Source of the DNA: Acidimicrobiia bacterium
GTDB taxonomy: Bacteria; Actinomycetota; Acidimicrobiia; Spongiisociales; UBA5794
Length of the DNA stretch: 64,000 bases
Reading direction: 5' to 3'
Assembly: GCA_024762335.1 (NCBI GenBank)
Contig: JANTHO010000004.1
Coordinates: 5,614 to 69,613 of the forward strand
The notes under the pieces were generated by a model. That model saw nothing but the letters and a program-made list of their open reading frames with translations, ran no database searches and had not been told where the DNA came from. Below, one piece after another: positions 1-64,000 of this stretch; positions within the stretch are counted from its first letter, which is position 1; each line of letters opens with the position of its first letter. The position numbers were made by a program, and so were the translations under genes.

Positions 1-38
1 GTAGGGCCGCGCGCGGCTGATACGTCGGGTTCCCCCCA

Positions 39-89
39 CGACACGAACCCAGGGTTCTCTGCGCCCTATATGACGTTCTGAGCCCGCGG
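39..89 (+). repeat. 51-bp dispersed repeat, copy 1 (singlet)
   Basis: CGACACGAACCCAGGGTTCTCTGCGCCCTATATGACGTTCTGAGCCCGCGG; matches nine other copies in the window. Confidence 0.95.
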
Positions 90-114
90 AATGCCGGGGC
101 GGTACTGTGGTGGC

Positions 115-627
115 GTGAATGCGACGATTCGTGCAGCCGACACGGGGGACCTCGGGCGCATCAACGAGATCTACAACGGGTACATCATCGGTTCGCACAT
201 CTCGTTCGATCTCGAGCCCTGGAGCCTCGGTCGGAGGGAAAGGTGGTGGCGGCGCTACACCGATAGCGGGCCATATCGAGTGCTTGTCGCTGAGGTCGGC
301 GGGCGGGTCGTCGGTGCGGCATACAGCAGTCCGTACCGGACGAAAGCGGCGTATCAGACCTCCGTCGAGACCACCATCGTCATCGATCCGATGTTCGTCC
401 GGCGCGGAATCGGCTTTCGTCTGCTTGCGACACTGCTCGAGAACCTTCGGGAAGCGGGCGTCCATCGCGCCTACGCAGTCGTGGCACTCCCGAACGAGGC
501 CTCGATCCGTCTCCACGAAGCACTGGGGTACCGGCGCGTCGGCACACTCGACGAAGTGGGCTTCAAGATGGGCAGATTCTGGTCGACACTGATCTTGGAG
601 AAGCGGATCGACGATCCCGGTGAGTGA
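115..627 (+). CDS. GNAT N-acetyltransferase (phosphinothricin acetyltransferase/YncA-MddA-like)
   Basis: Motifs YNGYI..SHISFD, AYSSPYRTKAAY..SVET, RRGIG, NEASIRLHEALGY, VGFKMGRFW. GTG start at 115 is 6 nt after TACTGT (ORF track start at 91). Confidence 0.88.
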   Translation: MNATIRAADTGDLGRINEIYNGYIIGSHISFDLEPWSLGRRERWWRRYTDSGPYRVLVAEVGGRVVGAAYSSPYRTKAAYQTSVETTIVIDPMFVRRGIGFRLLATLLENLREAGVHRAYAVVALPNEASIRLHEALGYRRVGTLDEVGFKMGRFWSTLILEKRIDDPGE

Positions 628-662
628 ACGAGAAGCTCGCAGACTCCGGTAGGTTGCATCCT

Positions 663-757
663 GGAGGTGTCCGGACGCCTGGTGGGTCCCCCGGTCTTCA
701 AAACCGGTGAGGGTGCGAGAGTGCCCTGGCGGGTTCGATTCCCGTCCACCTCCGCCA
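663..757 (+). tRNA. selC: tRNA-Sec (anticodon UCA)
   Basis: Acceptor GGAGGTGT/CCACCTCC-G-CCA; extended D stem GGAC..GTCC; anticodon arm CCGGT-CTTCAAA-ACCGG; long variable arm AGGGTGC-GAGA-GTGCCCT; T arm GCGGG-TTCGATT-CCCGT; 95 nt. Confidence 0.95.
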
Positions 758-820
758 CCCACGGCAGTGCCGCGCCCGTACCGGAGCGAACGATGCCGAC
801 GAAGATCGAAACGAGACGGT

Positions 821-1423
821 GTGACCAACAGATCCGAATCCAGATCAGGCGGACCACCTCCACCATGGCCCGACGGGAATCCGGACGTCATCCCAACCGG
901 AACGCCGCGAGGGTGGAAACGTGCACGCCTGGCGATCGACGGAGACGTGCACGTCGCTGCACTGTATTCGGACGAGCAGGAAGACCTCTGGTCGGTGACC
1001 GGTGTCGCGTTCTGTCATATGGGAGGGAACCCGTTCGAACCGGGGCATCTGCAGCATTGCAGTTGCGGACTCCGGGTATGGGATTCGCGATCGAAACTGG
1101 ATCGCGATCTGTCGTGCGGCGTTGCCGCGTCGATCTATCCCGTCGCCGTCCTGTGCGCTGTTGAATGGCATCCACCGAGTGTCCAGGAGCCGAGATGCCG
1201 CCGCGTGGCTGCCGCAACGCTCCTGGGTGTCTCGGTCCGCAACTACTGCCTCCGCTGTGCACGGAGGGGCGTTCGAGGCTTCATCAAAGGGAGGGCGATC
1301 GGGCGAACGACACACGAACTGTGGGGAGTGTGCGAGCACTGTGCTGACGACACGTGGATCACGATCAATGAAGCGTCGGCGAGCCTGGGGGTGCCGATCG
1401 TCGTCGACCCCTGGCTGCCCTGA
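821..1423 (+). CDS. Cys/His-rich hypothetical protein (putative metal-binding)
   Basis: Frame of ORF 707..1423. The true start must lie after the tRNA; GTG at 821 is a guess. Motifs HLQHCSCG, CLRC, CEHC, terminal SLGVPIVVD. Confidence 0.45.
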   Translation: MTNRSESRSGGPPPPWPDGNPDVIPTGTPRGWKRARLAIDGDVHVAALYSDEQEDLWSVTGVAFCHMGGNPFEPGHLQHCSCGLRVWDSRSKLDRDLSCGVAASIYPVAVLCAVEWHPPSVQEPRCRRVAAATLLGVSVRNYCLRCARRGVRGFIKGRAIGRTTHELWGVCEHCADDTWITINEASASLGVPIVVDPWLP

Positions 1424-1464
1424 CCTGCCCTGGAGCACCGCCCCCGACGACTACGATCTCGTCC

Positions 1465-2250
1465 ATGGATGGCCAACCCCTCATTCCTTCGCTGGACGAT
1501 GCCGACCTCACCCGCCGCATCCCGAAGCGTGAAGCACTCGAACGTCTCAAGACGGCCCAGACACGGATGGTTCAACTCCGCCTCCAACTCGGCGGCAAGC
1601 TCGGTACCGGTGAGCTCGGACCGCCCGTCTGCTTCGTCTTCGAGGGGTGGGATGCATCCGGGAAGGGTGGGGCCATCAAGCGACTCGTCACGCCGATGGA
1701 TCCGCGCCACGTCCGGGTCATCACCATCGCCGCACCGACGGACGACGAGCTTCGCCATCACTGGCTCCAGCGGTTCTGGCCCCATCTCCCCGGCTGGGGC
1801 GGCGTGGCGGTCCTCGACCGTTCCTGGTACGGCCGGGTGCTCGTCGAGCGGGTCGAAGGCTTCGCAGAGGTCGAGCAGTGGCGCCGCGCCTACACGGAGA
1901 TCATCGACTTCGAACGAACACTCGTCGCCGAAGGCATGGTGTTCGCCAAATTCTGGATGCATGTCTCATCCGGGGAGCAGCTCCGCAGGTTCGAGGAGCG
2001 GAGAACGAATCCGCTGAAGCAGTGGAAGCTGACCGACGAGGACTGGCGGAACCGCGACAAACGTGTTCAGTATGAGATCGCCGTTGAGGAGATGCTGGCC
2101 CGTACGTCATGGGACCGTGCCCCGTGGTTCGTGGTTCCAGGCGAGTCGAAACGGCTCGCGCGCGTCGAGGTGCTCGAGACCGCGATCGCGGTCATCGAAG
2201 CGGGCATGCGGCTCCACGGGATGGAACCCGTGCCGCCGCTGCCGGCGTAG
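1465..2250 (+). CDS. ppk2: Polyphosphate kinase 2 family protein
   Basis: Walker A FEGWDASGKGGAIKR, Walker B DRSWYGRVLVERVEG, lid KQWKLTDEDWRNR. Confidence 0.93.
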   Translation: MDGQPLIPSLDDADLTRRIPKREALERLKTAQTRMVQLRLQLGGKLGTGELGPPVCFVFEGWDASGKGGAIKRLVTPMDPRHVRVITIAAPTDDELRHHWLQRFWPHLPGWGGVAVLDRSWYGRVLVERVEGFAEVEQWRRAYTEIIDFERTLVAEGMVFAKFWMHVSSGEQLRRFEERRTNPLKQWKLTDEDWRNRDKRVQYEIAVEEMLARTSWDRAPWFVVPGESKRLARVEVLETAIAVIEAGMRLHGMEPVPPLPA

Positions 2251-2269
2251 CAGCCGAAGGCCTCCCGGC

Positions 2270-4054
2270 CTACTTCTCGTACAGCTTCTCGATGTCGTCG
2301 CCGTACTTTGCCATCACCGCACGACGCTTGACCTTCAGGCTCGGTGTGAGAAGACCGTTCTCGGGAGCGAACTCCTCCGGTTCGAGGACGAAACCGCGCA
2401 CCTTCTCGTAGCCCTTGATGTCCGACGAGCGCCGATCGATCTCACGCCGGAACAGGTCGGTGAGTTCCTCGCTCTGAAGGAGTGCATCCTGCGAGAGATC
2501 GGTGAGCCCATGTTGCTCCGCCCACTTGGTCACCGCTTCCATGTCCGGGACGATGACTGCGACGTTGTACGGGCGCTGCTCCCCGTAGACCATGACGTTC
2601 GAGACGTAGCCGGACAGCTGGATCTGCTCCTCGATGGGGCCGGGTACGACGTATTTGCCGTTCTCCAGCTTGTACTGCTCCTTGATGCGACCCCTGATGA
2701 AGATGAACCCATCCTCGTCTTTGTATCCGAGATCGCCGGAGCGGAAGCCGTGGTCGGCCGTGAAGACCTTCTCGTTCTCCTCCGGCAGGTTGTAGTAGCC
2801 GAGCATGACGTTCGGACCGTGGATGACGATCTCACCGATCACAGAATCGCCGGTGACATCGGTGTCGATGTCGATGTGGACCCCGGGTATCTCCCTGCCG
2901 ACCGATCCGATCCGACGACTCCCCGGCCAGTTCCCACTCGCGACCGGGGACGTCTCGGTCAGGCCGTAGCCCTCGTAGACGGTCATCCCGAGCGCTGAGA
3001 TGAACTCGGCGACCTCGACGTTGATCGCCGCACCGCCTGAGATCGAGTACTTGAGCCGCCCACCGAATCCCTCTCGCACCTTCGAGAAAACGAGCTTGTC
3101 GTAGAGGTTGTGCTGGAGCTCGACCCACTTCGTGGTCTTGCCTTCCGCAGCGAGCGCCGCCCGCTTCTTCTCATTTGCCATCGCCCGATCGAAGATCGCC
3201 TTGGTGACACCGCCCTTTGCGGCCATCATCTTCTGGAGGCCGTCGTACACGCGGTTGTACACGGTTGGCACCGACACCAGGATCGTCGGCTTGACCTCCG
3301 GCAGGTCCTCCATGAGGGTCCTCGCGCTCGTCAGCCCCGCCGATGCTCCCGCAGCGATCAAGAAATGCAGTTCGACCGTCTGCCCGAACGAGTGTGCCCA
3401 CGGGAGGAACGACGCGAAGCGGTCATCGGCTGTGATCGGGAACAGATCGGGGAACACGTTGACGTTGCTCGTGATGTTGCCGTGCGACAGCATCACTCCC
3501 TTCGGGTTGCCGGTCGTCCCGGATGTGTAAATGAGCCCGGCGAGGTCGTTGGATTCGGGACTCGTGGTCCCGACCGGGGCTTCAGCACCGCGAGCCAGGA
3601 GTTCCGCCCAGGTGATGGCGCCGCCCCCCGCTTCGCCGTTGATCACGACGATCTGTTCCAGAGATGGAAGATTGTCGAGGTGGTCTTCGAGCTGGGCGCG
3701 AATTCCGTCATCTGCGACGATCGCTACCTTCGCCGCGGCGTTGCCGATGATGAACTCCCATTCCTTTGAGAGCTGCGCCTCGTACATCGGTACCCAGGCG
3801 GCACCGAGACCGTACGTGGCGTACGCACCTACGGCCCATTCGACGCGGTTATCGGAGATGGCGGCGACGCGATCCCCCTGCTCGACACCGAGCCCGGCGA
3901 GACCGGCACGGGCGAAATCGACCTGTTCACCGAAGTCCCGATAGGACATCCACGTCCAACCGCTCTCATCTTTCGTCCCGAACAACGGGTTGTCGGCGAA
4001 TCGACCGATGCTCGATTCATACAGGTCGACGAGATTGCGAAACTCCGTGCCCAC
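2270..4054 (-). CDS. fadD: Long-chain fatty-acid-CoA ligase (AMP-dependent synthetase)
   Basis: YTSGTTGNPKG, YEGYGLTETSP, FRSGDLG, GRIKE, TPSLKVKR. GTG at 4054 follows a GGAGG RBS. Confidence 0.92.
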   Translation of the reverse strand: MGTEFRNLVDLYESSIGRFADNPLFGTKDESGWTWMSYRDFGEQVDFARAGLAGLGVEQGDRVAAISDNRVEWAVGAYATYGLGAAWVPMYEAQLSKEWEFIIGNAAAKVAIVADDGIRAQLEDHLDNLPSLEQIVVINGEAGGGAITWAELLARGAEAPVGTTSPESNDLAGLIYTSGTTGNPKGVMLSHGNITSNVNVFPDLFPITADDRFASFLPWAHSFGQTVELHFLIAAGASAGLTSARTLMEDLPEVKPTILVSVPTVYNRVYDGLQKMMAAKGGVTKAIFDRAMANEKKRAALAAEGKTTKWVELQHNLYDKLVFSKVREGFGGRLKYSISGGAAINVEVAEFISALGMTVYEGYGLTETSPVASGNWPGSRRIGSVGREIPGVHIDIDTDVTGDSVIGEIVIHGPNVMLGYYNLPEENEKVFTADHGFRSGDLGYKDEDGFIFIRGRIKEQYKLENGKYVVPGPIEEQIQLSGYVSNVMVYGEQRPYNVAVIVPDMEAVTKWAEQHGLTDLSQDALLQSEELTDLFRREIDRRSSDIKGYEKVRGFVLEPEEFAPENGLLTPSLKVKRRAVMAKYGDDIEKLYEK

Positions 4055-4144
4055 GCTTCCTCCTGGATCGCTCAAGAGTCAACGATAGCGACTGCGTCCA
4101 CAGGATGAGCAGAGGGAGCCACGGCGACGAGATATCCTGACACC

Positions 4145-4642
4145 ATGATCGCAGACAAGACGTTTGGACAGGCGATACGCGAAGCCCGTCTTGCGAAAGG
4201 CATGTCGATGGGCCAGCTCGCTGCCAAGGTCGAGCGTTCGACGGCTTCGGTACGTCGATGGGAACGGGACGAGGGTCGCCCGGCCGAAACCGTCGTCCAG
4301 CGTCTCGTGGAAGTGCTCGACCTCGGCGATGATGAATATGCTCCCGTTCATCCGAACGTGCCGTCCGCCGCGGTCGAGCCGGAGCCGAGCGTCTCGGGCG
4401 CAACCCGCGCCACAGCACAGGCACCTGCAGACACGACTGGCATTCCATCAGTGTCGCCTGCGAAACCTGCCAACTGGTTCGACCGGTTGCGCGATCCCAA
4501 TCAACCGTGGCTCGGATACATCCGGGCGGGGCTCACCATCGTCGTGCTCCTGGCGCTCGGCTGGGTGCTGATCTGGGCGCTCGCGGGGTTGACCGGCGCG
4601 CTGGGGGACATCTGGGAGTCGCTCTGGTCCGGAGCGGGCTGA
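4145..4642 (+). CDS. XRE-family HTH protein with Pro/Ala linker and C-terminal transmembrane helix
   Basis: IREARLAKGMSMGQLAAKVERSTASVRRWERD (HTH_3-like) and a hydrophobic C-terminus; TATCCT lies 6 nt upstream of ATG. Confidence 0.8.
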   Translation: MIADKTFGQAIREARLAKGMSMGQLAAKVERSTASVRRWERDEGRPAETVVQRLVEVLDLGDDEYAPVHPNVPSAAVEPEPSVSGATRATAQAPADTTGIPSVSPAKPANWFDRLRDPNQPWLGYIRAGLTIVVLLALGWVLIWALAGLTGALGDIWESLWSGAG

Positions 4643-4646
4643 GGGT

Positions 4647-5363
4647 TCAGGTGAGGGCCCGGACGATGAGCCCGACGGCGCCGAGCAGGGACAAACCGAG
4701 CACACCGTTGCGGACGAACTTGTGCGAGATTCGATTCTTGATCCTCAGACTGGTCAAGTATCCGGCGAACAAAGCCGGGAAGAGGATCGTCGCGACACGA
4801 AGATCCGAGAGTGAGATGTACCCCGCAGCGATGCGCGTGCCGAGGGTGATCGTGAGGCCGATGGAGAAGACGGCGGCGAGGTTCGAGCGGACCGTGGGGC
4901 CATCGTCTCCCGAATACAGCAACGCCAGCGGCGGACCGCCGATCGAAGCGATCAGGGACGATGCCCCGGAAAGGACGCCGGCACCGAATTCCGATGCCGG
5001 ATTGCGCGTCACGTGAAAACCGAATGCGACGATCGCCACCGCGACGATGACCGCGCCGGCGATCGCGAGATCGAGCGTCCGCTGGGTCGCCACGGCGAGA
5101 AGTCCGAGACCCAGAATTGCCCCCGGGACCCGCCCACCGACAATCCATGCGATGTTGGACGGCGCGATATGCCGACGTTCTCTCCACGCCATCGTGAGCG
5201 TGAGGGGGATGGTGATGAGCAGTTGAGGGACGGGGGCCAGCGCCGGGTCGATGAGAGCCAGGATCGGAACCGACACCATGGCGAAACCCATCCCGACGAC
5301 CCCTTGGATCATGGCGGCGATGAACGTCACGAGAAGTGCAGCGATGAGAGCCGGGATGGACAT
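4647..5363 (-). CDS. TSUP (TauE/SafE) family membrane exporter
   Basis: IQGVVGMGFAMV and SIGGPPLAL motifs; about 8 TM helices; ATG at 5363 is 7 nt after TATCGT. Confidence 0.88.
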   Translation of the reverse strand: MSIPALIAALLVTFIAAMIQGVVGMGFAMVSVPILALIDPALAPVPQLLITIPLTLTMAWRERRHIAPSNIAWIVGGRVPGAILGLGLLAVATQRTLDLAIAGAVIVAVAIVAFGFHVTRNPASEFGAGVLSGASSLIASIGGPPLALLYSGDDGPTVRSNLAAVFSIGLTITLGTRIAAGYISLSDLRVATILFPALFAGYLTSLRIKNRISHKFVRNGVLGLSLLGAVGLIVRALT

Positions 5364-5525
5364 CCTGTGAACGATAGGGCCGTGCCCTCCCGAAGCATCT
5401 GCTACCGCCGCCCCGCGATCTCGACCAGCCAATGTCGAATCTGGTCGGAGCCAGATCGATTCCGATGGTGAAGAGATTGATGTCTATCGCGCGATCCGAC
5501 AACGCGCACGGCGGCGGGTCGAGAC

Positions 5526-6452
5526 TTAGCCGCGATCGCAGACGTCGGGGGCGAAGATACCAATCACGATCGAATCCGGATTCGTGCCGCCGACCGGCCC
5601 CCAAAGGAGGAGGTTCCCCGAATCGGCCCCGCGCAATTCGAAGATGTCCCCCAACGTGGGATGAACGGAGAACGTGACATCTTCGTTCTCATAGACCTGT
5701 TGCAGGCGCTCGACCGTCTCACCGGCCTTGAAGCCGCTCAATGTTGTGAGGTCCATCGCGGGGGAATCGAGACCGCCGAGGCTGATGTCCTGACGGTACC
5801 CGTTGAAGACCTGGCTCGTTCCGTCGCTTGTCAGAATGACCGCGAACGGGCCGAAGCGGACGATCCGCTCGAGATCGCCGGTGCAGACTCCCCATTGGCC
5901 GGTCGACACCTGCCACGGGATGTCCTCATCCGCCTCGCCGAAGCTCGATACCAACCGGCCGACCGAGATGTCGGCAGGATCGCCAAACTTCAGATCGGGT
6001 ACGTCGTTGATCTGGATACCGATCCGATCGCCCTTGAGCTTCATCTTGTCGACGGGTATGGGGTTCCCGACGGGTGGATAGGGCTTCGAAGGGGGCGTGA
6101 CCACCTCGCTCGTCGTCGATGTGGTTGAAGAATCCCCGGGGACGGTCGTTTCGGTGTCGTCACCGGCGATCGTGGTTGTGGTCGCCTCGGCTTCCGTGGT
6201 CGTGTCGTCGCTCTTGAGAAGTTGGAAGACGGCGACGGAGAGCGCGACGAGGAGGAGGCCGACGACGAGGCCGGTGAGGAGGGGGGATCCGGGTGGGGTT
6301 GCCGGTGGAGTCCGCGGGTCTTCGAGGGGCGGAATCGGATCATCGCCCGACATGTCCGTCAAGTCCGAATACGGGTCGGTCCATCCGGGCGGGTTGCCGT
6401 ACGGGTCTCTCGGGTCGCTCACGTCGTATCGGTCCTCCAGGCGGTTCCCCAT
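5526..6452 (-). CDS. Membrane-anchored protein with Thr-rich linker and uncharacterised external domain (paralog of 8515..9534)
   Basis: Single TM, poly-Thr linker, C-terminal domain ending LLWGPV...GIFAPDVC. Confidence 0.8.
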   Translation of the reverse strand: MGNRLEDRYDVSDPRDPYGNPPGWTDPYSDLTDMSGDDPIPPLEDPRTPPATPPGSPLLTGLVVGLLLVALSVAVFQLLKSDDTTTEAEATTTTIAGDDTETTVPGDSSTTSTTSEVVTPPSKPYPPVGNPIPVDKMKLKGDRIGIQINDVPDLKFGDPADISVGRLVSSFGEADEDIPWQVSTGQWGVCTGDLERIVRFGPFAVILTSDGTSQVFNGYRQDISLGGLDSPAMDLTTLSGFKAGETVERLQQVYENEDVTFSVHPTLGDIFELRGADSGNLLLWGPVGGTNPDSIVIGIFAPDVCDRG

Positions 6453-6482
6453 ATCATACGGGCAACAGAGGCTTGCGTCGTG

Positions 6483-8453
6483 TCAGGAGCGCCCGGTCTT
6501 CGCCGAGATCGACGAACCGGCCTCAGCGTTGCCGTCCTCGAGTAGCGACGGGTAGAACTCCGCCAGCACTTCATCGAAGGGGGTGACCGCTCTCAGGATC
6601 GACTGGCCCGCCTTCGTTCGTCCCAGACGCACCGGCACCACGAGCCGATTGATCGTTGCAACGTCTATGTCGCGAAGACTCCATGCGAGCGAGATCGCGT
6701 CGCTGATGCCGAGACCCTCGTCGACGGTGAACGCGTTCGACAGGTCTTCGATCTTCGCTGCGAGATCCGATGGCGAGTCGAAGTTTCGGAGCTTCTTGGC
6801 CAGTTGGATGAGGACATCCTGCTGATGCTGGTTTCGCATGAGGTCGCCCGCTCCCGGCACGGATCGCCACTTGCCGTCGACCAGTTGCTGCGTGTGACGA
6901 GAACGGACCCAGGCCAGCGCGGTTGCTCCATCTGCGTTGATGCAGCCTCCGGGGATATCGAGGAACGACTTCTTGTCCCGCATCGGATACTCGGTGCAGA
7001 TTTCGACCCCGCCCACACCGTCGATCACCTGGGAGAAGCCGTCGAATGTGAAGATGGCGAAGTTGTCCACCTTGATTCCCGTGAAATCTTCGACCGTGAG
7101 AGCGAGCATCGTGGCGGCGTTGGTGTCGCCGCAATCGCGGAACGTGGCGTTGATTCGGGAGAAGCCGTTCGTGCAGCGGTTCGGAACGTAGAGGTCACGT
7201 GGTAGCGAGACCATGAAGGGTGCAAGACTCTCGTCGGCTGGGAGGACGGTGAGGAGTACCACGTCGGCGAGGTCGGCCGCCTCATCTCCGCCAATGAGGA
7301 GGAAGGAACGATACGCACCTTCGATCGTGGGTGCTGCGACTACGACTTCTTCGAGCGGTGGCGCTTCCGGATCGTCTTCGACGATGTCGGCGACAGGTGG
7401 GATCGAGGTCGACGGTAGGACGGCCGCTGCTTGGGACGTATCGAACGCCTGACGGTCGACCCCCGACCACGACCCGTAGAGATTGAGCCCGGTGAATCCT
7501 GCATAGACGAGTGCGATCGCGACGAACGCTCCGGTGGCACGCTTCGCCATCCGCACGACGGGAAGCCGCCAGAACGATGGGGGCTTGGTTCGATTCTCGA
7601 CGTATCCGATCACGGGGGCTCCCGCGGCGACCAGCCGGTCTCGGGTGTCGATGACCATCGCATCCGTGGCACTGTCGGTGACGACCAGGATCGTCCCGTC
7701 CGCGTGGGCCGCAAGCGGCGCCGTCGCCCCATCCCACGCGATCGGCGGAACGTCGATGAGTACGGTGTCGGCACGCTCTGCGATGCGGTCGATCGATGCC
7801 GCCAGGTCCGGGCCGTCGAGCAAAGTTTCCGGGGCTACCGCTGCAGAACCGGACGGGACGATCGGGAGTGCCGACTCGGGACCGATCTCCCACATGCGAG
7901 CGGCGTCTGCGAGGGATGTCGAACCGTCCGCAAGGTCGGTGAGTCCGGGTTCGGAACCGGTCGAGAGGAACCGGGACACGCCGTGGCCGGACACGTCCCC
8001 GTCGATCAGGGCGACTCTTCGCCCACGCTGTGTGGCGGCAATCGCGAGATTGAGGGCTACGGTCGATGCACCTTCGCCCGGGCCCGGCGACGAGACGAGG
8101 AGCACCTGCCCGCTCGTATGGCCCTCGAGTTCTTCGAGCGTCGTCGCGTACGCGTTGCTCGTGTCCGAATCTGGTTCGGCGATCGTCGGCGCCGGACTTC
8201 CCGCATCGTCCGGGATCGATCCGAGCCGCGGCACACCGAGCAGCCGGGCGAAGTTGGGCGGACCGCCGACCGACCACCAGATCAGCCAGACGATTCCCGT
8301 GACCGACGCCGAAACGATCGCTGATGCGAGTACGCCCCTGTTGGTGTCCCACGCGATGAGCCCGAGGATGAACACGATGACGCCGGCGAGGACGGAAAGA
8401 ACGTTGGGGAGCGAGAAGACCCGACGCCACCATGATGTGTTCGTGGAACTCAA
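6483..8453 (-). CDS. Fusion of CpsD/CapB (BY-kinase-like P-loop) domain and LCP (LytR-CpsA-Psr) domain
   Basis: N-half: LGSIP, VLLVSSPGPGEGAST, RVALIDGD, VLIDVPP. C-half after a TM: SLPRDLYV, RINA, FTFDGFSQVIDGVGGV, ALAWVRSRH, GDLMRNQHQQ. Confidence 0.88.
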   Translation of the reverse strand: MSSTNTSWWRRVFSLPNVLSVLAGVIVFILGLIAWDTNRGVLASAIVSASVTGIVWLIWWSVGGPPNFARLLGVPRLGSIPDDAGSPAPTIAEPDSDTSNAYATTLEELEGHTSGQVLLVSSPGPGEGASTVALNLAIAATQRGRRVALIDGDVSGHGVSRFLSTGSEPGLTDLADGSTSLADAARMWEIGPESALPIVPSGSAAVAPETLLDGPDLAASIDRIAERADTVLIDVPPIAWDGATAPLAAHADGTILVVTDSATDAMVIDTRDRLVAAGAPVIGYVENRTKPPSFWRLPVVRMAKRATGAFVAIALVYAGFTGLNLYGSWSGVDRQAFDTSQAAAVLPSTSIPPVADIVEDDPEAPPLEEVVVAAPTIEGAYRSFLLIGGDEAADLADVVLLTVLPADESLAPFMVSLPRDLYVPNRCTNGFSRINATFRDCGDTNAATMLALTVEDFTGIKVDNFAIFTFDGFSQVIDGVGGVEICTEYPMRDKKSFLDIPGGCINADGATALAWVRSRHTQQLVDGKWRSVPGAGDLMRNQHQQDVLIQLAKKLRNFDSPSDLAAKIEDLSNAFTVDEGLGISDAISLAWSLRDIDVATINRLVVPVRLGRTKAGQSILRAVTPFDEVLAEFYPSLLEDGNAEAGSSISAKTGRS

Positions 8454-8514
8454 CGGTCCCCCCGGGATCGAATACGGATCCGTTCGAGTCTACTTCTGCA
8501 AGCAGGTACCGGAC

Positions 8515-9534
8515 TCAACTCGTGCACACGTCGGGAGCGTAGATGCCCTCGACACGGCCGGAGGGCTCGGTCGACGTGACCGGACCCCACAGGAGGAGAC
8601 CGTCTCCGTCTGCGAGTTGGAAGAGATCGGTGCCGGCGGCAGAGATGTAGTCGACTCTGTATGACTTGTAGATGTCTTCCAGGGTCTTCACCGTGTCCCC
8701 CACCCGAAGACCCGACGGGGTCGACAGATCGAGCTGCATGGTCGGCACCGAAATCGCGTCGAACCGATAGCCAGCGAACGTTCCGTCGGCGATCGTTCCC
8801 GACACGACCGCGGTGAGGCCGTCCCATCGAACGAACCGGCCGTCATCGCCTTCACACAGACCGAGCTCCTCGCCGGCTGCACCCGTCTCACTCGGTTCAC
8901 CGATGCTCGATACGAGACGTCCGAGCGCCTCGTCAGCGGGCTCGCCGAACGCGATGGGGCCGATGCCTCCCGACTTGAGGGTGAGAGAGGAGAGGGGAAT
9001 TGGGTCGCCTACGGATGCGATCGTCCCGGGGGAGGGGATGGTCGTCGATGGCACAGTCGTGCTGGTCGTGGTTGGTGTCGTCGTCGTGGTGGTGGTGGGC
9101 GGTTGCGTCGTGGTGGTGGGGATCGTGGTTGCGGCCGGAATGGTCGTTTCGGGAGCGGCCGTTGTCGCGCCGGTGCCGTCGAGGAACCCAAGGGCGAAGA
9201 GGGCGATCACGATGACGGCGGCGCCGGCGATCAGCACCGGGATGAGCCAGATGAAGTTGCGGCTTTCGTCGGATGCGGTCTCGGGGCCGGTTTCTGGAGG
9301 GGGCTCCGACACTCCCGGGTCTCCTTCGGTCGGGCTCGGCGACGGTACGGGATTCGTCGCGGTCGCTCCTCCGGAGGCGGCAGCGACCCCGGCCATCACG
9401 GGAGCCGCCTGCTCGGCGGGAGCACCGACACGCACATCGATCCACGGGCGCCCGCAATGAGGGCAGCGTGACTCGTCGGCCGGTCGCGCCGTTCCGCAGT
9501 AGATGCACAGGGGAAGATGGGTCGACGTTGACAT
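8515..9534 (-). CDS. Zinc-ribbon + TM + Thr-rich linker + uncharacterised external domain (paralog of 5526..6452)
   Basis: CIYC..CPHC at N-terminus, one TM, poly-Thr, C-terminal LLWGPV...GIYAPDVC; ATG at 9534 is 8 nt after TATCCT. Confidence 0.8.
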   Translation of the reverse strand: MSTSTHLPLCIYCGTARPADESRCPHCGRPWIDVRVGAPAEQAAPVMAGVAAASGGATATNPVPSPSPTEGDPGVSEPPPETGPETASDESRNFIWLIPVLIAGAAVIVIALFALGFLDGTGATTAAPETTIPAATTIPTTTTQPPTTTTTTTPTTTSTTVPSTTIPSPGTIASVGDPIPLSSLTLKSGGIGPIAFGEPADEALGRLVSSIGEPSETGAAGEELGLCEGDDGRFVRWDGLTAVVSGTIADGTFAGYRFDAISVPTMQLDLSTPSGLRVGDTVKTLEDIYKSYRVDYISAAGTDLFQLADGDGLLLWGPVTSTEPSGRVEGIYAPDVCTS

Positions 9535-9672
9535 GGGTGTTGAGGATACGTACGGGTGTTGAGAATGCACGGATTTCGGACGGCGGTTCGTCCGGGGTCG
9601 GACCCACGATGCCGAATCGGTGGTTTCGCGGTACCGTGAGCCCATCGTCACGAGCATCGGGAGGAGGCCGGC

Positions 9673-10101
9673 ATGAACGATCAACGATCAGACACGGCAG
9701 ACTGGGTGGTCCCTGCGATTCTCGTGGGTGTCGGTGTCGCGCTGCTCGGTGCATTCATCATCGTGCTCGTCCTGACGGACACCGGACGGGCTCAACCCGA
9801 AGGTCTCGTCGAGGAACTCGATGTGTACACGCGGTGCCTCACTGATCACGGCGCGAACGTGCCGCGTATCGAAACGCGAAGGGATGGAGGATTCTCCGTA
9901 ACGGTGCCGGGGTCGATGATCGAAGAAGGGCTTGACACCGATGCGATACGCGAGGCCTACGACCAGTGTGCCGACGTCGCTCCCGACCTGTTCGGAGGGC
10001 TGGCCGGGCTGCTGACCGACGGCGTGCTCGGTGGCTGGTCGCACGGGATCCCGGGCGGGTTGTTCGACGACGCCATCCAGGAAGTGATCGAAGGCGTCTG
10101 A
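9673..10101 (+). CDS. Hypothetical membrane-anchored protein
   Basis: GGAGG RBS, N-terminal TM, two Cys (CLTDHG, YDQC), normal amino-acid composition. Confidence 0.7.
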   Translation: MNDQRSDTADWVVPAILVGVGVALLGAFIIVLVLTDTGRAQPEGLVEELDVYTRCLTDHGANVPRIETRRDGGFSVTVPGSMIEEGLDTDAIREAYDQCADVAPDLFGGLAGLLTDGVLGGWSHGIPGGLFDDAIQEVIEGV

Positions 10102-10224
10102 TCGAGGCGGCAGGTCGCGATATCGCAATGTGAGCGAGTGCGGTGCTATCCGGCGATCGTCCGTACTCTTGGGGAGACGGAACGAGGCGCCGTCCGACCG
10201 CGGGCGACCTCCGAAGATTCGGGG

Positions 10225-10253
10225 TTCACAAATCGTTCCAGATGTGTGATATT
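10225..10253 (+). promoter_or_regulatory. Possible sigma70-type promoter for the sigma-factor gene
   Basis: TTCACA-17 bp-GATATT in a locally AT-rich patch upstream of ATG 10331. Confidence 0.3.
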
Positions 10254-10330
10254 GAGTTGCTGCTCGGTCTGTGGAGCGCTTCATCGGACCGTGTCGGGTG
10301 CACTGGATGACGTTGGTGGAGGATCACGCG

Positions 10331-11380
10331 ATGACAAACCGCTCGAATTCGAGCAAAGCCGTCCTGAATCGGGCGGCCCGTGAACGTGAGGAAGCGAAGG
10401 AGCGTGTCGATCGTGACACGCTGCAGCGCACACGGCGCGAACGGGACCGTTCGAAGCTCACCGACGAGCGGGGACGTCTCACGACTGATCTCGTCAGCCA
10501 GTATCTGACGGCGATCGGAGAGTACGAGCTGCTGACGGCTGAGAAGGAAGTCGACTACGCCCAGAAGATCGAGAGCGGTCAGACGGCGCAGGATCGGCTC
10601 GACGGCGGCGAGTACAAAGGACGTGCGGAACAGATCGCGCTTCGCCGCCAGGCCAGACGCGGGCAGGAGGCGAAGGATGCGTTCCTCACGGCGAATCTCC
10701 GCCTCGTCGTCGCAAACGCCAGGCGGTATGCGAACACATCGGGAATCGACTTCCTCGATCTCATTCAGGAAGGCAACCTCGGGTTGATTCGCGCCGTCGA
10801 GAAATTCGATTGGCGTAAGGGGTTCAAGTTCTCGACGTATGCGACGTGGTGGATTCGCCAGGCCATCACCCGCGCGATCGCCGACAAGTCTCGGACAGTA
10901 CGAATCCCGGTTCATCTCCACGACACGCTCGCCGCCGTTCGAGCCGCCCAGGCGAGCCTCAAGGCCGAGCTCGGCCGTGATCCGAAACCCGAAGAGATCG
11001 CCGAGGAAGCGGGCGTCGACGTCACGAAGGTCGAGCTCGCGTTGAGCGTCGCCGACACGGTTTCGCTCGAGCAGCCCATCGGCGAAGACGGTGCTCAGCT
11101 CGGCGACTTCATTGAGGATGAAGAGGCCGTCGACCCAGTGCGCGTGACCGAAGAGCTGGACATCGCCAACAGCCTCCGGAAGTCGATCGAGCGTCTCCCG
11201 GAGCGGGAGGGCCGCATCCTCGCGTTGCGATACGGCTTCTACGACGGTGTGCCTCGCACGCTCGAGGAGATCGGCGACGAGTTCAATCTGACCCGTGAGC
11301 GGATTCGTCAGTTGGAGAAACTCGCGCTGTGCCGTCTCCGGCATCCGAGCTTCGGTATCCGCGAACAGGATCTCGTCTGA
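10331..11380 (+). CDS. RpoD-like sigma-70 factor lacking region 1.1 (group 2-type)
   Basis: Region 1.2 VSQYLTAIG; region 2 [46 protein letters not shown]; region 4 [18 protein letters not shown]; GGAGG RBS. Confidence 0.93.
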
Positions 11381-11460
11381 TTCTCTGAGAACCGCATCGA
11401 TCGACATGGGTCCGCCTTCGATGGCTAGCCTTCGATGTGGAACTTCTGGAGGGAGTCCTC

Positions 11461-11829
11461 ATGCGTGTCGAAGCACTCGTCGGCGGGGCATCCGACGTCG
11501 TCGGTCCTGAGACCACCCTCGGCGATGCCGCCGGGGTGTTGATCGCTCGCGGAGTCGGGGCATTGGCGGTCGTGGACGGAAGGAAGTTCGTCGGGATCAT
11601 CACCGACAGAGATCTGGTGAGGGCGATGGCCGACGGGGTCGATCCGGACGAACCGGTGGCTTCATGGATGACCGATGGGCCCGATACGGTCCCACCGGGT
11701 GTGAGCGTTTCGGAAGCCGCCGACTGGCTGCTCGAGACCGGGTACCGGCATCTCCCGGTTGCCGTCGGCGACGAACTGCTCGGGATCGTCGATATCCGCG
11801 ACGTCCTCTGGGCCCTCCGCAAAGCCTAA
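11461..11829 (+). CDS. CBS-domain pair protein
   Basis: GIITDRDL, YRHLPV, GIVDIRDV; GGAGGGAG RBS before ATG 11461. Confidence 0.88.
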   Translation: MRVEALVGGASDVVGPETTLGDAAGVLIARGVGALAVVDGRKFVGIITDRDLVRAMADGVDPDEPVASWMTDGPDTVPPGVSVSEAADWLLETGYRHLPVAVGDELLGIVDIRDVLWALRKA

Positions 11830-11880
11830 CGACACGAACCCAGGGTTCTCTGCGCCCTATATGCGGTCTCGGGCCCGCGG
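11830..11880 (+). repeat. 51-bp dispersed repeat, copy 2 (left inverted repeat of nuclease gene)
   Basis: CGACACGAACCCAGGGTTCTCTGCGCCCTATATGCGGTCTCGGGCCCGCGG, starting immediately after the CBS gene TAA. Confidence 0.95.
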
Positions 11881-11937
11881 TATGGTTGGTCGATCAGACC
11901 TCTAGCTTCGGGGGCCGATTTGTGGCAGCTTGTTGCC

Positions 11938-12870
11938 ATGAATCCAGATCGAACTGCAGGCACGATCGCCGCTCGACAAGGCGGCGCCATCCGTCCCGAA
12001 CAGGCATTTGCCTGTGGCTTCACACGAGGTCAGATCGACCAGCGCGTCAGGGACGGACGTTGGCGATCGATCGGTCGATTTGGATATCGGGTCATCGAGA
12101 TGCCGGGATCGATGAACCTGGTGCGAGCAGCCGTTGCGACGCTGCCGGATGCCGTGGTGTCTCACGATACGGCGGCCGAGATGCACGGCTTGTCCAAACT
12201 CCGCAGAGGCGTTGCCTCAGTCCTGGTGCACTCGCGTACGACCCATGTCTTTCCGGGGGTGATTGTCCACCGGTGCCACGATCTTCTCGACGAACACTTC
12301 GTCGAGATCGACGGTCTCCCGGTCACGACGGCAGCGCGAACGATCGTTGATCTTGCCCCGTTTCTCACGGCGAGGCACCTCACGGCTGTGCTCGCCTCGG
12401 CTGTGACCGAACAGCACGTCTCCGCAGATGCGGTGCAGAATGTTGTGGGTCAGGTTGCGAGACGCGGCAAGCCCGGCATTCAGAAGATCCGACGGATTCT
12501 CGAGGAACGTGAGCTGGGGCCGAGAGACGGCACGCAGCTTGAGCGCAAAGGGGCCGAGGTGCTTCGGGCCGGCGGCCTGCCTACGCCGCGATTCGAATAT
12601 CCGATCCCCTGGGATCCAACCCGACGATTCGATGCTGCCTACCCGAAAGGGCGTCTCGCTATCGAGTGGGATTCCCGTCGTTGGCACGAACTCGTGGAGG
12701 CGTTCGCCCGTGATCGACAACGGGATCGCGAAGCCATGCTTCACGGATGGAGACTGATCCGGTTCACATGGGTGGATGTCGCCCGGCACCAGCGTGACGT
12801 CGTGGAAACGGTACGACAGTTGCTGCTCGCCGATCCGGCGTCGACGTCACTCTCTCATACCGCGGGCTGA
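11938..12870 (+). CDS. AbiEi-antitoxin-like N-terminus + DUF559/Vsr-like PD-(D/E)xK endonuclease domain protein
   Basis: ARQGGAI..Q...G....I..RV..GRW; VVSHDTAAEMHGL; GLPVTTAARTIVDLA; RFDAAYP..RLAIEWDSRRWH..RDRQRD....GW.LIRFTW. Confidence 0.85.
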   Translation: MNPDRTAGTIAARQGGAIRPEQAFACGFTRGQIDQRVRDGRWRSIGRFGYRVIEMPGSMNLVRAAVATLPDAVVSHDTAAEMHGLSKLRRGVASVLVHSRTTHVFPGVIVHRCHDLLDEHFVEIDGLPVTTAARTIVDLAPFLTARHLTAVLASAVTEQHVSADAVQNVVGQVARRGKPGIQKIRRILEERELGPRDGTQLERKGAEVLRAGGLPTPRFEYPIPWDPTRRFDAAYPKGRLAIEWDSRRWHELVEAFARDRQRDREAMLHGWRLIRFTWVDVARHQRDVVETVRQLLLADPASTSLSHTAG

Positions 12871-12910
12871 CAACGCCATATAGGGCGCAGAGAACCCTGG
12901 GTTCGTGTCG
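12860..12910 (-). repeat. 51-bp dispersed repeat, copy 3 (right inverted repeat of nuclease gene)
   Basis: CCGCGGGCTGACAACGCCATATAGGGCGCAGAGAACCCTGGGTTCGTGTCG. It contains the nuclease TGA stop and abuts the ATPase gene stop at 12911. Confidence 0.95.
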
Positions 12911-15259
12911 TCAGGGCTTGGGGATCCAGACGAGGGCGATATCCGAGATCGCGATGTCGTTCTTCTCGAGACCGATCCCCACCTCTTCGATGACGGCGGC
13001 CTTCTCATCCCACTCGGCGACGAGATCGGCGACCTCCCTCTGGAATTCATCCTGGATCTGCTGATACTCATCGACCTTCTCATCAACTCTCCGGGATGCA
13101 TCGGCTGCTCTTCGTTCAGCCGCCCGGCGCTGCTTCATCGATGTGGTCACGCTGCGTGAACGGCTGCGCCCTGAGAGCAGGTCGAAGACAGCTCCGGCCA
13201 TCATGTCAAGGTCGCCTGCGCTGGCGTCGTGACTCGCCGCTTCGGCTCGCGCCCCGGCCTTGTCGATGGCGGCCTGGATGCGGCGCAATTTCTTCTCATA
13301 GCGGCGTCCGACGGCTTCGGCAGCATCATCTGACTGCTCGTCTGCTTTGAGGCCGCACCGTTCAGCGAAGCTGTCTCGAGACTCTCCGACCCGCGAGTAC
13401 ATCTTCAGCTCGGGGTTCTTGAAGATCATGATCCTTCCGTCGCGATGCAGCCGCTCCTTGAAACCTGCCTCGAGCGACCTCCAATATCCCTTCGAGTCGA
13501 TGCGAACGTCGGGGAGGAGGTGCGGAGCCGGGATGGCGGGATTCTCCGTCAGGTCCCTCGGGTCGTAGTCCACCTCGATCGCTCCCGACGGATCATCGGA
13601 AAGTGGATGGAGCACGGCTTCCCACTCGGCGCTGTAGTCAACTCCGGCACGGACGTCGTCGTAGCGCGCACGGACACGTACCACAGCGGCCGCTTCGAAA
13701 TGGTCCGGGACATTCGACGCCCCCACTGAAGTGGCCCACGACGCTGCCGGATCGAGGTAGAACACCGGGATTCCCTCCGCGACGGGGGGCATGACGGGGA
13801 CCTCCGTGTCTCCGGTCAGAGTGCCCTGGTGAGTCGGGGTTGTGATCGGAGGGACGGTCGATCCGGATGAGGTCTCGCCATTCTCCGTGAGCAATGAGAT
13901 CTGGCTCGTGGTGAGCGGTCCGCGCAGGTACGACATCGCCCACCGTGTCGTGAACACGACGGGCTCTGCATCGTGTGTGTTGTGGAGGAGGAAGGAACGT
14001 TTCGACAGCCCGGAGATCTGGTCGCTCAGCGCAGCGACATCCGCATCCCCTGACGCCGACTCGAGGGCTTCGACGATGCGGGCCTTGTCCCGTTCGGTCT
14101 GGAGTCGCCCGATGCACCACGTCCCGGCGTTCGACATGGCCTTGTAGTCGAGATCGACGGGATTCTGCGTGGAGAGCAGCATGCCGACGCCGAAGGCCCT
14201 CGCCTGCTTCAGCAGCGTCAGGATCGGGCGCTTTGCAGGAGGATTCGCCGTTGGAGGGACGAAGCCGAACACCTCGTCCATGTAGGCCATGGCCCGGAGC
14301 TCACCAGTTCCCTGTTGGCGCCGCATCCAGGTGATCAGCTTCGAGAGCACCAATGTCACGACGAATTGACGTTCCTGCTCCGAGAGGTGCGCGATGTAGA
14401 TGACCGCGGCCTGTGGCTTGCCGTCGCTGTCCCAGAACAGCGACGCGATGTCGATCGGCGCTCCTTCCATCCAGGTGGCGAAACCGGGAGACGCCAGGAG
14501 ACCGTTGAGCTTCATCGCAAGGTCCAGCCGGTCGTCGGGCGGAAAGAACGTGTCCACATCGAACACGCCGAGCTTGCGAATGGGTGGTCGCTGTATCCAA
14601 CCGAGCAGGATGTCGATACCGAGAGACTGGTCGTTTCTCCACGCGTACTCGACGAGGTTGGCGATGAGGATGCTCTCCCGTGAGGAGACGGGGTCTGCGT
14701 CGATGCCGACCATGCCGAGCAACCCGGCGGTGAATCCCTGGATCTCGTCACGCAGCGCTTCGGCATTGTCGCCGAATGGTTCCCCGGGTGCTGCGAGGGA
14801 CCCGATGACGTTGAGTGGCACACCGGCGGTCGAACCGGGTGTGTAGATGGTGATCCCGGCGCGGTCGCGAAGTGCTCTGATGTCATCACCGTCCAGCCCC
14901 CACGTGGCGAGACCGTTGGACCAACGTTCCGCGGTACTTCGTGCTGCTTCGGCGGTCGAACCGGAGCCGTCGGAGACCGAGGACGGATCGATCCACGGTT
15001 CGAAGTCCTCCGGGGCGAGGTTCGGAAAGGTCAGAGCGAGGTTCGTCATGTCGCCCTTGGGATCGAGGATCAGGGAGGGAATGCCGGACCGAAGGGCCTC
15101 TTCGAGGAAGATCACGCCCAGACCGGTCTTGCCCGACCCCGTCATGCCGACGATGACGCCGTGGGTGGTCAAGTCTTTCGAGTCGTACAGCACCCGTTCG
15201 GACGCGACGGGTTCACCCGTCTCAGGATCGACAGGGGCACCGAGGTAGAAGTCACTCAT
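12911..15259 (-). CDS. HerA/FtsK-like P-loop ATPase (DUF87/DUF853-type) with C-terminal coiled coil
   Basis: HGVIVGMTGSGKTG, LILDPKGD, AYMDEVFG, LKQARAFGVG..LSTQNPVDLDYK; ATG is 6 nt after TACCGT. Confidence 0.88.
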   Translation of the reverse strand: MSDFYLGAPVDPETGEPVASERVLYDSKDLTTHGVIVGMTGSGKTGLGVIFLEEALRSGIPSLILDPKGDMTNLALTFPNLAPEDFEPWIDPSSVSDGSGSTAEAARSTAERWSNGLATWGLDGDDIRALRDRAGITIYTPGSTAGVPLNVIGSLAAPGEPFGDNAEALRDEIQGFTAGLLGMVGIDADPVSSRESILIANLVEYAWRNDQSLGIDILLGWIQRPPIRKLGVFDVDTFFPPDDRLDLAMKLNGLLASPGFATWMEGAPIDIASLFWDSDGKPQAAVIYIAHLSEQERQFVVTLVLSKLITWMRRQQGTGELRAMAYMDEVFGFVPPTANPPAKRPILTLLKQARAFGVGMLLSTQNPVDLDYKAMSNAGTWCIGRLQTERDKARIVEALESASGDADVAALSDQISGLSKRSFLLHNTHDAEPVVFTTRWAMSYLRGPLTTSQISLLTENGETSSGSTVPPITTPTHQGTLTGDTEVPVMPPVAEGIPVFYLDPAASWATSVGASNVPDHFEAAAVVRVRARYDDVRAGVDYSAEWEAVLHPLSDDPSGAIEVDYDPRDLTENPAIPAPHLLPDVRIDSKGYWRSLEAGFKERLHRDGRIMIFKNPELKMYSRVGESRDSFAERCGLKADEQSDDAAEAVGRRYEKKLRRIQAAIDKAGARAEAASHDASAGDLDMMAGAVFDLLSGRSRSRSVTTSMKQRRAAERRAADASRRVDEKVDEYQQIQDEFQREVADLVAEWDEKAAVIEEVGIGLEKNDIAISDIALVWIPKP

Positions 15260-15298
15260 ACTCGAACGGTAGTGGTGTTCGTGGTGGCGTTCACTGAA

Positions 15299-15349
15299 CC
15301 GCGGGCCCGAGACCGCATATAGGGCGCAGAGAACCCTGGGTTCGTGTCG
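15299..15349 (-). repeat. 51-bp dispersed repeat, copy 4 (singlet; exact reverse complement of copy 2)
   Basis: CCGCGGGCCCGAGACCGCATATAGGGCGCAGAGAACCCTGGGTTCGTGTCG, abutting the TAA stop at 15350. Confidence 0.95.
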
Positions 15350-16357
15350 TTAGAGGCCGAGGCGTTGGCGGATGACGGAGAACGCGTCATCCGACTCCTC
15401 TGGGATCATGAAGGAGAAGCCCCGGTGACCCGTGAGCTTCTTCACCAGCTCCACCGACGCCGTTGTGTTCGTGGCCATCCCCGCGACGACGTCCGGTTCG
15501 TAGCCGAAACCGGCGATCACGCCCGAGACAGCGTACGGATCCGACGCGCACAACACGGTGCACCGGACGTTCTCCCCGAGCTCTTCGAGCACAATCTCAC
15601 CGTTGTACGGCTCGAGCGGGGATGCGCCGGCCTCCGCCACGACCACATCCGGGCGTCGGGAGGCAACGAGGGCGAGCAGGTCGCGGAGCCTCGAGCGAAA
15701 GAAGTCCGGATCGGCGATCGTCGACGGGAGGCCAACGTCCACGAAGTCGTAGATGTCGTCTGCGCCGGAGTCCCACATGGCAAGCACATCCCGGTAGCGC
15801 CCGGCCCCGGTGAGTTTCGTTCCGACGATGTGCAAGCCGAGTTCCTTGAGATGCCGGATGATGCGCTTGGCGGCCGTCGTCTTGCCCGCCGACATCGACG
15901 TTCCGATCACGATGACGGTCGGTATGTCGTAGATGACATCGGGAACCGGTGGGACGAAGTCGCCCATCGTCATCTTGCGACCGCCACGGGTCACGTGGCC
16001 CACATAGCGGAGGCGCATCAGCGGCGGCATGAGCGGAGCGATGGAGGTGACACGCCCGAACAGGCCGGCTGCCGTGAGAGCGTTGAACATGCCGTCGTCT
16101 CCGATGTGAGTCCAGTCGCCGACCGCTTCGAGTGTGGCCCTTCGAATTCCCCACGCTCCGACGACGAGATCCCCTTCGACCACTTCGATCATGCGTCCAT
16201 TGCGAAGCTCGACGCGTGAATACATTCCGGCCCGGCCGACGACTCGCCCGACGACGTAGTCGCCGGCGTCCCAGTCGTCGCGATTCCACGGTTCGATGTT
16301 GAACGGGTCCTCGGCGAGGTTCGAGATGCGTGTCAGGGACGAGAAGAAGTACTTCAT
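15350..16357 (-). CDS. DUF1611-like P-loop protein
   Basis: VIGTSMSAGKTT, KLTGAGRYRD, GADDIYDFVDVGLPST; translationally coupled to the upstream M20 gene. Confidence 0.7.
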   Translation of the reverse strand: MKYFFSSLTRISNLAEDPFNIEPWNRDDWDAGDYVVGRVVGRAGMYSRVELRNGRMIEVVEGDLVVGAWGIRRATLEAVGDWTHIGDDGMFNALTAAGLFGRVTSIAPLMPPLMRLRYVGHVTRGGRKMTMGDFVPPVPDVIYDIPTVIVIGTSMSAGKTTAAKRIIRHLKELGLHIVGTKLTGAGRYRDVLAMWDSGADDIYDFVDVGLPSTIADPDFFRSRLRDLLALVASRRPDVVVAEAGASPLEPYNGEIVLEELGENVRCTVLCASDPYAVSGVIAGFGYEPDVVAGMATNTTASVELVKKLTGHRGFSFMIPEESDDAFSVIRQRLGL

Positions 16358-17544
16358 CGTCGTTCTCCTCCGTGTCGCTGATCGAGCGGTTCCATCAATA
16401 GCGCGGCGAGCAACGCCGTGCGGGGGACGAGATTCGTGATGTCGATGCGTTCTCCGGGTGCGTGAGCTCCATCGCCGATGACTCCCAAGCCGTCGAGCGT
16501 CGCCGTGTATCGGCTCGTGGTGTTGCCGTCCGATCCGCCTCCCGCGGTCACCCCGGTGATGTCCATTCCGAGGGTGGCGCCGATTCGTCGGGCTCGTTCG
16601 AAAAGGATTTCGTTGCGCTCGGACCGAACCATCGGTGGGCGGCCGAAGCCGCCGGTGACGGTGACGGCGGCGCCGGGCGTCGATGCCCTGATGGAGCGGA
16701 TCTCGTCGTCGATCCGTTCGGCATCCTCGTCGCTCAGAACCCGTACATCGACGACCGCCCGGCTCGACGGCGCGATGACGTTCGGCTGGATTCCCCCCTC
16801 GATCGTGCCGACGTTCACCGTGATATCGCGGGCTCGGTCGTTGAGGGAGAACAGTCGTTGGATGATGCTCGACAACTCGAAGATCGCGCTCACGCCCGAG
16901 TCGGGGTCGAGGCCCGCGTGGGCCGCCTTGCCGTGAACCGTCACCGTGTAGCGAGCGATCCCCTTCCTCGCCGTCTTGAGGGACCCGTTGGGCCCCATCC
17001 CCGGTTCGCAGATGAACGCCCGTGCCGAGATCCGGGCCAGGCGAGCGATCGTCGCACCCGATTCGCGGCTTCCGATCTCCTCGTCGGTGTTGAGCAGAAC
17101 GAGGGGGCTCGCCGGAAGATCAACACCAAGCTCGTACAGCGTGCGCAGGGCGAAGACGATCTGTACGAGGCCGGCCTTCATGTCGAACACCCCGGGCCCC
17201 TTCGCCGTGTGTCCGGCGACGGTCCAGGGTCGAGTAGCCAGCGTTCCCTTCGGCCAGACCGTGTCGACATGCCCGACGACGAGCTGCGCCGGATGACATC
17301 GCGGATGGCGCCCCGGCCGGGCGAAGAGGTAGCCGCCGGAGTGATGCGGCGGTGACAGCCGATGCCGGTAGCCGATCTGGGTGAATTCGACGCCGAGACG
17401 TTCGAGTACCGGACGGGTCGCCGATGGATCGTCGGACGGGCTCTCCATGGAGACGAGTTCCTCACACAGTTCGAGCAGGGACTCCTCGTGGACACGGAGA
17501 AGCTCGAGGATCGTGGCAGGGTGGACGGTCGTCGTGACGTTCAT
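16354..17544 (-). CDS. M20 family metallopeptidase (glutamate carboxypeptidase G2-like)
   Basis: VGHVDTVW, GPGVFDMKAG, TDEEIGS, GKAAHAG, GGGSDGN, DGLG..GDGAH; ATGA overlap with the upstream gene fixes the start at 17544. Confidence 0.9.
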   Translation of the reverse strand: MNVTTTVHPATILELLRVHEESLLELCEELVSMESPSDDPSATRPVLERLGVEFTQIGYRHRLSPPHHSGGYLFARPGRHPRCHPAQLVVGHVDTVWPKGTLATRPWTVAGHTAKGPGVFDMKAGLVQIVFALRTLYELGVDLPASPLVLLNTDEEIGSRESGATIARLARISARAFICEPGMGPNGSLKTARKGIARYTVTVHGKAAHAGLDPDSGVSAIFELSSIIQRLFSLNDRARDITVNVGTIEGGIQPNVIAPSSRAVVDVRVLSDEDAERIDDEIRSIRASTPGAAVTVTGGFGRPPMVRSERNEILFERARRIGATLGMDITGVTAGGGSDGNTTSRYTATLDGLGVIGDGAHAPGERIDITNLVPRTALLAALLMEPLDQRHGGERR

Positions 17545-18137
17545 CTCGACCATCCGGAGTAGAAGGGGAAGCTCCTGGCGTCATCGATGACCGCGAATCG
17601 ACCCGGACTCAGATAGGTGAGGAGTGGGGCGTCGGAGACGACGTGTTCGTCCTCGCGGTCGAGCGACCGTAGGGCGGCTTCATCGATCGATGCGGCAACA
17701 ACGCGTCCGATGACCAGGCTGTTCGGGCCGAGCTCGTCGACGGTGCGCTCAAGCGTACATTCGAGATGGATCCGTGCCCCACGAACGAGGAACCCGTTCA
17801 CGAACTCGGCGCGGACGGTCGGTATGGAACCGAGCGTGGGCTTCGTGCCTTCGTCGGTTCGAGGGGCCGCGGTGAAGCTTGCCGTGACGACCTGCTCCGG
17901 AGTCGGGTACGAGACGGTGAACACCCCGGTTCGCTTCGCATTCCGGTATGTGGCGTGGTCCTCACAGCAGACGAACCCGAAGTAGTTGTCCCATGAGACC
18001 GGGCCGGCCATGTGCTTCGGCGCGAAGTCGACCGTTCCGTCCGGTTCGGTGGTTCCGATGATGACGAGCGGGTGAACGAGAAAGAAGCGGTCCCAGATCG
18101 GGACGGTGCAATCGATGGAGATGGATTCGCCGCTCAT
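17541..18137 (-). CDS. Flavin reductase-like (split-barrel) protein
   Basis: LVIIGT, DFAPK, HATYRNAKRTGVFTVS, HLECTL, SLVIGRV. Confidence 0.8.
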   Translation of the reverse strand: MSGESISIDCTVPIWDRFFLVHPLVIIGTTEPDGTVDFAPKHMAGPVSWDNYFGFVCCEDHATYRNAKRTGVFTVSYPTPEQVVTASFTAAPRTDEGTKPTLGSIPTVRAEFVNGFLVRGARIHLECTLERTVDELGPNSLVIGRVVAASIDEAALRSLDREDEHVVSDAPLLTYLSPGRFAVIDDARSFPFYSGWSR

Positions 18138-18209
18138 GGTCCCTCTGCTCCGAGCGTACCGGGTGCGAAGGCCGCCCGCCAGGGGTCATGGGATGAGGAG
18201 GTTCGTGGT

Positions 18210-19223
18210 CTACTCGGCTGCAATCAGCGGGCGGTCGAGGTGGCGATAGTCGCCGGTTCGGAGATGGCACGCTGCTTCGTGGCCTTCACCGTTGATTGAT
18301 CGCAGTTCGGGTTCGTAGACGTCGCAGAGCCCCTTCTCGGCGATCGGGCACCGTGTGTTGAAGCCACAGCCGGTGGGTGGGTTGAGCGGACTGGGGAGGT
18401 CACCCTCGAGGAGGATGCGCTTCCGGTGCACCGTCGGATCGGGAACGGGGATCGCCGACAGCAACGCCTCGGTGTAGGGGTGGGTGGGGCGGTTGAAGAT
18501 GTCGTCACGGTTGGCGATCTCGACGATCTTCCCGAGGTACATCACGGCGATCCGGTCGCACAGATGCTCGACGACGCTGAGATCGTGAGCGATGAACAGC
18601 AGGGTCAGGTCCAGTTCGCGCTGGAGCTGCTTGAGCAGGTTCAAGATCTGCGACTGAATCGATACGTCGAGTGCCGAAACCGGTTCGTCGAGTACGAGGA
18701 ACCGGGGATTGACGGCGAGTGCCCTGGCGATGCCGATGCGCTGACGCTGCCCCCCGGAGAACTCGTGCGGATAGCGGTTGGCGTGGTACGGCTCGAGGCC
18801 GACGAGTTCGAGCACATCCGCCACCCTGCGGCCCCGCTGCTTTCGGGAGAGACCCTGGACGCGAAGGCCTTCGGCGATCGAGTCCCCGACGCTCGTGCGT
18901 GGATCGAGCGAGCCGAACGGGTCCTGGAACACCACCTGGGCATCTCTCCGATACCCTTTCAGATCCTTCTGCGACAGTTGGAGGACGTCGTTGCCGTCGA
19001 ATACGACCGATCCGGCGTTGGGTTCCTCGAGTCGGAGGATGGCCCTGCCGAACGTCGACTTCCCGCAACCCGACTCGCCGACGAGGCCGAGCGCCTCGCC
19101 CCGATAGATATCGAGATCGACACGGTCGATGGCCTTGACGAGACCGAGCACCTTCTGGAACGCGCCGCCCTTGACCGGGTACGTCTTGACGAGGCCGCGA
19201 ACGCTCATGAGGGGCTCGGTCAC
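18210..19223 (-). CDS. dppF: Oligo/dipeptide ABC transporter ATP-binding protein
   Basis: [39 protein letters not shown]-terminal CGFNTRCP...C...ACH. Confidence 0.92.
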   Translation of the reverse strand: MTEPLMSVRGLVKTYPVKGGAFQKVLGLVKAIDRVDLDIYRGEALGLVGESGCGKSTFGRAILRLEEPNAGSVVFDGNDVLQLSQKDLKGYRRDAQVVFQDPFGSLDPRTSVGDSIAEGLRVQGLSRKQRGRRVADVLELVGLEPYHANRYPHEFSGGQRQRIGIARALAVNPRFLVLDEPVSALDVSIQSQILNLLKQLQRELDLTLLFIAHDLSVVEHLCDRIAVMYLGKIVEIANRDDIFNRPTHPYTEALLSAIPVPDPTVHRKRILLEGDLPSPLNPPTGCGFNTRCPIAEKGLCDVYEPELRSINGEGHEAACHLRTGDYRHLDRPLIAAE

Positions 19224-20218
19224 GAGACACCCTCCTCATAGAGGAAACAACGGGTCGTGTGGCCGTCCTCGACGGTCCGCAACTCCGGGCGCTGCTCCGT
19301 GCAGATGCTGAGTCTGGCCTCTTCCCTGGCACGGCAACGGGGGGCGAATCGGCACCCACTGGGAAGGTCGATCAAGTTGGGGACCCGTCCTGGAATGACT
19401 TCGAGCCAGTCCTTTCGTGCTCCGGCGACCGGGATCGATCCGATGAGGCCCTTCGTGTACGGATGCTTGGGATCGGCGAAGAGCGTCTCCACGTCGGCCT
19501 CCTCGACGATCTCGCCGGCGTACATCACGGCCACACGGTCGGCGAGTTCGGCCACGACGCCGAGGTCGTGTGTGATGAGGATGATCGACGTGTCGAACTC
19601 GTCCCGGATCTCGCGCATGAGGTCGAGGATCTGTGCCTGGATGGTGACGTCGAGCGCCGTCGTCGGTTCGTCGGCGATCAGGAGCTCCGGACCGGCCGCC
19701 AGGGCCATTGCGATCATGACGCGTTGAGCCATGCCGCCGGACAGTTCATGGGGGTAGGCCTTGACCCGCTGCTCGGGATCCGGGATGCCGACCCTTCTGA
19801 GCATCTCGACGGCGCGGACGTACCCTTCTTTCGTCTTGATCCCTTCATGTATCTCGTAGACCTCGGCGATCTGCGACCCGGCGGTGAACACCGGATTGAG
19901 CGAGCCGACCGGCTGCTGGAAGATCATCGAGATGCGATCACCTCGGATCGAACGCATCTCCTTCTCGGAGAGTTCGAGGAGGTCGTCGCCGTGGAATTGC
20001 ACGGTGCCGCCGACGATCTTCCCGGGATCCTGGATGAGTCGGAGGATGGACATCGATGTGACGGACTTGCCGCACCCGGACTCGCCGACCAGGCCGAGGA
20101 TCTCGCCCTTGTCGACGGTCAGGTCGACGCCGTCGACGGCTTTGACCACACCGTCGCGGGTGAAGAAGTGCGTTTCGAGCCCCCGGACCTCGAGCACCGT
20201 CTCAGGCTTCGTGGTCAT
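19220..20218 (-). CDS. dppD: Oligo/dipeptide ABC transporter ATP-binding protein
   Basis: [36 protein letters not shown]; start MTTKPET overlaps the upstream stop. Confidence 0.92.
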
Positions 20219-21204
20219 TTCCCGAGCCTCGGATCGATGGCATCGCGGAGGCCGTCGCCGAGCAGATTGAACCCGAGGACGTTCCACATGATCATCAGAC
20301 CGGCGAAGAACACGAGGTGCGGGGCCGTGAACACCTGGTTGCGTTCGGCTGCGAGCATCGATCCCCATTCGGGTGTGGGAGGCTGGACCCCGAGTCCGAG
20401 GAACGACAGCGATGCGATCTCGAGCACGGCGGTGGCGACGCCGAGCGTGGCCAGAACGATCAGCGGTGTCAACGTGTTCGGGAAGATCCGGTGGGCGAGG
20501 ATGCGCCAGCGGGTGACCCCGAGGGCGCGGTCGGCCGAAACGTACTCCTGTTCGCGGATGCTCAGCACGGAGGAACGGACGATACGGGCATATTGGGGGA
20601 TCGTCACGATCGCGATCGCGAGGATCGCGTTGATCAGACCCGGCCCGAGCACAGTGACAACGGCGATCGCGAGTAACAGGGACGGGAACGACAACAAGAC
20701 GTCCATGACGCGCATCAGGATGTTGTCGGTCCATCCGCCGAAGAAACCGGAGAGGAGGCCGACGATCGTCCCCCAGAACACCGCGAACAGCACGGCGGCG
20801 AACGCTGCGATCAGCGAGATCCGGGATCCATAGACGATCCTGGAGAAGTAGTCGCGGCCGTTGCCGTCGATCCCGAGGATGTGTTGGGGTGTTTCCGGGT
20901 CGCACCCCAGCAGATGGATGCACGGCGGATCACGGGGAGCGACTCCCTCATCGAACAGCACCTGGTTCGGATCGTACGGTGCGATGACCGGGGCGAAGAC
21001 GGCCAGGATCAGCAGGACGGAGAGGAGCGTGAGGCCCACGATCGCCGATTTCTTGCGAACGATCTCGCGTCCCGCTGTGCGCCACAGCCCGCCGGTCGTG
21101 GTCGCCGAAACGTCGCCGCCGCTGAGATCGATACGCACCTCGTCCCTGACCTCGTCGGAGGCTTCCATGCTCTCCAGCGGCTGTTCGTCGTGATGGTCGG
21201 TCAT
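20215..21204 (-). CDS. dppC: Oligo/dipeptide ABC transporter permease
   Basis: [58 protein letters not shown]. Confidence 0.92.
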
Positions 21205-22262
21205 GACACACGCACCCTCGGGTCGAGGTAGGTATAGAGAAGGTCGACGAGCAGGTTCACGATCACGAAACTCACCGCCACGACGAGCGTGAACCCTTGA
21301 ACCACCGTGTAGTCACGCGAGGTGATCGCGTCGAACAGGGTCTTTCCAACTCCGGTGAGATTGAAAATCGTTTCAGTGAGGATGGCCCCGCCGAGGAGGA
21401 GCCCGAACGAGAGACCGATGATCGTCACGACCGGAAGCATGGCGTTCCGGAGCGCATGTTTGAGCACCACGGTGCGTTCCCTGAGACCCTTCGCCCGTGC
21501 CGTACGGATGTAGTCGAGGCCGAGGACGTCGAGGAGCGACGATCGTGTCATCCGTGCGACGATCGCCATCGGGATCGTCGCGAGCGCGACTGCCGGCAGG
21601 ATGAGGTGCAGGAAGGCGCTTGAGAACACGTCCCACTGGAACGTGACGAGCGCGTTCATCAGTGTGAATTCCGAGAGGAATTCGGTGAATCCGTTCATCG
21701 GCAGATGCCACAACTCGTAGAACGGAACGGGGATCAGTCCCGCGTCGAGCTTGCCGGACGGGGGTAACGCCAGAGGCGTGTCGCGTAAGAAGACGGCGAA
21801 AATGTATTGCAGCATCAGGCCCAGCCAGAACACCGGCATGGCGACGCCGATGTTGGCGCCGATCATCGTCGCAACGTCGGTCTTGGAGTTGTGGCGGTAT
21901 CCGGAGACGATGCCGAGCGGTACGCCGACGATCACGGCGATGAAGAGTGCGGCTCCGGCGAGTTCAATCGTCGTGGGGAGTCGCTGGATCAACAGGTCGG
22001 TGACGGGAACACCGAAGCGGAACGACTCGCCGAGGTCTCCGGAAGCAATGTCTTTGAGGTAGATGCCGAACTGGACGTAGATCGGGTCGTTCAGACCGTA
22101 CCGCTCGTTGTAGGCGTCGCAGATTTCATCGGTGGCCCGTTCACCGAGCGCCGCCCGACACGGGTCGCCGGGAATCATCCGTGCGAGTGCGAACACGAGG
22201 GCCAGGATCCCGATGATTACCGGGATCGAAGAGATGAAACGGCGGAGTAGGAAACGGCCCAT
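21201..22262 (-). CDS. dppB: Oligo/dipeptide ABC transporter permease
   Basis: PGDP, RLPTTIEL, HLILPA, DYIRTARAKG, RDYTVVQG, DLLYTYLDPRV. Confidence 0.92.
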   Translation of the reverse strand: MGRFLLRRFISSIPVIIGILALVFALARMIPGDPCRAALGERATDEICDAYNERYGLNDPIYVQFGIYLKDIASGDLGESFRFGVPVTDLLIQRLPTTIELAGAALFIAVIVGVPLGIVSGYRHNSKTDVATMIGANIGVAMPVFWLGLMLQYIFAVFLRDTPLALPPSGKLDAGLIPVPFYELWHLPMNGFTEFLSEFTLMNALVTFQWDVFSSAFLHLILPAVALATIPMAIVARMTRSSLLDVLGLDYIRTARAKGLRERTVVLKHALRNAMLPVVTIIGLSFGLLLGGAILTETIFNLTGVGKTLFDAITSRDYTVVQGFTLVVAVSFVIVNLLVDLLYTYLDPRVRVS

Positions 22263-22282
22263 GAGTCAAGAGACTAGAGAAA

Positions 22283-22314
22283 GATCTGTGGGGTGCAATC
22301 GCACCCCACAGATC
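22283..22314 (-). terminator. Perfect 14-bp hairpin between the binding-protein and permease genes (terminator or mRNA-stabilising stem)
   Basis: GATCTGTGGGGTGC-AATC-GCACCCCACAGATC, followed by TTTCTCT on the minus strand. Confidence 0.75.
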
Positions 22315-22333
22315 ATCACTCGTTGTCGGTCGA

Positions 22334-24064
22334 TCAGCCTGCGTTGTTCTTGAAGCCGAACAGGGCATCCCAGTACGTGAAGTTGCCATCACGACCGGTG
22401 TGGTTCGGGCTGTTCAAGTCCCACTGGGCGTCGTAGCTGGCCACGACGTCGTTGGCGTCGAATGCGCTGCCGTCGTGGAACGTCACTCCCTTGCGGAGGT
22501 GGAACGTCCACAGCGTGCCGTCCTCATTCGGCTCGTAGGTTTCGGCGAGAGCGGGAACGACGTTGGTGCCGCCGATCTCGTAGGCGAGGAGCGATTCTGT
22601 GATCTGCTCACAGGCACGCAGGCTCTCGCCGTCGGTCTCATCTGCGCAGTACAGGCCGATGGGCTCGGCGTTCTGCATCCACACGAACGTGTCGCGTCCA
22701 CCCGGATCCATCACAGCGAAGTACTCGTTGCCGAGCGGGCTCGCTTGTGCATTGGTGACGTCGGCACGGTAGCCAACGCCCGAACCGCCGTGGGCGATCG
22801 GAACCATCGGAACGTGCTGCTTGATGAGCGCGGTCGCCTTCTCGTAGATGTCGAGACGTGCGGCCGGGTCGGGCGTCGAAGCGCCTTCGTCGAGCAGGTC
22901 CCAGATGTCTTCGAAACCGGCGCCGAACTGATCGGACGCGGTCCTTCCAAAGTGGAAGTCGAGGAAGTTGGTGGCGTCCGGATAGTCCGCGCCCCAACCG
23001 AGCATGTACATGGTCAGCTCACCGGCGTCGCTGGCGTCGAGGAAGGCCCCGGACTCCATGACTTCGATGTTGACCTTGACGCCGATGTCTGCGAGCTGTG
23101 CCTGGATGTCCTGGCCGACGGTTGCCGGCGAGGGCAGGTAGCTGCGGACGACGTCTCGGTAGTTCAATGTCACTTCGAAACCGTCGGGGTATCCCGCTTC
23201 GGCGAGCAGCGCCTTGGCGCCCTCGACGTCCTGGTCGTACCACTTGGGCTCCGGCGTGTATCCGAAGATCGGTTCCGGCATGAACTGGTCTGCGACCTTC
23301 GAACCTGGTGGGTAGAAGTTGTCGACGATCCGCTGACGGTCGAGCGCCATGCCGATGGCCTGGCGGACCCGCTCGTCGGTGAACGGCTCCTTGTCCCGGT
23401 TCATGCCGAGATAGAAGATGTTCGTGCCTGCCCGCTCCTTCAGCTGAAGGTCGGGGGAGTCCGAGATCAGAGCGAAGTCGTCACGGCCCGGGTTGTCGAT
23501 ACCGTCGACGGTGCCCGCCTGGAGTTCGACGAAGCGCTGAGCGGCTTCCGAGCTCCACTTGAACACGAGCGTGTCGGTGATCGCCTGATTGCCCCAGTAG
23601 TTGGGGTTCTTTTCCATGACGAGCTGGTTGCCCTTGTCCCACTGCTTGAGCATGTAGGGACCGGTGCCGACTGGTGCGTCCACGAGTGCGCCGCCGCCGC
23701 CATTGGCGTCGAGGTACTCCTGCGGGACGATGCCGAACGCAGAGAACGCAACCTTCGCCGGGAATGCGACGTCCTGGGTGCACAACTGGATCTCGACGGT
23801 GTTCTCATCTACCGCCTTGATGTAGTTGATGTTGCTGGTGTTCGTCGGGTCGTCGCAATCTGCTTCAACCATCATGCCGGCGAACTCTGCGCCTGCGGCG
23901 GTGGTCGTTGTTGCTTCCGTTCCTCCGCTTGCGGCGGTGGTTGTTGTTGCCTCGGTTCCTCCGCTTGCGGCGGTGGTGGTCGTCTCCTCAGAGCTCGACC
24001 CACATGCTGCCGCGATGAGTGCCATCACGAAGACGAGGACAAGTAGTTTGCTGAATCGTTTCAA
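22334..24064 (-). CDS. dppA: Family-5 (DppA/OppA-like) lipoprotein solute-binding protein, circularly permuted
   Basis: TTG start after GGAAGGAGG RBS; lipobox IAAAC; PVGTGPY, RVRQAI, GWGADYPDA. The usual N-terminal block PALAE..DG..WTFHLRKGVTFHDG lies at the C-terminus. Confidence 0.9.
   Translation of the reverse strand: MKRFSKLLVLVFVMALIAAACGSSSEETTTTAASGGTEATTTTAASGGTEATTTTAAGAEFAGMMVEADCDDPTNTSNINYIKAVDENTVEIQLCTQDVAFPAKVAFSAFGIVPQEYLDANGGGGALVDAPVGTGPYMLKQWDKGNQLVMEKNPNYWGNQAITDTLVFKWSSEAAQRFVELQAGTVDGIDNPGRDDFALISDSPDLQLKERAGTNIFYLGMNRDKEPFTDERVRQAIGMALDRQRIVDNFYPPGSKVADQFMPEPIFGYTPEPKWYDQDVEGAKALLAEAGYPDGFEVTLNYRDVVRSYLPSPATVGQDIQAQLADIGVKVNIEVMESGAFLDASDAGELTMYMLGWGADYPDATNFLDFHFGRTASDQFGAGFEDIWDLLDEGASTPDPAARLDIYEKATALIKQHVPMVPIAHGGSGVGYRADVTNAQASPLGNEYFAVMDPGGRDTFVWMQNAEPIGLYCADETDGESLRACEQITESLLAYEIGGTNVVPALAETYEPNEDGTLWTFHLRKGVTFHDGSAFDANDVVASYDAQWDLNSPNHTGRDGNFTYWDALFGFKNNAG
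23895..23986. repeat. 36-bp tandem repeat (about 2.5 units) encoding the (TTTTAASGGTEA)n linker
   Basis: gcggcggtggtcgttgttgcttccgttcctccgctt / gcggcggtggttgttgttgcctcggttcctccgctt / partial third unit. Confidence 0.85.
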
Positions 24065-24166
24065 GGGTGCCTCCTTCCCCTGTTTGGGGCCGATCCGCTG
24101 GATCGGTCGATTCAACGCTAGTCGTTCGCGAGGGACCAATGTTCCAACAATCGGCGATCGCTCATT

Positions 24167-24217
24167 CCGCGGGCCCGGGACGCCATATAGGGCGCAGAGA
24201 ACCCTGGGTTCGTGTCG
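24167..24217 (-). repeat. 51-bp dispersed repeat, copy 5 (singlet)
   Basis: CCGCGGGCCCGGGACGCCATATAGGGCGCAGAGAACCCTGGGTTCGTGTCG between divergent genes. Confidence 0.95.
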
Positions 24218-24245
24218 GGGTAGGGTTTGCGGGTTGCGCGAAGGG

Positions 24246-25076
24246 GTGCCCATCCGTACGACGATTGTCATGATCACGATCTCGGCGCTGATCTCGGTGC
24301 TGGCGTTCGTCGCGACCGTGGCCTTCTGGATCCAGCGATCGGCAGGCGACGAAGCGGCGTTCAGCGCCAACGCTACCGAGGTGCTCGCCATGGACTCTTC
24401 GCAGCAGGCGCTAGCGGAACGGTTGATGGACGAGGCGATCGATGCCGTCCCCCTGTTGGCGCTCGTTCGCGGTGCCGGCGAGCAGGCGACGGTCGTACTG
24501 CTCGACTCGGGAGCGTTCGACGAGGCGATGAGCCGCGTCATCATCGAAGCGCACCGGCACGTCGTGTCCGGAGAAGAGGGTCCGTTCACCGCCGACCTGA
24601 CCGACGTGCGTGATGTTCTCGTTGCACCGATCGCCCGTATCTCACCGGACCTTGCGGACCGGATACCGGTCGAAGTGTTCGAGAACGTTGTGATTCTCGA
24701 CTCCGGGGCTCTGCCGCTCCTCGGATTGCTGGCACGCGGACTCCCGGCGATCGTGATCTTCTCTGCTGCAGCCGCGGTCTTCCTAGCGGTCGCTCTGGTG
24801 ATGCTGGCGGATCGGCGGTCGATCGCGCTCGTCGCAGTGGGCCTCGCCGTGGCACTCGCAGGTCTCGGAGCGATGGTGTGGGGGACCGTCGGCGGGTCCG
24901 TCGCCGCCGACCGTATCGATGACGATCTGACGCGGGTTCTCGTCGTCAACGGCTACGCCGTGATCAGCCCGTGGCTCCGATCGGCTGGTTCCGTCCTCAT
25001 GGCCATCGGAGCCGTCTTCGCTGCGAGCGGGGTGGTCGTCTTCGCCGCACGGAGAGGAAGCGTCCGGGGTTCGTGA
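24246..25076 (+). CDS. Hypothetical integral membrane protein
   Basis: N-terminal TM, soluble domain and three C-terminal TMs; start uncertain (GTG 24246 or ATG 24270). Confidence 0.7.
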   Translation: MPIRTTIVMITISALISVLAFVATVAFWIQRSAGDEAAFSANATEVLAMDSSQQALAERLMDEAIDAVPLLALVRGAGEQATVVLLDSGAFDEAMSRVIIEAHRHVVSGEEGPFTADLTDVRDVLVAPIARISPDLADRIPVEVFENVVILDSGALPLLGLLARGLPAIVIFSAAAAVFLAVALVMLADRRSIALVAVGLAVALAGLGAMVWGTVGGSVAADRIDDDLTRVLVVNGYAVISPWLRSAGSVLMAIGAVFAASGVVVFAARRGSVRGS

Positions 25077-25147
25077 TCCCCACGCGAGAGGACGGGCCCA
25101 CGAACTCTGTCGCGGACCCGTCCTTCTCGTTGTACTCGGCGTTGCTG

Positions 25148-26065
25148 CTATCCGGTGACGCCGATCGCTTTCAGCCATTCGGCTGCGACGGTCTCCGGAT
25201 CCTTGCCGTCGATTCCGACGAACTTGTTGAGGGAGATCAGTTCGGCCGTCGTCAATTTCAGCGACACCTTGTTGAGGGTCTCGCCCAGTCCGTCGCCGTA
25301 GGCATCGACGATTTCGGTGCGTACGACCGGGGCCAGATTCTCGGCCGGCTGCAGTCCCTTGTCGTCCTCGAGGAGAACGAAGTCCTTCGCGAGGATGGTT
25401 CCGTCGCTGGTAAACATGAGTCCGACCTGGATCTCGTCACCTTCGAGGGCGGCGACCGTGATCGGGCCACCGACGTCGAGTGGGCGGAACTCCTGGAAGC
25501 TCAGCCCGTATACGCTCTCGAGGCCCTTGAGGCAGAACTCCCGTTCCGGACATTCGGGTGGGCCGCCGAGGACGAGCGTGTCGTTGTACGCCGCCAGGTC
25601 CGAGACCTTCGCGACCCCCAGTTCGTCGGCCGTTGCCTTCGTCACCACGAAGCCGTTCTTGTCCTGTGCCGCCGCGTAATCGAGGACCGTGAGGCCCTTC
25701 GGCTCCAGGGCGACCCGCAGCGCGGCGTGGGTCTCATCCGAGTCGGATGTTGCTGAGCCGCCGAGGAACGTCAGCATGGTTCCGATGTACTCCGGCACGA
25801 GATCGAGCTCTCCGGACTCGAGGGCCGGTTCGTAGATCTCCCGGTTCCCAACGTTCAGTTTCCGTTCGACCTGGTATCCGTCCGATTCGAGCGCCTGTGC
25901 GTAGATCTCGGCAACGAGCGCGTTCTCGCTGAAGTTCGCCGATCCGATCGTGATCGTCGGTCCTTCGATGGTTCCACCATCGCCACCCGACCCGCACGCG
26001 GCCGCGATGAGCGCGAACGCGGCGATGGCCGCCCCGGCGATGGTTCTGCGGCGTATGTTCCGCAT
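25148..26065 (-). CDS. Osmoprotectant (glycine betaine/choline) ABC substrate-binding lipoprotein
   Basis: Lipobox IAAAC; IGSANFSEN, DLVPEYIGT, LEDDK.LQPAEN; GGGAGGAG RBS. Confidence 0.9.
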   Translation of the reverse strand: MRNIRRRTIAGAAIAAFALIAAACGSGGDGGTIEGPTITIGSANFSENALVAEIYAQALESDGYQVERKLNVGNREIYEPALESGELDLVPEYIGTMLTFLGGSATSDSDETHAALRVALEPKGLTVLDYAAAQDKNGFVVTKATADELGVAKVSDLAAYNDTLVLGGPPECPEREFCLKGLESVYGLSFQEFRPLDVGGPITVAALEGDEIQVGLMFTSDGTILAKDFVLLEDDKGLQPAENLAPVVRTEIVDAYGDGLGETLNKVSLKLTTAELISLNKFVGIDGKDPETVAAEWLKAIGVTG

Positions 26066-26152
26066 GGGTCTCCTCCCATTTCGTTGTATGTCGATCAACC
26101 TAGCGAGAGGAACCCGCCAACGGTCGAAGTTCTTCCCGATTCCTGGGTCGGA

Positions 26153-26863
26153 TCAGGCGACGACGGATTCGACTTCGACCGGGCGGGAGCGGAGCGTCAC
26201 CGGCACGAGACGGTGCTCGAGCCACCCGAGGAGCACTTCGGTGATGATCGCGAGTCCCGCGACGAGTACCGCTCCGGCGAAGACGGTGACGTTGTCCTGG
26301 ATCGCGAACCCGTCGACGATGAAACGGCCGAGTCCTCCCCAACCGACGAGCGCTCCGAGGGTGGCGGTTGCGACCACCTGAACGGCGGCGACACGCCCGG
26401 CGGCGAGGATCACCGGCGAGGCCATCGGTAGTTCGACCGAGGAGAGCACTTCCCGATCGGTCATGCCCATGCCCCGCGACGCCTCAACCAGATCGGGGTC
26501 CACTTCGGCGACACCGGTGTAGGCGTTTGTGAACATCGGTGGCACGGCGAGGAACAGGAGGGCGAGGAACGTCGGCCAGAAGCCGATTCCGAGGCCGAGG
26601 CGGATGCTGATCGGCAGGAATAGGACGACGATCGCGAACGACGGGATCGCCCGTCCGATGTTCACGAACGCCACGACGAAGGTCCCGCCGATCCGCCGAT
26701 GGGCGAGCCAGACGGCCGGCGGGATCGCGAGGATCGCGGATGCTGCGGTTGCGGCCGCCGTGATCTGGACGTGCTCACGGAGACGGTTGAGGATCCCCGA
26801 CGATCCGAGCCAGTTCGCGGAGTCGGCGAACCACGCGACCACTTGACCGAGGAAGTCGATCAC
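26153..26863 (-). CDS. Osmoprotectant ABC permease
   Basis: NIGRAIPS, EASRGMGMT, VELPMASPVI, GWGGLGRFI. Confidence 0.9.
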   Translation of the reverse strand: MIDFLGQVVAWFADSANWLGSSGILNRLREHVQITAAATAASAILAIPPAVWLAHRRIGGTFVVAFVNIGRAIPSFAIVVLFLPISIRLGLGIGFWPTFLALLFLAVPPMFTNAYTGVAEVDPDLVEASRGMGMTDREVLSSVELPMASPVILAAGRVAAVQVVATATLGALVGWGGLGRFIVDGFAIQDNVTVFAGAVLVAGLAIITEVLLGWLEHRLVPVTLRSRPVEVESVVA

Positions 26864-27543
26864 AGCGCAACCCTTCGTCGCGACCACGGCGTGGCGATCC
26901 GTTGGATGCCGACCAGGGACAGGTCGACGGCGACGGCGAGGGCGACCGAGACGACGGTGCCGACGATGATCTGGGTTGTACCGATCGGGGAGTAGAAGAG
27001 GCTCAGGCCCCTGAGGATGAAGAACCCGAGACCCCCCTGGCCGATCAGGGCGGTCACCGTCACGAGTCCGATCGTCGTGACGGCGGCGATCCTGATCCCG
27101 GCGATGATCACCGGGAGGGCGAGTGGGAGTTCCACAGAGAAGAACAAGCCGCGATCCGTGTAGCCCATGCCGCGAGCCGACTCCACCGTGGCGGCTGGGA
27201 CGGCATCGATCCCAGCGACCGTGTTGCGGATCAGGATCAGCAGCGTGTACGAGACGAGGCCGATCTCGGCCGTGAGGATCGACAGGCCGGTGATGGGCAC
27301 GAGGAACGCGAAGAGCGCCAGGCTCGGGATCGTGTACAGGAATCCCGTGAACCAGGTAATGGGCGTGTAGGTGCGCCGGAAGCGAAGAGCGATCACCGAG
27401 AGAACGAGGCTGATCAGCATGCCGACGAACACGGCGATGCCGGTGAGGATGAGGTGCTCGACGGTTCGATCCCAGATGTCGTCCAGGTGGCCGGCGACCC
27501 AGGACCAGGAGAAGAAGCCGTCCGATGCTTGCAGGAAGATCAC
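26860..27543 (-). CDS. Osmoprotectant ABC permease
   Basis: YTIPSLALFA, ESARGMG, VELPLALPVIIAGIRIA, GQGGLG. Confidence 0.9.
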   Translation of the reverse strand: MIFLQASDGFFSWSWVAGHLDDIWDRTVEHLILTGIAVFVGMLISLVLSVIALRFRRTYTPITWFTGFLYTIPSLALFAFLVPITGLSILTAEIGLVSYTLLILIRNTVAGIDAVPAATVESARGMGYTDRGLFFSVELPLALPVIIAGIRIAAVTTIGLVTVTALIGQGGLGFFILRGLSLFYSPIGTTQIIVGTVVSVALAVAVDLSLVGIQRIATPWSRRRVAL

Positions 27544-28628
27544 CGGAGGATCTCGCGACTCACGGCGTCTGCAGTGACGACGCCGAGCATCACCGGTCCG
27601 TCGAAGACACCAGCGACCGATGTGTGCGACGACACGATGGCGTCGAGCGCCTCTTTGAGCGATGACTCCGGGGTGAGGCGTGTCTGGAACGCTTCGGTCG
27701 GTGCATGTGTGACGCCATCGGTGGGAACGTCGTCGACACGGACCCACCCATCCACGGCCGATCCGTCGCGCACGGCCACCCAGTCGGTTCCGTACTCGCG
27801 GGCGGTGGCGACGGCCCGGGCCCGGGAAGCAGAACGTTCCACGACGGGTCCGGCCTCGAGGTCGAGATCCGAGATCGGGATCAGGGAGAGCCGCTTGATG
27901 CCCCGGTCCGTTCCGAGGAAGTCGGCGACGAACGCGTTCGCGGGGTCGCGCAGGATCTCGCCGGGAGGACCGTACTGCTCGAGGTGGCCGCCCTCGCTGA
28001 GGATCGCGACGCGGTCTCCCAACTTGATCGCCTCGTCGATGTCATGGGTGACGAGGGCGATGGTCTTCTGCAGGCGTTGCTGAAGCGCCAGGAGTTCGTC
28101 CTGGAGGTGGGCCCGCACGATCGGGTCGACGGCGCCGAACGGTTCATCCATCAGCAGTACCGGGGGATCGGCCGCCAGTGCCCGTGCCACACCGACCCGC
28201 TGCCGCTGGCCGCCGGAGAGCTCCGCGGGGTAGCGATCGAGCATGTCCGGGTCGAGCGCGACGAGCTCGGTGAGTTCGTCCACTCGATCGGCGATTCGCG
28301 TCTTGTCCCAACCGAGGAGACCGGGAACGGTGCCGATGTTCTGACGGATCGTGCGGTGGGGGAAGAGGCCGACCTGCTGGATGACGTAGCCGATGCTCCG
28401 ACGCAGCTCGTGCACGGGAGCCGCCTCGACCGATCGACCGCCGATTTCGATCGTTCCCGCTGTGGGCTCGATGAGACGGTTGATCATCTTCAGCGTTGTC
28501 GTCTTCCCGCAACCGGAGGGGCCGACGAGCACGGCGACTTCCCCGCGATCGATGTGGAGATTGAGCCGATCGACGGCCGGGTCGGCGTTGCCGGGGAAGG
28601 TCTTCGTCAGGTCTCTGAGGTCGATCAT
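27540..28628 (-). CDS. Osmoprotectant ABC ATP-binding protein (ProV/OpuCA-like, C-terminal CBS)
   Basis: GPSGCGKTT, YPAELSGGQRQR, LMDEPFGAVDP, VTHDIDEA. Confidence 0.92.
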   Translation of the reverse strand: MIDLRDLTKTFPGNADPAVDRLNLHIDRGEVAVLVGPSGCGKTTTLKMINRLIEPTAGTIEIGGRSVEAAPVHELRRSIGYVIQQVGLFPHRTIRQNIGTVPGLLGWDKTRIADRVDELTELVALDPDMLDRYPAELSGGQRQRVGVARALAADPPVLLMDEPFGAVDPIVRAHLQDELLALQQRLQKTIALVTHDIDEAIKLGDRVAILSEGGHLEQYGPPGEILRDPANAFVADFLGTDRGIKRLSLIPISDLDLEAGPVVERSASRARAVATAREYGTDWVAVRDGSAVDGWVRVDDVPTDGVTHAPTEAFQTRLTPESSLKEALDAIVSSHTSVAGVFDGPVMLGVVTADAVSREILR

Positions 28629-29164
28629 GGACCGTGAACGGCGCCGATGACGGCCCGTACCGCATCGTCGACGGTGTCGGCCAGGATCACGAGAGACCCG
28701 TCGGTGCGGAGCTCGTCGGTGAGGAGCGGGACGAGGCGGCGCCACTGCTCTCCGACTGCGACGACCGGTTTGGGCGTCGCCCCGGTGAAGCGGGCCACGT
28801 ACGCGAGGTTCCATGCGACGAGCAGTTCGGTTGCCGTACCGAGCGATCCGGGGAGAGCGATCGATGCCACCGAGAGATCGACCATCTCATGGATGCGTTC
28901 GAGGAGCGACGCGGTCCTCGTCTCTTCGGTCAGATGCGCGTTCCCTCCCGGTCGATCGGGAAACACGTCGGGGACGGTGACACCGATCACCCGGCCGCCC
29001 GCTTGGCGGGCACCGAGCGACACGGCTTCCATCAGCCCGGCATACCCACCGGTCGCGACGGCGTAGCCGGCCTCAGCGAGCAGGCGACCACAACGAACCC
29101 CATCCTCGTAGACGGGCTCACCGGGGAGCGGCGCGGAGGCCCCGAAGACGGCAACGACATCCAT
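28625..29164 (-). CDS. LOG-family nucleotide-binding protein
   Basis: VATGGYAGLMEAV..GA, ALPGSLGTATE; ATG is 8 nt after TAGCCT. Confidence 0.85.
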   Translation of the reverse strand: MDVVAVFGASAPLPGEPVYEDGVRCGRLLAEAGYAVATGGYAGLMEAVSLGARQAGGRVIGVTVPDVFPDRPGGNAHLTEETRTASLLERIHEMVDLSVASIALPGSLGTATELLVAWNLAYVARFTGATPKPVVAVGEQWRRLVPLLTDELRTDGSLVILADTVDDAVRAVIGAVHGP

Positions 29165-29201
29165 ACGAACCGAGGCTAGCGCAGCCCACTCCCCTCCGTC
29201 C

Positions 29202-29252
29202 CGACACGAACCCAGGGTTCTCTGCGTCCCATATGACGTTGTCAGCCCGCGG
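29202..29252 (+). repeat. 51-bp dispersed repeat, copy 6 (left arm of empty doublet)
   Basis: CGACACGAACCCAGGGTTCTCTGCGTCCCATATGACGTTGTCAGCCCGCGG. Confidence 0.93.
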
Positions 29253-29271
29253 TTCACGAGGTGTCTCCATT

Positions 29272-29322
29272 CCGCGGGCCCGGGACGCCATATACAAAGC
29301 AGAGAACCCTGGGTTCGTGTCG
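29272..29322 (-). repeat. 51-bp dispersed repeat, copy 7 (right arm of empty doublet, 19-nt spacer)
   Basis: CCGCGGGCCCGGGACGCCATATACAAAGCAGAGAACCCTGGGTTCGTGTCG. Confidence 0.93.
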
Positions 29323-29343
29323 GGGAGGGGTAGGGTCGCCGGC

Positions 29344-31377
<2,034 letters not shown>

Positions 31378-31398
31378 GCATTGGCGACGGCCATCGGG

Positions 31399-31737
31399 TT
31401 ACTCGCAGTTGAACGTCACATCCGTCTCCGTCGCCTGGATCGGATCGACGGTCTCTGCGACGATGAACCTGCCGCTGCCGTGCGCACAGTCGCCCCGGTC
31501 GCGCTTCCACACCTTCAACAGGACGACCCTGTCGATGCCGGCAGCACCCGGAAGATCTCCGATCCCCACATCACGAATCTCGTCGTTGACGAGTTCGATG
31601 ATGTCCGGAGTGTGGAGCGCCGCGCGTTCCCGTTCGAGATCGGCGATCGCCTCCTTCTTCCTCGTGCTCCCCATACGGGACAGCACCACCGTCGCGACCA
31701 GAAGGAGGATGACGCCCACGATGACGAAGCCGATCAT
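31399..31737 (-). CDS. Small membrane-anchored hypothetical protein
   Basis: N-terminal TM; ATGA overlap with the manC stop. Confidence 0.7.
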   Translation of the reverse strand: MIGFVIVGVILLLVATVVLSRMGSTRKKEAIADLERERAALHTPDIIELVNDEIRDVGIGDLPGAAGIDRVVLLKVWKRDRGDCAHGSGRFIVAETVDPIQATETDVTFNCE

Positions 31738-33170
31738 CCCTCTCTCCTCGCCCTGCCGTAGGCATCGACGTACCGCTTGAGATCATCCTCCCCGACGTAA
31801 CTCCCGACGTCGACCTCGATGACCTCGAGGATCTCCGAATCCGATGCGTTCTCCATGCGGTGCACCTCACGGGCCGGGATGAACACCGACTCATGCTCCG
31901 GGACGAGGCGGGTCGTCTCGCCGATGCGTATTCGTGCCGTTCCGCGCACGACGATCCAGTGTTCGGAGCGATGCTCATGCGTCTGCAGGGAGAGCTTCTC
32001 CCCGGGCTCGATCCTGAGCCGGAGAACCCGGTACCCGGGACCGGCGGCGAGCGTTGCGAAACCTCCCCATGGACGGACGTCGCACCCGTCGGTCACTACT
32101 TCCGATCGCCCTTCGGCTTTCAACCGATCGACGATCGCCTTGACATCCTGTGAGCGGTCGCGGCGGCTGACCAGCGTTGCGTCCGGGGTGTCGATGATCA
32201 CGACATCGTCGACGCCGATCGCCGCGAGAAGACGGCCGTTGCTCCTCAGGTAGCTGTGCTGAACGTCGAGCATCTCGACATCTCCGACGACGACGTTTCC
32301 ATCCCCGTCGTGCTTGCCGATCTCCCACAGGGCGCCCCATGAGCCGACATCGCTCCAGCCAGTGTGGATCGGTACAACGGCGGCGGCGTCCGTCCGCTCC
32401 ATCACGGCGTAGTCGATCGAGATCGAGGGGGCCTCGGCGAACGCCCCGGCATCGAGTCGGATTATGGAGTCGTCCCGTTCCGCCTTGTCGACGGCGGCCC
32501 TAGTCGCTTCCAGTACGTCGGGGGCGTGGGCGGCGAGTTCATCGAGGAAGCGTGAGGCCCGGAACATGAACATGCCGCTGTTCCAGAGATAGTGGCCGCT
32601 CGCGAGGTACTCCTCTGCGGTAGACGCATCGGGTTTCTCCCGAAACTCGGTGACGGTGCGTACACCGTCGGCGAGTCGCTCACCGAAACGGATATATCCG
32701 TATCCGGTCTCCGGTCCGGCGGGTTCGATTCCGAAGGTGATGAGGTATCCGTTGTCGGCAAAACCGGCGGCGAGCGCAACCGCCTCCGTGAACGCCTCTT
32801 CATTGCGGATGACGTGATCGGCTGGCATGACGAACAGGATCGGGTCGGCGCCATCTCTCGTGAGGTGCAGGGCCGCTGCTGCGGTCGCCGGGGCGGTGTT
32901 CCTGGCGACCGGCTCGAGGATCACGGGCGCTTCACGATGTCCGGCGAGGGCGAGTTCCCTGCGGATCCCCGGCTCGTGATCCTCGTTGCACACGATGAGT
33001 GGCGTTCCGCTGTCGTTGAGCGCATCGGATCGTTGCACGGTCGTGAGGAACATCGTTCGGTCGTCGACGAGGGGGAGGAGTTGCTTCGGCTGTTTGCTTC
33101 GCGAAGCCGGCCAGAGTCGGCTTCCCGATCCGCCTGAGAGGATCACGGGGGTGATGGATCGATCGGTCAT
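31734..33170 (-). CDS. manC: Mannose-1-phosphate guanylyltransferase / mannose-6-phosphate isomerase (type II bifunctional)
   Basis: ILSGGSGSRLWP.SR..PKQ, LEPVARNTAPA, GYGYI, SIDYAVME, WSDVGSW, C-terminal cupin RPWG..LSLQTH..RSEHW. Confidence 0.93.
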   Translation of the reverse strand: MTDRSITPVILSGGSGSRLWPASRSKQPKQLLPLVDDRTMFLTTVQRSDALNDSGTPLIVCNEDHEPGIRRELALAGHREAPVILEPVARNTAPATAAAALHLTRDGADPILFVMPADHVIRNEEAFTEAVALAAGFADNGYLITFGIEPAGPETGYGYIRFGERLADGVRTVTEFREKPDASTAEEYLASGHYLWNSGMFMFRASRFLDELAAHAPDVLEATRAAVDKAERDDSIIRLDAGAFAEAPSISIDYAVMERTDAAAVVPIHTGWSDVGSWGALWEIGKHDGDGNVVVGDVEMLDVQHSYLRSNGRLLAAIGVDDVVIIDTPDATLVSRRDRSQDVKAIVDRLKAEGRSEVVTDGCDVRPWGGFATLAAGPGYRVLRLRIEPGEKLSLQTHEHRSEHWIVVRGTARIRIGETTRLVPEHESVFIPAREVHRMENASDSEILEVIEVDVGSYVGEDDLKRYVDAYGRARREG

Positions 33171-33213
33171 GGGAGCAATGTATCGGTTCGCCGGACCAGC
33201 GCCAACCCGTGGG

Positions 33214-35235
33214 TCATGAGGACGGCCGCCAGTCGCGGTCTGGTAGCTGCGTCGGCTCCATGAGATGGCCTGCATCGATGCGGGCGTCACCGGTCCCGAA
33301 GAAGGTCAAGCGATCACCCGGTTCGACCCGTGTATTGCCGTGGGGGATGAGCACCTTCGTGCCACGCCGGATCGAGACGAGGATCGCCCCTTCGGGCCAC
33401 GGGATGTCCTTGATCGCTTCGTTCGCAATCGGCGATGCAGTCACGACGGTGGACTCGAAGAACGCGGCATCCGGCTGCGACCGGAGGCGAACGCGCTCCC
33501 GATAGAGTGCGCGGCCGGTCGCCGTTCCGAGGGCGTGGTGATAGGCGCGCACCACGGATTCCCGGCGGAACATGCCGACGAGGCGGGTCGGGTCGGCGTC
33601 TTCGACGACGGGAAGCCGCCCCAGACCGAACGACGCCATTCGCGCGAGTGCAGCCGAGACCGGCATTCCGGGGGTCGTCGTGATGGGCTTCGTCGTCATG
33701 ACGTCGCTCACGGTGAGATCGGCTGCGTCTTCGCCGGCTCCCTCCAGGTCGCTCAAACCGACGACGCCGATGAGTTGACCATCTTCGACGACGGGCAGTC
33801 CGTGGTGGTGGTGCCGATCGAACATCTCGGCCAGTTCGGGCAGCGACATCGACGGGGTCGCGGTCTCATCGGTGATCGTCATCACATCGCCGACGTCGAC
33901 GGTGTCGAGGAGGTCGATGTCCTGCATCGTTGGGAGATGGATTCCGGCGCGTGTCAGGGCGATCGTGTACGCCGAGTCCGAGTGGAGACGATCGCCCAGG
34001 AATGTCGCGAGCGCTGCGCCGAGCATCAGGGGAAGGACGAGGCCGTAGTCGCCGGTGATCTCGAAGACGATGATGACCGACGTGAGCGGCGCACGGGCCA
34101 CCGCTGCGAATGTGGCCGCCATGCCGACGACGGCGAAGGCACCCGGATCGATGCGAGACAGGGTCCAGACGGGATCGACCAGGTTCGCGAACCCGGCACC
34201 AATCGATCCGCCGATGAAGAGCGCGGCCATGAACGTGCCGACGGAGCCGCCGCCGGCTCGGGTGAGCGACGTCGCGACGATCTTCAGGACGGCGAGCAGG
34301 AACAGGGACCACCAGATGAGTTCCGTATCGCTCGTTGCGGCGAGGAGGTCCGATAGGAATTGCTGGCCGGTTCCGAGCGCGAGTGGCTCACCGATGCCGA
34401 TGGTGGCGACGCCGAGACCGGCACCGACGGGGATGAGCCATCCGGGGAGGCGCGCCGGGAGGCGGAAGCCGCTCGTCTTCTCCAACACGCGGAGGAAGAG
34501 GACGCCGAAGAGGACGGCCACGAGTGCCAGGGCTGCGAAGAGAACCAGCTGGCGGGGGTCGTGGAGTTCATGGGCGGGTGACGTGAGGATGCTCTCCTGG
34601 CCGATGAGGAGATGTGTCGTGACGGCGGCGATCACGGACGTGATGACGATGGCGTTCAGGTGGCGGACCGAAAACGACCGGAGGATCACCTCCATGGCGA
34701 AGAGCATTCCGGCGATCGGGGCGTTGAACGACGCTCCGATTCCCGCTCCCGCCCCCGCCGCGACGAGGCTCCTCACATGATCCTGCCCGAAGCCGGTGTA
34801 TCGGGAGAACGACGACCCGATCGCACCGCCGATGAGGGCGATCGGCCCCTCACGCCCTCCGGAACCTCCGGCACCCAGAGTTGCCGCTGTGGCGATGATC
34901 TTCGTCGGGATGAGCCGGGTCGGCATATACCCGCCGTGGAGCCCGGCGGCGACCATCGTCTCGGTCACACCGCCGCTTGCGACGCCGGGTCCAAAGCGGC
35001 GGTCGAGACCCCAGGCGATCAGCAGGCCGGCCGGAATCGCTAGGAGCAGGAACCACTTGCCCCATCCGAGGAGGTCGTCGACGGTTCCGAAGATGTCGTG
35101 TGCATACTTGATGGTCCACACGAGAATCGCGGCGCCGAGGCCGACGAGAACGCCGAGGACGAACGCCGCGAGTAGAAAAGCCGCCGTGCCGCGTTGTGTG
35201 AAGATATGTGAGATCCACCGGCGGAACTTCGGCAT
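33214..35235 (-). CDS. ClC chloride channel/transporter with CBS pair and C-terminal RCK_C (TrkA-C) domain
   Basis: GREGP, FNAPIAG, GTFMAALFIG, RAPLTSVII..E.TG.Y, CBS HGLPV, C-terminal ILVSIRRG..VLIPHG...GDRL. Confidence 0.9.
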   Translation of the reverse strand: MPKFRRWISHIFTQRGTAAFLLAAFVLGVLVGLGAAILVWTIKYAHDIFGTVDDLLGWGKWFLLLAIPAGLLIAWGLDRRFGPGVASGGVTETMVAAGLHGGYMPTRLIPTKIIATAATLGAGGSGGREGPIALIGGAIGSSFSRYTGFGQDHVRSLVAAGAGAGIGASFNAPIAGMLFAMEVILRSFSVRHLNAIVITSVIAAVTTHLLIGQESILTSPAHELHDPRQLVLFAALALVAVLFGVLFLRVLEKTSGFRLPARLPGWLIPVGAGLGVATIGIGEPLALGTGQQFLSDLLAATSDTELIWWSLFLLAVLKIVATSLTRAGGGSVGTFMAALFIGGSIGAGFANLVDPVWTLSRIDPGAFAVVGMAATFAAVARAPLTSVIIVFEITGDYGLVLPLMLGAALATFLGDRLHSDSAYTIALTRAGIHLPTMQDIDLLDTVDVGDVMTITDETATPSMSLPELAEMFDRHHHHGLPVVEDGQLIGVVGLSDLEGAGEDAADLTVSDVMTTKPITTTPGMPVSAALARMASFGLGRLPVVEDADPTRLVGMFRRESVVRAYHHALGTATGRALYRERVRLRSQPDAAFFESTVVTASPIANEAIKDIPWPEGAILVSIRRGTKVLIPHGNTRVEPGDRLTFFGTGDARIDAGHLMEPTQLPDRDWRPSS

Positions 35236-35368
35236 GGCCGCAACGGTACTGCAAACGCGCACCGATGGTCCTCTGCTGCGCGACGGCCGGGTTTTCGTTG
35301 TTCGCGATCGAATGAATAGGCTGAGCGGCCACACGGCGTGAGTCCGATGAACGATCCAGGAGGATCAG

Positions 35369-37075
35369 ATGAAGTTCCGTCCCCTCGTCGACCACGAGAC
35401 CGGTGAGCGGTATCTGCCGGTTGCTAAGCGCGGAGATGCGCTGCTCCATGATCGTTTCCTGAACAAGGGGGCATCGTTCAGTCGCGAGGAGCGTCGGGCG
35501 TTCGGTCTGCGCGGCCTTCTCCCGGATCACATTCCGACGATCGGAGAACAGCTCGCGCGTGTGCAGACGCAGATCGATGCCAAGGTCACGGATCTCGACA
35601 AGAACATCTACCTCAACAGCCTGATGGATCGCAACGAGGTGCTTTTCTACCGCTACATCCTCGATCATCTCGAAGAGACGGTTCCGATCATCTACACGCC
35701 GACCGTCGCGGCCACCTGCAAGCATTGGAGCCGCCTCTACCGGGCAGCGCACGGCTTGTACATCACGCCGCGTGACCGGGGACACGTGGCCGAGGTGCTC
35801 CTTGCCAGCGCTGTCGAGCAGCCGCCGGTGATCGTCGTCACCGACAACGAACGGATTCTCGGAATCGGAGATCAGGGAGCCGGCGGACTCGGCATCCCGA
35901 TCGGCAAGCTCTCTCTTTACACGGCTGCCGCCGGGATCAGCCCGGCGAGATGCCTCCCTATCTCGATCGATGTCGGCACCAACAACGCCGAACTCCTCGA
36001 AGATCCGCTCTACCTCGGGTATCGAGAGCCGCGGCTTCGCGGCGAGCCGTACGACGAACTGATCGAAGAGTTCGTGCACGCGGTCAAGGAGGTCTTCCCC
36101 GATGCGCTTCTCCAGTGGGAGGATTTTGCGAATCTGACGTCGTTCGACAATCTCGAGCGGTACCGGGATTTCCTGCCGTCGTTCAACGACGATATCCAGG
36201 GGACCGCTGCGATGGTCGTGTCGGGCCTCATCAGCGCAACCCGCCAGATCGGGGGGACGCTGACCGATCACCGGATCGTGATCGCCGGCGCCGGATCCGC
36301 CGGATACGGGATTCGCGAGCAGATTGCCCGGGCGATGGCGGATGCCGGCATGGACATCGACGAGGCGAGAGCGCGGCATTACGTCCTCGACAGCAGGGGT
36401 CTTGTAGTCGACGACCGGCGCAACCTGACGCCCGTCAAGAAACGCCTTGCAACCCCGGTCGGCGAGATTGCCGACTGGGACACGGAGGCAGGTCTGCCGT
36501 CGCTGACGGAAGTCATCCGGTACGTGAAGCCGACTGTGCTGATCGGCGTGTCGGGAACTGCCGGGCTGTTCGGTCGGAAGGCGGTTCAAGCGATGGCGGC
36601 GGAGGTCAATCGCCCGATCATTCTCCCCCTGTCGAACCCGACTGCGAATACCGAGGTCACACCGAAGTCGGCAATCACATGGACGGAAGGCCGTGCGATC
36701 GTGGCGACCGGCAGTCCGTTTGCACCGGTCAAGTACAAGGGCGTAGAGCATCGGATCGGCCAGGCCAACAACGTGTTCATCTTTCCCGGGATGGGACTCG
36801 GCGTCATCACCGTGCGGGCGAAGAAGGTCACGGATCACATGTTCCTGGCCGCCGCATATGCGCTTGCCGACGAGGTCGACGATGAGCTGCTCGCGGCCGG
36901 CCAGATTTATCCGGACATCTGTGACGTTCGGGAGGTCTCGCGCAAGGTCGCGAGCGCTGTGGCCCGTGCGGCGATCGAGGACGGGGTGGCCGAGCCACTC
37001 GACGATCTCGAGAGTGCGATCGACGCCGAGATGTGGACTCCCGAGTATCTCCCGTACCGGCCTGCAGGCGACTGA
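35369..37075 (+). CDS. maeA: NAD-dependent malic enzyme
   Basis: LNKG, PIIYTPTV, VTDNERILGIGDQG, LQWEDF, FNDDIQGT, GAGSAG, PLSNPT, GQANN.FIFPG. Confidence 0.94.
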   Translation: MKFRPLVDHETGERYLPVAKRGDALLHDRFLNKGASFSREERRAFGLRGLLPDHIPTIGEQLARVQTQIDAKVTDLDKNIYLNSLMDRNEVLFYRYILDHLEETVPIIYTPTVAATCKHWSRLYRAAHGLYITPRDRGHVAEVLLASAVEQPPVIVVTDNERILGIGDQGAGGLGIPIGKLSLYTAAAGISPARCLPISIDVGTNNAELLEDPLYLGYREPRLRGEPYDELIEEFVHAVKEVFPDALLQWEDFANLTSFDNLERYRDFLPSFNDDIQGTAAMVVSGLISATRQIGGTLTDHRIVIAGAGSAGYGIREQIARAMADAGMDIDEARARHYVLDSRGLVVDDRRNLTPVKKRLATPVGEIADWDTEAGLPSLTEVIRYVKPTVLIGVSGTAGLFGRKAVQAMAAEVNRPIILPLSNPTANTEVTPKSAITWTEGRAIVATGSPFAPVKYKGVEHRIGQANNVFIFPGMGLGVITVRAKKVTDHMFLAAAYALADEVDDELLAAGQIYPDICDVREVSRKVASAVARAAIEDGVAEPLDDLESAIDAEMWTPEYLPYRPAGD

Positions 37076-37085
37076 ACCAAGCGAG

Positions 37086-38747
37086 CTATGAAACCGTCGC
37101 GGTGACTGGGACTGCGACGAGCGTCATCCTGAAGATGGTCTCGTGGCCGTCGTGGTCGTAGACCAGGTCTCCGCCCATGTGGCGGGCGAGGCGGCGTGAC
37201 ACGGTGAGGCCGAGTCCTACGGAAGCGGTTGTGCCCTCGCGCTGTCGTGCCCTCGTGTACGGCTCGAATATGGCGGCGCGGCTCGAGGGGGCCAATGGCT
37301 CTCCGTCGTCCCGCACCTCGAGAATCCCGTTGGGTCCATCGCTGTCGATGATCACCCGGGCGTTCGGTCCTCCGTAGCGGCGTGCGTTCGTGACCATGTT
37401 GCGGATGATCTGGCGGACGCGGTGGGGATCGGCGATGACCTCAGGGTGTCCGTTCACCTCCACGGGGATGTCGGGATCGATCGCGTGGGTGACCGCCTCC
37501 GCTTCCACCGACAGGTCGACGGGTCTCGACTCCACGATCAGGTTGCCGGCGTCGGCGCGGGCTGCAACGAGGAGGTCCTCGACGATGCGCGATGCTTCAA
37601 GGCTCTGATCGGCGACCAGACCGAGAAGTTCGCTTCTCTCGGCGTCATCGATCAAGCTGCTTTCGTCGCGCAACTCCTGGGCGATCCCCACCACCGCCGT
37701 GAGCGGCGTCCGTAATTCGTGAGAGATGGTCGCGACAAACTGGCTTTGAGAGTCGATGAGGCGCTGCAACTTGCGTTCCGCCTCCCGTTGACGCGTGACG
37801 TCGATGATCGCGACGGTGACGTTGCTCAGGTCGCGCTCACCATCGACCACAGGGGCGCTCCACACCAGGAGAGCTTCGATCGGCCGTCCCGTCATCGTGA
37901 GCCCGCCCTTGAGTTCGACCGAAACCTTCTCTTCACCGTCGGCTGTTGCGAGGAACTGGGGAATGAACGATTCGAGCGCACCCCTCGAGAACGTTTCCAT
38001 CCCGAAATTGCCGAGGAGAAGGACACGGTCGGGGGCTTCCGTGAGCAGGAGGGCGGCTTCGTTCACGTCGGTGACGGTCACGAGAGCGGCGAGACGCCTG
38101 ACCTCTTCCGGGTTGGACTGCAGATACCCCTCGAGGTTCGAAACGCCGGCAGTCGTCAGTGCAGAGAGCTCGCTTTCCACAGCCGTGAAATCCTCCTTCC
38201 ACAGCGAGATCGGTGCATGCTCGAAGAGGTTGCGGTACCGCTCTTCCCTCCGGCCGAACTCTCTGCGCACTCCGGCGAGGAGCGTTGCACCGAACGCGAC
38301 GGCGACGGTCCCGGTGATCGCCTGGAGAGCCGGTACCTCGGCGGCGCCCCACTCGATCAGGTTGATGAAGATCAGGATCGAGTAGCCGGCGATGTAGACG
38401 ATCGCCAGCCGTTGTGGGACGAAGAGTGCGCCGATGATTCCGACGATTGCCAGCGGGAGGATGGCCAAGTGGGCGAGGGGGTCGAAGGGGAGCAGATAAT
38501 TCTGGACGGTGATCGCAAGGGCGATGCTGAGGAGGATCGGCAGGATCCGCGGCGCGTGGCGTCTGAGCATCGCTAGTCCTGCGATCGCGACCAGGGTCGG
38601 TCCGATGGCTCCGAGGGCGGTCGTTTCGTTGCCGCTGAGCAGTCCACTGATGACGAAACCGGCGGAAGCAGTCGCGGCGAGCACCGTAGCCAGTTGAACT
38701 AGCGACCGTTCGATGGCGAACGGAAGTTGGTCGTAGCTCGGATGCAT
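37086..38747 (-). CDS. Membrane-bound PAS sensor histidine kinase
   Basis: About 5-6 TMs, PAS (LFEHAPISLWKED), H-box ISHELRTPL, N-box NMVTNARRYG, VRDDG, GLGL. Confidence 0.88.
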   Translation of the reverse strand: MHPSYDQLPFAIERSLVQLATVLAATASAGFVISGLLSGNETTALGAIGPTLVAIAGLAMLRRHAPRILPILLSIALAITVQNYLLPFDPLAHLAILPLAIVGIIGALFVPQRLAIVYIAGYSILIFINLIEWGAAEVPALQAITGTVAVAFGATLLAGVRREFGRREERYRNLFEHAPISLWKEDFTAVESELSALTTAGVSNLEGYLQSNPEEVRRLAALVTVTDVNEAALLLTEAPDRVLLLGNFGMETFSRGALESFIPQFLATADGEEKVSVELKGGLTMTGRPIEALLVWSAPVVDGERDLSNVTVAIIDVTRQREAERKLQRLIDSQSQFVATISHELRTPLTAVVGIAQELRDESSLIDDAERSELLGLVADQSLEASRIVEDLLVAARADAGNLIVESRPVDLSVEAEAVTHAIDPDIPVEVNGHPEVIADPHRVRQIIRNMVTNARRYGGPNARVIIDSDGPNGILEVRDDGEPLAPSSRAAIFEPYTRARQREGTTASVGLGLTVSRRLARHMGGDLVYDHDGHETIFRMTLVAVPVTATVS

Positions 38748-38815
38748 GCATATTCATCGGCAGGAAGCCGGCGAAAGTGAAGGAAGAAGGGGGGGAGATT
38801 CGATCGATTTTCTGC

Positions 38816-39856
38816 TCAGCCGTCGCGCTGGACGGTGAAGAGTTCTGGACTCGATCCCTCGCTCACCGTGACATATGATCCGTCGGCGAGGAACGCGATG
38901 GATTCTCCCTGGATCTCTTCCGGGCTCGGCGCTTGGCAAGGGTCCGCGGCGAGTGCGTCGGCGACTGTTCCGCCGGGGGCAAGATGCCACATCCAGACGG
39001 AGGTGTAACCCCGGAACGCAATCGTGGATCCGTCCCAGGAGAGATCGGCGCCGCTCACCTCCGCGCCGAGATCGAGCACGGTGACAAGTTCGAGCGTTTC
39101 AACCGTCGATCGATCGACCGTGGCGTCGCCGCGGTAGACCCGCGCTTCGTCCCGATCCTTCGTCACGATGTAGATGGAGTCGTCGGCAACGAAGAGTGCC
39201 TCTGCGTTGTAGACGCCGTCTGGGTAGGCGTACTCGAGAGCCACCGCTCCGTCGATTGTGCCGTCGAGGGCGAACGGGTCCGGTTCCCGAACGCGATACA
39301 CCGTGATTTTCCCGCCGCGGATGGCGAAATTGTCGCCGATATCGCCGACGTAGAGCATCGACGTCTCCGGATCCGATCCCGGTCCGGCCGCCATGTCTTC
39401 CCAGTCGAACGCGAGGGCGCCGGCGATGTCGAATCCACCCATATCGCTGCCGTCGGGGCCGATCGCGTAGATTCGCGCACCGTCACGGGAGTCGTTGTGG
39501 GCCCACAGGACTCCCGGCCGGGTACGGCTTGCCGCCATCCCGGATGTCTCGACGAGTTCGGTTGAGGCGACGGTGCCTGTCGCTGTGACCGTGGTGTACG
39601 GGTCGCAGGCCGTGGTTCCCGGGGGCAGCGTTGCCGGTGAGGGCGCCGTTGTTGAAGTCGTTGCGTCTTCCTGCTGTGTCGTCGGCGGCGCCTCAGTAGC
39701 TGTGTCGGATGGAAGGGTCGAGACGTCGGCGACCGTCTGGGTCGTCGTGGTGGATGCCGGGGGTGATGCGTCGTGGCGCGTTGCCATGAGCGTCAGCGCG
39801 ACTGCGATTGCAGCAGCCGCGATGACGAGCAGGGTGATCAGCGATCGGCGTTCCAC
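38816..39856 (-). CDS. Secreted/anchored protein with Thr-rich linker and probable beta-propeller
   Basis: ETSGMAAS..LWAHNDS, DWEDMA.GP, LYVGDIGDN, YNAEAL, QGESIAF; GTG is 6 nt after TACCCT. Confidence 0.72.
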   Translation of the reverse strand: MERRSLITLLVIAAAAIAVALTLMATRHDASPPASTTTTQTVADVSTLPSDTATEAPPTTQQEDATTSTTAPSPATLPPGTTACDPYTTVTATGTVASTELVETSGMAASRTRPGVLWAHNDSRDGARIYAIGPDGSDMGGFDIAGALAFDWEDMAAGPGSDPETSMLYVGDIGDNFAIRGGKITVYRVREPDPFALDGTIDGAVALEYAYPDGVYNAEALFVADDSIYIVTKDRDEARVYRGDATVDRSTVETLELVTVLDLGAEVSGADLSWDGSTIAFRGYTSVWMWHLAPGGTVADALAADPCQAPSPEEIQGESIAFLADGSYVTVSEGSSPELFTVQRDG

Positions 39857-40051
39857 CGTTGCAGGGTACGGTGATCGCCGCGATGCCGGTAAGTGCTCTG
39901 TCCACAGACGTTCGCGGCGTTCTGCCGGCCAGGAACCCCGCTCGCGGCGTTCTCGTCCTCGACGCATTCACGAATGCGCCTTCGTCCTGCGGCCTTGCGA
40001 GCGGTGCCCCTGACTCGGCATCGACACCGCGACCGTCCATGGACAGAGCAC

Positions 40052-41386
40052 TCAGTCGGCCAGCATGCGCAGAGCGATCGCTTCTCCGAGGATGCCGTGT
40101 TCGAGGTCGGCGAGGCTCAGACTCTCGTTCGGCCCGTGGATCTGGCTCCCCGGATCCATCACACCGGTCAGCAGGATCGACGCATCGGGATACGCCTCCT
40201 CGAACGCGGCGACAAACGGGATCGATCCACCGACACCGATCTCGACCGTGTCGTGACCGTACGCGATGCGGAACGCCTCCTTGAAGATGAGCGACGCCTT
40301 GTCCGTCGCGTTCAGATCGAACGCAGCCCCGAGCGCCCCCGGCGTGACTGTGATTTCGGCGCCCCACGGGACGGCGTTCTCGAGGTGGGCGACGAGCGCA
40401 TCTTTGGCGGCCTCGGGGTCCTGGCCGGGGGCGAGACGCATGGAAACCTTCGCCCGTGCAACCGGAACCAGTTGGTTGATCGCGTGACTGATGGGCGGGG
40501 CATCGATTGCGAGCACTGCGATTGCCGGCTTGTGCCACAGACGGTCGGTGAGGGCGCCCTCACCGAGAAGTCGGAGGCCGTCGACGGTTCCTGCCTGCTC
40601 TCGAAGTTCGCTTTCGGAGAGATCAAGGCCAGTGCCTTGCGTCGATACGAGGCCCTCGATAGCCACGTTCCCGCTGTCGTCGTGGAGGGAAGCGATGACC
40701 CGGGACATGGCCGTGATCGCATCGGGGATGGGACCGCCGAACATGCCGGAATGGACGGCGCTCTCCAGGGTCCGCACTTCGATCACGCAGTCGACAAGAC
40801 CCCGGAGCGACGTTGTCAACGCGGGGACGCCGACGCCCCAGTTGCCGGCGTCGCCGATGACGATCACATCGGCTTCGAGGAGTTCCTTGTTCTGTTCGAG
40901 GTATGCCTCGAGGTTCGCCGAGCCGATCTCCTCTTCGCCTTCCATGAAGATCTTCACTCCGACCGGCACCTCACCGCCGAACGCGCGAACGGCCGCGAGA
41001 TGCATCACGACGCCGCACTTATCGTCGGCCGTACCCCGGCCGAGGAGGCGTCCGTCACGCTCGATCGGATCGAACGGCGTCGAATCCCATTCTTCATCCG
41101 GTCCCGGAGGCTGGACATCGTGATGGGCATAGAGCAGGACGGTCGGGGCCCCCTCCGGTGCCGGGATCTCCCCGTAGACGGCGGGATGGGCCCCCTCGAT
41201 TTCGAGGAGGTGGACGTCGCTGAAGCCGGTCGCTTCGAGCAGTGACACGATCTTTTCGGCGGAGCGTCTGACCTGTCCCGGGTCGAAGCCGGGGGCGGAG
41301 ACGGACGGGATGCGGACGAGCTCCTCGAGTTCGGCGCGTGCCTGTGGAAAGCCGTCTTTGACTGCGGATGCGAGATCGGTATGCAT
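40052..41386 (-). CDS. M20A dipeptidase (ArgE/DapE/CNDP-like)
   Basis: YAHHDVQP, GRGTADDK, EGEEEIGS, HSGMFGG, GGSIP, HGPNES. Confidence 0.9.
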   Translation of the reverse strand: MHTDLASAVKDGFPQARAELEELVRIPSVSAPGFDPGQVRRSAEKIVSLLEATGFSDVHLLEIEGAHPAVYGEIPAPEGAPTVLLYAHHDVQPPGPDEEWDSTPFDPIERDGRLLGRGTADDKCGVVMHLAAVRAFGGEVPVGVKIFMEGEEEIGSANLEAYLEQNKELLEADVIVIGDAGNWGVGVPALTTSLRGLVDCVIEVRTLESAVHSGMFGGPIPDAITAMSRVIASLHDDSGNVAIEGLVSTQGTGLDLSESELREQAGTVDGLRLLGEGALTDRLWHKPAIAVLAIDAPPISHAINQLVPVARAKVSMRLAPGQDPEAAKDALVAHLENAVPWGAEITVTPGALGAAFDLNATDKASLIFKEAFRIAYGHDTVEIGVGGSIPFVAAFEEAYPDASILLTGVMDPGSQIHGPNESLSLADLEHGILGEAIALRMLAD

Positions 41387-41777
41387 GTCGACAAGTATCA
41401 AGTACGCGGCGTCGAGTAGCAAGTCCGAACCGATCGCGGGGCCATCGTCGCGTCGGGAGTGTGGCGAGGGTTCTTGGGGATGGTGGCTCGTCGGGGTACG
41501 GTTCTCGTGCTGGCCGGAGCGGGCGGACCCACCGGAGGTGGATCCGATGAAGACCGACATGGCCGTCATCATGCGGCGCCTGGCCGAGGTTCCCGCCGTC
41601 AAAGGCAATGTCCGCAGTCCAGGTAGGGGTTCGGGCAGCGGCCCGGGAATCTCGCGTTATCAGCGACGATCGGCGAACCTGAGTGAACGGGATTGCTCTG
41701 TCGAACTGACGGACGGTGGGGATGTCCGGTTCGATCTGACCGGAAGCTGAGCGCCCGCATCCCATAGAATGTTGACC

Positions 41778-42218
41778 ATGGGCGGCCAACGACAGGAGCA
41801 GCGCTTCCCGCGCGACGAGGTTGGTGACATCATCGACATCGCCGCGCGGCTCGATGAACTCGTTGACGATCCGATCGATCAAGGCCTCACCCTGGAGCAA
41901 CTCTTCCACGTCGCCGACGAGGTCGGCATTTCGCGCGACGCCGTTGAACGCGCGATCGTCGATCAGACGCGGAGAAAGGCATCCGATCGACGGGAAGCAA
42001 GGAAGCGGGTACGCCGCCGGATGCGCTTCATCCGACACGCCATGGTGTTTGCCGTCGTGATATCGGCACTTCTCCTTATCGACGTGTTGAACGGTGGCGG
42101 CTGGTGGTTCTACTACGTCGCGGCGCTATGGGGCGCCGTGCTCGCGATTCAGGGCATGCGATTCCTGACGAGAAGGAGAGGTCCCCTCGAGCAGGCGATG
42201 CTCGAACGAGAGGACTGA
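41778..42218 (+). CDS. Small membrane protein with C-terminal 2TM domain
   Basis: LFHVADEVGIS helix, FIRHAMVFAV...GWWFYYVAALWG; ATG is 7 nt after TAGAAT. Confidence 0.78.
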   Translation: MGGQRQEQRFPRDEVGDIIDIAARLDELVDDPIDQGLTLEQLFHVADEVGISRDAVERAIVDQTRRKASDRREARKRVRRRMRFIRHAMVFAVVISALLLIDVLNGGGWWFYYVAALWGAVLAIQGMRFLTRRRGPLEQAMLERED

Positions 42219-43154
42219 CTACGCGAATCGAGTTGGTTCGCGGAGGGACCCGGAGGCTCCCATCGATCCGGCGAGCTGCGCCGGAGTCGCGACGGGAAGC
42301 CGGATGATGGTCGTGCTCCAGCCGAGGGTCCGCGTCGCTGCGACCGTCCCCCCTTGACTCTCGACGAGCGCGGGCACGATCGTCCTCGAGAGGGAGCCTT
42401 CTTCGTCGAGCACGCCTCCGGCCCTCACATTCACGTGCTGGTGTCGAGGCCGATCGTCCGCGATTGACAAGATCCCGATCCCGTTTCGTTCGGCGACGTC
42501 GACTCTCGCTCTCGTGGCGCCACCATCGGTTGCGGTGTGGAGGATGTCGAGCAGGGCGATCCTGATCGTCATCGGATCACCCCAGACCGAAGTCTCGTTC
42601 GTGTCGACCGAGATCTCGAGCGATCCGTGGCGCAGCATTGCCACAGCACGTTCCGTTTGGTGATCGAGCGACACCACCGATTGCCGCGGCTGATGAGTGC
42701 CCGCATTGAATTGGGCGGTTGCTGCGAGGTTGCCGGTCATCCGGACGAGGTCGACGGCGTCGCGCGAGAGCGCGCCGAGCAGCTCCCGCATGTTGTCGGT
42801 CTCCCCGTCGCCTGCCACGTTGAGTCGCGTGGCAAGGCTCGACGCGGCAAGGACCAGGGCACGCATTTCGTCGGTGAATCGAGCGAGGCGACGTTCCATC
42901 GTCCGCTTTCCGACACGTTCGTCTTCGAGCTCCTCCTCGAGACGTGAGATCTGGCTCCTCGACGTGCTTCGCCCCGTCGCTCGGGCACCTGCGGCGACGA
43001 CGGGGATCATGACTCCGAGCGCGACGATGGAACCGATCCGATGCGCCCCGTTTGCGGTCAGTGCGAGAGCGACGAGGACGGTGGCGATCGCTACCAGGAG
43101 CAGTCCTGAAGCGAGCGGTGATGCTCGGGCGGCTTGTTTCGTTTCGTGGTTCAT
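42219..43154 (-). CDS. Degenerate histidine-kinase-like protein (no phosphoacceptor His)
   Basis: 2 TMs, coiled coil, FTDEMRAL at the H-box position, GDPMTIRIALLDILHTA (N-box position), ILSIADD. Confidence 0.62.
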   Translation of the reverse strand: MNHETKQAARASPLASGLLLVAIATVLVALALTANGAHRIGSIVALGVMIPVVAAGARATGRSTSRSQISRLEEELEDERVGKRTMERRLARFTDEMRALVLAASSLATRLNVAGDGETDNMRELLGALSRDAVDLVRMTGNLAATAQFNAGTHQPRQSVVSLDHQTERAVAMLRHGSLEISVDTNETSVWGDPMTIRIALLDILHTATDGGATRARVDVAERNGIGILSIADDRPRHQHVNVRAGGVLDEEGSLSRTIVPALVESQGGTVAATRTLGWSTTIIRLPVATPAQLAGSMGASGSLREPTRFA

Positions 43155-43269
43155 GTTCCTGCGTCCTCACGAGTGGAATCGGCAGGACCGCAACCCGCAC
43201 TTGAAGGTGGTTCTTCGGTCTCCACGTGGGGCTAGTCACCTGTCGGGGTGTTGGCCCGCAGGTCCCGGC

Positions 43270-44592
43270 TCAGCGCCAGATCTCGCCGAAGTCGACCGAC
43301 TGCAGCCAGTAGGCCCCGGGCTGTCCGCTGCGGCTGCGATACCACGTAGTCTCCGTGTCGCCTGTGTGGCGGGCGGACACCATCGGGCGCGGAAACCAGG
43401 TCCCGTTGCCGTGCGAAGCATTGGATAGGACGGCGAAGCGAAGGCCCGCCGTGATGCCGATCGCACCGCTCGACCGGGTCTCGGGACCCAATGCCCCGTC
43501 CACCGTCGCCGTTCCGCTCGTGTCGTTGCGCCCAATCGATCCGTCGGCCATGAACCGGTAGTCGACATGGAGGCGGGGGTGTGTGTGGACATAGACGTCG
43601 GCCCGGCGCGACCCGACGTAGTGCGCTCCGACTGCGACCTGGGTCTCGACACCGTTCTGGTGTACGCCGTCGCCGAGGGTGAAGACCTGACCCTCCCAGC
43701 CGTTCCCGAGCCCCTGCTCCCAGGTGTTGCCGTACGCCAGCACGAACGTGTTGTCGCGATCAACGGCGGTGATGGGCTGTGTTGTGTACTCGTTCGTCGA
43801 GTCCGCCCCGTTGCCTCCGTCGGATCCGTCGACCAAGACCCGCTGGATCGTCCATTCGGTCCCCCACTCCACGACATAGATCGTGAACGTCGTGTCACCG
43901 GCGAGATTGCCGTTCTTGTTGCGACGTTGGAGGTTGATCGTTCCAGATCCGGTCGGCCAAAGGCGTGACCACGCCGATGCGTGCTCTTTCGCATTGAGGG
44001 CGGATGTCTCAACTCCTCCGCCATAGATCCCGCCGTACAGTCCGACTTGATCGATGTTGCTCCATCCAGGTGAGCTGGAACCGGCGGCTTCGGTCGTCGA
44101 GCCACCCATCGTTACGGACACGACATCGAGGAGACGGAACCCGGCCGTGCCGTTGCTGTCGAGGCTCTCGATGACCGTCACCTGGCCCTGCCACGACATC
44201 AGGGATCCCTGGGGGCCATCGGCGGTCTGTCGATGGAGCCGCAGGATGTCTTGGGCGGTCGTGACGCCGAAATTGCCGTGAGGATCACCGGCGACCCGCG
44301 CATAGTCCGAGGACGGAAATCCGCCCTGTGAAGTGACGTTGCTGTTCCACGCCCCACCCCGCATGACGACGAAGTAGTCGTCCGAGAGGGCCTGCTGGAG
44401 TTGCAGGTCATAGGTCGTGCCGGTGAAGACGTTCTCGTCGATCTCGTAGGTCGTCACCCGGATCGGCTGACGTGTCGTGAACACGTTGGAGCCGTTGCTC
44501 GTGGCATGCACGAACGACGCGCCGGCGGTCGGAAGAGCCGCCAGCATGCCGAGCAGGAGACCAATCGCTGCGACCGTGACCCTCGACTTCAT
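43270..44592 (-). CDS. Secreted protein with SipW-type signal (ASF...SN.SN.F) and beta-rich body
   Basis: Signal peptide followed by ASFVHATSNGSNVFTT; ATGA-coupled to sipW. Confidence 0.75.
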   Translation of the reverse strand: MKSRVTVAAIGLLLGMLAALPTAGASFVHATSNGSNVFTTRQPIRVTTYEIDENVFTGTTYDLQLQQALSDDYFVVMRGGAWNSNVTSQGGFPSSDYARVAGDPHGNFGVTTAQDILRLHRQTADGPQGSLMSWQGQVTVIESLDSNGTAGFRLLDVVSVTMGGSTTEAAGSSSPGWSNIDQVGLYGGIYGGGVETSALNAKEHASAWSRLWPTGSGTINLQRRNKNGNLAGDTTFTIYVVEWGTEWTIQRVLVDGSDGGNGADSTNEYTTQPITAVDRDNTFVLAYGNTWEQGLGNGWEGQVFTLGDGVHQNGVETQVAVGAHYVGSRRADVYVHTHPRLHVDYRFMADGSIGRNDTSGTATVDGALGPETRSSGAIGITAGLRFAVLSNASHGNGTWFPRPMVSARHTGDTETTWYRSRSGQPGAYWLQSVDFGEIWR

Positions 44593-45221
44593 GGAGAACT
44601 CACCTCGAGATCACGGTTGGTCGCATCATCGCCTTCCGCCCAAGGGTCGCATTCGATCGACGTGGCGCATCTGGCGGTGAAGACGCCGGCGCCGACGGCG
44701 GCGATGATCATGATCGCGAGAAGCCATCGACCTTCGGCGAGCCAGACCCTGAGAAGTCCGACGTACGGGACGACCCAGCGTCCGACGCCTCTGACATTCT
44801 CGGGGGGAATCGGGGTGACGTCGTCGATGCCGTTGGCATCGCCTCTGGTGATGTAGTTGCCGTCGGCGTCGGTACCGACGATACGGTGTGTGACAAGGTC
44901 GCCTCGCGCGGGATCCTCAAACACGACGATGGTGCCGTCGGCGATGGCGGTGTTGTCGTGGTCGACGGCGATGACGGCGTCGCCTGGGTGGAGTCTCGGC
45001 ATCATCGAACCGGATGTGATGGCGACCGTTGTGGCTCCGGGGATCACGATCGGAATGATTGCCACGACGGCGAGCGTGCCGAAGATCACGAGGGCCACGA
45101 TCGCGACGACTCCCAGGTAGAACCTGGCCTCGTCTCCGCGCTTCGTGGCTGCGCGACTGCCCCCGGGATCCGGTCGGCCCGGATCCCGGGAGAAATCTCG
45201 TCGGTCTGCGATAACCGTCAT
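44589..45221 (-). CDS. sipW: Signal peptidase I, SipW/ER-type (S26B)
   Basis: ITSGSMMP (Ser), VTHRIV (His rather than Lys), ITRGDAN..D, VPYVG. Confidence 0.88.
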   Translation of the reverse strand: MTVIADRRDFSRDPGRPDPGGSRAATKRGDEARFYLGVVAIVALVIFGTLAVVAIIPIVIPGATTVAITSGSMMPRLHPGDAVIAVDHDNTAIADGTIVVFEDPARGDLVTHRIVGTDADGNYITRGDANGIDDVTPIPPENVRGVGRWVVPYVGLLRVWLAEGRWLLAIMIIAAVGAGVFTARCATSIECDPWAEGDDATNRDLEVSSP

Positions 45222-45245
45222 TGGCGTCTTGCGTCGATCTGCCGC

Positions 45246-45800
45246 CTAGTTGCTGGTCGCGGTCCAGGTGAACGCTGCAGTTGCGTTCGTGCCCTGTAGA
45301 GCGTTGTCCCCCGTGTCGGAACCGGTGCTGGTGAACGTCCAGGCGACGTTGTAGTAGTACGTCGTGCCGGCGGATGTGGCGGTCCAACTTCCGGCATCGT
45401 TCGTGAAGGTATCGAGTCCACCCGTGTAGACAGGCGTCGTTGTGCCGTCTCCGCAGGTCGTTCCATCCGACTTGTCGATCACGACATCAATCGCTGTTTC
45501 GAGACCGGTGCTTCCCGTCGTGTCGATGGCCGAGAGAACGACGTCGGAGCTGACGGTTCCGTTGTAGATCACGCCGATACATGCGTCGCCGGTATCGCCG
45601 GGCTTGAGCGGTCCCTCGGTGAACATCGCCGTTCCGGGCTGGTGGTCGTCGGTGAGAACGACGGTGCCGGCGTCCCAGGCGTTGTTGGGATTCGACGTCG
45701 TATCGGTGAACGCTGCTCGCGATACGGTCATGATCATCATCATGGCGAGCAGGACGCCGCCGATCACAGCGGTCGCTTTGAGTGTGGTTGCTCGGGTCAT
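45246..45800 (-). CDS. TasA/CalY (camelysin)-like secreted protein
   Basis: Signal peptide then AAFTDTTSNPNNAWDAGTV, LKPGD, DNALQG....FTWTA; GAGG RBS. Confidence 0.8.
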   Translation of the reverse strand: MTRATTLKATAVIGGVLLAMMMIMTVSRAAFTDTTSNPNNAWDAGTVVLTDDHQPGTAMFTEGPLKPGDTGDACIGVIYNGTVSSDVVLSAIDTTGSTGLETAIDVVIDKSDGTTCGDGTTTPVYTGGLDTFTNDAGSWTATSAGTTYYYNVAWTFTSTGSDTGDNALQGTNATAAFTWTATSN

Positions 45801-45904
45801 CGCAGATCCTCTCATGGGGTCTTGGCAATTTACGAAATGTTGTATCGGGTGATTGCCGCCGCGCTTGAGGCATCAATCCCATTTGAGTCGATCGGACTAG
45901 TCCC

Positions 45905-45955
45905 CGACACGAACCCAGGGTTCTCTGCTTTCTATATGGCGTCTCCAGCCCGCGG
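45905..45955 (+). repeat. 51-bp dispersed repeat, copy 8 (left arm of empty doublet)
   Basis: CGACACGAACCCAGGGTTCTCTGCTTTCTATATGGCGTCTCCAGCCCGCGG. Confidence 0.93.
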
Positions 45956-45984
45956 AATAGAGGAGGTCGTGAAGGCCGGGCGAG

Positions 45985-46035
45985 CCGCGGGCTCACAACG
46001 CCATATACAGGGTCGAGAACCCTGGGTTCGTGACG
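45985..46035 (-). repeat. 51-bp dispersed repeat, copy 9 (right arm of empty doublet, 29-nt spacer)
   Basis: CCGCGGGCTCACAACGCCATATACAGGGTCGAGAACCCTGGGTTCGTGACG. Confidence 0.9.
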
Positions 46036-46053
46036 GGGGTAGCCTTGGCGAGT

Positions 46054-46485
46054 ATGGAAGTTCCGTTCACCGTTGCTGTGGAGATCCCCCTTGTCGGGGA
46101 CGAGCGCCGCAAGAACTGGGCCAAGAAAGTCACGAACGTTGACGACTCGCTCGCGACCGGGTGGGCGTTCGACGGGGACTTCATCGCCACCGGCGGGATC
46201 CAAGACGTCGAGCCGGGTTCGGTCGTACTCGTATACGGGGAAAAGGGAAGTCGCGCCAACCCGGCGATCGAGGCCAGGGTCTACACGGTCAACAGCGATG
46301 CGACATTGAGCCTTCGGGCCAGCGCTCGAGGGCGGGCGTGGGCGAGAACGCTTCGTGACTCGATCGAGGATCTTCTCGCTGAAGCGGACGATGCCCCGAT
46401 CGAGCACCTGGGGTGGACCCCGGATCTTCTTCGCTATTCGGACGAAGCGATCAACGAAGAGGTGCGACGCCGCGGCCTGAGTTGA
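46054..46485 (+). CDS. Hypothetical cytoplasmic protein
   Basis: Normal composition (RKNWAK, FDGDF, YGEKGSR); ATG is 8 nt after TAGCCT. Confidence 0.72.
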   Translation: MEVPFTVAVEIPLVGDERRKNWAKKVTNVDDSLATGWAFDGDFIATGGIQDVEPGSVVLVYGEKGSRANPAIEARVYTVNSDATLSLRASARGRAWARTLRDSIEDLLAEADDAPIEHLGWTPDLLRYSDEAINEEVRRRGLS

Positions 46486-46645
46486 GCCGTCGCCGGGAAG
46501 CGGCTCTCACGGCTATCCCCTTCGTCCCATAGAAGCAGGGTCCCGGTGCTCCGGCGGGCAGCTGACGTGCCGAACCAGTGGATGTGCCCCGCGGTCGGGT
46601 CCCGATTTGCTTCAGGCATGTATTCGGTCGACCGACAAACAGAGC

Positions 46646-48115
46646 ATGATGCGCTTCTCCGTGATCGTGTTCGTCGTCGCTCTTGCACTCGTCTCCCTGC
46701 CGGCCATTTCCTCCGCCGATGATGGTTCGACGACAGCGACCACGATGGGTACGGCGACGACCACTACCACGACGACAGCGGCTCCCACCACGACGACAAC
46801 CACCACGACGATTGCGCCGCCCCCCGCCGAAGGTGAGAGCCCACCGCCGTCGGTCGACGACTCCGGGGCCGACACATCTAACCCCGCCGTCGAACGCCGG
46901 GTTCCCAAGCACCAGGTCCGCCGGATCAACGTCACCAAGAAGCTCGTCTTCCCCGTCGTAGGGCCGAACTACTACTACCCGGGTTTCGGGGCATGTCGGG
47001 ACAACTGCGAGCGCGAACACCACGGAATCGACATCATGACCTACGGGTGGAAAGGCGTTCCCGTCGTAGCGGCACACGACGGGACGATCCGGAAGGTTCG
47101 CGACGATCGTGACTGGTGCACCGTGGAGGTCACAGCCTCGGACGGCTGGTACACCCGGTACGTCCACCTCAACAACGACACGCCGGGGTACGACGACCAG
47201 GACTACGAGTGCTTGCTGCCGGGGATCGAACCCGGAGCAGAGGTCGAGGCCGGACAGATCATCGGCTGGGTCGGTGACTCAGGGAACGCCGAGTGGACTC
47301 CACCTCACGTTCATTTCGAACTGCGGACACCCAACGGCTACCCGGTCGATCCGTACAAGTCGCTGAAGAAGGCCGAGCGGATCAGCTACCAGCGGGTCGG
47401 GAACGGCGATCCCATCGAGACCGCCGCCGAGATCGCGATCTATTCGTATCGGAACGGTTCCGGCATCGTCAACGTGATGGCAACAACCGACTACGCCTTG
47501 CTCCGAGCCGGTGGCTACGCCGGCCTCGACCTGTCTGGACCGCTCCTGCTGACCGAGCCGGACCGGCTGTCTGAGGCCGCTGCGGCGGCCATCGAGAGAC
47601 TCGCCGCGGACCGGGTGATCACGCTCGGTGACGGTTTGAGCTCCACCGTGATCGAGCAACTCGAGCAGCGGTTCCGGATTGTTGCCGACCAGGAGCTTCC
47701 GCGACGCACAGTCGAATCATCCGTCGAACCGGACACGGGTGAGATTGTGGACAACCCTGCTGCGGCACTTGCTCCGTTTTCGATCGTCGTTGTAGGTGAC
47801 CGCTCCGAGATGCCGGACAACACTGCGGATGATCTGGGTCGAGCAGCGATGGCCATCCCGACGACGATCCTCGACGACACGGAATCGGCCCGTCGGATCG
47901 GCCGGAACACATACCAGGGGCCCGGTCGCCACGGCACCCGATACGTTCTCTACTACCAGACGGGTGATGGCTACACGAAGATCCGCGCCAAGGAAACTCC
48001 GGAGATCCCGCCAGATTATGGAGTGATCGTCGTCGAGGCTCGCAAGGCGTCGGAAGCAACGTTCACGTTCCTCCAGAGCCTTGCCCGTCTTCCCGTCATG
48101 CCGCTCTGGCGCTGA
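46646..48115 (+). CDS. Secreted M23 metallopeptidase with Thr-rich linker and degenerate cell-wall-binding-2-like segment
   Basis: HHGIDI (HxxxD), YVHLN, GWVGDSGNA..TPPHVHFE; then DPIETAAEIA...GPLLLT..DRL...IERL. Confidence 0.82.
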   Translation: MMRFSVIVFVVALALVSLPAISSADDGSTTATTMGTATTTTTTTAAPTTTTTTTTIAPPPAEGESPPPSVDDSGADTSNPAVERRVPKHQVRRINVTKKLVFPVVGPNYYYPGFGACRDNCEREHHGIDIMTYGWKGVPVVAAHDGTIRKVRDDRDWCTVEVTASDGWYTRYVHLNNDTPGYDDQDYECLLPGIEPGAEVEAGQIIGWVGDSGNAEWTPPHVHFELRTPNGYPVDPYKSLKKAERISYQRVGNGDPIETAAEIAIYSYRNGSGIVNVMATTDYALLRAGGYAGLDLSGPLLLTEPDRLSEAAAAAIERLAADRVITLGDGLSSTVIEQLEQRFRIVADQELPRRTVESSVEPDTGEIVDNPAAALAPFSIVVVGDRSEMPDNTADDLGRAAMAIPTTILDDTESARRIGRNTYQGPGRHGTRYVLYYQTGDGYTKIRAKETPEIPPDYGVIVVEARKASEATFTFLQSLARLPVMPLWR

Positions 48116-48358
48116 TCAGTCGCTGCAGAACCGGATGATCTTTTCCTGGGCGGCCTCCATGACCTTCATCTGAAGGCCGTTCAGAGCCCGAGCGAGCGCC
48201 AGATCCTCCCCGATGACCGGAATCGGCTCGTCGGATGGGTTTCTTCGTGCACGGCCCTTCGACTCGAAGTGCTCACCCATGAGGTCGAGCTTCGTCGTGA
48301 CCGTTGTCGTAGAGATGTCTTCTTCGATGGATACATCGATCGTGATGTGCTTCTCCAT
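48116..48358 (-). CDS. DUF1876 (Rv2632c-like, dsRBD-fold) protein
   Basis: G.ARRNPSDEPIPVIGEDLALARAL; GGAGG RBS. Confidence 0.85.
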   Translation of the reverse strand: MEKHITIDVSIEEDISTTTVTTKLDLMGEHFESKGRARRNPSDEPIPVIGEDLALARALNGLQMKVMEAAQEKIIRFCSD

Positions 48359-48447
48359 GCGTTCCTCCACGGTTGCCGTAGCTCAATCGTGCCAGGGGCA
48401 GGTCGACTTGGCTAGGGCCGTTTGCGGAGAACGGGCGAAGCCGGAAG

Positions 48448-49227
48448 TCAGGCGGTCGATTCCGGTGCAGTCACGATCCCGAACGACGGACCCTGCGGGT
48501 CGCTGATGACGGCCATCCGGCCGAACTGCGTGTCCCACGGCTCTCGCGGGATTGTGGCCCCCAGCGTGCGGGCTCGCTCGACCGCTTCGTCGGTGCCGTC
48601 GACGGCGAACCAAACGAACCAGTGCGCGGGCACCTCATCTGGGAGGATTCCGGTGACGTCGTAGATTCCGCCGTTCGACCTGCCTCCAACGGTCACAACG
48701 GTGTACTCGAAATCGTCGAACGTCTGCACGTCGACACCCCAACCGAGAAGGTCTGCGTAGAAGGCCGTCGCCGCGTCGGTGTCTCGACACGCCAATTCGT
48801 TCCACGTCATCGCCCCTGGGACGTTGAACGTTCCGGCGCCGCCGTGCTGCCCCGGTTGCCAGAAGCCAACCGCTGCACCGACCGGGTCGATGATGAACAG
48901 CATCCGCCCGGCATCGGGGACGTCCATGGGTTCCATCAACAGTGTTGCTCCGAGCTCCCGTGCCCTGGCTGCAACCGCGTCGACGTCGTGGACGATCACA
49001 TACGAGGACCACACCGGCGGCTGTCCTGCTTCGATGTCTTCGTCCCGGAGCTGCCCCATGCCCGCAACCGGCTGGTCACCGAGCATGAACATCGTGTATG
49101 GCATGGAGTCCCCGGCCGGTGGCTCGATGGCGGTCCATCCGAACATTCCGGTGTAGAAATCTCTCGCCCGGTCGGTGTCCGGGACTGCAACGTCGGCCCA
49201 GCCGAAGGTGCCGTTGGGCAAGCTCAT
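48448..49227 (-). CDS. Two-domain VOC/glyoxalase protein (Rv0577/CFP32-like)
   Basis: GTFGWADV..FYTGMFGW, WSSY, DPVGA..FWQ, GAMTWNEL, HWFVWF, SDPQG. Confidence 0.88.
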   Translation of the reverse strand: MSLPNGTFGWADVAVPDTDRARDFYTGMFGWTAIEPPAGDSMPYTMFMLGDQPVAGMGQLRDEDIEAGQPPVWSSYVIVHDVDAVAARARELGATLLMEPMDVPDAGRMLFIIDPVGAAVGFWQPGQHGGAGTFNVPGAMTWNELACRDTDAATAFYADLLGWGVDVQTFDDFEYTVVTVGGRSNGGIYDVTGILPDEVPAHWFVWFAVDGTDEAVERARTLGATIPREPWDTQFGRMAVISDPQGPSFGIVTAPESTA

Positions 49228-49323
49228 GTGGTTCTTCTCACTTCCGTCGCCTCCAGTGAGCGTACGCGCGATTTGAATGGTCGGCACGAACTCTTTCGGC
49301 TTTGCGTCCATTGCCGGTACCGT

Positions 49324-50460
49324 ATGGGGATCATGTTCGTCCGGCCGATCCTCCGTTCGTCGATGTTCGTCTCGGTAGCGATGGCGCTGGTCGCGGTCAC
49401 CGTGTTCGTCCAAGCCCCGCAGGCGACGGCGGCTTCGGCTCCCGACTTCTGCAGTTCGGTCGGGGCGTACTCCGAAGCGCGGTACGGCGTGTTGGTCCCC
49501 GGGATGATGCCGGCACAGGATCCCGGAATCATCGCCGACGATCCCGACGCGGAGACGTCTCCGCTCGCTCCGGTCCGCTTCCCCGACGAGACGGGTCTGT
49601 GGGCGGCTTCGGGAATTCACGGCGATGACCTCGTCGTTGCCGTGGCCGAGCCGGAGGCTCGGAACGCCATCTTCACGGACCTCGGACCAGGACGGCACGA
49701 CCGCTCGGTCTCAGACTCGATCGTGCGCCTCTACTGCGGTCTGCTCGGTCGGCATCCAGAAGCCCTCGACCTCGACTATTGGGCCCGCCGGTACTGGAAC
49801 GGTGTGCCGCTCGTCTCAATCGCCGAGGCCTTCACGACGAGCAGCGAGTTCGTCGAACGGTTCGGCGATCCGACCGATGAGGAACTGGTCACACTGCTCT
49901 ACCGGTCGGTTCTCCAACGCGAGCCCCGCGACGGAGCCATCGAACCGTTCAGTGAGCTGCTGCGCTCTGGGGAAATGACCCGTGGCGAGCTCGTTGTTGC
50001 CTTCACGGACTCGCCCGAATTCGTCGCCATGACCGGAACCGTCACTCCCGAGAAGCCACCGCTGCCGTATCCGGCCGTCGGTTCAGGCAGGCGCATCATC
50101 TACGCAAACCGGGAAGCGCGGGTGTGGTTCGTCGACGCCACCGGTGAACTCGTCAAGACTCACCAGGTGTCCGGGAGGCGGGGAGTGCCGACGCCGGATC
50201 GCTACCGGGTGTACTCGAAGTCGCGGCATGCGTGGGCGCCGCACGACAACGTCACGATGGAGTACATGGTGCGATTCGCGAGGGAAGAGTGGCCGTACGG
50301 ATTCCATTCGATTCCAATCCATGAGGATCGTTCACCGTTCCAGACGAAAGAGCAACTCGGGACGTTGCGATCCGGCGGCTGCGTCCGTCAGGACTTCGAC
50401 GACGCCAAGTGGACCTTCGAATGGGCCCACGTCGGCGACCGCGTGATCATGCTGCCGTAA
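49324..50460 (+). CDS. Secreted DUF4214 + L,D-transpeptidase protein
   Basis: RLYCGLLGR.P...DYW, FTTSSEF, LYRSVLQREP, FTDSPEF; catalytic GFHSIP...SGGCVR; start 49324 or 49333. Confidence 0.85.
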   Translation: MGIMFVRPILRSSMFVSVAMALVAVTVFVQAPQATAASAPDFCSSVGAYSEARYGVLVPGMMPAQDPGIIADDPDAETSPLAPVRFPDETGLWAASGIHGDDLVVAVAEPEARNAIFTDLGPGRHDRSVSDSIVRLYCGLLGRHPEALDLDYWARRYWNGVPLVSIAEAFTTSSEFVERFGDPTDEELVTLLYRSVLQREPRDGAIEPFSELLRSGEMTRGELVVAFTDSPEFVAMTGTVTPEKPPLPYPAVGSGRRIIYANREARVWFVDATGELVKTHQVSGRRGVPTPDRYRVYSKSRHAWAPHDNVTMEYMVRFAREEWPYGFHSIPIHEDRSPFQTKEQLGTLRSGGCVRQDFDDAKWTFEWAHVGDRVIMLP

Positions 50461-50472
50461 CGGCGGGCTCTG

Positions 50473-51330
50473 CTACACCACGACGACGTCGGCGAATCCG
50501 GCGGCTCGGAAACGATCTCCGATCGTGACCATCTGATCCGGGCTCGACTCGACGAGATAGTCGAAACCCCTTCGTACCCCGTGTCTTCTGAATCCGATGA
50601 CGACGACGCGCGTCCCGGGGTCGATCGCACGGAGCCACGCGGCGGTCCGATCGACGGTCCCGTCGTCGTCGTTGTATCCCGGCATGATGAGGAGACGTAC
50701 TTCATGGAGTCGACCGATTCCGGCGAGGTGGCGAATCGAGTCGAGAACGGGCATGTTCGACGCCGCCGTGAGCTGGACATGGGTCGCATCATCGAGTGCT
50801 TTGAGGTCGATCATGGCGCCGTCCATCACCGGTGCGAGCCGATCCCAGACGTGCCGAGGCGCCGAACCGTTCGAGTCGATGAATGTCGTGAGATGGGAAA
50901 GCTCCGGGTCGGCCTTCACCGTCGAGAACAGCTCGAAGATGAAATCTGCCTGGAGGGTCGCTTCGCCGCCGGACACGGTGATGCCGGAGATGAACTTCGC
51001 CGTCTCGCGGATCTGTTCGACGAGATCTTCAACGGTGGTCTCATAGGCGAGCGGGGTTGCGTCGAACGGGCAGACGTCGATGCAAACGTCGCAGCTCGTG
51101 CATGTCTCCCGATCGACCACGACGAACGGTCCCGGTTCGATGGTCAAAGCGTCTTCCGGACAAGGCCGGACGCAGAGGCCGCAGTGGTTGCAGTCGGTGA
51201 TCGTGTACGGGTTGTGGCAGCCGGCGCAATCGAAATTGCAGCCCTGTACGAAGATCACGAACCGGTTCCCCGGCCCGTCCACCGTCGAGAAGCGCAGAAC
51301 CTTATTGAGGCGGCCGAGTGTGGTGTTCAC
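50473..51330 (-). CDS. yjjW: YjjW-family glycyl-radical enzyme activating radical-SAM protein
   Basis: FSTVDGPGNRFVIFVQGCNFDCAGCHNP, ferredoxin insert CNHCGLC..C / CTSCDVC..C, ITVSGGEAT, FIDSNG, MIDLK. Confidence 0.9.
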   Translation of the reverse strand: MNTTLGRLNKVLRFSTVDGPGNRFVIFVQGCNFDCAGCHNPYTITDCNHCGLCVRPCPEDALTIEPGPFVVVDRETCTSCDVCIDVCPFDATPLAYETTVEDLVEQIRETAKFISGITVSGGEATLQADFIFELFSTVKADPELSHLTTFIDSNGSAPRHVWDRLAPVMDGAMIDLKALDDATHVQLTAASNMPVLDSIRHLAGIGRLHEVRLLIMPGYNDDDGTVDRTAAWLRAIDPGTRVVVIGFRRHGVRRGFDYLVESSPDQMVTIGDRFRAAGFADVVVV

Positions 51331-52855
51331 GGATGAGGACGCGTTTGGTCGTGCGATCGAGGACATGCGAGTTCTTGACCGAGCCGGCGCCGAACACGGT
51401 CGACGAATGCCTCCCGCCTTCGTCGGCGAATGCCTCAATGTCGGATTTGCGGACGAGGTAGCCGGTGATCCGGATGAAACCGTTGGAATCGAGATTGAAC
51501 GTGAAGTCCCGCATGCCCTCTTCGAAGGCTCCCCTGATGATGTCGACGACGGCCTGCGGGTTCCTGCGGGCGGTGTCCTCGACGTGGAAGATGTCACTCA
51601 CACCCGCCATGAAGACGTCGTGGTGGGGCGCGACGCATGCGATGTGCTCGTACATCGATGGTTCCGTTCCGATGGGGATGCGTGTTCCTGCCGTCACTTC
51701 GAGGTCGATGTCGATGCCCGACTGCGAATGCAGCATGCAATGTCCGGCGTTTCCTTCGCAGTACGGCATCTCGCGTTCGGCAACCTGGTCGGCGACCGCT
51801 CGAACGATGCGATGGGAGAGGGCGTTCGCCTCGTCGTCATGACCGTAGGTTCCGTTGCGGCCGGCGTTCGCCATCAGCACGTCGACGCATTCGGCGAGTC
51901 CGAACACGCCGTACATCGCAGAGAAGCGGTCGAGCGAGATCAAACCCTCGCGAACAAGGAAGTCATGTTCGTAGAACCGGGCCTCTTCGACGAGATACCG
52001 GATTCGCGCCTCGATGAGTTCGGCGTTGAGTTCCACATAGTGCGGCAAGGTTTCGGCGAAGAACGCCTCGGTGTCGCCGGTGTGGAGGAGTGCAACTTCC
52101 TTCAGATTGATGCGGTTGAGGGTGTGCGAACCGCCCCCGATCCGCAGCGAGTTGTAGCAACTGACCGCCGCGTAGTCCTCATCTCCGAAATCGCGAACCA
52201 TGAGTGGATGGTTGACGAAGTGAGGTTTCGCGGTCTCGAAGACCGTTTCGACCGCGTCACGCACGAGATCGTCGGGGGTGACATCCGGGTCGACCTTGAA
52301 CGTCAGGTTCGGCACGACCTGCAGCAACTCACGTTCCACGCGCAAGATGGTGCGGATGATGCGGCCGTCCGCGGGGCCGATGTCCGCATGAGCGAACGCG
52401 TCGGGGAGGATCCGATCGATCGCGATCCAGAAGCGTTTGATCGACTCGTACAGATGCTCATCTGAGACACCGGCGAGGTACGGTGCGAGCACCTTGTCGA
52501 GATCGCCGAGATAGACCGGGTAGCCGGTGATGGACGGGACCTGGGTGTACATGATGAGCAGAAAACTGAGCGCATCGTCGAGAGTCTCCGGCGGTTCGAG
52601 CTCCAGGAATTCGGACCCGTTCCGCAGGGCCTTGGCGTAGTCGGGCAGGATGTATCGAGCCCGGTAGGGGGCGTGACCTTCGTACATATCGCAGATGACG
52701 CGCTTGTTGAGCGCTTCGCTTGCTTCCTCCGAGAGCGGTGGGTAGCCGAGGGCCTCTTCGGCGAGTCCTGCCAGATAGTGACGTCGCTGATGGAAAGTCA
52801 GATGAGGGTCGTTCACGATTGCTCGCGCCCGAACCTGAAACTCTTCGTTGTTCAT
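51302..52855 (-). CDS. yjjI: YjjI-family (DUF3029) short glycyl-radical enzyme
   Basis: ICDMYEGHAPYRARY.LPDY, VPSITGYPVYLG, PDAFAHA.IGP, VSCYNSL, glycyl loop RITGY; GGGAGG RBS before ATG 52855. Confidence 0.9.
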   Translation of the reverse strand: MNNEEFQVRARAIVNDPHLTFHQRRHYLAGLAEEALGYPPLSEEASEALNKRVICDMYEGHAPYRARYILPDYAKALRNGSEFLELEPPETLDDALSFLLIMYTQVPSITGYPVYLGDLDKVLAPYLAGVSDEHLYESIKRFWIAIDRILPDAFAHADIGPADGRIIRTILRVERELLQVVPNLTFKVDPDVTPDDLVRDAVETVFETAKPHFVNHPLMVRDFGDEDYAAVSCYNSLRIGGGSHTLNRINLKEVALLHTGDTEAFFAETLPHYVELNAELIEARIRYLVEEARFYEHDFLVREGLISLDRFSAMYGVFGLAECVDVLMANAGRNGTYGHDDEANALSHRIVRAVADQVAEREMPYCEGNAGHCMLHSQSGIDIDLEVTAGTRIPIGTEPSMYEHIACVAPHHDVFMAGVSDIFHVEDTARRNPQAVVDIIRGAFEEGMRDFTFNLDSNGFIRITGYLVRKSDIEAFADEGGRHSSTVFGAGSVKNSHVLDRTTKRVLIREHHTRPPQ

Positions 52856-52946
52856 GCCGCCTCCCGCATGACCCCCATCATATGGGATGGATGTTGACTC
52901 GGCCCCAACTATTCCGCTGTGTTCCACCGCACCTACCATTCTGTCC

Positions 52947-54764
52947 ATGGCCGCCCGCACCGAACATCGCTCCGAGCCGCCCCGGCTGTGGGACGTGCTC
53001 AAAGGGGGAAGCCGCCTGATCCGGCGCTTCGTGCACTGGCATCCCTGGTCGTTCACGCTCGCCGTTCTCGGTGCCGCCCTGTTCGTGTCGGCGATCGTGG
53101 CGTCCGCGGTCGTCGTTGGGAAGATCACCGACCTCGTGATCATCCCGGTTCTCGAAGGCGGAGAGGAGATCGGAAACAAGGTCGAGCTGGCCGTCCTCGC
53201 TGTGATGGGGGTCGCACTGTGGAAGGCCATCGGGATCACGCTGCGCAGGACGGCGGCGAGCGCCCTCCAGTTCCGAACACGGGCCGACGCCCGTGAAAAA
53301 CTCATCGAACATCAGCTGCGGCTGCAGCTGGCATGGCACGACCGTCGTTCGACCGGTGATCTGCTCTCCGTCAGCGAGGTCGATACGCAGACCGGCACGT
53401 TCGTACTCGCCCCGCTGCCGTACGCGACCGGTGCGTCGCTGCTGCTCATCGGAACCATCGTCCTCGTATTCGCGACGCACTGGGTCCTGGGCATCATCGC
53501 TCTCGTCGGGTTGCTGTTGCTCGTATCGATCGACATCAGGGGGGCGTTCTCGCTGTTCACCGATTTCGAAGAAGCGCAGTACGAGCGGGGCGCCGTCAGC
53601 GAGATTGCCCACGAGAGCATCGACGGCGCCCTCACCGTCAAGGCGCTCGGCCGGGAGAAGGAGGAGACGGAACGGTTCAGCCGGGCCGCATCCACGCTGC
53701 AGGAACGGCTGATCGACATTGGTGTCCGGTTCGCTGGTTTCCGGGCGATCGTCGAATCATTGCCCGCCGCGATGACGATCATCATCCTCGTTGTCGGCGC
53801 GGTCCTGGCGACGAACGGTGCCATCACCGCCGGACAGATCGTCTCCGTGGCGTACCTCCTCACGCTGATGGCGTTCCCGCTGCAACTGATCGGGTTCGTC
53901 ATCTTCGAGATGGCGCACAGTCAGGCTGCGTGGACCCGGGTGCAGGAGATCCTCGACGCCGAGGAACTGGTCGACCATGGCACGCTCGAAGCACGCACCG
54001 TCGCGGACGGGGCCGAACTCGAATCGAAGGACGTTCACTTCTCATACACCGACGGCGAGCCGGTCCTGAGCGACATCCAATTCGAGATCCCCGCCGGCCA
54101 CACCGTCGCCGTCGTTGGACCGACCGCCTCGGGGAAGTCGACGCTCGCCATGCTGCTGGCCCGCCTGTGGGATCCCGACGGTGGATCCATCCGGATCGAC
54201 GGCCGCGATGTTCGGGAGTTCGCTCGCACCGAACTGGCACTCGAGGTTGCTTACGTCGCCCAGGAGTCGTTCCTCTTCGACGACACCGTGTGGGGCAACG
54301 TGACGCTCGGATCGGACGTGCCTGAAGAGGATGTCCTCCGTGCGATGCGCCTCGCCGGTGTCGAACGGTTCATCACCGAACTCCCCGACGGCTACGACAC
54401 ACGTATCGGCGAGCGGGGGACCGCCCTCTCGGGAGGCCAGCGTCAGCGGATCGCACTCGCACGGGCTCTCGTGCGGAGGCCCCGGGTCCTCGTACTCGAC
54501 GATGCCACGTCGGCGGTCGATCCGTCCGTCGAGATCGAGATCCTCCGCGGGCTCCAGGGGGCCGAACTGCCGTCGACGGTCGTCATCGTCGCATACCGGC
54601 GGTCATCGATCATGCTCACCGACGAGGTCGTCTTCATGGAAGAGGGACGGGTCGTCGCTCACGGAAGTCATGAGGAACTCCTCGCGTCCCAACCCGGATA
54701 TGAGCGGCTCCTTCGCGCATACGAAGAGGATGCCGCACGGCGCGAAGAGGAGCGGGGCGAATGA
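52947..54764 (+). CDS. Heterodimeric ABC exporter subunit (TMD+NBD, degenerate catalytic site)
   Basis: GPTASGKST, LSGGQRQR, Walker B LDD (no Glu), H-loop VAY (no His); ATG is 7 nt after TACCAT. Confidence 0.9.
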   Translation: MAARTEHRSEPPRLWDVLKGGSRLIRRFVHWHPWSFTLAVLGAALFVSAIVASAVVVGKITDLVIIPVLEGGEEIGNKVELAVLAVMGVALWKAIGITLRRTAASALQFRTRADAREKLIEHQLRLQLAWHDRRSTGDLLSVSEVDTQTGTFVLAPLPYATGASLLLIGTIVLVFATHWVLGIIALVGLLLLVSIDIRGAFSLFTDFEEAQYERGAVSEIAHESIDGALTVKALGREKEETERFSRAASTLQERLIDIGVRFAGFRAIVESLPAAMTIIILVVGAVLATNGAITAGQIVSVAYLLTLMAFPLQLIGFVIFEMAHSQAAWTRVQEILDAEELVDHGTLEARTVADGAELESKDVHFSYTDGEPVLSDIQFEIPAGHTVAVVGPTASGKSTLAMLLARLWDPDGGSIRIDGRDVREFARTELALEVAYVAQESFLFDDTVWGNVTLGSDVPEEDVLRAMRLAGVERFITELPDGYDTRIGERGTALSGGQRQRIALARALVRRPRVLVLDDATSAVDPSVEIEILRGLQGAELPSTVVIVAYRRSSIMLTDEVVFMEEGRVVAHGSHEELLASQPGYERLLRAYEEDAARREEERGE

Positions 54765-56515
54765 ACCGCTCCACCGGCAACGTTCTCCGCAGGGCATTCC
54801 GCGTCGCTCCTGCCCTCTCGAAGGGGCTCTGGCTCACCCTCACTCTCGCCGTGTTGGGAACGGCTCTCCAGCTCGTCGTGCCGGTCACCGTCCAGCGGAT
54901 CATCGACTCGGTCCTGCTCGCAAGCGGCGGCGTCGACGTGACGTCTGCGGTCACGTCCGGAGCAATCGCACTTCTAGCCGTCGGCCTCGCGATGTGGGCA
55001 AGACGCACCTCCCTCGCGAGGCTCGCTCGATCGTCCGTCACCGGCCTCACCGACCTCCGCATCACGACGTTCAGACATCTCCACAAACTCTCGATGCTCC
55101 ACGTTCAGGCCGAACGCCGCGGCGCCCTCGTCAGCCGTGTCACCTCCGACATCGAGACGATGCAACAGTTCATGGAGTGGGGCGGCGTGGGGATGATATT
55201 GGGAGCCGCCCAGATCTCCCTCGCCGTCATCGTCATGCTCGTCTACGAGTGGCGGCTCGCCCTGATGATCGCCGCCGGCGTCGTGGTGTATTCGCTCCTG
55301 CTGATCTGGTTCCAGCGGATCCTCCGCCGCGCCCACGACAACGTTCGTGAACGGGTGGCCGACTCGCTGTCCGTCATCGGTGAAGCCACCGCCGGACTCC
55401 CGACGGTTCGCGCATTCGGCATGGAATCCGTGGTAATGCGGAAGGTCACGAGGGCACTCGATCGCCAGTACCGGGCCGAGTACGGCGCAGGGGCACTCGC
55501 CGCGGTGCTGTTCTCATCGGCAGAGCTGTTCGCAGGCGTCATCACGGCGTCCGTGGTGGGTGTCGGCGTCACCTTCGGCCTGTCGTGGGGTCTCAGCGCC
55601 GGAACGCTCGTGGCGTTCCTGTTCCTCGTGACCCTGCTCGTCGAACCGGTCCAGATGCTCGTCGAGACAATCAACCAGGCCCAGTCGGCCGGCGCCGGGC
55701 TGCGCAAAGTCCTTGCGCTCATCGACACACCGATCGAAATCGAAGATCCCGTCGACGGCGTGGCACTGCCGGACCGGCCGCTCGACGTCTCCTTCGACGG
55801 AGTGCGTTTCCGCTATCCAACCGGGGACGATGTGCTCACCAATGTGACGGTCTCGATCGGCGCCGGAGAGCGAGTCGCTGTTGTGGGCGAGACCGGATCG
55901 GGCAAGACGACGTTCGCGAAGTTGGCAACCCGGCTACTGGACCCTGCCGACGGAGCGATCAGCATCGCCGGGGTGCCGGTGGATCATGTGCGTTTCGATT
56001 CGCTCCGCTCCCGGGTCTCATACGTGCCACAGGAGGGGTTCCTGTTCGATGGAACGATCGCCGACAACGTCCGTTACGGGAATCCGAGCGCAGACGATGC
56101 GGCGGTCCGTGAGGGATTTGCCGACCTCGGTCTTCTGGAGTGGATCGACTCGCTCCCGGCAGGGATCGACACACAGGTGGGCGAGCGGGGGAGCAACCTC
56201 TCAGCCGGTGAGCGTCAGCTTGTTGCCGTGGTACGGGCATGGATCGCGAATCCGGATCTTCTCGTGCTCGACGAGGCCACATCGGCCGTCGATCCTGCAC
56301 TCGAAGTGCAGATCCGCAGGGCGATCGATCGGCTCACGACCGGACGCACGTCCATCACCGTGGCCCACCGTCTGTCGACGGCGGAAGCATCCGACACGGT
56401 CCTCGTCTTCGACGAGGGGCTGCTCGTCGAGCGCGGCGCACACGACGAGCTGGTCGCGGCAGGCGGTGTTTACGCCGATCTCCACCGGGATTGGGAAGGC
56501 GCCGTTTCCGAGTAG
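54761..56515 (+). CDS. Heterodimeric ABC exporter subunit (TMD+NBD, consensus catalytic site)
   Basis: GETGSGKTT, LSAGERQ, LDEATS, VAHR; ATGA overlap with its partner. Confidence 0.9.
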   Translation: MNRSTGNVLRRAFRVAPALSKGLWLTLTLAVLGTALQLVVPVTVQRIIDSVLLASGGVDVTSAVTSGAIALLAVGLAMWARRTSLARLARSSVTGLTDLRITTFRHLHKLSMLHVQAERRGALVSRVTSDIETMQQFMEWGGVGMILGAAQISLAVIVMLVYEWRLALMIAAGVVVYSLLLIWFQRILRRAHDNVRERVADSLSVIGEATAGLPTVRAFGMESVVMRKVTRALDRQYRAEYGAGALAAVLFSSAELFAGVITASVVGVGVTFGLSWGLSAGTLVAFLFLVTLLVEPVQMLVETINQAQSAGAGLRKVLALIDTPIEIEDPVDGVALPDRPLDVSFDGVRFRYPTGDDVLTNVTVSIGAGERVAVVGETGSGKTTFAKLATRLLDPADGAISIAGVPVDHVRFDSLRSRVSYVPQEGFLFDGTIADNVRYGNPSADDAAVREGFADLGLLEWIDSLPAGIDTQVGERGSNLSAGERQLVAVVRAWIANPDLLVLDEATSAVDPALEVQIRRAIDRLTTGRTSITVAHRLSTAEASDTVLVFDEGLLVERGAHDELVAAGGVYADLHRDWEGAVSE

Positions 56516-56560
56516 GCCATGATCCGCCGGCGTCTGATCGAGATGTCGGACACACTTCAT

Positions 56561-56586
56561 GTGACCGATTTGATCCGTGCCGCGTC
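56561..56586 (+). promoter_or_regulatory. Possible ECF-sigma promoter GTGACC-N16-CGTC
   Basis: Spacing and CGTC -10 resemble ECF promoters; lies just upstream of the operon encoding an ECF sigma. Confidence 0.3.
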
Positions 56587-56622
56587 ATACCGGGTGAACG
56601 AAAGCTACAAAGGAGTTCTTCG

Positions 56623-56829
56623 ATGAAGAATGAAGCGAGTTGGGATCGGATCGTACGCGTCGTCGCCGGTGTTGCCCTGGTCGGGTTCGGTCTTGGTGTC
56701 TTTGCGTCGCCGTGGAGCTGGATCGCTGCCGTGGTCGGTGCGGTACTGCTCGTGACCGGTATCGTCGGCACCTGCCCGCTCTACGCCCTGCTCCGCATCC
56801 GGACCAACGGCGGCGAAGCGAGCAACTGA
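56623..56829 (+). CDS. DUF2892 (YgaP-like) membrane protein
   Basis: MKNE..WDRIVRVVAG...TGIVGTCPLYALL.I.T; AAGGAG RBS. Confidence 0.9.
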   Translation: MKNEASWDRIVRVVAGVALVGFGLGVFASPWSWIAAVVGAVLLVTGIVGTCPLYALLRIRTNGGEASN

Positions 56830-56858
56830 ATCCGGCGGCGAACCCCTGGAGCAACGCG

Positions 56859-57296
56859 ATGAAGACGGCGCGACCCCAAATTCTCTACTTCTACGGACCG
56901 GACTGTCCGGTGTGCAAGACGATGGCGCCGTTCATCGACGAAGCGGGCGAGAAGTTTGAGGGTCGCGTCGATCTGAAGAAGGTGAACACCGCGACGGATC
57001 GGCAACTTGCGAGCCGATACCGGGTGATGGCGGTCCCCACGACGGTCGCTCTCTCCGGCGGCAACGAAGTGACGAGGATCGTGGGGGCGAGAACGCCCGG
57101 TGGTCTGCGGCGCCTCTTCGAGTCGGCGGAGACCGGCGAAGTTCTCGAATCGGGGATTTCGCCGACCGACCGTTGGATCAGGATCGGCGTCGCTGCTGGA
57201 TTCGCTGGATTCGCTGTGTGGACCGGCGTGTGGCTCCTGTGGATCCTCGCTGTCGCGGCGCTCGTGTTTGCGTTCTGGGACAAGCTTCGGCGGTGA
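56859..57296 (+). CDS. Thioredoxin-like protein (CPVC) with C-terminal DUF2892-like membrane hairpin
   Basis: FYGPDCPVCKTM, YRVMAVPT; tail DRWIRIG...2 TMs. Confidence 0.82.
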   Translation: MKTARPQILYFYGPDCPVCKTMAPFIDEAGEKFEGRVDLKKVNTATDRQLASRYRVMAVPTTVALSGGNEVTRIVGARTPGGLRRLFESAETGEVLESGISPTDRWIRIGVAAGFAGFAVWTGVWLLWILAVAALVFAFWDKLRR

Positions 57297-57331
57297 CCGT
57301 TGTGCGGGCGACCCGATAGCGTCGTGATGAG

Positions 57332-57850
57332 ATGCACCAGCGCAGGGAACCGCAACTCGATCCCGGTCGGCTCTTCGACACGTTTGTCGACGGCGTCTAC
57401 ACGCTTGCCTACCGGATCGTACGTGACCGCCACCACGCGGAGGATGTCGTCCAGGAGACGTTCATCAAAGTCGTTCGGTCCATCGGAACGTACCGGGGCG
57501 ACGGTCCGATCGCCGCGTGGATCTACCGCATCGCGTATCGCGAAGCGATCACGGTCACACGGCGGCGAACCGAGGAGCCGGTCGACCCGGTTGAGGCACT
57601 GGTCCGGGCCGAACGGGCCGGCGGAAGCGTCGAGGAGCAGGTGTTGGCGGGAGAACTCGCCATCCGGCTCGACGAGGCGATCGGCACGCTCACGGAACCG
57701 GTCCGGGCGGCGTTCGTACTGCGGGACGTCGAAGGGCTCTCGACCGCGGACGTCGCTGTCGCCCTCGACGTTTCGGAATCGGCAGTCAAGATGCGGCTCG
57801 CCCGTGCCCGGGAGTCGCTCCGCATGCAACTGGAGGAGTATCTGAGATGA
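57332..57850 (+). CDS. ECF sigma-70 factor
   Basis: AEDVVQETF, AWIYRIA, LRDVEGLSTADVA..L.VSESAVKMRLARAR. Confidence 0.92.
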   Translation: MHQRREPQLDPGRLFDTFVDGVYTLAYRIVRDRHHAEDVVQETFIKVVRSIGTYRGDGPIAAWIYRIAYREAITVTRRRTEEPVDPVEALVRAERAGGSVEEQVLAGELAIRLDEAIGTLTEPVRAAFVLRDVEGLSTADVAVALDVSESAVKMRLARARESLRMQLEEYLR

Positions 57851-58074
57851 AGATCCAGTGCGATCAACTCGCGTCGTTGCTCCCCGAATTCTTCGATGGG
57901 ACCCTCTCAACAGACCAGACGGACGCCGCACTCGACCATTTCGCGACCTGCGAGAGTTGCCGGCTCACGGTCGATGAGCTCGAAGGCGTCCGGACATTGG
58001 CGGGCGAGTACGGGCGCCTCGAACTCCCATCCGATGCAAAGGACCGGATCCGGCGATCGATTGGCCTCGATTGA
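57847..58074 (+). CDS. Soluble zinc-binding anti-sigma factor (zf-HC2/ZAS)
   Basis: N-terminal Cys, LPEFFDG, HFATCESC (HxxxCxxC); coupled to the sigma gene; no TM. Confidence 0.88.
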   Translation: MKIQCDQLASLLPEFFDGTLSTDQTDAALDHFATCESCRLTVDELEGVRTLAGEYGRLELPSDAKDRIRRSIGLD

Positions 58075-58312
58075 GGAGACCCGGACGCGCAGAAGCCCCC
58101 ACGGATGGGAGCTTCTGTGAACCCTGTGAGGTGGACCGATGCGGTCTATGTTGGATCATCCCGCATTGGGTACTACTTACCCCGCCGGCCGTCCCACCGG
58201 TTCTCTACCATTATCGGCACGAGGCACCCGAACATGTGGGGTTTTCTCCGCTCGCCGGCTGATTTGATTCGGGCGACCTACGCGCCGGTGCCGCCGCATT
58301 GGAGGTGGCCAC

Positions 58313-59194
58313 ATGCTTGAACTCGTCGACGTCACGAAACGATTCGGCGACGTTGTTGCGCTCGACCACGCAGGGTTCACGGTCGATCCGGGTCGCATCT
58401 CTGGCTTCCTCGGTCCGAACGGGGCGGGGAAGACCACGGCGATGCGTGCGGTGTTCGGACTGATCCGGCCCGACTCCGGGACGGTGCGATGGAACGGCGC
58501 CCCCGTCGGGCCCGCCGAGCGCATCCGGTTCGGATACATGCCGGAGGAGCGGGGCCTGTATCCCAAGATGAAGGTCCGTGACCAGCTCGTCCATTTTGCC
58601 CGCCTATCCGGGCTCTCGAAGAGTGAGGCGAACGATGTCGTCGACCACTGGCTCGGCGTGCTCGGGCTCGCTGATCGCGGCGATGCGAAGCTGGACGATC
58701 TGTCGCACGGCAACCAGCAACGGGCACAGCTCGCGACGGCGCTCGCTCACAACCCGGATCTGCTCATTCTCGACGAGCCGTTCGCCGGGCTCGATCCGAT
58801 CGGGGTCGAGTCGCTTGCGGAAACGCTTCGCGGACTGGCATCCGACGGTGTGACGATCGTCTTCTCCAGTCATCAGCTCGATCTCGTCGAGGACGTGTGT
58901 GAGGACGTCGCCATAATCAACGACGGACGGGTCGTCCTCGCGGGCCGTCTCGACGAGATCAAGAACCAGTCCTCGAGACGGCGGCTCTCGATCGACGTCG
59001 ACGGAGAACCGTGGATCCCGGACCTGCCCGGAGTTGAAGTGGTTGATGGTCCCGGACCCTCGCATTGCATCGTGGACGATGACGCCCCGGTCGGCGACCT
59101 GATCGCTGCGGCCAGCGCGGCGGGGACGGTGAATCGATTCGTGTTCGAGCCGCCGAGGCTTACCGACCTGTTCCGCGAGGCGGTGACGCCGTGA
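58313..59194 (+). CDS. ABC-2 transporter ATP-binding protein (YhaQ/NatA-like)
   Basis: GPNGAGKTT, GYMPEERGLYPKM, LSHGNQQR, LDEPFAGLDP, SSHQL. Confidence 0.9.
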   Translation: MLELVDVTKRFGDVVALDHAGFTVDPGRISGFLGPNGAGKTTAMRAVFGLIRPDSGTVRWNGAPVGPAERIRFGYMPEERGLYPKMKVRDQLVHFARLSGLSKSEANDVVDHWLGVLGLADRGDAKLDDLSHGNQQRAQLATALAHNPDLLILDEPFAGLDPIGVESLAETLRGLASDGVTIVFSSHQLDLVEDVCEDVAIINDGRVVLAGRLDEIKNQSSRRRLSIDVDGEPWIPDLPGVEVVDGPGPSHCIVDDDAPVGDLIAAASAAGTVNRFVFEPPRLTDLFREAVTP

Positions 59195-60381
59195 ACCCGT
59201 GGCGCCAAGTCGGTTTGCTCGCGAAGCGGGAGTTCATCCAGCGGGCCACGAGCAAGCCGTTCCTCATCACGATGGCGCTCCTCGCGGTTGTGATCCTCGC
59301 GATCGGCCCGGCCGTCAACCTGTTCACGGGGGGCGAGGGTGAATCGACGAAGGTCGGAACTGTCGGTGACACGCCGCCGGGATTCGAAGGCGAACTGCAG
59401 AACCAGGCGACGCTCTTCGACATGACGGTCGAAACCGTCGCCTATTCGGATCGATCTGAAGCGGAGACCGCGCTGACCGAAGGTGACGTGGCGGTCGTCC
59501 TCGCCGGTGGTAACGAGATCATCTTCCACACAGACGCCTCATCGCGTCTCACGGCGCTCCTCCACAGCACGGTGAACACGACGGTGAAGGCGGAGGTTCT
59601 GTCCGAACTCGGCGTCCCGGAGAACGAAATCGCCTCCGTGCTCGCTCCGGTGCCCGTGGAGGTCACGACCCTCGACGAAGCCGATGTGCAGGATGAGGCG
59701 AAGAAGGGGGCGGCATTCTTCGGTGCGATTGCCCTGTACATCTCGATCATCATGTTCGGGCAGTTCGTGGCGATGGGCACGGTCGAGGAGAAGCAGAACC
59801 GGGTTGTCGAGGTCGTGCTTTCCCGCGTTCGACCGTGGCAGGTGCTCGTCGGGAAGGTTGTCGGGATCGGCGCGCTCGGTCTGCTGCAACTCGCGATTCT
59901 TGCCGGTGCCGCGTACGCGTCTGCGCAACTCGCCGACCTCGCCGACATCGATGTTGCCGCGATCGGCCTGCCCATCATCGCTTCGGTGTTCTTCTGGTTC
60001 ATCCTCGGCTACACGTTCTATGCGTTCCTGTATGCGGCGGTCGGTTCCACCGTGTCGCGGCAGGAGGATCTGCAGGGGGCCATCATGATTCCGATCGCTC
60101 TGATTCTGCCCGGGTACATTCTGGCGATCGTGGCTGCAGAGAACCCGGATGGGCCGATTCCGACGATTGGATCGTGGCTCCCTCCGTGGGCCCCGTTTGT
60201 GATGCCGGTACGGATCGCCGCAGGGGTCGCCCAACCGTGGGAGCTTGGTGTGGCGATCCTCGGCACGATGATCGGAGCGGTTCTGCTCGTTTGGGTCGGA
60301 TCGCGGATCTATGCCGGGGCCCTGCTCCGCACGAGCGGGAAGGTCAAGTTCCGGGAAGCCTGGCGGGCCGCCGCCGAGTAG
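59191..60381 (+). CDS. ABC-2 transporter permease (YhaP/NatB-like)
   Basis: AKREF, VEEKQNRVVEVVLS, GKVVG, PFVMPVR. Confidence 0.9.
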   Translation: MNPWRQVGLLAKREFIQRATSKPFLITMALLAVVILAIGPAVNLFTGGEGESTKVGTVGDTPPGFEGELQNQATLFDMTVETVAYSDRSEAETALTEGDVAVVLAGGNEIIFHTDASSRLTALLHSTVNTTVKAEVLSELGVPENEIASVLAPVPVEVTTLDEADVQDEAKKGAAFFGAIALYISIIMFGQFVAMGTVEEKQNRVVEVVLSRVRPWQVLVGKVVGIGALGLLQLAILAGAAYASAQLADLADIDVAAIGLPIIASVFFWFILGYTFYAFLYAAVGSTVSRQEDLQGAIMIPIALILPGYILAIVAAENPDGPIPTIGSWLPPWAPFVMPVRIAAGVAQPWELGVAILGTMIGAVLLVWVGSRIYAGALLRTSGKVKFREAWRAAAE

Positions 60382-60392
60382 CGATCTCTATA

Positions 60393-60443
60393 CCGCGGGC
60401 TGGCAACGCCATATAGGGCGCAGAGAACCCTGGGTTCGTGTCG
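60393..60443 (-). repeat. 51-bp dispersed repeat, copy 10 (singlet)
   Basis: CCGCGGGCTGGCAACGCCATATAGGGCGCAGAGAACCCTGGGTTCGTGTCG; one mismatch to copy 3; lies between convergent genes. Confidence 0.95.
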
Positions 60444-60445
60444 GG

Positions 60446-62641
60446 TTAGGTGATGAACCACTGGACGGCGCGTGTGACGGGGCCCGGCTTCTCAAGGGTC
60501 GGTGTGTGCACGAGGAGGGCCGGGCAGTCGACCGCCTCGGCGATGCGGTCGGCCAGGTCGACCACCACGTGGAACCGGTGTGTCGGTGCCCCGAGAACGA
60601 CGAGGTTCGCTCCCCGCGAGAGGCCCGTCAACGTATCGACCAGATCATCCGTCGGCCGGATCCGGTCATCCCAGGGAACAGTGAGTACGGCGCCGAGTCG
60701 CTCGTGATACCGGTGGATCGACTCGCCCTGCTCGGGGGGCGCGTCGGGAGGAGTGAGATGTACGAACCGGATCTCGGCATCCTCGTACCGGGCGATGTGG
60801 TCGGCGATCTCGATCTTGACGGGGTCATAGGGGCCGCCGGTTCCCAGGACGGCGATCCGGTCGATCCGATCGACGGCCCGATTGCGGAGGAATACCGAGT
60901 CGCAGGTGAGATGCTCGCTGAGCCACCGCAGATCGCGGGTCACGTGACGCGTCGCTCTGAGTTCCTGGGGCAGGTCGGCGATGAATAGGTCGACGCCCTC
61001 GCGTTCGGCGAAGGCGTGAACCATGCCGCGGCGGTCCTCATCTGTGTACTGATCCGTCGTGACCTCGATACCGAGCGCGCGGGCTCTGGCCCGATCCTCG
61101 TCCGTCGGGATCATCCGACGGGTGCGTGCATCGAAGTTGATGATGTGGATCCGTCCACCCGGTGCCGCCGCCAACCGCATGGCGAGACGGAAAAGCGTGT
61201 GCTGTCGACTCGGTCGAGTCGGGCGCCGAATCAGCACGAGGATGTGCCGCCGACCCCCGGCCCTCACCGCGTCCCCCGCTTGTTGAATGAGGCGGGTGTC
61301 CTCCCGCAGTCGCAGCGCGTCGCGCCCAGCGGACTCCTTCACTGCCCGCGACTGTCCGAAGACGCGGTACCAGGCAATGCCGGCGACCACGAACACCACT
61401 GCCCCGAGAAGAGGAATCGTTCCCATCTGGGTCAGGAGGAGCAGGGCGGCAACGATTCCGAAGATCTGGGGTGCCGGATACCAGGGTGCTCGGAACTTCG
61501 GCCGGTACCAGTCGAGGCGTGCTTCGCGAAACGCGATGTGTGCCAGGTTGATCAAGGCGAATACGAGCAACTGAAATGCTGAGGCGAGCTTCGCCAATTC
61601 GATCAACGGAACGAACAGAACCAGCGCAATGAGAACGGTACCGGACATCAAGATGCCTGCGATCGGCCCGCCGGATCGCCGACCCACCGTTGCGAGTATC
61701 GGTGGGGCAAGCGAGTGGCGGGCCATGGCGAACGGGTACCGGGACGATGCGATCACGCCTGCGTTCGCCATCGAGATCAAAGCGATCACGGCGACACCCG
61801 CGATGATCGTTACACCGGCGGAACTCATGAAGTGCTGTGCGGCCAATGTCATGGGCTCTTCTGAGTGAGAGAGTTCGTCTGCCGGAGACACTCCGACGAT
61901 GACTGCGGCGATCGCGGGATACAGGATCATCATGACACCGACGGACAGCAGCATGCCCATGGGGATATTGCGGTCGGGTTGACGGATCTCTTCGGCGATC
62001 GACGCAACCTTCGTGACCCCGGCGTAGGAAACGAAGACGACGGCAGTCGCCGAAAGCAGACCTTTCATGCCGAATGCGAGAAACGGATCGAACGCCTCCG
62101 ATCGGATGTGAGGTGCGCCCAGTCCGACGAAACCGATCAAGACGACGATGACACCCGTCACCAACGCCATCTGGACCTTCGCCGTTTGGCGGATACCGGC
62201 GAGGTTCACGCCGATCAGGATCAGCGCCAGGATCGCTGCCACCGGTCGCTCGGGATGCAGCACGAAGTACTCCAGGTACGCGGACAGCCCGACGAGTGCG
62301 AATGCTGCCTTGAACACGAGGGAGAACCACACTCCGAATCCCGCCACGGTTCCCATGAGCGGCCCCATCGCCCGGTCGATGAAGAGGTAGGTACCGCCGG
62401 CTTCCGGCATGGCGGTCGCCATCTCCGCTTTCGACAAGGCGGCCGGAGCGACGACGACGCCTGCGAGGAAGAATGCGAGGATCACGGCCGGACCGGCGAT
62501 CTTGAAGGCGAGTCCGGGAAGGACGAAGATGCCGGAGCCGATCATCGCTCCGATGGAAATCGTCAACACGGCGTAGAGGCCGAGCGAGCGGTGGAGCGAG
62601 CCGGTTGGTTCGGACCCCGGGGCGGATTCGTGGCTGGTCAA
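60446..62641 (-). CDS. APC-family amino acid permease with C-terminal USP-like domains
   Basis: GAMIGSGIFVLPG, AEMATAMPEAGG.Y, FVSYAG..KVASIAEE, SSRYPFAM; tail RIAV..GGP...DLVVLGA; TTG start. Confidence 0.87.
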   Translation of the reverse strand: MTSHESAPGSEPTGSLHRSLGLYAVLTISIGAMIGSGIFVLPGLAFKIAGPAVILAFFLAGVVVAPAALSKAEMATAMPEAGGTYLFIDRAMGPLMGTVAGFGVWFSLVFKAAFALVGLSAYLEYFVLHPERPVAAILALILIGVNLAGIRQTAKVQMALVTGVIVVLIGFVGLGAPHIRSEAFDPFLAFGMKGLLSATAVVFVSYAGVTKVASIAEEIRQPDRNIPMGMLLSVGVMMILYPAIAAVIVGVSPADELSHSEEPMTLAAQHFMSSAGVTIIAGVAVIALISMANAGVIASSRYPFAMARHSLAPPILATVGRRSGGPIAGILMSGTVLIALVLFVPLIELAKLASAFQLLVFALINLAHIAFREARLDWYRPKFRAPWYPAPQIFGIVAALLLLTQMGTIPLLGAVVFVVAGIAWYRVFGQSRAVKESAGRDALRLREDTRLIQQAGDAVRAGGRRHILVLIRRPTRPSRQHTLFRLAMRLAAAPGGRIHIINFDARTRRMIPTDEDRARARALGIEVTTDQYTDEDRRGMVHAFAEREGVDLFIADLPQELRATRHVTRDLRWLSEHLTCDSVFLRNRAVDRIDRIAVLGTGGPYDPVKIEIADHIARYEDAEIRFVHLTPPDAPPEQGESIHRYHERLGAVLTVPWDDRIRPTDDLVDTLTGLSRGANLVVLGAPTHRFHVVVDLADRIAEAVDCPALLVHTPTLEKPGPVTRAVQWFIT

Positions 62642-62698
62642 GTTGGGTGCAACCTACCCAGGTTGCGGTGCGTTGGGAACTTGGAGACGGCCGCCATC

Positions 62699-64000
62699 TC
62701 AGTCGAGTACCCACCGGGATCGTGATGCCCGTGCCGTGTCGACGTCGACGAGAGACAGCAGCGTCCCGCCGATGACGAAGAACGCGCCAAGGAAGAGGAT
62801 CGAGAGCCGGGTCGATCCCGTGAAGATATCGACCGCGGCGAAGATCAACGGACCGAAGATGGCACTGAATTTCGAGAAGACCGAGTAGAAGCCGAAGAAC
62901 TCGGCCGATGCGTCCTCCGGGATCATCGAGCCGTACAGCGATCGGGACAACGCCTGCACGCCGCCGAGGACGAGGCCGGCCAGCGCTCCGAGAGCGAGGA
63001 ACCACGACGGCCGGGCAGCGGGAACGAAGTAGCCGCCGACCGCGACGAGGGCCCAGCCCGCGATCGACACCAGAATCGCCCGCTTCGTGCCGACGTGACC
63101 TGCGAGCCATCCGAACAGGAGTGCGCCGAAGAAGGCGACGAGTTGGATGACGACGAACACAGCAGCGATCGTCGTCGTCGAGAGCTCGAGGGTCTCGGAT
63201 GCATAGACGGGGGTGATCTTGATGATCGTCTGTACCCCGTCGTTGTAGAACAGGAATGCGACGACGAACAGGAGGAGCTGCGGGAATCCGATCAGTTGGC
63301 GTGTGGTGCGTATCGTTCGTCCGATTCCGAGGCGTGCGTAGGCGGCGATCGGCGAGCGGGCCCGGTATGTGTCGGGGAGCGGCCGTGCGGTTCCCCGGTC
63401 GCGGAGACGGGTGAAGGCGAACGTGGCGAAACCGGCCCACCACAACGCAGCCGAGACAATGACGATCCGCCGCGCCGTGTTCTCGTCGATCCCGATCCGG
63501 TCGGCATAGAACAGCAGGGCCAGGGACAGAACGAGATGGATTCCCCCGCCGGCGTAGCCGAGCGCGAACCCTTTCGCCGAGACCCGGTCGATCGTGTCGG
63601 CAGTGGTGAGCTCCGGGAGGAACCCTTCGTACATCACGTTCGCCGCGACGAATCCGACCTGGGCGGTCAGCGCAACGATGACCGCAAGCGTGAGATCGCC
63701 GGCGCCCGGAACGGCGACGAGCGCTGCGAACACGGCGCCGGTGTACGCGAACGTTTGTAGCAGGCGCTTCTTCGAATTCGAGTAATCGGCGACGGCGCCC
63801 AGGATCGGCATCGCCAGGAACAGGAGAACGGCACCGAACCCAACGACGATTCCGAAGAACGCTTCGGCGCCCACGTCGATGCCGAATAGGGAGAGCCCTT
63901 CGTCCGGGAAGATCGTGTCCCCGAAGTAGATGGCGAACACAAGGCTGCCTGCCGTGATGTACGCTGAGTTCGCCCAGTCGTACATCGCCCATCCGAAGAT
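62699..64000 (-). CDS. MFS transporter, UMF1/ATG22-like (5' end beyond the window)
   Basis: GWAMYDWANSAY, PILGAVADY, SAKGFALGYAGG, YNDGVQT, QALSRSLY, EFFGFY. Confidence 0.88.
   Translation of the reverse strand: MFGWAMYDWANSAYITAGSLVFAIYFGDTIFPDEGLSLFGIDVGAEAFFGIVVGFGAVLLFLAMPILGAVADYSNSKKRLLQTFAYTGAVFAALVAVPGAGDLTLAVIVALTAQVGFVAANVMYEGFLPELTTADTIDRVSAKGFALGYAGGGIHLVLSLALLFYADRIGIDENTARRIVIVSAALWWAGFATFAFTRLRDRGTARPLPDTYRARSPIAAYARLGIGRTIRTTRQLIGFPQLLLFVVAFLFYNDGVQTIIKITPVYASETLELSTTTIAAVFVVIQLVAFFGALLFGWLAGHVGTKRAILVSIAGWALVAVGGYFVPAARPSWFLALGALAGLVLGGVQALSRSLYGSMIPEDASAEFFGFYSVFSKFSAIFGPLIFAAVDIFTGSTRLSILFLGAFFVIGGTLLSLVDVDTARASRSRWVLD

Follow-up and report, generated by a model that had tools for sequence, protein, structure and literature searches.

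A short palindromic repeat family of Acidimicrobiia brackets the gene for an AbiEi-type, Vsr/DUF559 nuclease and may form a REPIN-like element with it

Introduction

The stretch of DNA analysed here (64 kb, hereafter the window) comes from a 2.42-Mb Acidimicrobiia MAG and carries ten copies of a 51-nt palindromic repeat, two of which bracket a gene (positions 11938 to 12870) encoding an AbiEi-type winged helix-turn-helix (wHTH) module fused to a Vsr/DUF559 nuclease domain. The reading we favor, and hold to be probable though well short of certain, is that the 51-nt units are the noncoding members of a two-part element whose coding member is this gene, an arrangement like that of REPINs and RAYTs but with an enzyme of a different class. 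That the repeats bracket the gene was observed directly, as were gains of units, their clean loss, and the replacement of their interiors.

Only for REPINs with their RAYT transposases is it accepted that short repeats endure in bacterial lineages over very long periods, and most descriptions of them come from Gammaproteobacteria; we found no report of REPINs in Acidimicrobiia in the literature. The same architecture and dynamics are seen here in Acidimicrobiia with an unrelated enzyme, so that, if the link between repeat and nuclease holds, a REPIN-like way of life arose more than once.

Results

Ten units in the window and their relatives in the genome

All ten copies listed by an earlier, sequence-only reading of the window were confirmed, as follows.

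39..89, + strand: unit 1, single, with a leftward gene on one side and a GNAT acetyltransferase gene on the other
11830..11880, + strand: unit 2, starting immediately past the TAA stop of a CBS-domain gene and bracketing the nuclease gene on the left
11938..12870, + strand: AbiEi-type wHTH + Vsr/DUF559 (REase_MTES_1575) nuclease gene, between units 2 and 3
12860..12910, - strand: unit 3, bracketing the nuclease gene on the right and abutting, with its 5' end, the TGA stop of a HerA-like gene
15299..15349, - strand: unit 4, single, immediately following a TAA stop
24167..24217, - strand: unit 5, single, upstream of a peptide-binding lipoprotein gene
29202..29322, both strands: doublet of unit 6 (+, 29202-29252) and unit 7 (-, 29272-29322), with a 19-nt spacer (29253-29271)
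45905..46035, both strands: doublet of unit 8 (+, 45905-45955) and unit 9 (-, 45985-46035), with a 29-nt spacer (45956-45984)
60393..60443, - strand: unit 10, single, between convergent ABC-2 permease and amino-acid permease genes

The 13-nt core GAACCCAGGGTTC has ten exact matches in the window, where shuffled sequence would give 0.04, and the palindrome is intact in every copy, as had been claimed. Each core is set in the same 51-nt frame, CGACAC-core-TCTGCGCCC-TATATG-N10-CCCGCGG, and unit 4 is identical to unit 2 at 51 of 51 positions. The frame bears out the invariant length proposed earlier for all ten copies, but the true unit is longer, continuing beyond the 51 nt into a C-rich stretch on the 5' side and a tail of AATGG or TTCR on the 3' side. 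As also anticipated, the units are intergenic or just touch the ends of genes: the stop codon of the nuclease gene falls inside unit 3, 2 nt separate the 5' end of unit 10 from a TAA stop, and both doublets lie between divergent genes (a LOG-family gene and a prolyl oligopeptidase gene in the case of units 6 and 7).

Counts across the whole genome support the description of a dispersed intergenic repeat. This family, family 1, comprises 78 units at 55 loci (33 single units and 22 tail-to-tail doublets), and a sister family, family 2, has 25 copies in the same genome. The "hundreds of copies" extrapolated from the window were therefore too many, the density of family-1 units being about fourfold higher in the window than in the genome. 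In the doublets (22 of the 55 loci), box B, the conserved motif at the 3' side of the unit, always points inward, and the spacer is 19 or 29 nt. Every unit of either family is intergenic or at a gene end. Most are found at the 3' ends of genes, the 5' end of the unit following the stop codon by 0 to 6 nt in ~28 copies, and UGA stops are avoided beside the palindromic box A. All four gene arrangements occur around the loci, among them divergent pairs at 13 of 49 loci (27%), where the units lie next to -10 boxes; with respect to transcription, the two orientations of units stand at 10 to 6. No functional relationship links the flanking genes, and tandem arrays of units were seen at some loci. 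A transcription-factor regulon was considered as a classification and rejected on the basis of these unrelated genes, the mixture of arrangements and the prevalence of units after stop codons.

Architecture and folding of the unit

The unit has three parts: the palindromic box A (ACCC-W-GGGT), a short variable hairpin and box B (GCCCRCRG), with boxes A and B at a fixed spacing. The arms of the palindrome had been judged too close together for a hairpin, which is too strong a statement because a 5-bp stem closing a 3-nt loop is possible within the palindrome. Compared with shuffled sequences, doublets fold far better (z scores of -11 and -12), and the interbox segment of other genera forms a strong hairpin, with a stem that varies in sequence among genomes while its pairing is kept.

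These folding results, together with the frequent position of units just past stop codons and the avoidance of UGA there, are what would be expected if the units acted as RNA, whether as terminators, as mRNA-stabilizing hairpins in 3' untranslated regions or as a structured motif immediately downstream of stop codons. We regard this explanation as very unlikely, since in this genome single units show no folding advantage over shuffled sequences, the consensus fold is a weak one of -4.5 kcal/mol that lacks compensated pairs and has marginal covariation in the box A stem, and the folding energy shows no strand asymmetry (-6.6 versus -6.7). The near-balanced orientation relative to transcription and the 27% of loci between divergent genes, where no transcript ends, also argue against it. 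An Rfam comparison had been suggested as a check: the only match in the window was to tRNA-Sec, with no family at gathering score for the unit, and the doublet gave just subthreshold matches to long-hairpin microRNA models.

Searches for a conventional transposase

The doublet resembles a pair of terminal inverted repeats around a short interior, copy numbers and subfamily mixes vary among genomes, and MAG assemblies often drop insertion sequence (IS) copies, all of which could be accommodated if the units were MITEs, left by deletion from a conventional IS that encodes a DDE or HUH transposase and whose full-length copy is missing from fragmented MAGs. However, Y1_Tnp (PF01797, the RAYT domain) is absent from the genome of the window and from 20 of the 21 genomes of the genus, in searches that did detect it in control genomes, and TnpB is absent from 21 of 21; with DDE families covered in part, no known IS or MITE transposase was found. 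The assembly contains no multicopy element larger than 1 kb, a plasmid collection gave no match to the units, and the gain and loss sites that were examined showed no target-site duplication. Moreover, near-complete genomes assembled in 7 to 20 contigs (G016 and G009) still have 55 to 67 units. On the transposase families covered, we regard a MITE origin as highly improbable, and the narrower identification as a PATE derived from IS200/IS605 was rejected, neither TnpA (Y1) nor TnpB being encoded.

The nuclease gene is bracketed by its own repeats

Units 2 and 3 of the window are arranged with their box B ends toward the nuclease gene, which occupies the position of the 19- or 29-nt spacer in gene-less doublets. 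The generality of this arrangement was assessed from the protein side, using the 30 best nuclease loci across the order (39 to 100% identity), chosen without reference to the repeat. At 27 of the 30 loci, CCCWGGG flanked the gene on each side at a distance of no more than 200 nt, against an outer-flank background of 0.19 per kb, and at ~25 loci the two sides were found by blastn as inverted repeats of 12 to 57 nt. The three loci that lack CCCWGGG on both sides are L300, L304 and L310, of which L304 bears a variant core in its place.

Each nuclease paralogue is paired with its own repeat family. Whereas the window gene is bracketed by family-1 units, a paralogue in the same genome, on contig C56, that is 50% identical to the window protein is bracketed by family-2 units (core GAACCCAGGGCTC), of which there are 23 further copies. 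Likewise, a paralogue in genome G027 is bracketed by the variant core GAACCTTAGGTTC, which has 5 copies in that genome and none in four others. The gene is present in 26 of 29 genomes with units versus 41 of 92 genomes scored negative by model R1, as raw counts uncorrected for phylogeny. Some genomes have up to seven copies of the nuclease gene. Inverted units were also seen to bracket other single genes, namely, one for a zinc-ribbon membrane protein (C5), a TetR gene (G020) and an uncharacterized gene (L160).

The nuclease protein

Pfam AbiEi_4 and MTES_1575/DUF559 were matched by all five members of the protein family searched, although the MTES_1575/DUF559 match of the window protein itself lies below the curated cutoff. 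In Foldseek comparisons, the N-terminal part of the predicted model (wHTH plus middle domain) resembles AbiEi (6y8q) and Rv2827c (1zel), and the C-terminal part resembles the catalytic domain of the homing endonuclease I-Bth0305I (3r3p; TM score, 0.74 to 0.75; root mean square deviation, 2.8 Å), with 3hrl as a further match. Invariant acidic and His residues occur in the motifs RRFD, ExWDSRRxH and DRxRDR and include D232, E243, D245 and H250. The modeled Vsr-like PD-(D/E)XK fold, taken with these residues, places the predicted domain in the Vsr/DUF559 (EDxHD) superfamily. A type IV AbiE toxin-antitoxin system was rejected as a classification, the AbiEi-like DNA-binding part being the only portion represented: the nuclease gene has no AbiEii (DUF1814) nucleotidyltransferase toxin gene beside it, its neighbors being the CBS-domain and HerA-like genes.

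The sequence-only reading had taken the repeat for a dimeric protein-binding site rather than a classical REP. The first half of that proposal now has a concrete candidate for the binder, the AbiEi-type wHTH-nuclease whose gene the repeats bracket, but the contrast with REPs was overstated, given the REPIN-like inverted doublets at 22 of 55 loci and the strong interbox hairpins of other genera.

Gain, loss and turnover of units across the genus

Units are present in every one of the 21 genomes of the genus (1 to 76 per genome by a strict pattern) and occupy the same sites, although the master sequence differs from genome to genome. Identity is higher between paralogous units of one genome (0.86) than between orthologous units of different genomes (0.74), a pattern of concerted evolution, and at least 18 identical 43-mers were counted in G020.

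A close homologue of the nuclease is missing only from G015, G008 and G005 and apparently also from G003, in which the locus falls in a contig break. The absence of the gene is linked to a paucity of intact units, G015, G008 and G005 being the genomes of the genus with the fewest (1, 3 and 13 strict units, respectively). Since G008 is the sister of G017 (69 units) and G005 is the sister of G009 (55 units), two independent recent losses of the nuclease are implied. The direction of this association could be the reverse, with the repeats decaying for another reason and the nuclease gene being lost afterward. In G005 and G008, just flank-core-flank' (25 and 23 nt) is left at the syntenic site; the whole unit-gene-unit segment is cleanly excised, core to core. 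Similar excision scars are present at L012 and at G000 C2.

Units have also been gained. One operon junction is empty in eight genomes and filled in G020, G004 and G011, where the flanks are nearly identical and the segment from the center of box A to box B matches the master sequence of the respective genome. The boundaries of the replaced tracts vary, so that plain gene conversion fits as well as a cut made by an enzyme.

Two further explanations bear on these observations. The units could be an independent REP-like family, spread or homogenized by host recombination or some other factor, with the nuclease being the product of a selfish homing-endonuclease gene that homes into the loops of doublets as a parasite rather than a maintainer. 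The homing-endonuclease fold of the C-terminal domain (PMC3239194), the location of the gene exactly at the doublet spacer, the multiple gene copies in some genomes and the bracketing of unrelated genes by inverted units would all fit. We nevertheless consider it unlikely, because the two nuclease losses coincide with a collapse of intact units (from 55 to 69 in the sister genomes to 3 to 13), because a private repeat family for each paralogue is what would be expected if the enzyme shapes the repeats, and because ~20 gene-less doublets have been left uninvaded in most genomes.

Alternatively, the units could be the fixed binding sites of a global AbiEi-like DNA-binding protein or regulator, forming a regulon or a nucleoid-organizing set without any mobility and with an idle nuclease domain. 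Inverted repeats are bound by AbiEi proteins, which repress through them (PMC7319586), box A is a palindrome at a fixed distance from box B, sites are kept at orthologous positions and some lie beside -10 boxes between divergent genes. However, quite apart from the unrelated flanking genes and the position of most units past stop codons, operator sites do not show near-identity over 51 nt, genome-specific masters, exchanged interiors, tandem arrays or a new insertion, and the nuclease motifs are invariant. We judge this possibility to be quite improbable.

Discussion

A working model for the two-part element

Under the two-part reading, the wHTH module would bind the box A palindrome (GAACCC-A-GGGTTC, centered on CCWGG) as a dimer, and the nuclease would nick or cut at or near the core. 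Repair of the break, or cutting and rejoining between identical cores, may then copy sequence from unit to unit. These processes would keep the units of a genome alike, would occasionally seed a new copy and would at other times remove all that lies between two cores. Host benefits, if any, such as 3'-end hairpins between convergent genes, would be secondary. We know of no PD-(D/E)XK nuclease that carries out strand transfer on its own.

A more far-reaching reading, which we offer tentatively and think less likely than not to be correct, is that these elements represent a novel class of mobile or self-maintaining DNA in prokaryotes, in which the wHTH-Vsr/DUF559 nuclease cuts the CCWGG-centered box A core at its center and rejoins identical cores and so excises, inserts or swaps cassettes, the actinobacterial "AbiEi/DUF559 domain proteins" being the enzymes of such elements. 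To our knowledge, many of these proteins have so far had no function. If the link holds, it would provide a testable function for a large actinobacterial family annotated as AbiEi/DUF559 or "very short patch repair endonuclease," and it would account for the frequent occurrence of these genes on contigs of ~1 kb and for their enrichment among predicted inversion targets (PMC9881135). The enzyme would also be a naturally occurring nuclease specific for a defined palindrome of 13 bp.

Comparison with known systems

The closest known systems are REPINs and RAYTs, in which the enzyme gene is flanked by its own repeats, inheritance is vertical and the repeats decay when the enzyme is absent (bioRxiv 10.1101/2021.07.10.451892; PMC5581495). 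The likeness extends to short palindromic intergenic repeats in tens of copies, occurring singly and as inverted doublets able to form long hairpins; to a low-copy-number enzyme gene flanked by its own repeats, with one family per paralogue; to vertical inheritance at orthologous sites with decay where the enzyme has been lost; and to genome-specific master sequences. The differences are that the enzyme here is an AbiEi-wHTH protein with a Vsr/DUF559 PD-(D/E)XK nuclease domain instead of an HUH-Y1 transposase, that two conserved boxes around a variable hairpin are found in place of a GTAG motif and that the hosts belong to an actinobacterial class rather than to the Gammaproteobacteria. The BIMEs and REPs of Escherichia coli are similar in being a mosaic of two unit flavors in alternating orientation with defined short linkers, in their tandem amplification at some loci, in their frequent placement just past stop codons and in having species-specific sequences at conserved intergenic positions, but here 27% of the loci lie between divergent genes, single units are poor hairpins and the associated protein is another one.

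With the Vsr-like (EDxHD) homing endonucleases of the I-Bth0305I type, the nuclease shares its catalytic fold and the lodging of its gene inside a specific DNA element; in contrast, the gene here is freestanding, in no intron or intein, and fused to an AbiEi-type DNA-binding module, and what serves as its "site" is not one conserved gene but a repeat family dispersed in tens of copies. AbiEi antitoxins (Streptococcus agalactiae AbiEi and Mycobacterium tuberculosis Rv2827c) have the same N-terminal wHTH and middle domain, whereas here a fused nuclease domain takes the place of an adjacent AbiEii toxin and inverted repeats flank the gene on either side, with further ones at ~50 other loci. Finally, the MITEs and PATEs of IS200/IS605 are likewise short and nonautonomous, with hairpin potential and subfamilies amplified unequally among genomes; unlike those elements, the units described here lack TnpA and TnpB partners in the genus (with the single-genome exception for Y1_Tnp given above) and visible target-site duplications, and they occupy old, orthologous sites rather than recent insertions.

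Copies of the repeat and their genomic setting

The window contains 10 copies of the 13-nt palindrome GAACCCAGGGTTC, whereas shuffled sequences predict 0.04, and every one of these cores lies in the same 51-nt frame (CGACAC, GAACCCAGGGTTC, TCTGCGCCC, TATATG, 10 variable bases, and CCCGCGG), which confirms the ten copies of one repeat described in the sequence-only reading. The window (C4:5614-69613) is part of a 2.42-Mb MAG (117 contigs, 64% G+C) that its marker proteins and nearest kin assign to the Acidimicrobiia, and every genome with which it is compared here is likewise a MAG. An nhmmer profile built from the 10 window copies found 78 copies of this family (family 1) genome-wide, a number well short of the hundreds per genome that had been extrapolated from the window, where the density is approximately four-fold above that of the genome.

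We sorted the loci with our own simple gene caller (2483 genes), from which all gene starts are taken, and found that the 78 copies make up 55 loci, 33 with a single unit and 22 with a doublet, in which two inverted units always have their CCCGCGG ends inward and are separated by a spacer of 19 or 29 nt. The neighboring genes run in the same direction at 24 loci, converge at 12, and diverge at 13, and they are unrelated to one another (a CBS-domain protein, a HerA-like ATPase, prolyl oligopeptidase, a LOG-family protein, a GNAT acetyltransferase, and permeases). Neither a regulon nor a pure terminator fits well with such unrelated flanking genes and mixed orientations. An unrelated repeat of ~400 nt is also present in this genome, in at least five copies with 85-89% identity.

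Copies of the ~400-nt repeat
C10:44640-45085
C33:5885-6347
C25:12902-13347
C48:10051-10451
C40:17-403

Anatomy and folding of the unit

Alignment of the unit with its relatives revealed two invariant boxes at fixed spacing, box A (ACCC-W-GGGT), which sits within GAACCCAGGGTTC or GTACCCAGGGTAC, and box B (GCCCRCRG). Diverged relatives were found with a covariance model in 17 of the 59 genera sampled from the order. When all species genomes were scanned for the exact pattern, nearly every match was to an Acidimicrobiia or Actinomycetota MAG, and the family had no match in the plasmid collection. In the other genera, boxes A and B are separated by a strong hairpin (−12 to −17 kcal/mol versus −3 to −5 for shuffles) whose stem sequence is wholly different between genomes (for example, GAAGCGTCG/CGACGCTTC, GAGACCAC/GTGGTCTC, and GACCGCC/GGCGGTC). 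Mean folding is equal for the forward and reverse strands (−6.6 versus −6.7), which points to a unit that acts at the DNA level rather than as a strand-specific RNA. Single units of this genome do not fold beyond shuffled sequence, and the doublets alone do so (z = −11 and −12). We therefore rejected an RNA structure of single units, since shuffles fold equally well, the box A stem shows only marginal covariation, and the units share no more than a weak consensus fold.

Several other readings of the unit were rejected. An archaeal or leaderless promoter, composed of TATATG and a downstream ATG, was rejected because the host is a bacterium, TATATG departs from the TANNNT pattern, and a gene is seldom in frame with the ATG. 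A MIRU-like in-frame unit between genes was discarded because all three frames are open with no consistent small ORF and because the tail of the relatives is AACGG, not AATGG. The spacing GAAC-N5-GTTC, not N4, and the GTAC cores of other genomes exclude a LexA/Cheo box. In the comparison with Rfam that the sequence-only reading had proposed, the sole match in the window was a tRNA-Sec gene, and the doublet gave nothing above threshold, with sub-threshold matches to long-hairpin models. We regard a role of the units as RNA elements or operator sites as secondary at most.

Stop codons and promoters beside the units

At ~28 copies, the box A end follows the stop codon of the gene that reads into the unit, with a stop-to-core distance of 6 nt in 16 cases and 8 nt in 7.

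Stop codons on the box A side of units in the window
11827-11829
15350-15352
about 60446

TAA accounts for 21 of these stops, TAG for 3, and TGA for 4, compared with a genome-wide usage (n = 2403) of 6% TAA, 25% TAG, and 69% TGA; the stops beside the box B end follow the usage of the genome. The TAA bias could reflect an insertion preference next to TA, a conversion tract that brings TAA together with the unit, or selection that removes leaky UGA stops where a hairpin follows closely, and we do not choose among the three. A tRNA-Sec gene with anticodon TCA (window 663-757, +), called by both Rfam (73 bits) and ARAGORN, makes it probable that the host uses selenocysteine, which could bear on why UGA is avoided as the stop codon immediately before repeat hairpins.

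Leaderless-type promoters are present at window 29323-29346 and in the orthologues, with a −10 box (TAGGGT or TAGCCT) 6-8 nt before the prolyl oligopeptidase ATG. The same holds for several more unit-adjacent genes, and at all of these promoters the unit ends 5-15 nt upstream of the −10 box.

Turnover of units within the genus

Both the gain of units and the replacement of their interiors occur within the genus. The family is present in all 21 genus genomes (1 to 76 copies with the strict pattern; a reversed-pattern control gave no matches), and units are present throughout at the positions of window copies 2, 3, and 4 and of the doublet that precedes prolyl oligopeptidase. Identity is 0.86 between different loci of one genome and 0.74 between the same locus in different genomes, and master sequences differ from genome to genome.

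Master sequences of the unit
G000 (genome of the window): CAC-GAACCCAGGGTTC-TCTGCGCCC-TATATG
G011 and G004 (genus genomes): CGC-GTACCCAGGGTAC-GCGACGTCC-TATTTG
G020 (genus genome): GTACCCAGGGTTG-CAGTCCCCG-CCGGCG, with at least 18 identical 43-mers

Minority sub-families are common to several of the genus genomes, and there are tandem arrays with a period of 59-60 nt (four copies at locus L091 and two at L085). Clean losses that left small palindromic scars were found at locus L012 and on contig C2 of G000. Comparison of L012 with L010 had raised the possibility of a TA or GTAC target-site duplication, which we rejected because nearly all relatives are filled, so that L012 is better explained as a loss. 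The one clear gain is at an operon junction where eight genomes lack a unit and G020, G004, and G011 have one; the flanks in these three are near-identical, and the segment from the center of box A to box B is that of each genome's own master sequence. At the empty junction (L124; G000 C12:35054 and orthologues), the downstream gene seemingly has a CTG start codon, overlapping the TGA of the upstream gene (CTGA); at the filled junction, it has a new GTG start just past the unit.

Genes are also found between inverted units. Locus L114 of G020 (C58:5899-6990) has a 1-kb TetR-family segment between two such units, with a single unit at C15:24319-24369 in G000, and two further genes lie between inverted units, that of a zinc-ribbon membrane protein (G000 C5:41699-42540) and one at L160. 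The units may thus mark sites of gene gain or loss. The 1-kb insert had been considered as a possible transposase, which was rejected since its gene encodes a TetR regulator, and two unit-bracketed genes of equal called length (on C4 and C5) proved not to be homologous.

A nuclease gene bracketed by the repeats

Searches for a Y1 transposase of the RAYT or IS200 type were negative for this genome and for 20 of the 21 genus genomes, TnpB was found in none of the 21, and this assembly has no long multi-copy element. The sole gene between window units 2 (+) and 3 (−), at 11938-12870 (+), encodes a 310-residue protein with an AbiEi-type wHTH at its N terminus and a REase_MTES_1575/DUF559 domain at its C terminus. 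The gene is bracketed by the repeats, and each paralogue is paired with its own repeat family. Homologues in other genera (L196, L164, and L221) are likewise bracketed by inverted units of their own genome's type, and the only paralogue in G000, on C56 (50% identity), is bracketed by units of family 2. This second family (core GAACCCAGGGCTC; 25 copies, including doublets, none within the window) matches family 1 in its build, with a TATAGG center, a CCC..G box, and AACG or TTCG tails.

Examples of family-2 units in G000
C56:3402 and 4467
C2:11732/11830
C15:39248/39346

A survey that started from the protein, not the repeat (a profile of five proteins against 121 genomes of the order), found the nuclease gene in 67 genomes, with 1-7 copies in each. 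Of the 30 best loci, 27 have CCCWGGG on both flanks of the gene, no more than 200 nt away, whereas the background density is 0.19 per kb (raw counts that ignore genome kinship), and in ~25 of these 30 the two sides align as inverted repeats. One more locus has the variant core GAACCTTAGGTTC, present in five copies in that genome and in none of four others.

In several genera (L289, L287, L288, L290, L292, L296, and L306), two to four box A motifs with 36-nt spacing lie on each side of the gene, and a similar box A double (35 nt) is present at G000 C8:41678-41728. Directly upstream of the nuclease start (window ~11915-11937), every orthologue of the genus conserves the motif GTGGCA-N5-TTG(T/C). 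The motif looks like a sigma-54 −24/−12 element, which would be unexpected for Actinobacteria, and may be coding sequence or an operator.

Nuclease loss and repeat decay

Loss of the nuclease is linked with decay of the repeat. A close nuclease is missing only from genus genomes G015, G008, and G005, which have the fewest intact units of the genus (1, 3, and 13, respectively); that of G003 is also seemingly missing, but its locus falls in a contig break. In a tree of the HerA-like neighbor protein, G008 is sister to G017 (69 units) and G005 is sister to G009 (55 units), implying two independent recent losses. At the syntenic site in G005 and G008, a stop, the 5′ flank, one core, the inverted 5′ flank, and a stop remain (25/23 nt), indicating that unit, gene, and unit were excised exactly from core to core.

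Because the link itself does not give the direction of cause, the main rival explanation, in which a homing endonuclease gene simply parasitizes doublets, keeps some probability, although we consider it unlikely. The Vsr/DUF559 clade does include a homing endonuclease (PMC3424549, PMC3239194).

The nuclease protein and a proposed system

In an AlphaFold model of the window nuclease (mean pLDDT 81.6), the N-terminal two-thirds resemble AbiEi (6y8q, E 1.7e-5) and Rv2827c (1zel), and the final ~95 residues have structural matches in I-Bth0305I, a Vsr-like homing endonuclease (catalytic domain; 3r3p, TM 0.74-0.75, rmsd 2.8 Å), and in NGO0050 (3hrl). A PDB search by sequence returned only noise. 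Five aligned members carry the motifs RRFD, ExWDSRRxH, and DRxRDR without variation. Relatives bear the public names “very-short-patch-repair endonuclease,” “AbiEi family antitoxin domain-containing protein,” and “DUF559,” and many of them come from contigs no longer than about 1.0-1.3 kb, a length that would result if the assemblies of many metagenomes broke at the repeats on both sides. Binding to inverted repeats is a known property of AbiEi proteins (PMC7319586), and DUF559 genes were over-represented among genes that lie between inverted repeats and were predicted as inversion targets (PMC9881135). Our literature search found no paper on REP elements of Acidimicrobiia or on REPIN/RAYT of Actinobacteria.

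Taken together, we think it rather probable that the repeat family and the nuclease gene belong together in a single system. In such a system, the wHTH domain would bind box A as a dimer, the nuclease would cut at or near the CCWGG-centered core, and repair or rejoining between identical cores would cause units to be homogenized, seeded, and excised. The logic would be that of REPIN-RAYT, in which REP doublets are associated with a Y1 tyrosine transposase, but the enzyme here is of a different class, wHTH-Vsr/DUF559.

Follow-up and report, generated by a model that had tools for sequence, protein, structure and literature searches.

LCP (LytR-CpsA-Psr) enzymes move polyprenyl-pyrophosphate-linked glycopolymer onto peptidoglycan, and actinobacterial LCPs generally resemble LcpA of A. 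oris. In Firmicutes, the LCP ligase and the BY-kinase machinery (CpsC/CpsD, CapA/CapB) are separate proteins believed to work together, and the contact between them has been hard to pin down. One instance comes from S. aureus, where CapA1 enhances ligation by LcpC (PMC6441080). The Walker A GK is invariant among 796 BY-kinases, and the Walker A' DxDxR is likewise defined as invariant (PMC4007543). BY pseudokinases have also been proposed as scaffolds, with EcpK of Myxococcus xanthus and HfsB of Caulobacter as examples, and Cuthbertson et al. further list PCP-2 variants to which a pseudokinase is joined (PMC12004946). A. oris LcpA, for its part, has the catalytic arginines R149 and R266 and glycosylates GspA, the product of a neighbouring gene (PMC6381275). 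BY pseudokinases and LCPs are already known, and it is their fusion that is new: the architecture was not found in the papers searched on LCPs, BY-kinases, pseudokinases and Acidimicrobiia LCPs, an absence that is no proof. Here we describe such a fusion from a window of 64 kb (the whole stretch of DNA analysed) of an uncultured member of the Acidimicrobiia.

Architecture of the fusion and its catalytic motifs

The fusion gene is an uninterrupted open reading frame with a TTG start and GGGGGGA ahead of the start codon (Table 1). An AF2 model of the product had a mean pLDDT of 82, and we predict a three-pass membrane protein with the BY-kinase-fold domain inside and the LCP domain outside. The two N-terminal helices are predicted over hydrophobic stretches and are joined by only six residues; F28 and W56 of this hairpin are invariant in the homolog alignment. 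TM3 has a hydrophobic core at residues 307-325 (KD 1.56), and its predicted helix, with six K/R before and one after, would anchor the LCP domain on the outer side. A homolog search recovered the fusion at full length in more than 120 proteins (48-93% identity) from independent assemblies, some on contigs longer than 1 Mb. The fusion is real and conserved.

Table 1. Positions of the fusion gene, its predicted parts and the flanking paralogs within the window
Feature	Residues	Position	Strand	Remarks
Whole fusion gene	656 aa + stop	6483..8453	-	TM hairpin, BY-pseudokinase, TM3, LCP
TM hairpin	13-63	8265..8417	-	helices 15-34 and 38-63, loop WDTNRG
Juxtamembrane segment	64-112	8118..8264	-	LGVPRLGSIPDD..SPAPT; strand 76-81, helix 97-112
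BY-kinase-fold P-loop domain (pseudokinase)	113-290	7584..8117	-	from NCBIfam, PDB, Foldseek
Degenerate Walker A, GPGEGAST	124-131	8061..8084	-	Ala129 at catalytic Lys position
Walker A' remnant, VALIDGDVS		7989..8015	-	D151 invariant, D153 in 111/121
Walker B, TVLIDVPP		7743..7766	-	kept; DxxP motif
Basic stop-transfer stretch and TM3	298-330	7464..7562	-	no Tyr cluster ahead
LCP (LytR-CpsA-Psr) domain	381-636	6546..7313	-	from PF03816, TIGR00350, fold
'Up' paralog, upstream cassette gene		8515..9534	-	likely ATG start 9534; longest ORF to 9684
'Down' paralog, downstream cassette gene		5526..6452	-	one TM, Thr-rich linker, same ~170-aa domain as 'up'

The best profile matches of residues 113-290 were BY-kinase models (TIGR01007, EpsG, Wzc), with a TIGR01007 score of 75.4 bits that lies under the curated NCBIfam cutoff of 108.05. 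The best PDB matches were also BY-kinases (BceF, 1.5e-17; VpsO; CapA1B1; Wzc), and Foldseek identified the BY-type P-loop fold in the model (CapA1B1 4jlv, TMt 0.89, rmsd 1.9 A; BceF, TMt 0.82; Wzc 3la6, TMt 0.81). We rejected a MinD/ParA-type identity: a BY-kinase was the better fit in profile models, structures and the tree alike, and both the juxtamembrane motif and the DxPP form of Walker B are specific to BY-kinases.

Instead of the GK[ST] of an active BY-kinase, Walker A reads GEGAST, with Ala129 (codon GCA, nt 8067-8069) aligned to the Lys of BceF GIGKS. Across 121 homologs this position holds A (91), P (13), T (6), S (6) or Q (5) and never K, and a single base error cannot explain Ala129 because GCA is two substitutions from any Lys codon. 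The DxDxR of Walker A' is reduced to DGDVS, the Arg position being occupied by A, D, S, E, G or N, with R in 0/121. Canonical relatives end in YGYGYG; the tail after the domain here (residues 286-305, ENRTKPPSFWRLPVVRMAKR) has no Tyr, as in 110 of the 121 homologs, and the other 11 have one. Walker B is retained as DVPP, with D234 in 121/121. An invariant GRR (residues 144-146) cannot be read as compensation for the missing Lys, since Lys-bearing canonical relatives share it. Lacking the Lys of Walker A, the Arg of Walker A' and any Tyr cluster, the domain cannot go through the autophosphorylation cycle by which BY-kinases are defined, and we predict that it is non-catalytic. Its distribution among homologs points to an ancestral, clade-wide loss of the Lys, together with the Arg and the Tyr cluster, rather than a strain-specific change. 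With a BY-kinase fold, no catalytic residues and no phosphorylatable Tyr tail, the domain is a BY pseudokinase as that class is defined (PMC12004946). Mean pairwise identity across the family is 0.57 for the pseudokinase, between the values of the LCP domain (0.64) and the linker (0.36), and the pseudokinase is still under constraint, in keeping with its survival elsewhere as a separate gene or a soluble protein (see below).

The LCP half, in contrast to the kinase-fold half, looks active. Profile scores exceeded curated cutoffs (PF03816, 90.9 bits vs 24.6; TIGR00350, 81.3 vs 62.3), and the model, with pLDDT of ~88-93 across most of the domain, has the alpha-beta-alpha LCP fold in Foldseek (A. 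oris LcpA 5v8c, E 2.5e-18, TMt 0.76; TagV 6uf3, TMt 0.80; Cps2A also matched). The domain carries R419, R517, R519, D537, R540 and Q544; R419 aligns to LcpA R149, R540 falls within one residue of R266, and none of the four arginines varies among the 121 homologs. The domain also has four invariant Cys (427, 441, 486, 504), which fit an exported actinobacterial protein. The likeness to LcpA and other single-TM actinobacterial LCPs extends to conserved cysteines suggestive of disulfides and to the actinobacterial insert that follows the VRSRH motif. However, LcpA crosses the membrane once and its cytoplasmic tail is short, and only the fusion's family has a hairpin and pseudokinase in front. The source genome has about seven LCP paralogs.

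These results bear out the preliminary description of the gene, which had seen two N-terminal TMs with almost no external loop, a CpsD/CapB-like P-loop domain with Ala for Lys in its Walker A and no C-terminal Tyr cluster, and a third TM followed by a complete LCP domain. Its suggestion of a single chain in which a non-catalytic BY-kinase-like cytoplasmic domain is joined across the membrane to an LCP holds wherever it can be tested.

Origin and distribution of the Lys-less module

Canonical relatives align with the fusion onward from inside TM2 and through the juxtamembrane LGxPxLGxIP motif: a canonical Wzz-BY-kinase aligns from residue 48, within TM2, and the canonical BY-kinases P0250, P0262 and P0268 from residues 66-69. 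Residues 64-112 are the counterpart of the Wzc/CapA activator segment, in line with the fold match to CapA1B1, which is a chimera. Alignment support for Wzc homology covers TM2 and this segment only and does not extend to TM1, where the likeness (SWWRRVF vs SLWRFKW of Wzc) is by eye and too short to test. We found no PF02706 match for a Wzz ectodomain between TM1 and TM2 of the fusion, where the loop is six residues long; the canonical relatives L013a, L013b and L011 carry Wzz.

Our tree unites all Lys-less domains in a single clade (100/99) with a long stem, and this clade groups with canonical actinobacterial Wzz-BY-kinases bearing GK[ST] and YGYGYG (96/87). Because the clade adjoins these proteins, we infer an origin from a Wzc-type co-polymerase. 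The module looks like such a co-polymerase minus its outer loop, and the two loop-poor TMs are probably best read as its TM1 and TM2 after loss of the Wzz ectodomain. The tree, which includes neither EcpK nor HfsB, shows an apparently independent origin of the Lys-less clade from actinobacterial Wzz-BY-kinases.

The fusion shares with Wzc, CapAB and CpsCD a cytoplasmic kinase fold attached to a two-TM anchor and the LGxPxLGxIP juxtamembrane segment, and these systems too have a functional link to an LCP (CpsA, LcpC), as with CapA1 and LcpC of S. aureus (PMC6441080). In those systems the genes are separate, and the kinase machinery has a Wzz loop, an active GK[ST], DxDxR and a Tyr cluster. The fusion is a single chain whose active site is apparently dead; it lacks a Tyr cluster, its loop is only six residues long, and no polysaccharide genes accompany it within 64 kb. 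At another locus of the same genus (L013), an LCP gene adjoins two canonical Wzz-BY-kinases.

Within one GTDB family of uncultured Acidimicrobiia, every genome sampled (17/17) had the Lys-less module, and it was absent from 284/284 other Acidimicrobiia genomes sampled. In one genus (g3), the pseudokinase is a gene of its own that overlaps the LCP gene by ATGA; this split came later, within the fused clade. On other metagenomic contigs (L015-L019), which have no LCP gene, the cassette includes the pseudokinase as a soluble protein. The Walker B Asp is also lost in 3/4 of the soluble descendants sampled, their retention in the cassette notwithstanding. An extra LCP copy with an internal stop occurs in G142; like the real gene split in g3, it lies close to the question of artefact or decay treated below. 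A tblastn search with Wzz-BY-kinases found no canonical BY-kinase in the source genome (92.9% complete), and the pseudokinase domain is in this sense independent of one.

A conserved four-gene cassette

The fusion gene does not stand alone: it belongs to a conserved cassette that also encodes two membrane proteins paralogous to each other, in the order 'up' paralog, fusion, 'down' paralog and polytopic membrane protein. The cassette is retained among homologous loci down to 48% identity, and the fusion is always flanked by both paralogs with their Thr-rich linkers. 'Up' comprises a cytoplasmic Zn-ribbon (CxxC..CxxC), one TM, a Thr/Pro-rich linker and a ~170-aa extracytoplasmic domain, and is syntenic in L001-L007 and L015-L021. 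'Down' is 39% identical to it over 180 aa (E 1e-29) and has a Pro-rich cytoplasmic N-terminus (NPPGWTDPY..PPLEDP..PPATPPGSPLLTGL) that is nearly invariant among homologs. The flanking-paralog model was confident (pLDDT >93, residues 121-305); its best Foldseek match in the PDB had an E of only 0.14, and no Pfam match was found for the paralogs. Two copies are present in family f1 and one in f3, f6 and f7.

Sister families f3 and f52 have the cassette without the pseudokinase, and their orthologous LCPs have one TM. The pseudokinase module is therefore an add-on rather than a necessity, and the cassette is older than the fusion. In f52 the arrangement is 'up', a single-TM LCP and 'down', so that we rejected the idea of a Zn-ribbon 'up' exclusive to pseudokinase cassettes. 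The fusion's place in this older cassette, its split in one genus and the soluble pseudokinase on LCP-less contigs are new here. Among the called ORFs of the window we found no glycosyltransferase, flippase, polymerase or Wzz genes, in agreement with the initial impression that no capsule genes lie nearby.

Possible roles of the pseudokinase and their significance

We consider it fairly probable that the kinase-fold domain is a phosphorylation-independent cytoplasmic scaffold or adaptor, joined to an active LCP ligase and linking members of the cassette. The outer half would be an intact LCP phosphotransferase that most likely puts a polyprenyl-pyrophosphate-linked glycopolymer on peptidoglycan. 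The inner half would be the former kinase part of a Wzc-type polysaccharide co-polymerase, minus the Wzz ectodomain, the Lys, the A' Arg and the Tyr cluster. By analogy with EcpK and HfsB, this pseudokinase could act without phosphorylation and tie the ligase to other cassette members, probably via their conserved cytoplasmic tails.

The analogy has limits. EcpK and HfsB share with the fusion a BY-kinase fold without catalytic Walker residues or a Tyr-rich tail (PMC12004946), a C-terminal end that is basic rather than Tyr-rich, and a proposed action by protein-protein contacts. EcpK, however, has none of the three Walker motifs, whereas the fusion retains Walker B together with parts of A and A'. 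Furthermore, EcpK and HfsB belong to Gram-negative Wzx/Wzy pathways, where they assist a PCP-2 co-polymerase whose periplasmic domain is large, and nothing alike is present here: we found no Wzz-type gene in the window, the tblastn search of the 92.9%-complete genome was empty, and what lies outside is an LCP, covalently joined to the pseudokinase.

A serious but distinctly less probable alternative is that the Lys-less domain is a non-hydrolysing nucleotide switch, which binds ATP/ADP and gates the outer ligase via TM3 or senses the energy state. Fused forms keep the Gly-rich loop GxGxG-[AST]-[ST]-T with an S/T after the missing Lys, D151 (121/121), D153 (111/121) and D234 (121/121), a pattern that agrees better with some remaining Mg-nucleotide binding than with a scaffold alone. 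Structures of Wzc K540M are deposited with MgADP bound, according to their entry titles, so loss of the Walker A Lys need not by itself abolish binding. Against a switch, 13/121 homologs have Pro at the Lys position and a scrambled loop (e.g. SPSGPLAGPSNVPLN), the Walker A' Arg is missing everywhere, and soluble descendants were kept in the cassette after loss of the Walker B Asp in 3/4 of those sampled.

The scaffold reading could be taken further, with the fusion as the hub of an undescribed four-gene Acidimicrobiia envelope-assembly module. Its Lys-less fold would then be a transmembrane coupling device that binds the paralog tails (Zn-ribbon, NPPGWTDPY/Pro-rich) or an unhydrolysed nucleotide and controls the timing or place of the outside LCP via the hairpin and TM3. 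We put this forward tentatively and think it unlikely to hold in full.

That the LCP half is a protein glycosylase, with the Thr/Pro-rich-linker paralogs as substrates whose tails the pseudokinase recruits, seems improbable. The idea draws on A. oris LcpA, whose substrate GspA is encoded next door (PMC6381275) and whose structure (5v8c) is the closest solved LCP by sequence and fold, and on the constant presence of both paralogs beside the fusion. However, the paralogs persist in cassettes on contigs without an LCP gene and end in ..APDVCDRG without a sortase signal, and the match to LcpA is weak evidence because actinobacterial LCPs generally resemble it. We regard it as very improbable that the domain is still active as a kinase or ATPase by means of another basic residue: its fold is preserved, as are the Mg-binding aspartates, but there is no Tyr cluster as a phosphorylation target and no A' Arg, the profile score is under the curated BY-kinase cutoff, and GRR 144-146, being common to Lys-bearing relatives, is not compensatory. 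Finally, an artefact or decay (a missed stop or frameshift, or a K-to-A sequencing error or strain-specific change in a dying gene; the preliminary description had itself named the stop, frameshift, sequencing error and strain-specific change beforehand) has nothing in its support and, on the sequences surveyed, is refuted by the same full-length frame in independent assemblies, the lack of Lys in 121/121 homologs, the two substitutions between GCA and a Lys codon, and the 0.57 identity of the kinase-fold domain.

The hosts are uncultured, which limits the significance of the fusion. Nevertheless, the family offers a natural series for dissecting a dead kinase fold: fused, split, soluble on LCP-less contigs, and with the LCP alone. 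A natural fusion is Rosetta-stone evidence that BY-kinase and LCP modules act together, and bears on how capsule or wall-polymer synthesis inside is coordinated with ligation outside. Because the fused kinase is dead, such coupling would not need phosphorylation. This would extend the idea of BY-pseudokinase scaffolds from Gram-negative co-polymerases to a Gram-positive-type wall ligase, and, should the fusion indeed be the hub of its cassette, the long-suspected coupling of BY-kinase to LCP would here take place within one chain and without phosphorylation.

Architecture and active site of the fusion

The P-loop part of the fusion gave weak ParA/CbiA/MipZ matches in Pfam (residues 116-287), and its top NCBIfam models were BY-kinases, led by TIGR01007 (75.4 bits, under the cutoff of 108.05) and followed by EpsG, the XrtA-associated kinase and then Wzc. 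Among solved structures, BceF (1.5e-17), VpsO, CapA1B1, Wzc and Etk outranked MinD and FleN. LytR_cpsA_psr matched residues 397-556 (Pfam; 90.9 bits versus a cutoff of 24.6), backed by TIGR00350 (NCBIfam; 81.3 versus 62.3). A confident AlphaFold2 model (mean pLDDT 82; 65 homologs as input) places helices 15-34 and 38-63, linked by WDTNRG, before a strand and a helix in the juxtamembrane segment; a Rossmann-like domain then spans 117-289, and one long helix, 298-330, separates it from the LCP fold. Foldseek matched the kinase side to CapA1B1 (TM 0.89, rmsd 1.9 A), BceF (0.82) and Wzc (0.81), and the LCP side to TagV (0.80) and A. oris LcpA (0.76). The CpsD/CapB-like domain and the complete LCP domain after a third TM, both claimed in the preliminary description, are thus borne out.

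We next compared the active site with those of functional kinases. Ala129 in GEGAS aligns to the Lys of BceF GIGKS, and its codon, GCA, is two changes from Lys. Across 121 aligned homologs this position is A in 91, P in 13, T in 6, S in 6, Q in 5 and never K, so the proposed replacement of the catalytic Lys in GPGEGAST extends to every homolog, mostly as Ala. In the Walker A' motif DxDxR, the first Asp is present in 121/121 and the second in 111/121, with Arg at the last position in none of the 121. Walker B (DxPP) is retained, including D234 in all 121. The predicted lack of a C-terminal Tyr cluster also stood: Tyr is absent from the 20 residues separating the domain from TM3 in 110 homologs and occurs once there in 11. 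By the definition of Shi et al. (GK, DxDxR, DxxP and Y cluster; PMC4007543), the domain fails three of four BY-kinase features. The Lys-less domain may still bind nucleotide residually, as most fused forms retain the Gly-rich loop and Mg-binding aspartates, and Wzc K540M was solved with MgADP (PDB entry titles). Despite its degenerate active site the domain is conserved: mean pairwise identity is 0.57 within it, compared with 0.64 in the LCP domain and 0.36 in the extracellular linker.

In the LCP half, R419 (SLPRD) aligns to LcpA R149 and R540 falls within one residue of LcpA R266; mutating either LcpA residue abolishes activity (PMC6381275). R419, R540, R517, R519, D537, Q544 and four cysteines are invariant. 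Six K/R lie ahead of TM3 and one lies behind it, from which the LCP domain is predicted to be outside.

A conserved cassette around the fusion

At all loci examined, the fusion gene sits between two paralogous genes, 'up' and 'down', neither with a Pfam family.

Features of the window discussed here
Feature	Coordinates	Strand	Remarks
TauE/SafE-family gene	4647-5432	-	occupies place of fourth cassette gene
'down' paralog	5526..6452	-	Pro-rich cytoplasmic head, one TM, Thr-rich linker, same ~170-aa domain as 'up'
Fusion ORF	6483..8453	-	open, 656 aa, TTG start, GGGGGGA immediately 5'
'up' paralog	8515..9534	-	cytoplasmic Zn-ribbon, one TM, Thr/Pro-rich linker, ~170-aa domain
Small membrane protein gene	within 9673-15259		
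RpoD-like sigma-70 gene	10271-11380		
CBS-pair gene	11437-11829		
HerA/DUF87-like ATPase gene	12911-15259		
Cell-wall remodelling genes	46607-50460		M23 peptidase with Thr-rich 'New_glue'-type N-terminus; DUF4214 + YkuD L,D-transpeptidase protein
YjjI-like glycyl-radical enzyme	51302-53305	-	672 bits

Their shared extracytoplasmic domain ends in LLLWGPV...APDVC, has two invariant Cys and belongs to no Pfam family. That of 'down' was modelled at pLDDT >93 (AF2), and Foldseek found no PDB fold match to the domain better than E 0.14; by secondary structure it appears to comprise two repeats, each a helix with four strands. The cytoplasmic head of 'down' (6290-6452) reads NPPGWTDPY..DL..G..PIPPLEDP.TPPATPPGSPLLTGL and is nearly invariant across 46 homologs, with W24, T25 and P27 fully so. 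Conservation of this degree is seldom seen in so short a tail and points to a docking peptide.

In most relatives a fourth gene, for a polytopic membrane protein of 235-267 aa, follows 'down'; tblastn found no copy in the window's own 92.9%-complete assembly. The sigma-70 gene stays beside the cassette in 4/4 loci examined (L001-L004), down to 48% identity, and the CBS and HerA-like genes do so in most of them over the same range. The glycyl-radical enzyme gene shares an Acidimicrobiia genome with caa3-type oxidase genes.

Sister families carry cassettes with a plain single-TM LCP, without 'up' in f3 and with 'up' in f52, which indicates that the cassette predates the pseudokinase. In one f52 genome (L021, 2939-4666), 'up' and the LCP gene are separated by an inserted gene for a bifunctional sulfate adenylyltransferase/APS kinase.

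Distribution, origin and natural variants

Word-indexed and exhaustive protein searches recovered >120 full-length fusions (48-93% identity) in Acidimicrobiia and Actinomycetota metagenome bins, the named ones annotated just 'LCP family protein'; a missed stop or frameshift, raised earlier as a possible source of the fusion, is dismissed by these homologs. Across the 301 species genomes searched in the class, full-length matches were restricted to the window's own GTDB family, and the orthologous LCP of sister families matched only residues ~304-637. The kinase-like part alone hit 17/17 genomes of the family at >=47% identity and none in other families of the class, apart from a few weaker matches (33-36%) to canonical Wzz-BY-kinases. 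These carry a Wzz domain, GKS/GKT and a YGYGYG tail, and align to the fusion starting at the end of TM2 and the LGxPxLGxIP segment.

In a maximum-likelihood tree, the Lys-less domains form a single clade (100/99) on a long stem and group with actinobacterial canonical kinases (96/87), apart from BceF, VpsO and CapB1. From these relationships we conclude that, probably in one ancestral event, the LCP acquired at its N-terminal side the TM1, TM2 and kinase portions of a Wzc-like co-polymerase without the ectodomain, and that loss of the catalytic residues likely falls on the stem of this clade, with no order of steps implied.

Other kinase arrangements occur in relatives. In G198, a genome of the same genus, two canonical Wzz-BY-kinases adjoin an LCP gene (locus L013). 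One of the two (6459-8876, plus strand) is an 805-aa triple fusion of a PP2C-like phosphatase domain, Wzz and a canonical BY-kinase with a YGYGYG tail; its neighbours are the other Wzz-BY-kinase and the LCP gene, which is transcribed divergently. L011 (3029-4828) and L012 (3093-4910), same family and both on the minus strand, encode ~600-aa Wzz-BY-kinase proteins with intact GKT Walker A motifs and no C-terminal Tyr cluster; they occupy a separate deep branch and are another non-canonical form.

Two natural variants depart from the fused architecture. Genus g3 has the gene as two separate parts, hairpin-pseudokinase and hairpin-TM3-LCP (ATGA overlap in L006), which nest within the fused clade beside a fused member of g3 (99/93). 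The genome with these copies also has an additional, interrupted LCP copy, and the arrangement suggests tandem duplication followed by fission. On four independent metagenomic contigs the order is 'up', soluble pseudokinase, 'down' and polytopic protein, at the same chromosomal position (DsbH-like thioredoxin ... caa3 oxidase), and no LCP gene was found anywhere on these contigs. The soluble forms (255-267 aa, no TM, Arg-rich end) fall inside the fused clade with moderate support (89/92), and in 3/4 sampled the Walker B Asp is lost as well. Since the kinase fold persists where both the LCP and the catalytic residues have been lost, it would appear to be non-enzymatic and tied to the cassette proteins; we regard this retention as the strongest argument for such a role. 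In G142, contig C4 (L008) repeats the sigma/'up'/pseudokinase stretch of C1 (L007) with identical scores, probably an assembly duplication and not a second locus.

A putative scaffold coupled to an LCP ligase

LCP and BY-kinase modules are both of known type, and the name BY pseudokinase dates from 2025; in the literature searched we found no description of a BY-pseudokinase fused to an LCP with no co-polymerase ectodomain present. The scaffold proposed here has a parallel in the one modelled for EcpK and HfsB, both BY pseudokinases (PMC12004946), and the biochemical cooperation of the BY-kinase activator CapA1 with LcpC (PMC6441080) fits the pairing of a kinase module with an LCP. The window's own genome (92.9% complete) holds about seven LCP paralogs, one of them, on a different contig, adjoining the single Bac_transf initiating transferase. 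No canonical BY-kinase was found there, so the pseudokinase would act on no kinase partner in that genome. The hosts are uncultured and we infer function from these comparisons; in the best-supported reading, the fusion would combine, in one chain, an active extracytoplasmic LCP ligase with a cytoplasmic, phosphorylation-independent scaffold.

What the first reader, a model, noticed from the sequence alone, without database searches (positions are those of the whole stretch)
11830..12910. AbiEi/DUF559 nuclease gene exactly bracketed by inverted copies of a dispersed 51-bp repeat: a candidate REPIN/RAYT-like system with a non-Y1 enzyme
Seen: copy 2 (+) starts 1 nt after the upstream stop codon and copy 3 (-) ends 1 nt before the downstream gene's stop. 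Between them lies only the AbiEi-like/DUF559 gene, whose own TGA is inside the right repeat. The repeat(+)..repeat(-) orientation, with CCGCGG ends pointing inward, is identical to the two gene-less doublets elsewhere in the window. Established: REP/REPIN populations in Proteobacteria are maintained by RAYT HUH/Y1 enzymes whose genes are flanked by cognate REPs; DUF559/Vsr-like domains are PD-(D/E)xK nucleases; AbiEi N-terminal domains bind DNA. Inference: this may be the autonomous or driver unit of a selfish or domesticated repeat family that uses a PD-(D/E)xK nuclease, with the doublets as non-autonomous derivatives and the singlets as decay products. I know of no characterised system of this composition, but I cannot exclude one.
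Basis: partly seen in the sequence, partly recalled or inferred. Interest (0 to 1): 0.92.

Follow-up and report, generated by a model that had tools for sequence, protein, structure and literature searches.

The report
Nuclease gene partnered with its repeats
A DNA-binding nuclease gene in an uncultured Acidimicrobiia bacterium sits between two mirror-image copies of a 55-base repeat that is scattered about 78 times through the genome, and related species that lost the gene have let the repeat decay, much as in the known REPIN/RAYT partnership but with an unrelated enzyme.

Summary
Window 11920/11938-12870 encodes an AbiEi-type DNA-binding module fused to a Vsr/DUF559-type PD-(D/E)xK nuclease. 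It is bracketed base-for-base by inverted copies of a ~55-nt repeat (11830-11884 +, 12856-12910 -). The genome holds ~78 copies: 20 doublets, all (+,-) like the gene's flanks, and 34 singlets.

The CBS-nuclease-HerA locus is syntenic across the genus, and in every species found to carry the gene it is flanked by that species' own repeat variant, which is also its dispersed variant. A 50%-identical paralog has its own flanking and dispersed family. In three genomes CBS abuts HerA across a single palindrome, with no gene. Each is next to or inside gene-bearing lineages, and they have the fewest copies (1, 4, 12 versus 15-75). Their surviving copies carry core mutations. Copies at orthologous sites evolve in concert. 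The gene is under purifying selection (dN/dS 0.10) and keeps its catalytic residues. The genus has no RAYT apart from one IS200-like Y1 gene in G017.

The best reading is a vertically inherited nuclease-repeat partnership that works like REPIN/RAYT with a non-HUH enzyme. The biochemical mechanism is inferred. I found no published description, although earlier notes of this scan report the same layout elsewhere.

The parts
11830..11884 (+). Left repeat arm of family 1. Outer hexamer X is CGACAC (11830-11835). Palindromic core P is GAACCCAGGGTTC (11836-11848). A variable hairpin segment follows (11849-11872), then the conserved tail GCCCGCGG+TATG (11873-11884). The arm starts directly after the CBS stop codon.
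   Evidence: the hairpin covaries across 30 diverse arms
11885..11937 (+). Leader between the left arm and the start codon. It contains conserved motifs: ACCTCTAG, and TGGCA-N6-TGCCA overlapping the ATG. It is a probable promoter or operator region. No sigma-70 consensus was found.
   Evidence: motifs conserved in orthologs and paralogs; no consensus promoter
11938..12870 (+). Gene for an AbiEi-type module (wHTH plus the AbiEi C-terminal domain, about residues 1-195) fused to a Vsr/DUF559/EDxHD-type PD-(D/E)xK nuclease (about residues 215-300). The longest ORF starts at TTG 11920. The last four codons plus the stop (H-T-A-G-TGA) are supplied by the right repeat.
   Evidence: (invariant D232, E243, D245, H250, D259, R275, T277); dN/dS 0.10
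12856..12910 (-). Right repeat arm of family 1, inverted. Core P is at 12892-12904 and outer hexamer GTGTCG at 12905-12910. The arm ends directly before the stop codon of the HerA-like gene.
15295..15353 (-). Third copy, upstream of the HerA-like gene. Over 56 nt it is a perfect inverted twin of the left arm (11826-11881), sharing a variant (TATATGCGGTCTCGGG) seen in no other copy. A copy at this position is conserved in G004 and G009, and is decayed in G005.
   Evidence: (I4)
11437..11829 (+). CBS-domain gene, the conserved left neighbour. It is not part of the system but defines the syntenic site.
12911..15259 (-). HerA-like P-loop ATPase gene, the conserved right neighbour. It stays next to CBS in genomes that lack the nuclease gene.
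38..93 (+). Family-1 singlet.
24163..24220 (-). Family-1 singlet. The site is orthologous in G001.
29201..29331 (.). Family-1 doublet, (+) arm 29201-29256 and (-) arm 29268-29331. It is REPIN-like.
45904..46044 (.). Family-1 doublet, (+) arm 45904-45959 and (-) arm 45981-46044.
60389..60445 (-). Family-1 singlet.

Best explanation
The gene and the repeat form one vertically inherited, two-part system. The protein is an AbiEi-type winged-helix DNA binder fused to a Vsr/EDxHD-type PD-(D/E)xK nuclease. I infer that it recognises its cognate repeat, probably binding the 13-bp palindrome GAACCCWGGGTTC as a dimer with help from the adjacent covarying hairpin. I further infer that it nicks or cuts there, and that repair of these breaks from other copies (gene conversion or homing-like copying) keeps the ~55-nt arms and ~125-nt doublets intact, alike within a genome, and occasionally duplicated. 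The gene's own flanks are the founding doublet.

Shown here:
- the flanking arrangement is conserved in every ortholog and in most homologs;
- paralogs pair with their own repeat families;
- gene loss coincides with repeat decay;
- copies evolve in concert within a genome;
- the gene is under purifying selection and keeps its catalytic residues.

Inferred: binding, cleavage, and the copying route.
For: (a) Synteny and cognate flanks. The order CBS-gene-HerA holds in 16 species of the genus, and each gene is flanked by inverted arms whose variable middle is species-specific and matches between the two arms. The same variant is the dispersed one in that species (G020 and G004 are explicit).

(b) Three protein clades pair with three repeat families. 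Family 2 flanks the C56 paralog and has 21-25 dispersed copies including doublets. Family 3 flanks the G003/G005 paralog.

(c) Natural knock-outs. In G005, G008 and G015, CBS abuts HerA with only one palindrome (X-P-X') between the two stop codons. Each of these genomes lies next to or inside gene-bearing lineages on the HerA tree: G008 with G017, G005 with G009, and G015 in the same clade. Their family-1 counts are 12, 4 and 1, against 15-75 in 17 carriers (exact Mann-Whitney p = 8.8e-4). For family 2, carriers have 6-23 copies and non-carriers have 0 (11 genomes), 2, 2, 5 and 7 (p = 1.7e-4). There is also a reciprocal sister contrast. G009 has clade 1 with 51 family-1 copies, and lacks clade 3 with 1 family-3 copy. 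G005 lacks clade 1 with 12 family-1 copies, and has clade 3 with 9 family-3 copies.

(d) Decay in place. Over 90 kb of G009/G005 synteny, copies at orthologous sites in G005 carry mutations in core positions that are invariant in carriers: CCC to CTC, A to G, CCC to CGC, and loss of the tail.

(e) Concerted evolution. At 19 orthologous arms, G000 and G001 are 87% identical to each other but 96-98% identical to a paralogous copy in their own genome. This holds in 17-18 of the 19.

(f) The protein. dN/dS is 0.10. D, E-x-D, H and D are invariant in 33 homologs down to 31% identity. In the model (pLDDT 90), the N-terminal part matches AbiEi (6Y8Q, E = 1e-5) and the C-terminal part matches the catalytic domain of the homing endonuclease I-Bth0305I (3R3P, TM 0.78).

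(g) No RAYT or Y1 transposase was found in 20 of the 21 genus genomes. The exception is one IS200-like Y1 gene in G017. Other repeat-bracketed segments hold ordinary genes and no transposase.
Against: - There is no biochemical evidence that the protein binds or cuts the repeat.
- No target-site duplication or fresh insertion was seen. Most copies are at orthologous sites in G000 and G001, so any duplication is rare.
- A PD-(D/E)xK hydrolase alone is not known to carry out strand transfer.
- G030, from another family of the order, has 17 family-1-like copies but no detectable homolog. It is 85% complete.
- G003 has 46 copies but no ortholog was found. Its contig breaks right after CBS.
- Four genomes without paralog 2 still have 2-7 family-2 cores.
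- All genomes are MAGs, and repeat-flanked genes tend to fall on small contigs.
- The losses number only three, and the correlation could run the other way: a process that purges repeats could also excise the repeat-flanked gene.
- An earlier scan note (e1-2301526) reports that a comparable gene/repeat co-occurrence test failed in another genus.
Confidence: 0.6

Rival explanations
1. The repeats are private binding sites. The protein would be a DNA-binding regulator or nucleoid-type factor, and the repeats would be its operators or landing sites, kept by host-level selection because bound sites do something useful at gene ends (insulation, termination, replication or segregation cues). The protein does not copy them. 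They spread by ordinary recombination and decay once the protein is lost.
For: AbiEi antitoxins are autoregulators that bind inverted repeats in their own promoter (established knowledge; fold match to 6Y8Q). The core P is a classic dimer-type dyad. The arms abut stop codons. Most sites are old and orthologous between G000 and G001. Co-loss and decay fit this model equally well. An earlier scan note (e1-5176745) reached this reading for another genome.
Against: A fully conserved nuclease active site under purifying selection has no role in a pure binding model. Parallel changes of the variable segment at many orthologous sites need sequence copying between sites, not site-by-site selection. 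The fixed-geometry doublets (20 of 20 in (+,-), spacing 95/96 or 106 nt), and paralogs that were duplicated together with their arms, look like a replicating unit.
Confidence: 0.18
2. The gene is a homing-type selfish cassette. It would be a free-standing homing endonuclease gene whose target is the palindrome X-P-X' (or the spacer of a doublet). It would sit inside its own split target, and the dispersed repeats would be potential targets or relics made by some other process, not products of the enzyme.
For: The nuclease domain resembles the homing endonuclease I-Bth0305I. Gene-less alleles carry exactly one intact palindrome where carriers have X-P-I-gene-I'-P-X'. In G014 the cassette is inverted between its arms. 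G004 has a second copy with its own arms on a small contig.
Against: The gene is single-copy at one syntenic site although dozens of doublets in the same genome would be equivalent targets. Its divergence is comparable to that of its neighbours. The empty sites are nested within carrier lineages, so they are losses rather than unoccupied ancestral alleles. The model does not explain why the dispersed copies decay when the gene is lost.
Confidence: 0.12
3. The association is coincidence or hitch-hiking. The repeat would be a MITE/REP-like element moved by an unidentified factor that prefers gaps between convergent genes. The nuclease gene would merely lie between two such gaps, and gene loss and repeat loss would share a cause such as a general deletion bias.
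For: Other inverted pairs bracket ordinary genes: a Zn-ribbon protein gene at C5 and a P-type ATPase gene at C15. G030 has repeats without a detected homolog.
Against: Three protein clades are each flanked by their own repeat family. Across the class, 43 of 68 homolog loci have flanking inverted repeats against 0 of 68 controls. The G005/G009 pair shows a reciprocal pattern. No candidate transposase or RAYT was found.
Confidence: 0.06
4. The protein is a Vsr-type mismatch repair enzyme that repairs T:G mismatches from 5-methylcytosine deamination at the CCWGG sequence inside the core.
For: The fold is Vsr/DUF559, and the core contains CCWGG.
Against: No C5-cytosine methyltransferase (PF00145) was found in G000, G001 or G016, which carry the gene and 62-75 repeats. 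The model does not explain the flanking arms, the doublets or the clade-specific families.
Confidence: 0.02

Closest known systems
REPIN/RAYT systems (REP-associated tyrosine transposases with REP doublets; Pseudomonas, enterobacteria, Neisseria; PMC3116915, PMC3337134, bioRxiv 10.1101/2021.07.10.451892)
   Same: - The gene is single-copy and vertically inherited in a fixed extragenic site.
- It is flanked by inverted cognate repeats.
- Tens of copies are dispersed as inverted doublets and singlets.
- Different paralogs in one genome each have their own family.
- The repeat population decays when the gene is lost.
   Different: - The enzyme is an AbiEi wHTH fused to a PD-(D/E)xK (Vsr/EDxHD-like) nuclease, not an HUH/Y1 transposase. 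No Y1_Tnp is present.
- The repeat has no GTAG/CGTC tag. It has a 13-bp duplex-type dyad, a covarying hairpin and a GCCCRCRGAA tail.
- The host is Acidimicrobiia (Actinomycetota), not Proteobacteria.
- The chemistry is unknown.
AbiE type IV toxin-antitoxin / abortive infection system (AbiEi antitoxin with AbiEii nucleotidyltransferase toxin; structure 6Y8Q)
   Same: The N-terminal ~195 residues match the whole AbiEi antitoxin by profile (1.6e-24) and by fold. AbiEi is known to bind inverted repeats.
   Different: There is no AbiEii/DUF1814 partner; the neighbours are the CBS and HerA-like genes. The module is fused to a nuclease and is tied to a genome-wide repeat family.
EDxHD/Vsr-like homing endonucleases (I-Bth0305I, 3R3P) and DUF559 proteins (NGO0050, 3HRL)
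   Same: The catalytic domain has the same fold (TM 0.76-0.78 over ~100 residues), with the conserved acidic and His residues. The filled and empty alleles differ by a split versus an intact palindrome.
   Different: The gene is not inside an intron, an intein or a phage gene. It is chromosomal, syntenic and single-copy, and is associated with dispersed non-coding repeats.
IS elements with MITE derivatives (for example Correia, IS200/IS605 with PATEs)
   Same: Long terminal inverted repeats frame one gene, and there are short gene-less derivatives of fixed length.
   Different: No DDE, HUH, serine or tyrosine transposase is present. No target-site duplication was seen. The gene-bearing unit is not multi-copy and is not mobile on the time scale of the genus.

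Membership tests
REPIN/RAYT system | The enzyme is an HUH/Y1 transposase (Pfam Y1_Tnp, PF01797) | tested here: not met
   The protein has AbiEi plus PD-(D/E)xK domains. PF01797 is absent from G000 and from 19 of its 20 genus relatives.
REPIN/RAYT system | The gene is flanked by inverted copies of its cognate dispersed repeat | tested here: met
REPIN/RAYT system | Single copy, same extragenic site, vertical inheritance | tested here: met
   Synteny with CBS and HerA holds in 16 species. Divergence is like that of the neighbours.
REPIN/RAYT system | The repeat is a REP: a GTAG or CGTC tag plus a hairpin, recognised as single-stranded DNA | tested here: not met
   The consensus is X-GAACCCWGGGTTC-hairpin-GCCCRCRGAA. 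A covarying hairpin is present, but there is no GTAG/CGTC tag.
REPIN/RAYT system | The repeat population decays when the enzyme gene is lost | tested here: met
AbiE toxin-antitoxin system | AbiEi antitoxin module (wHTH plus C-terminal domain) | tested here: met
   PADLOC AbiEi 1.6e-24 over residues 10-178 (other AbiEi models reach residue 193). Foldseek match to 6Y8Q, E = 1e-5.
AbiE toxin-antitoxin system | An adjacent AbiEii (DUF1814) nucleotidyltransferase toxin gene | tested here: not met
   The neighbours are the CBS-domain and HerA-like genes. The same holds in relatives.
Vsr/DUF559/EDxHD PD-(D/E)xK nucleases | Vsr-like fold with conserved acidic and His catalytic residues | tested here: met
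   Matches to 3R3P and 3HRL, TM 0.76-0.78. D232, E243, D245, H250 and D259 are invariant. Pfam hits are below the cut-off.
Vsr/DUF559/EDxHD PD-(D/E)xK nucleases | Site-specific DNA cleavage activity | not testable with these tools
   This needs purified protein.
Insertion sequence with MITEs | Target-site duplication and multiple mobile copies of the gene-bearing unit | tested here: not met
   No duplication was seen at polymorphic sites. There is one copy per clade at a fixed site.

The most novel reading that the evidence does not exclude
AbiEi-wHTH/PD-(D/E)xK fusion proteins are a second, independently evolved class of enzymes that create, copy and homogenise their own palindromic repeat populations. 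That would make them a non-HUH counterpart of RAYTs, working on duplex or cruciform DNA by break-induced gene conversion. In this reading the system is widespread in Acidimicrobiia and, according to earlier notes of this scan, in other Actinomycetota. Excision and insertion would go through the 13-bp core, which would explain the precise X-P-X' scars left by three independent gene losses.
Probability: 0.35. Interest if true: 0.9.

Novelty: new variant of a known kind. Interest (0 to 1): 0.8.

Why it matters
REP-type repeats are among the commonest non-coding features of bacterial genomes, yet the only enzyme class known to maintain them is the HUH-type RAYT, mostly in Proteobacteria. If a restriction-fold nuclease with an antitoxin-type DNA reader plays the same role in Actinomycetota, several things follow.
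- Persistent, vertically inherited repeat-plus-enzyme partnerships would have evolved at least twice, with different chemistry.
- A large family annotated only as 'DUF559/AbiEi antitoxin domain' would receive a function.
- Assembly breaks and inversions at these loci would be explained.
- A compact sequence-specific nuclease with a co-evolving ~13-bp dyad target would be of practical interest.

This genus offers an unusually clean natural experiment. It has three independent gene losses with graded repeat decay, and one reciprocal sister pair. That makes the dependence of the repeats on the gene testable.

Tried and rejected
- A fuzzy-regex census timed out and was replaced by BLAST plus exact-core counts.
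- My first impression from an exact 20-mer search was that relatives carry the gene without repeats. This was wrong. The flanks showed diverged cognate arms, and a generic pattern found them genus-wide.
- One gapped pattern for family 2 had the wrong spacing and returned nothing. It was redone as a 16-mer.
- RNAalifold on 30 arms proposed only an invariant GGGTT/AGCCC pairing without covariation. The hairpin I specified by eye was then tested and showed covariation.
- Rfam found only tRNA-Sec in the window, with nothing at the repeats.
- No sigma-70 promoter or intrinsic terminator consensus lies at the arms.
- I searched for a transposase inside other repeat-bracketed or indel segments. They hold only ordinary genes: a Zn-ribbon protein, a P-type ATPase, an ABC transporter and a response regulator.
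- RAYT as the driver was rejected.
- The Vsr/Dcm repair role was rejected.
- A search for target-site duplications at G000/G001 polymorphic sites found none.
- Literature searches on DUF559, AbiEi plus nuclease or MITE, and REPIN plus RAYT found no description of this pairing. The only trace is a table row listing DUF559 proteins as enriched among predicted inversion targets (PMC9881135).
Full report
**1. What is in the window**

The window is contig C4:5614-69613 of a 2.42-Mb, 64% G+C, 117-contig genome. Earlier notes of this scan and the titles of related records place it in uncultured Acidimicrobiia.

- The CBS-domain ORF ends with TAA at 11829.
- From 11830 runs CGACAC-GAACCCAGGGTTC-TCTGCGCCCTATATGCGGTCTCGG-GCCCGCGG-TATG.
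- An ORF follows, from TTG 11920 or more probably ATG 11938, to TGA 12868-12870.
- The inverted copy of the repeat occupies 12856-12910.
- The stop codon of a convergent HerA-like ATPase gene begins at 12911.

The nuclease ORF's last four codons and its stop (CAT ACC GCG GGC TGA) are supplied by the right arm. The same is true in several relatives (H-S-A-G-stop).

**2. The repeat family in this genome**

The window has 10 copies. The genome has 78 GAACCCWGGGTTC cores, 75 of them with the full arm.

- They form 20 doublets, all in the (+,-) orientation with the CCGCGG ends facing inward. Core-to-core spacing is 95/96 or 106 nt.
- There are also 34 singlets.
- The gene's flanks have the doublet's orientation. 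As in the doublets, the two arms differ in the segment next to CCGCGG.
- The outer end often abuts a stop codon.
- A third copy upstream of the HerA-like gene (15295-15353) is a perfect 56-nt inverted twin of the left arm and shares a private variant with it (I4).

**3. The protein**

- Pfam gives only sub-threshold hits: MTES_1575, AbiEi_4 and DUF559.
- PADLOC AbiEi profiles match residues ~9-193 at 1.6e-24.
- An AlphaFold2 model built on 33 homologs has mean pLDDT 90.
- Foldseek matches its N-terminal ~200 residues to the AbiEi antitoxin (6Y8Q, E = 1e-5). It matches the C-terminal ~100 residues to the catalytic domain of the homing endonuclease I-Bth0305I (3R3P, TM 0.78) and to the DUF559 protein NGO0050 (3HRL).
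- D232, E243, D245, H250, D259, R275 and T277 are invariant in 33 homologs down to 31% identity.
- Among orthologs dN/dS is 0.10. The neighbours give 0.09 (CBS) and 0.18 (HerA). dS is saturated between most species.
- There is no AbiEii toxin gene next to it.

**4. Comparative test 1: the locus in relatives**

An exact 20-mer from the repeat is abundant only in G000 and its closest relative G001, whereas the gene is present in most of the genus. Taken alone, that looks like a refutation. Reading the flanks showed otherwise.

- In all 16 ortholog loci fetched, the order CBS-gene-HerA is kept.
- In each, the gene is bracketed by inverted arms wherever the flank was assembled. The arms share ACCCAGGGT, then 26 nt, then GCCCGCGGAATG, but their middle segment is species-specific and matches between the two arms of that species.
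- Some species have two or three tandem arms per side.
- In G014 the gene with its arms is inverted relative to both neighbours.
- A generic pattern finds 15-75 copies in nearly every genus member and none for the reversed control.
- The dispersed copies carry the same species-specific middle as the copies at the gene. G020 and G004 are explicit examples.

**5. Comparative test 2: paralogs**

- G000 has one clear paralog (C56:3493-4383, 50% identity). It is flanked by an inverted pair of a different variant, GCGAACCCAGGGCTCG...GCCCAGAGAAC. That variant has 21-25 dispersed copies in G000, including doublets.
- Its orthologs in G001, G002, G007, G010 and G012 are flanked in the same way.
- More distant homologs (31-45% identity) in other families of the order have their own inverted arms. 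These have related dyads (GAACCTTAGGTTC, CAACCTGAGGTTG) or quite different long hairpins.
- In 68 further loci from Acidimicrobiia MAGs, 43 have a flanking inverted repeat of at least 30 bits. Comparing either flank with the gene interior gives 0 of 68.
- Across 30 diverse arms the middle segment forms a hairpin. All 10 of its pairs show changes on both sides. The covariation score is 0.255, against 0.144 for shuffles (0 of 500 reach it) and at most 0.124 for slid registers.
- Gene and arms have therefore been inherited, and duplicated, as one unit.

**6. Comparative test 3: natural losses**

In G005, G008 and G015 the CBS and HerA genes are adjacent. Only ~25 nt lie between their stop codons, and this is one palindrome, for example TGA-CGCTGAGAACCCTGGGTTGGCGGCG-TCA. 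Its structure is X-P-X', where carriers have X-P-I-gene-I'-P-X'.

On a HerA tree:
- G008 is sister to G017 (support 100/99);
- G005 is sister to G009 (98/97);
- G015 lies in the same clade.

So the losses look independent and went through the core.

| Genomes | Family-1 copies |
|---|---|
| G015, G008, G005 (no gene) | 1, 4, 12 |
| 17 carriers | 15-75 |

- These three genomes have the three lowest counts (exact Mann-Whitney p = 8.8e-4). Their order follows their distance from the nearest carrier.
- Core-only counts agree.
- G008 and G015 have no member of the protein family at all.
- Over 90 kb of collinear sequence, G005 still has copies at the sites where G009 has them. Those copies carry substitutions in positions that never vary in carriers.

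For family 2, six genomes with the paralog have 6-23 cores. Fifteen without it have 0 (11 genomes), 2, 2, 5 and 7 (p = 1.7e-4).

A third clade, present in G003 and G005, is flanked by a hairpin family (TTCTTGCGTA...TACGCAAGAA). That family has 17 copies in G003 and 9 in G005, but 1 in G009 and 0 in G000, both of which lack that clade. G005 and G009 therefore show reciprocal patterns within one sister pair.

**7. Dynamics**

- G000 and G001 are ~85% identical in flanking DNA, and most repeat sites are orthologous. Insertions are therefore old.
- Yet 19 orthologous arms are only 87% identical to each other, while each is 96-98% identical to some paralogous copy in its own genome. The same diagnostic differences recur at many sites. 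This is concerted evolution, and it requires sequence transfer between copies.
- Polymorphic sites include a doublet in G001 where G000 has a singlet, a doublet where G000 has an unrelated sequence, and a singlet where G000 has nothing. No target-site duplication was seen.

**8. Rivals and caveats**

- No Y1/RAYT gene exists in the genus, except an IS200-like one in G017.
- No C5-methyltransferase was found in G000, G001 or G016. This argues against a Vsr/Dcm repair role.
- Other inverted pairs bracket ordinary genes, so bracketing alone proves little.
- G030 has 17 related repeats but no detected homolog.
- G003 has 46 copies, but its contig breaks right after CBS.
- All genomes are MAGs.
- Binding and cleavage are untested, and a hydrolytic nuclease cannot by itself explain copying.
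- A model in which the repeats are binding sites kept by host-level selection explains the co-loss equally well. It explains the conserved active site and the concerted evolution less well.

**9. Comparison with what is known**

The behaviour matches what is written about REPIN/RAYT systems (PMC3116915; PMC3337134; bioRxiv 10.1101/2021.07.10.451892):
- the gene stays in the same extragenic space;
- inheritance is vertical;
- cognate flanking repeats are present;
- the repeats decay after gene loss.

Two defining features of that family are not met: the HUH enzyme and the tagged REP. I therefore file this as something that works like REPIN/RAYT, not as a member of it.

In the paper library I found no description of this pairing. 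The only trace is that 'DUF559 domain-containing protein' is enriched 14-fold among predicted programmed-inversion targets (PMC9881135), which is what flanking inverted arms would produce.

Earlier notes of this scan report the same layout in at least 48 other genomes. I treat them as leads only. One of them (e1-2301526) was later priced low because the repeat did not track the gene in that genus. Here the equivalent test, with a reversed-pattern control and three independent losses, came out positive.

**10. Verdict**

The most likely explanation (0.6) is a domesticated, vertically inherited nuclease-repeat partnership in which the protein acts on its cognate palindromic repeat and is needed to keep the repeat population intact and homogeneous. 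The mechanism is inferred to be break-induced gene conversion or homing-like copying through the 13-bp core.

Noticed in passing
window 11826-11881 and 15298-15353: These two copies are 100% complementary over 56 nt and share a variant (TATATGCGGTCTCGGG) found in no other copy of the genome. Together they enclose both the nuclease gene and the HerA-like gene. This suggests recent gene conversion between them, or an inversion or duplication of the 3.5-kb block.
   Followed up: partly
window 11921-11940 (TGGCAGCTTGTTGCCATG), and the equivalent position in homolog loci L021, L024, L031, L034, L037: A small dyad or hairpin overlaps the start codon: TGGCA-N6-TGCCA here, and TGTCACACC...CATGCC..GGGCATG in paralogs. 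It is conserved in position across clades. It may be an autoregulatory operator or a translational control element.
   Followed up: no
L019 (G014:C68:10928-13495): The nuclease gene together with its two arms is inverted relative to the CBS and HerA genes, so the cassette can flip between its inverted arms.
   Followed up: partly
G000:C56:3400-4481 and about 20 other sites (for example C2:11732/11830, C15:39248/39346): A second repeat family (GTGCCCTGCGAACCCAGGGCTCG...GCCCAGAGAAC) has its own doublets. It is cognate to the paralogous nuclease gene on C56.
   Followed up: yes
G000:C5:41699-42540 (conserved in G001) and G000:C15:24324-27166: Inverted pairs of family-1 arms bracket ordinary genes: a Zn-ribbon membrane protein gene and a 907-aa P-type ATPase gene. 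The two arms of the C5 pair are identical to each other and differ from most other copies.
   Followed up: partly
G000:C57:780-5547, C2:15387-16225, C20:29148-29815: These segments are present in G000 but absent at the orthologous place in G001. Each ends at a family-1 repeat. Their contents are ordinary genes, such as a branched-chain amino-acid ABC transporter. The repeats may be break points for indels.
   Followed up: partly
G000:C12:~37560-37640: Where G001 has a family-1 doublet, G000 has an unrelated palindromic element (AGAGCCAAGAGCCAAGA...TCTTAGCTCTTGGTTCT), and the upstream gene has a different C-terminus. Repeat turnover therefore rewrites gene 3' ends.
   Followed up: no
window 663-753: A selenocysteine tRNA gene (Rfam RF01852, 73 bits) lies here.
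   Followed up: no
window 23887-23994: There are three tandem 36-nt units (CTGCGCCTGCGGCGGTGGTCGTTGTTGCTTCCGTTC). They are probably coding repeats on the opposite strand.
   Followed up: no
G030 (another family of the order), for example C10:29701-29882 and C10:132626-132784: There are seventeen family-1-like arms, several in tandem arrays and rather heterogeneous, in a genome where no AbiEi-nuclease homolog was detected (85% complete).
   Followed up: partly
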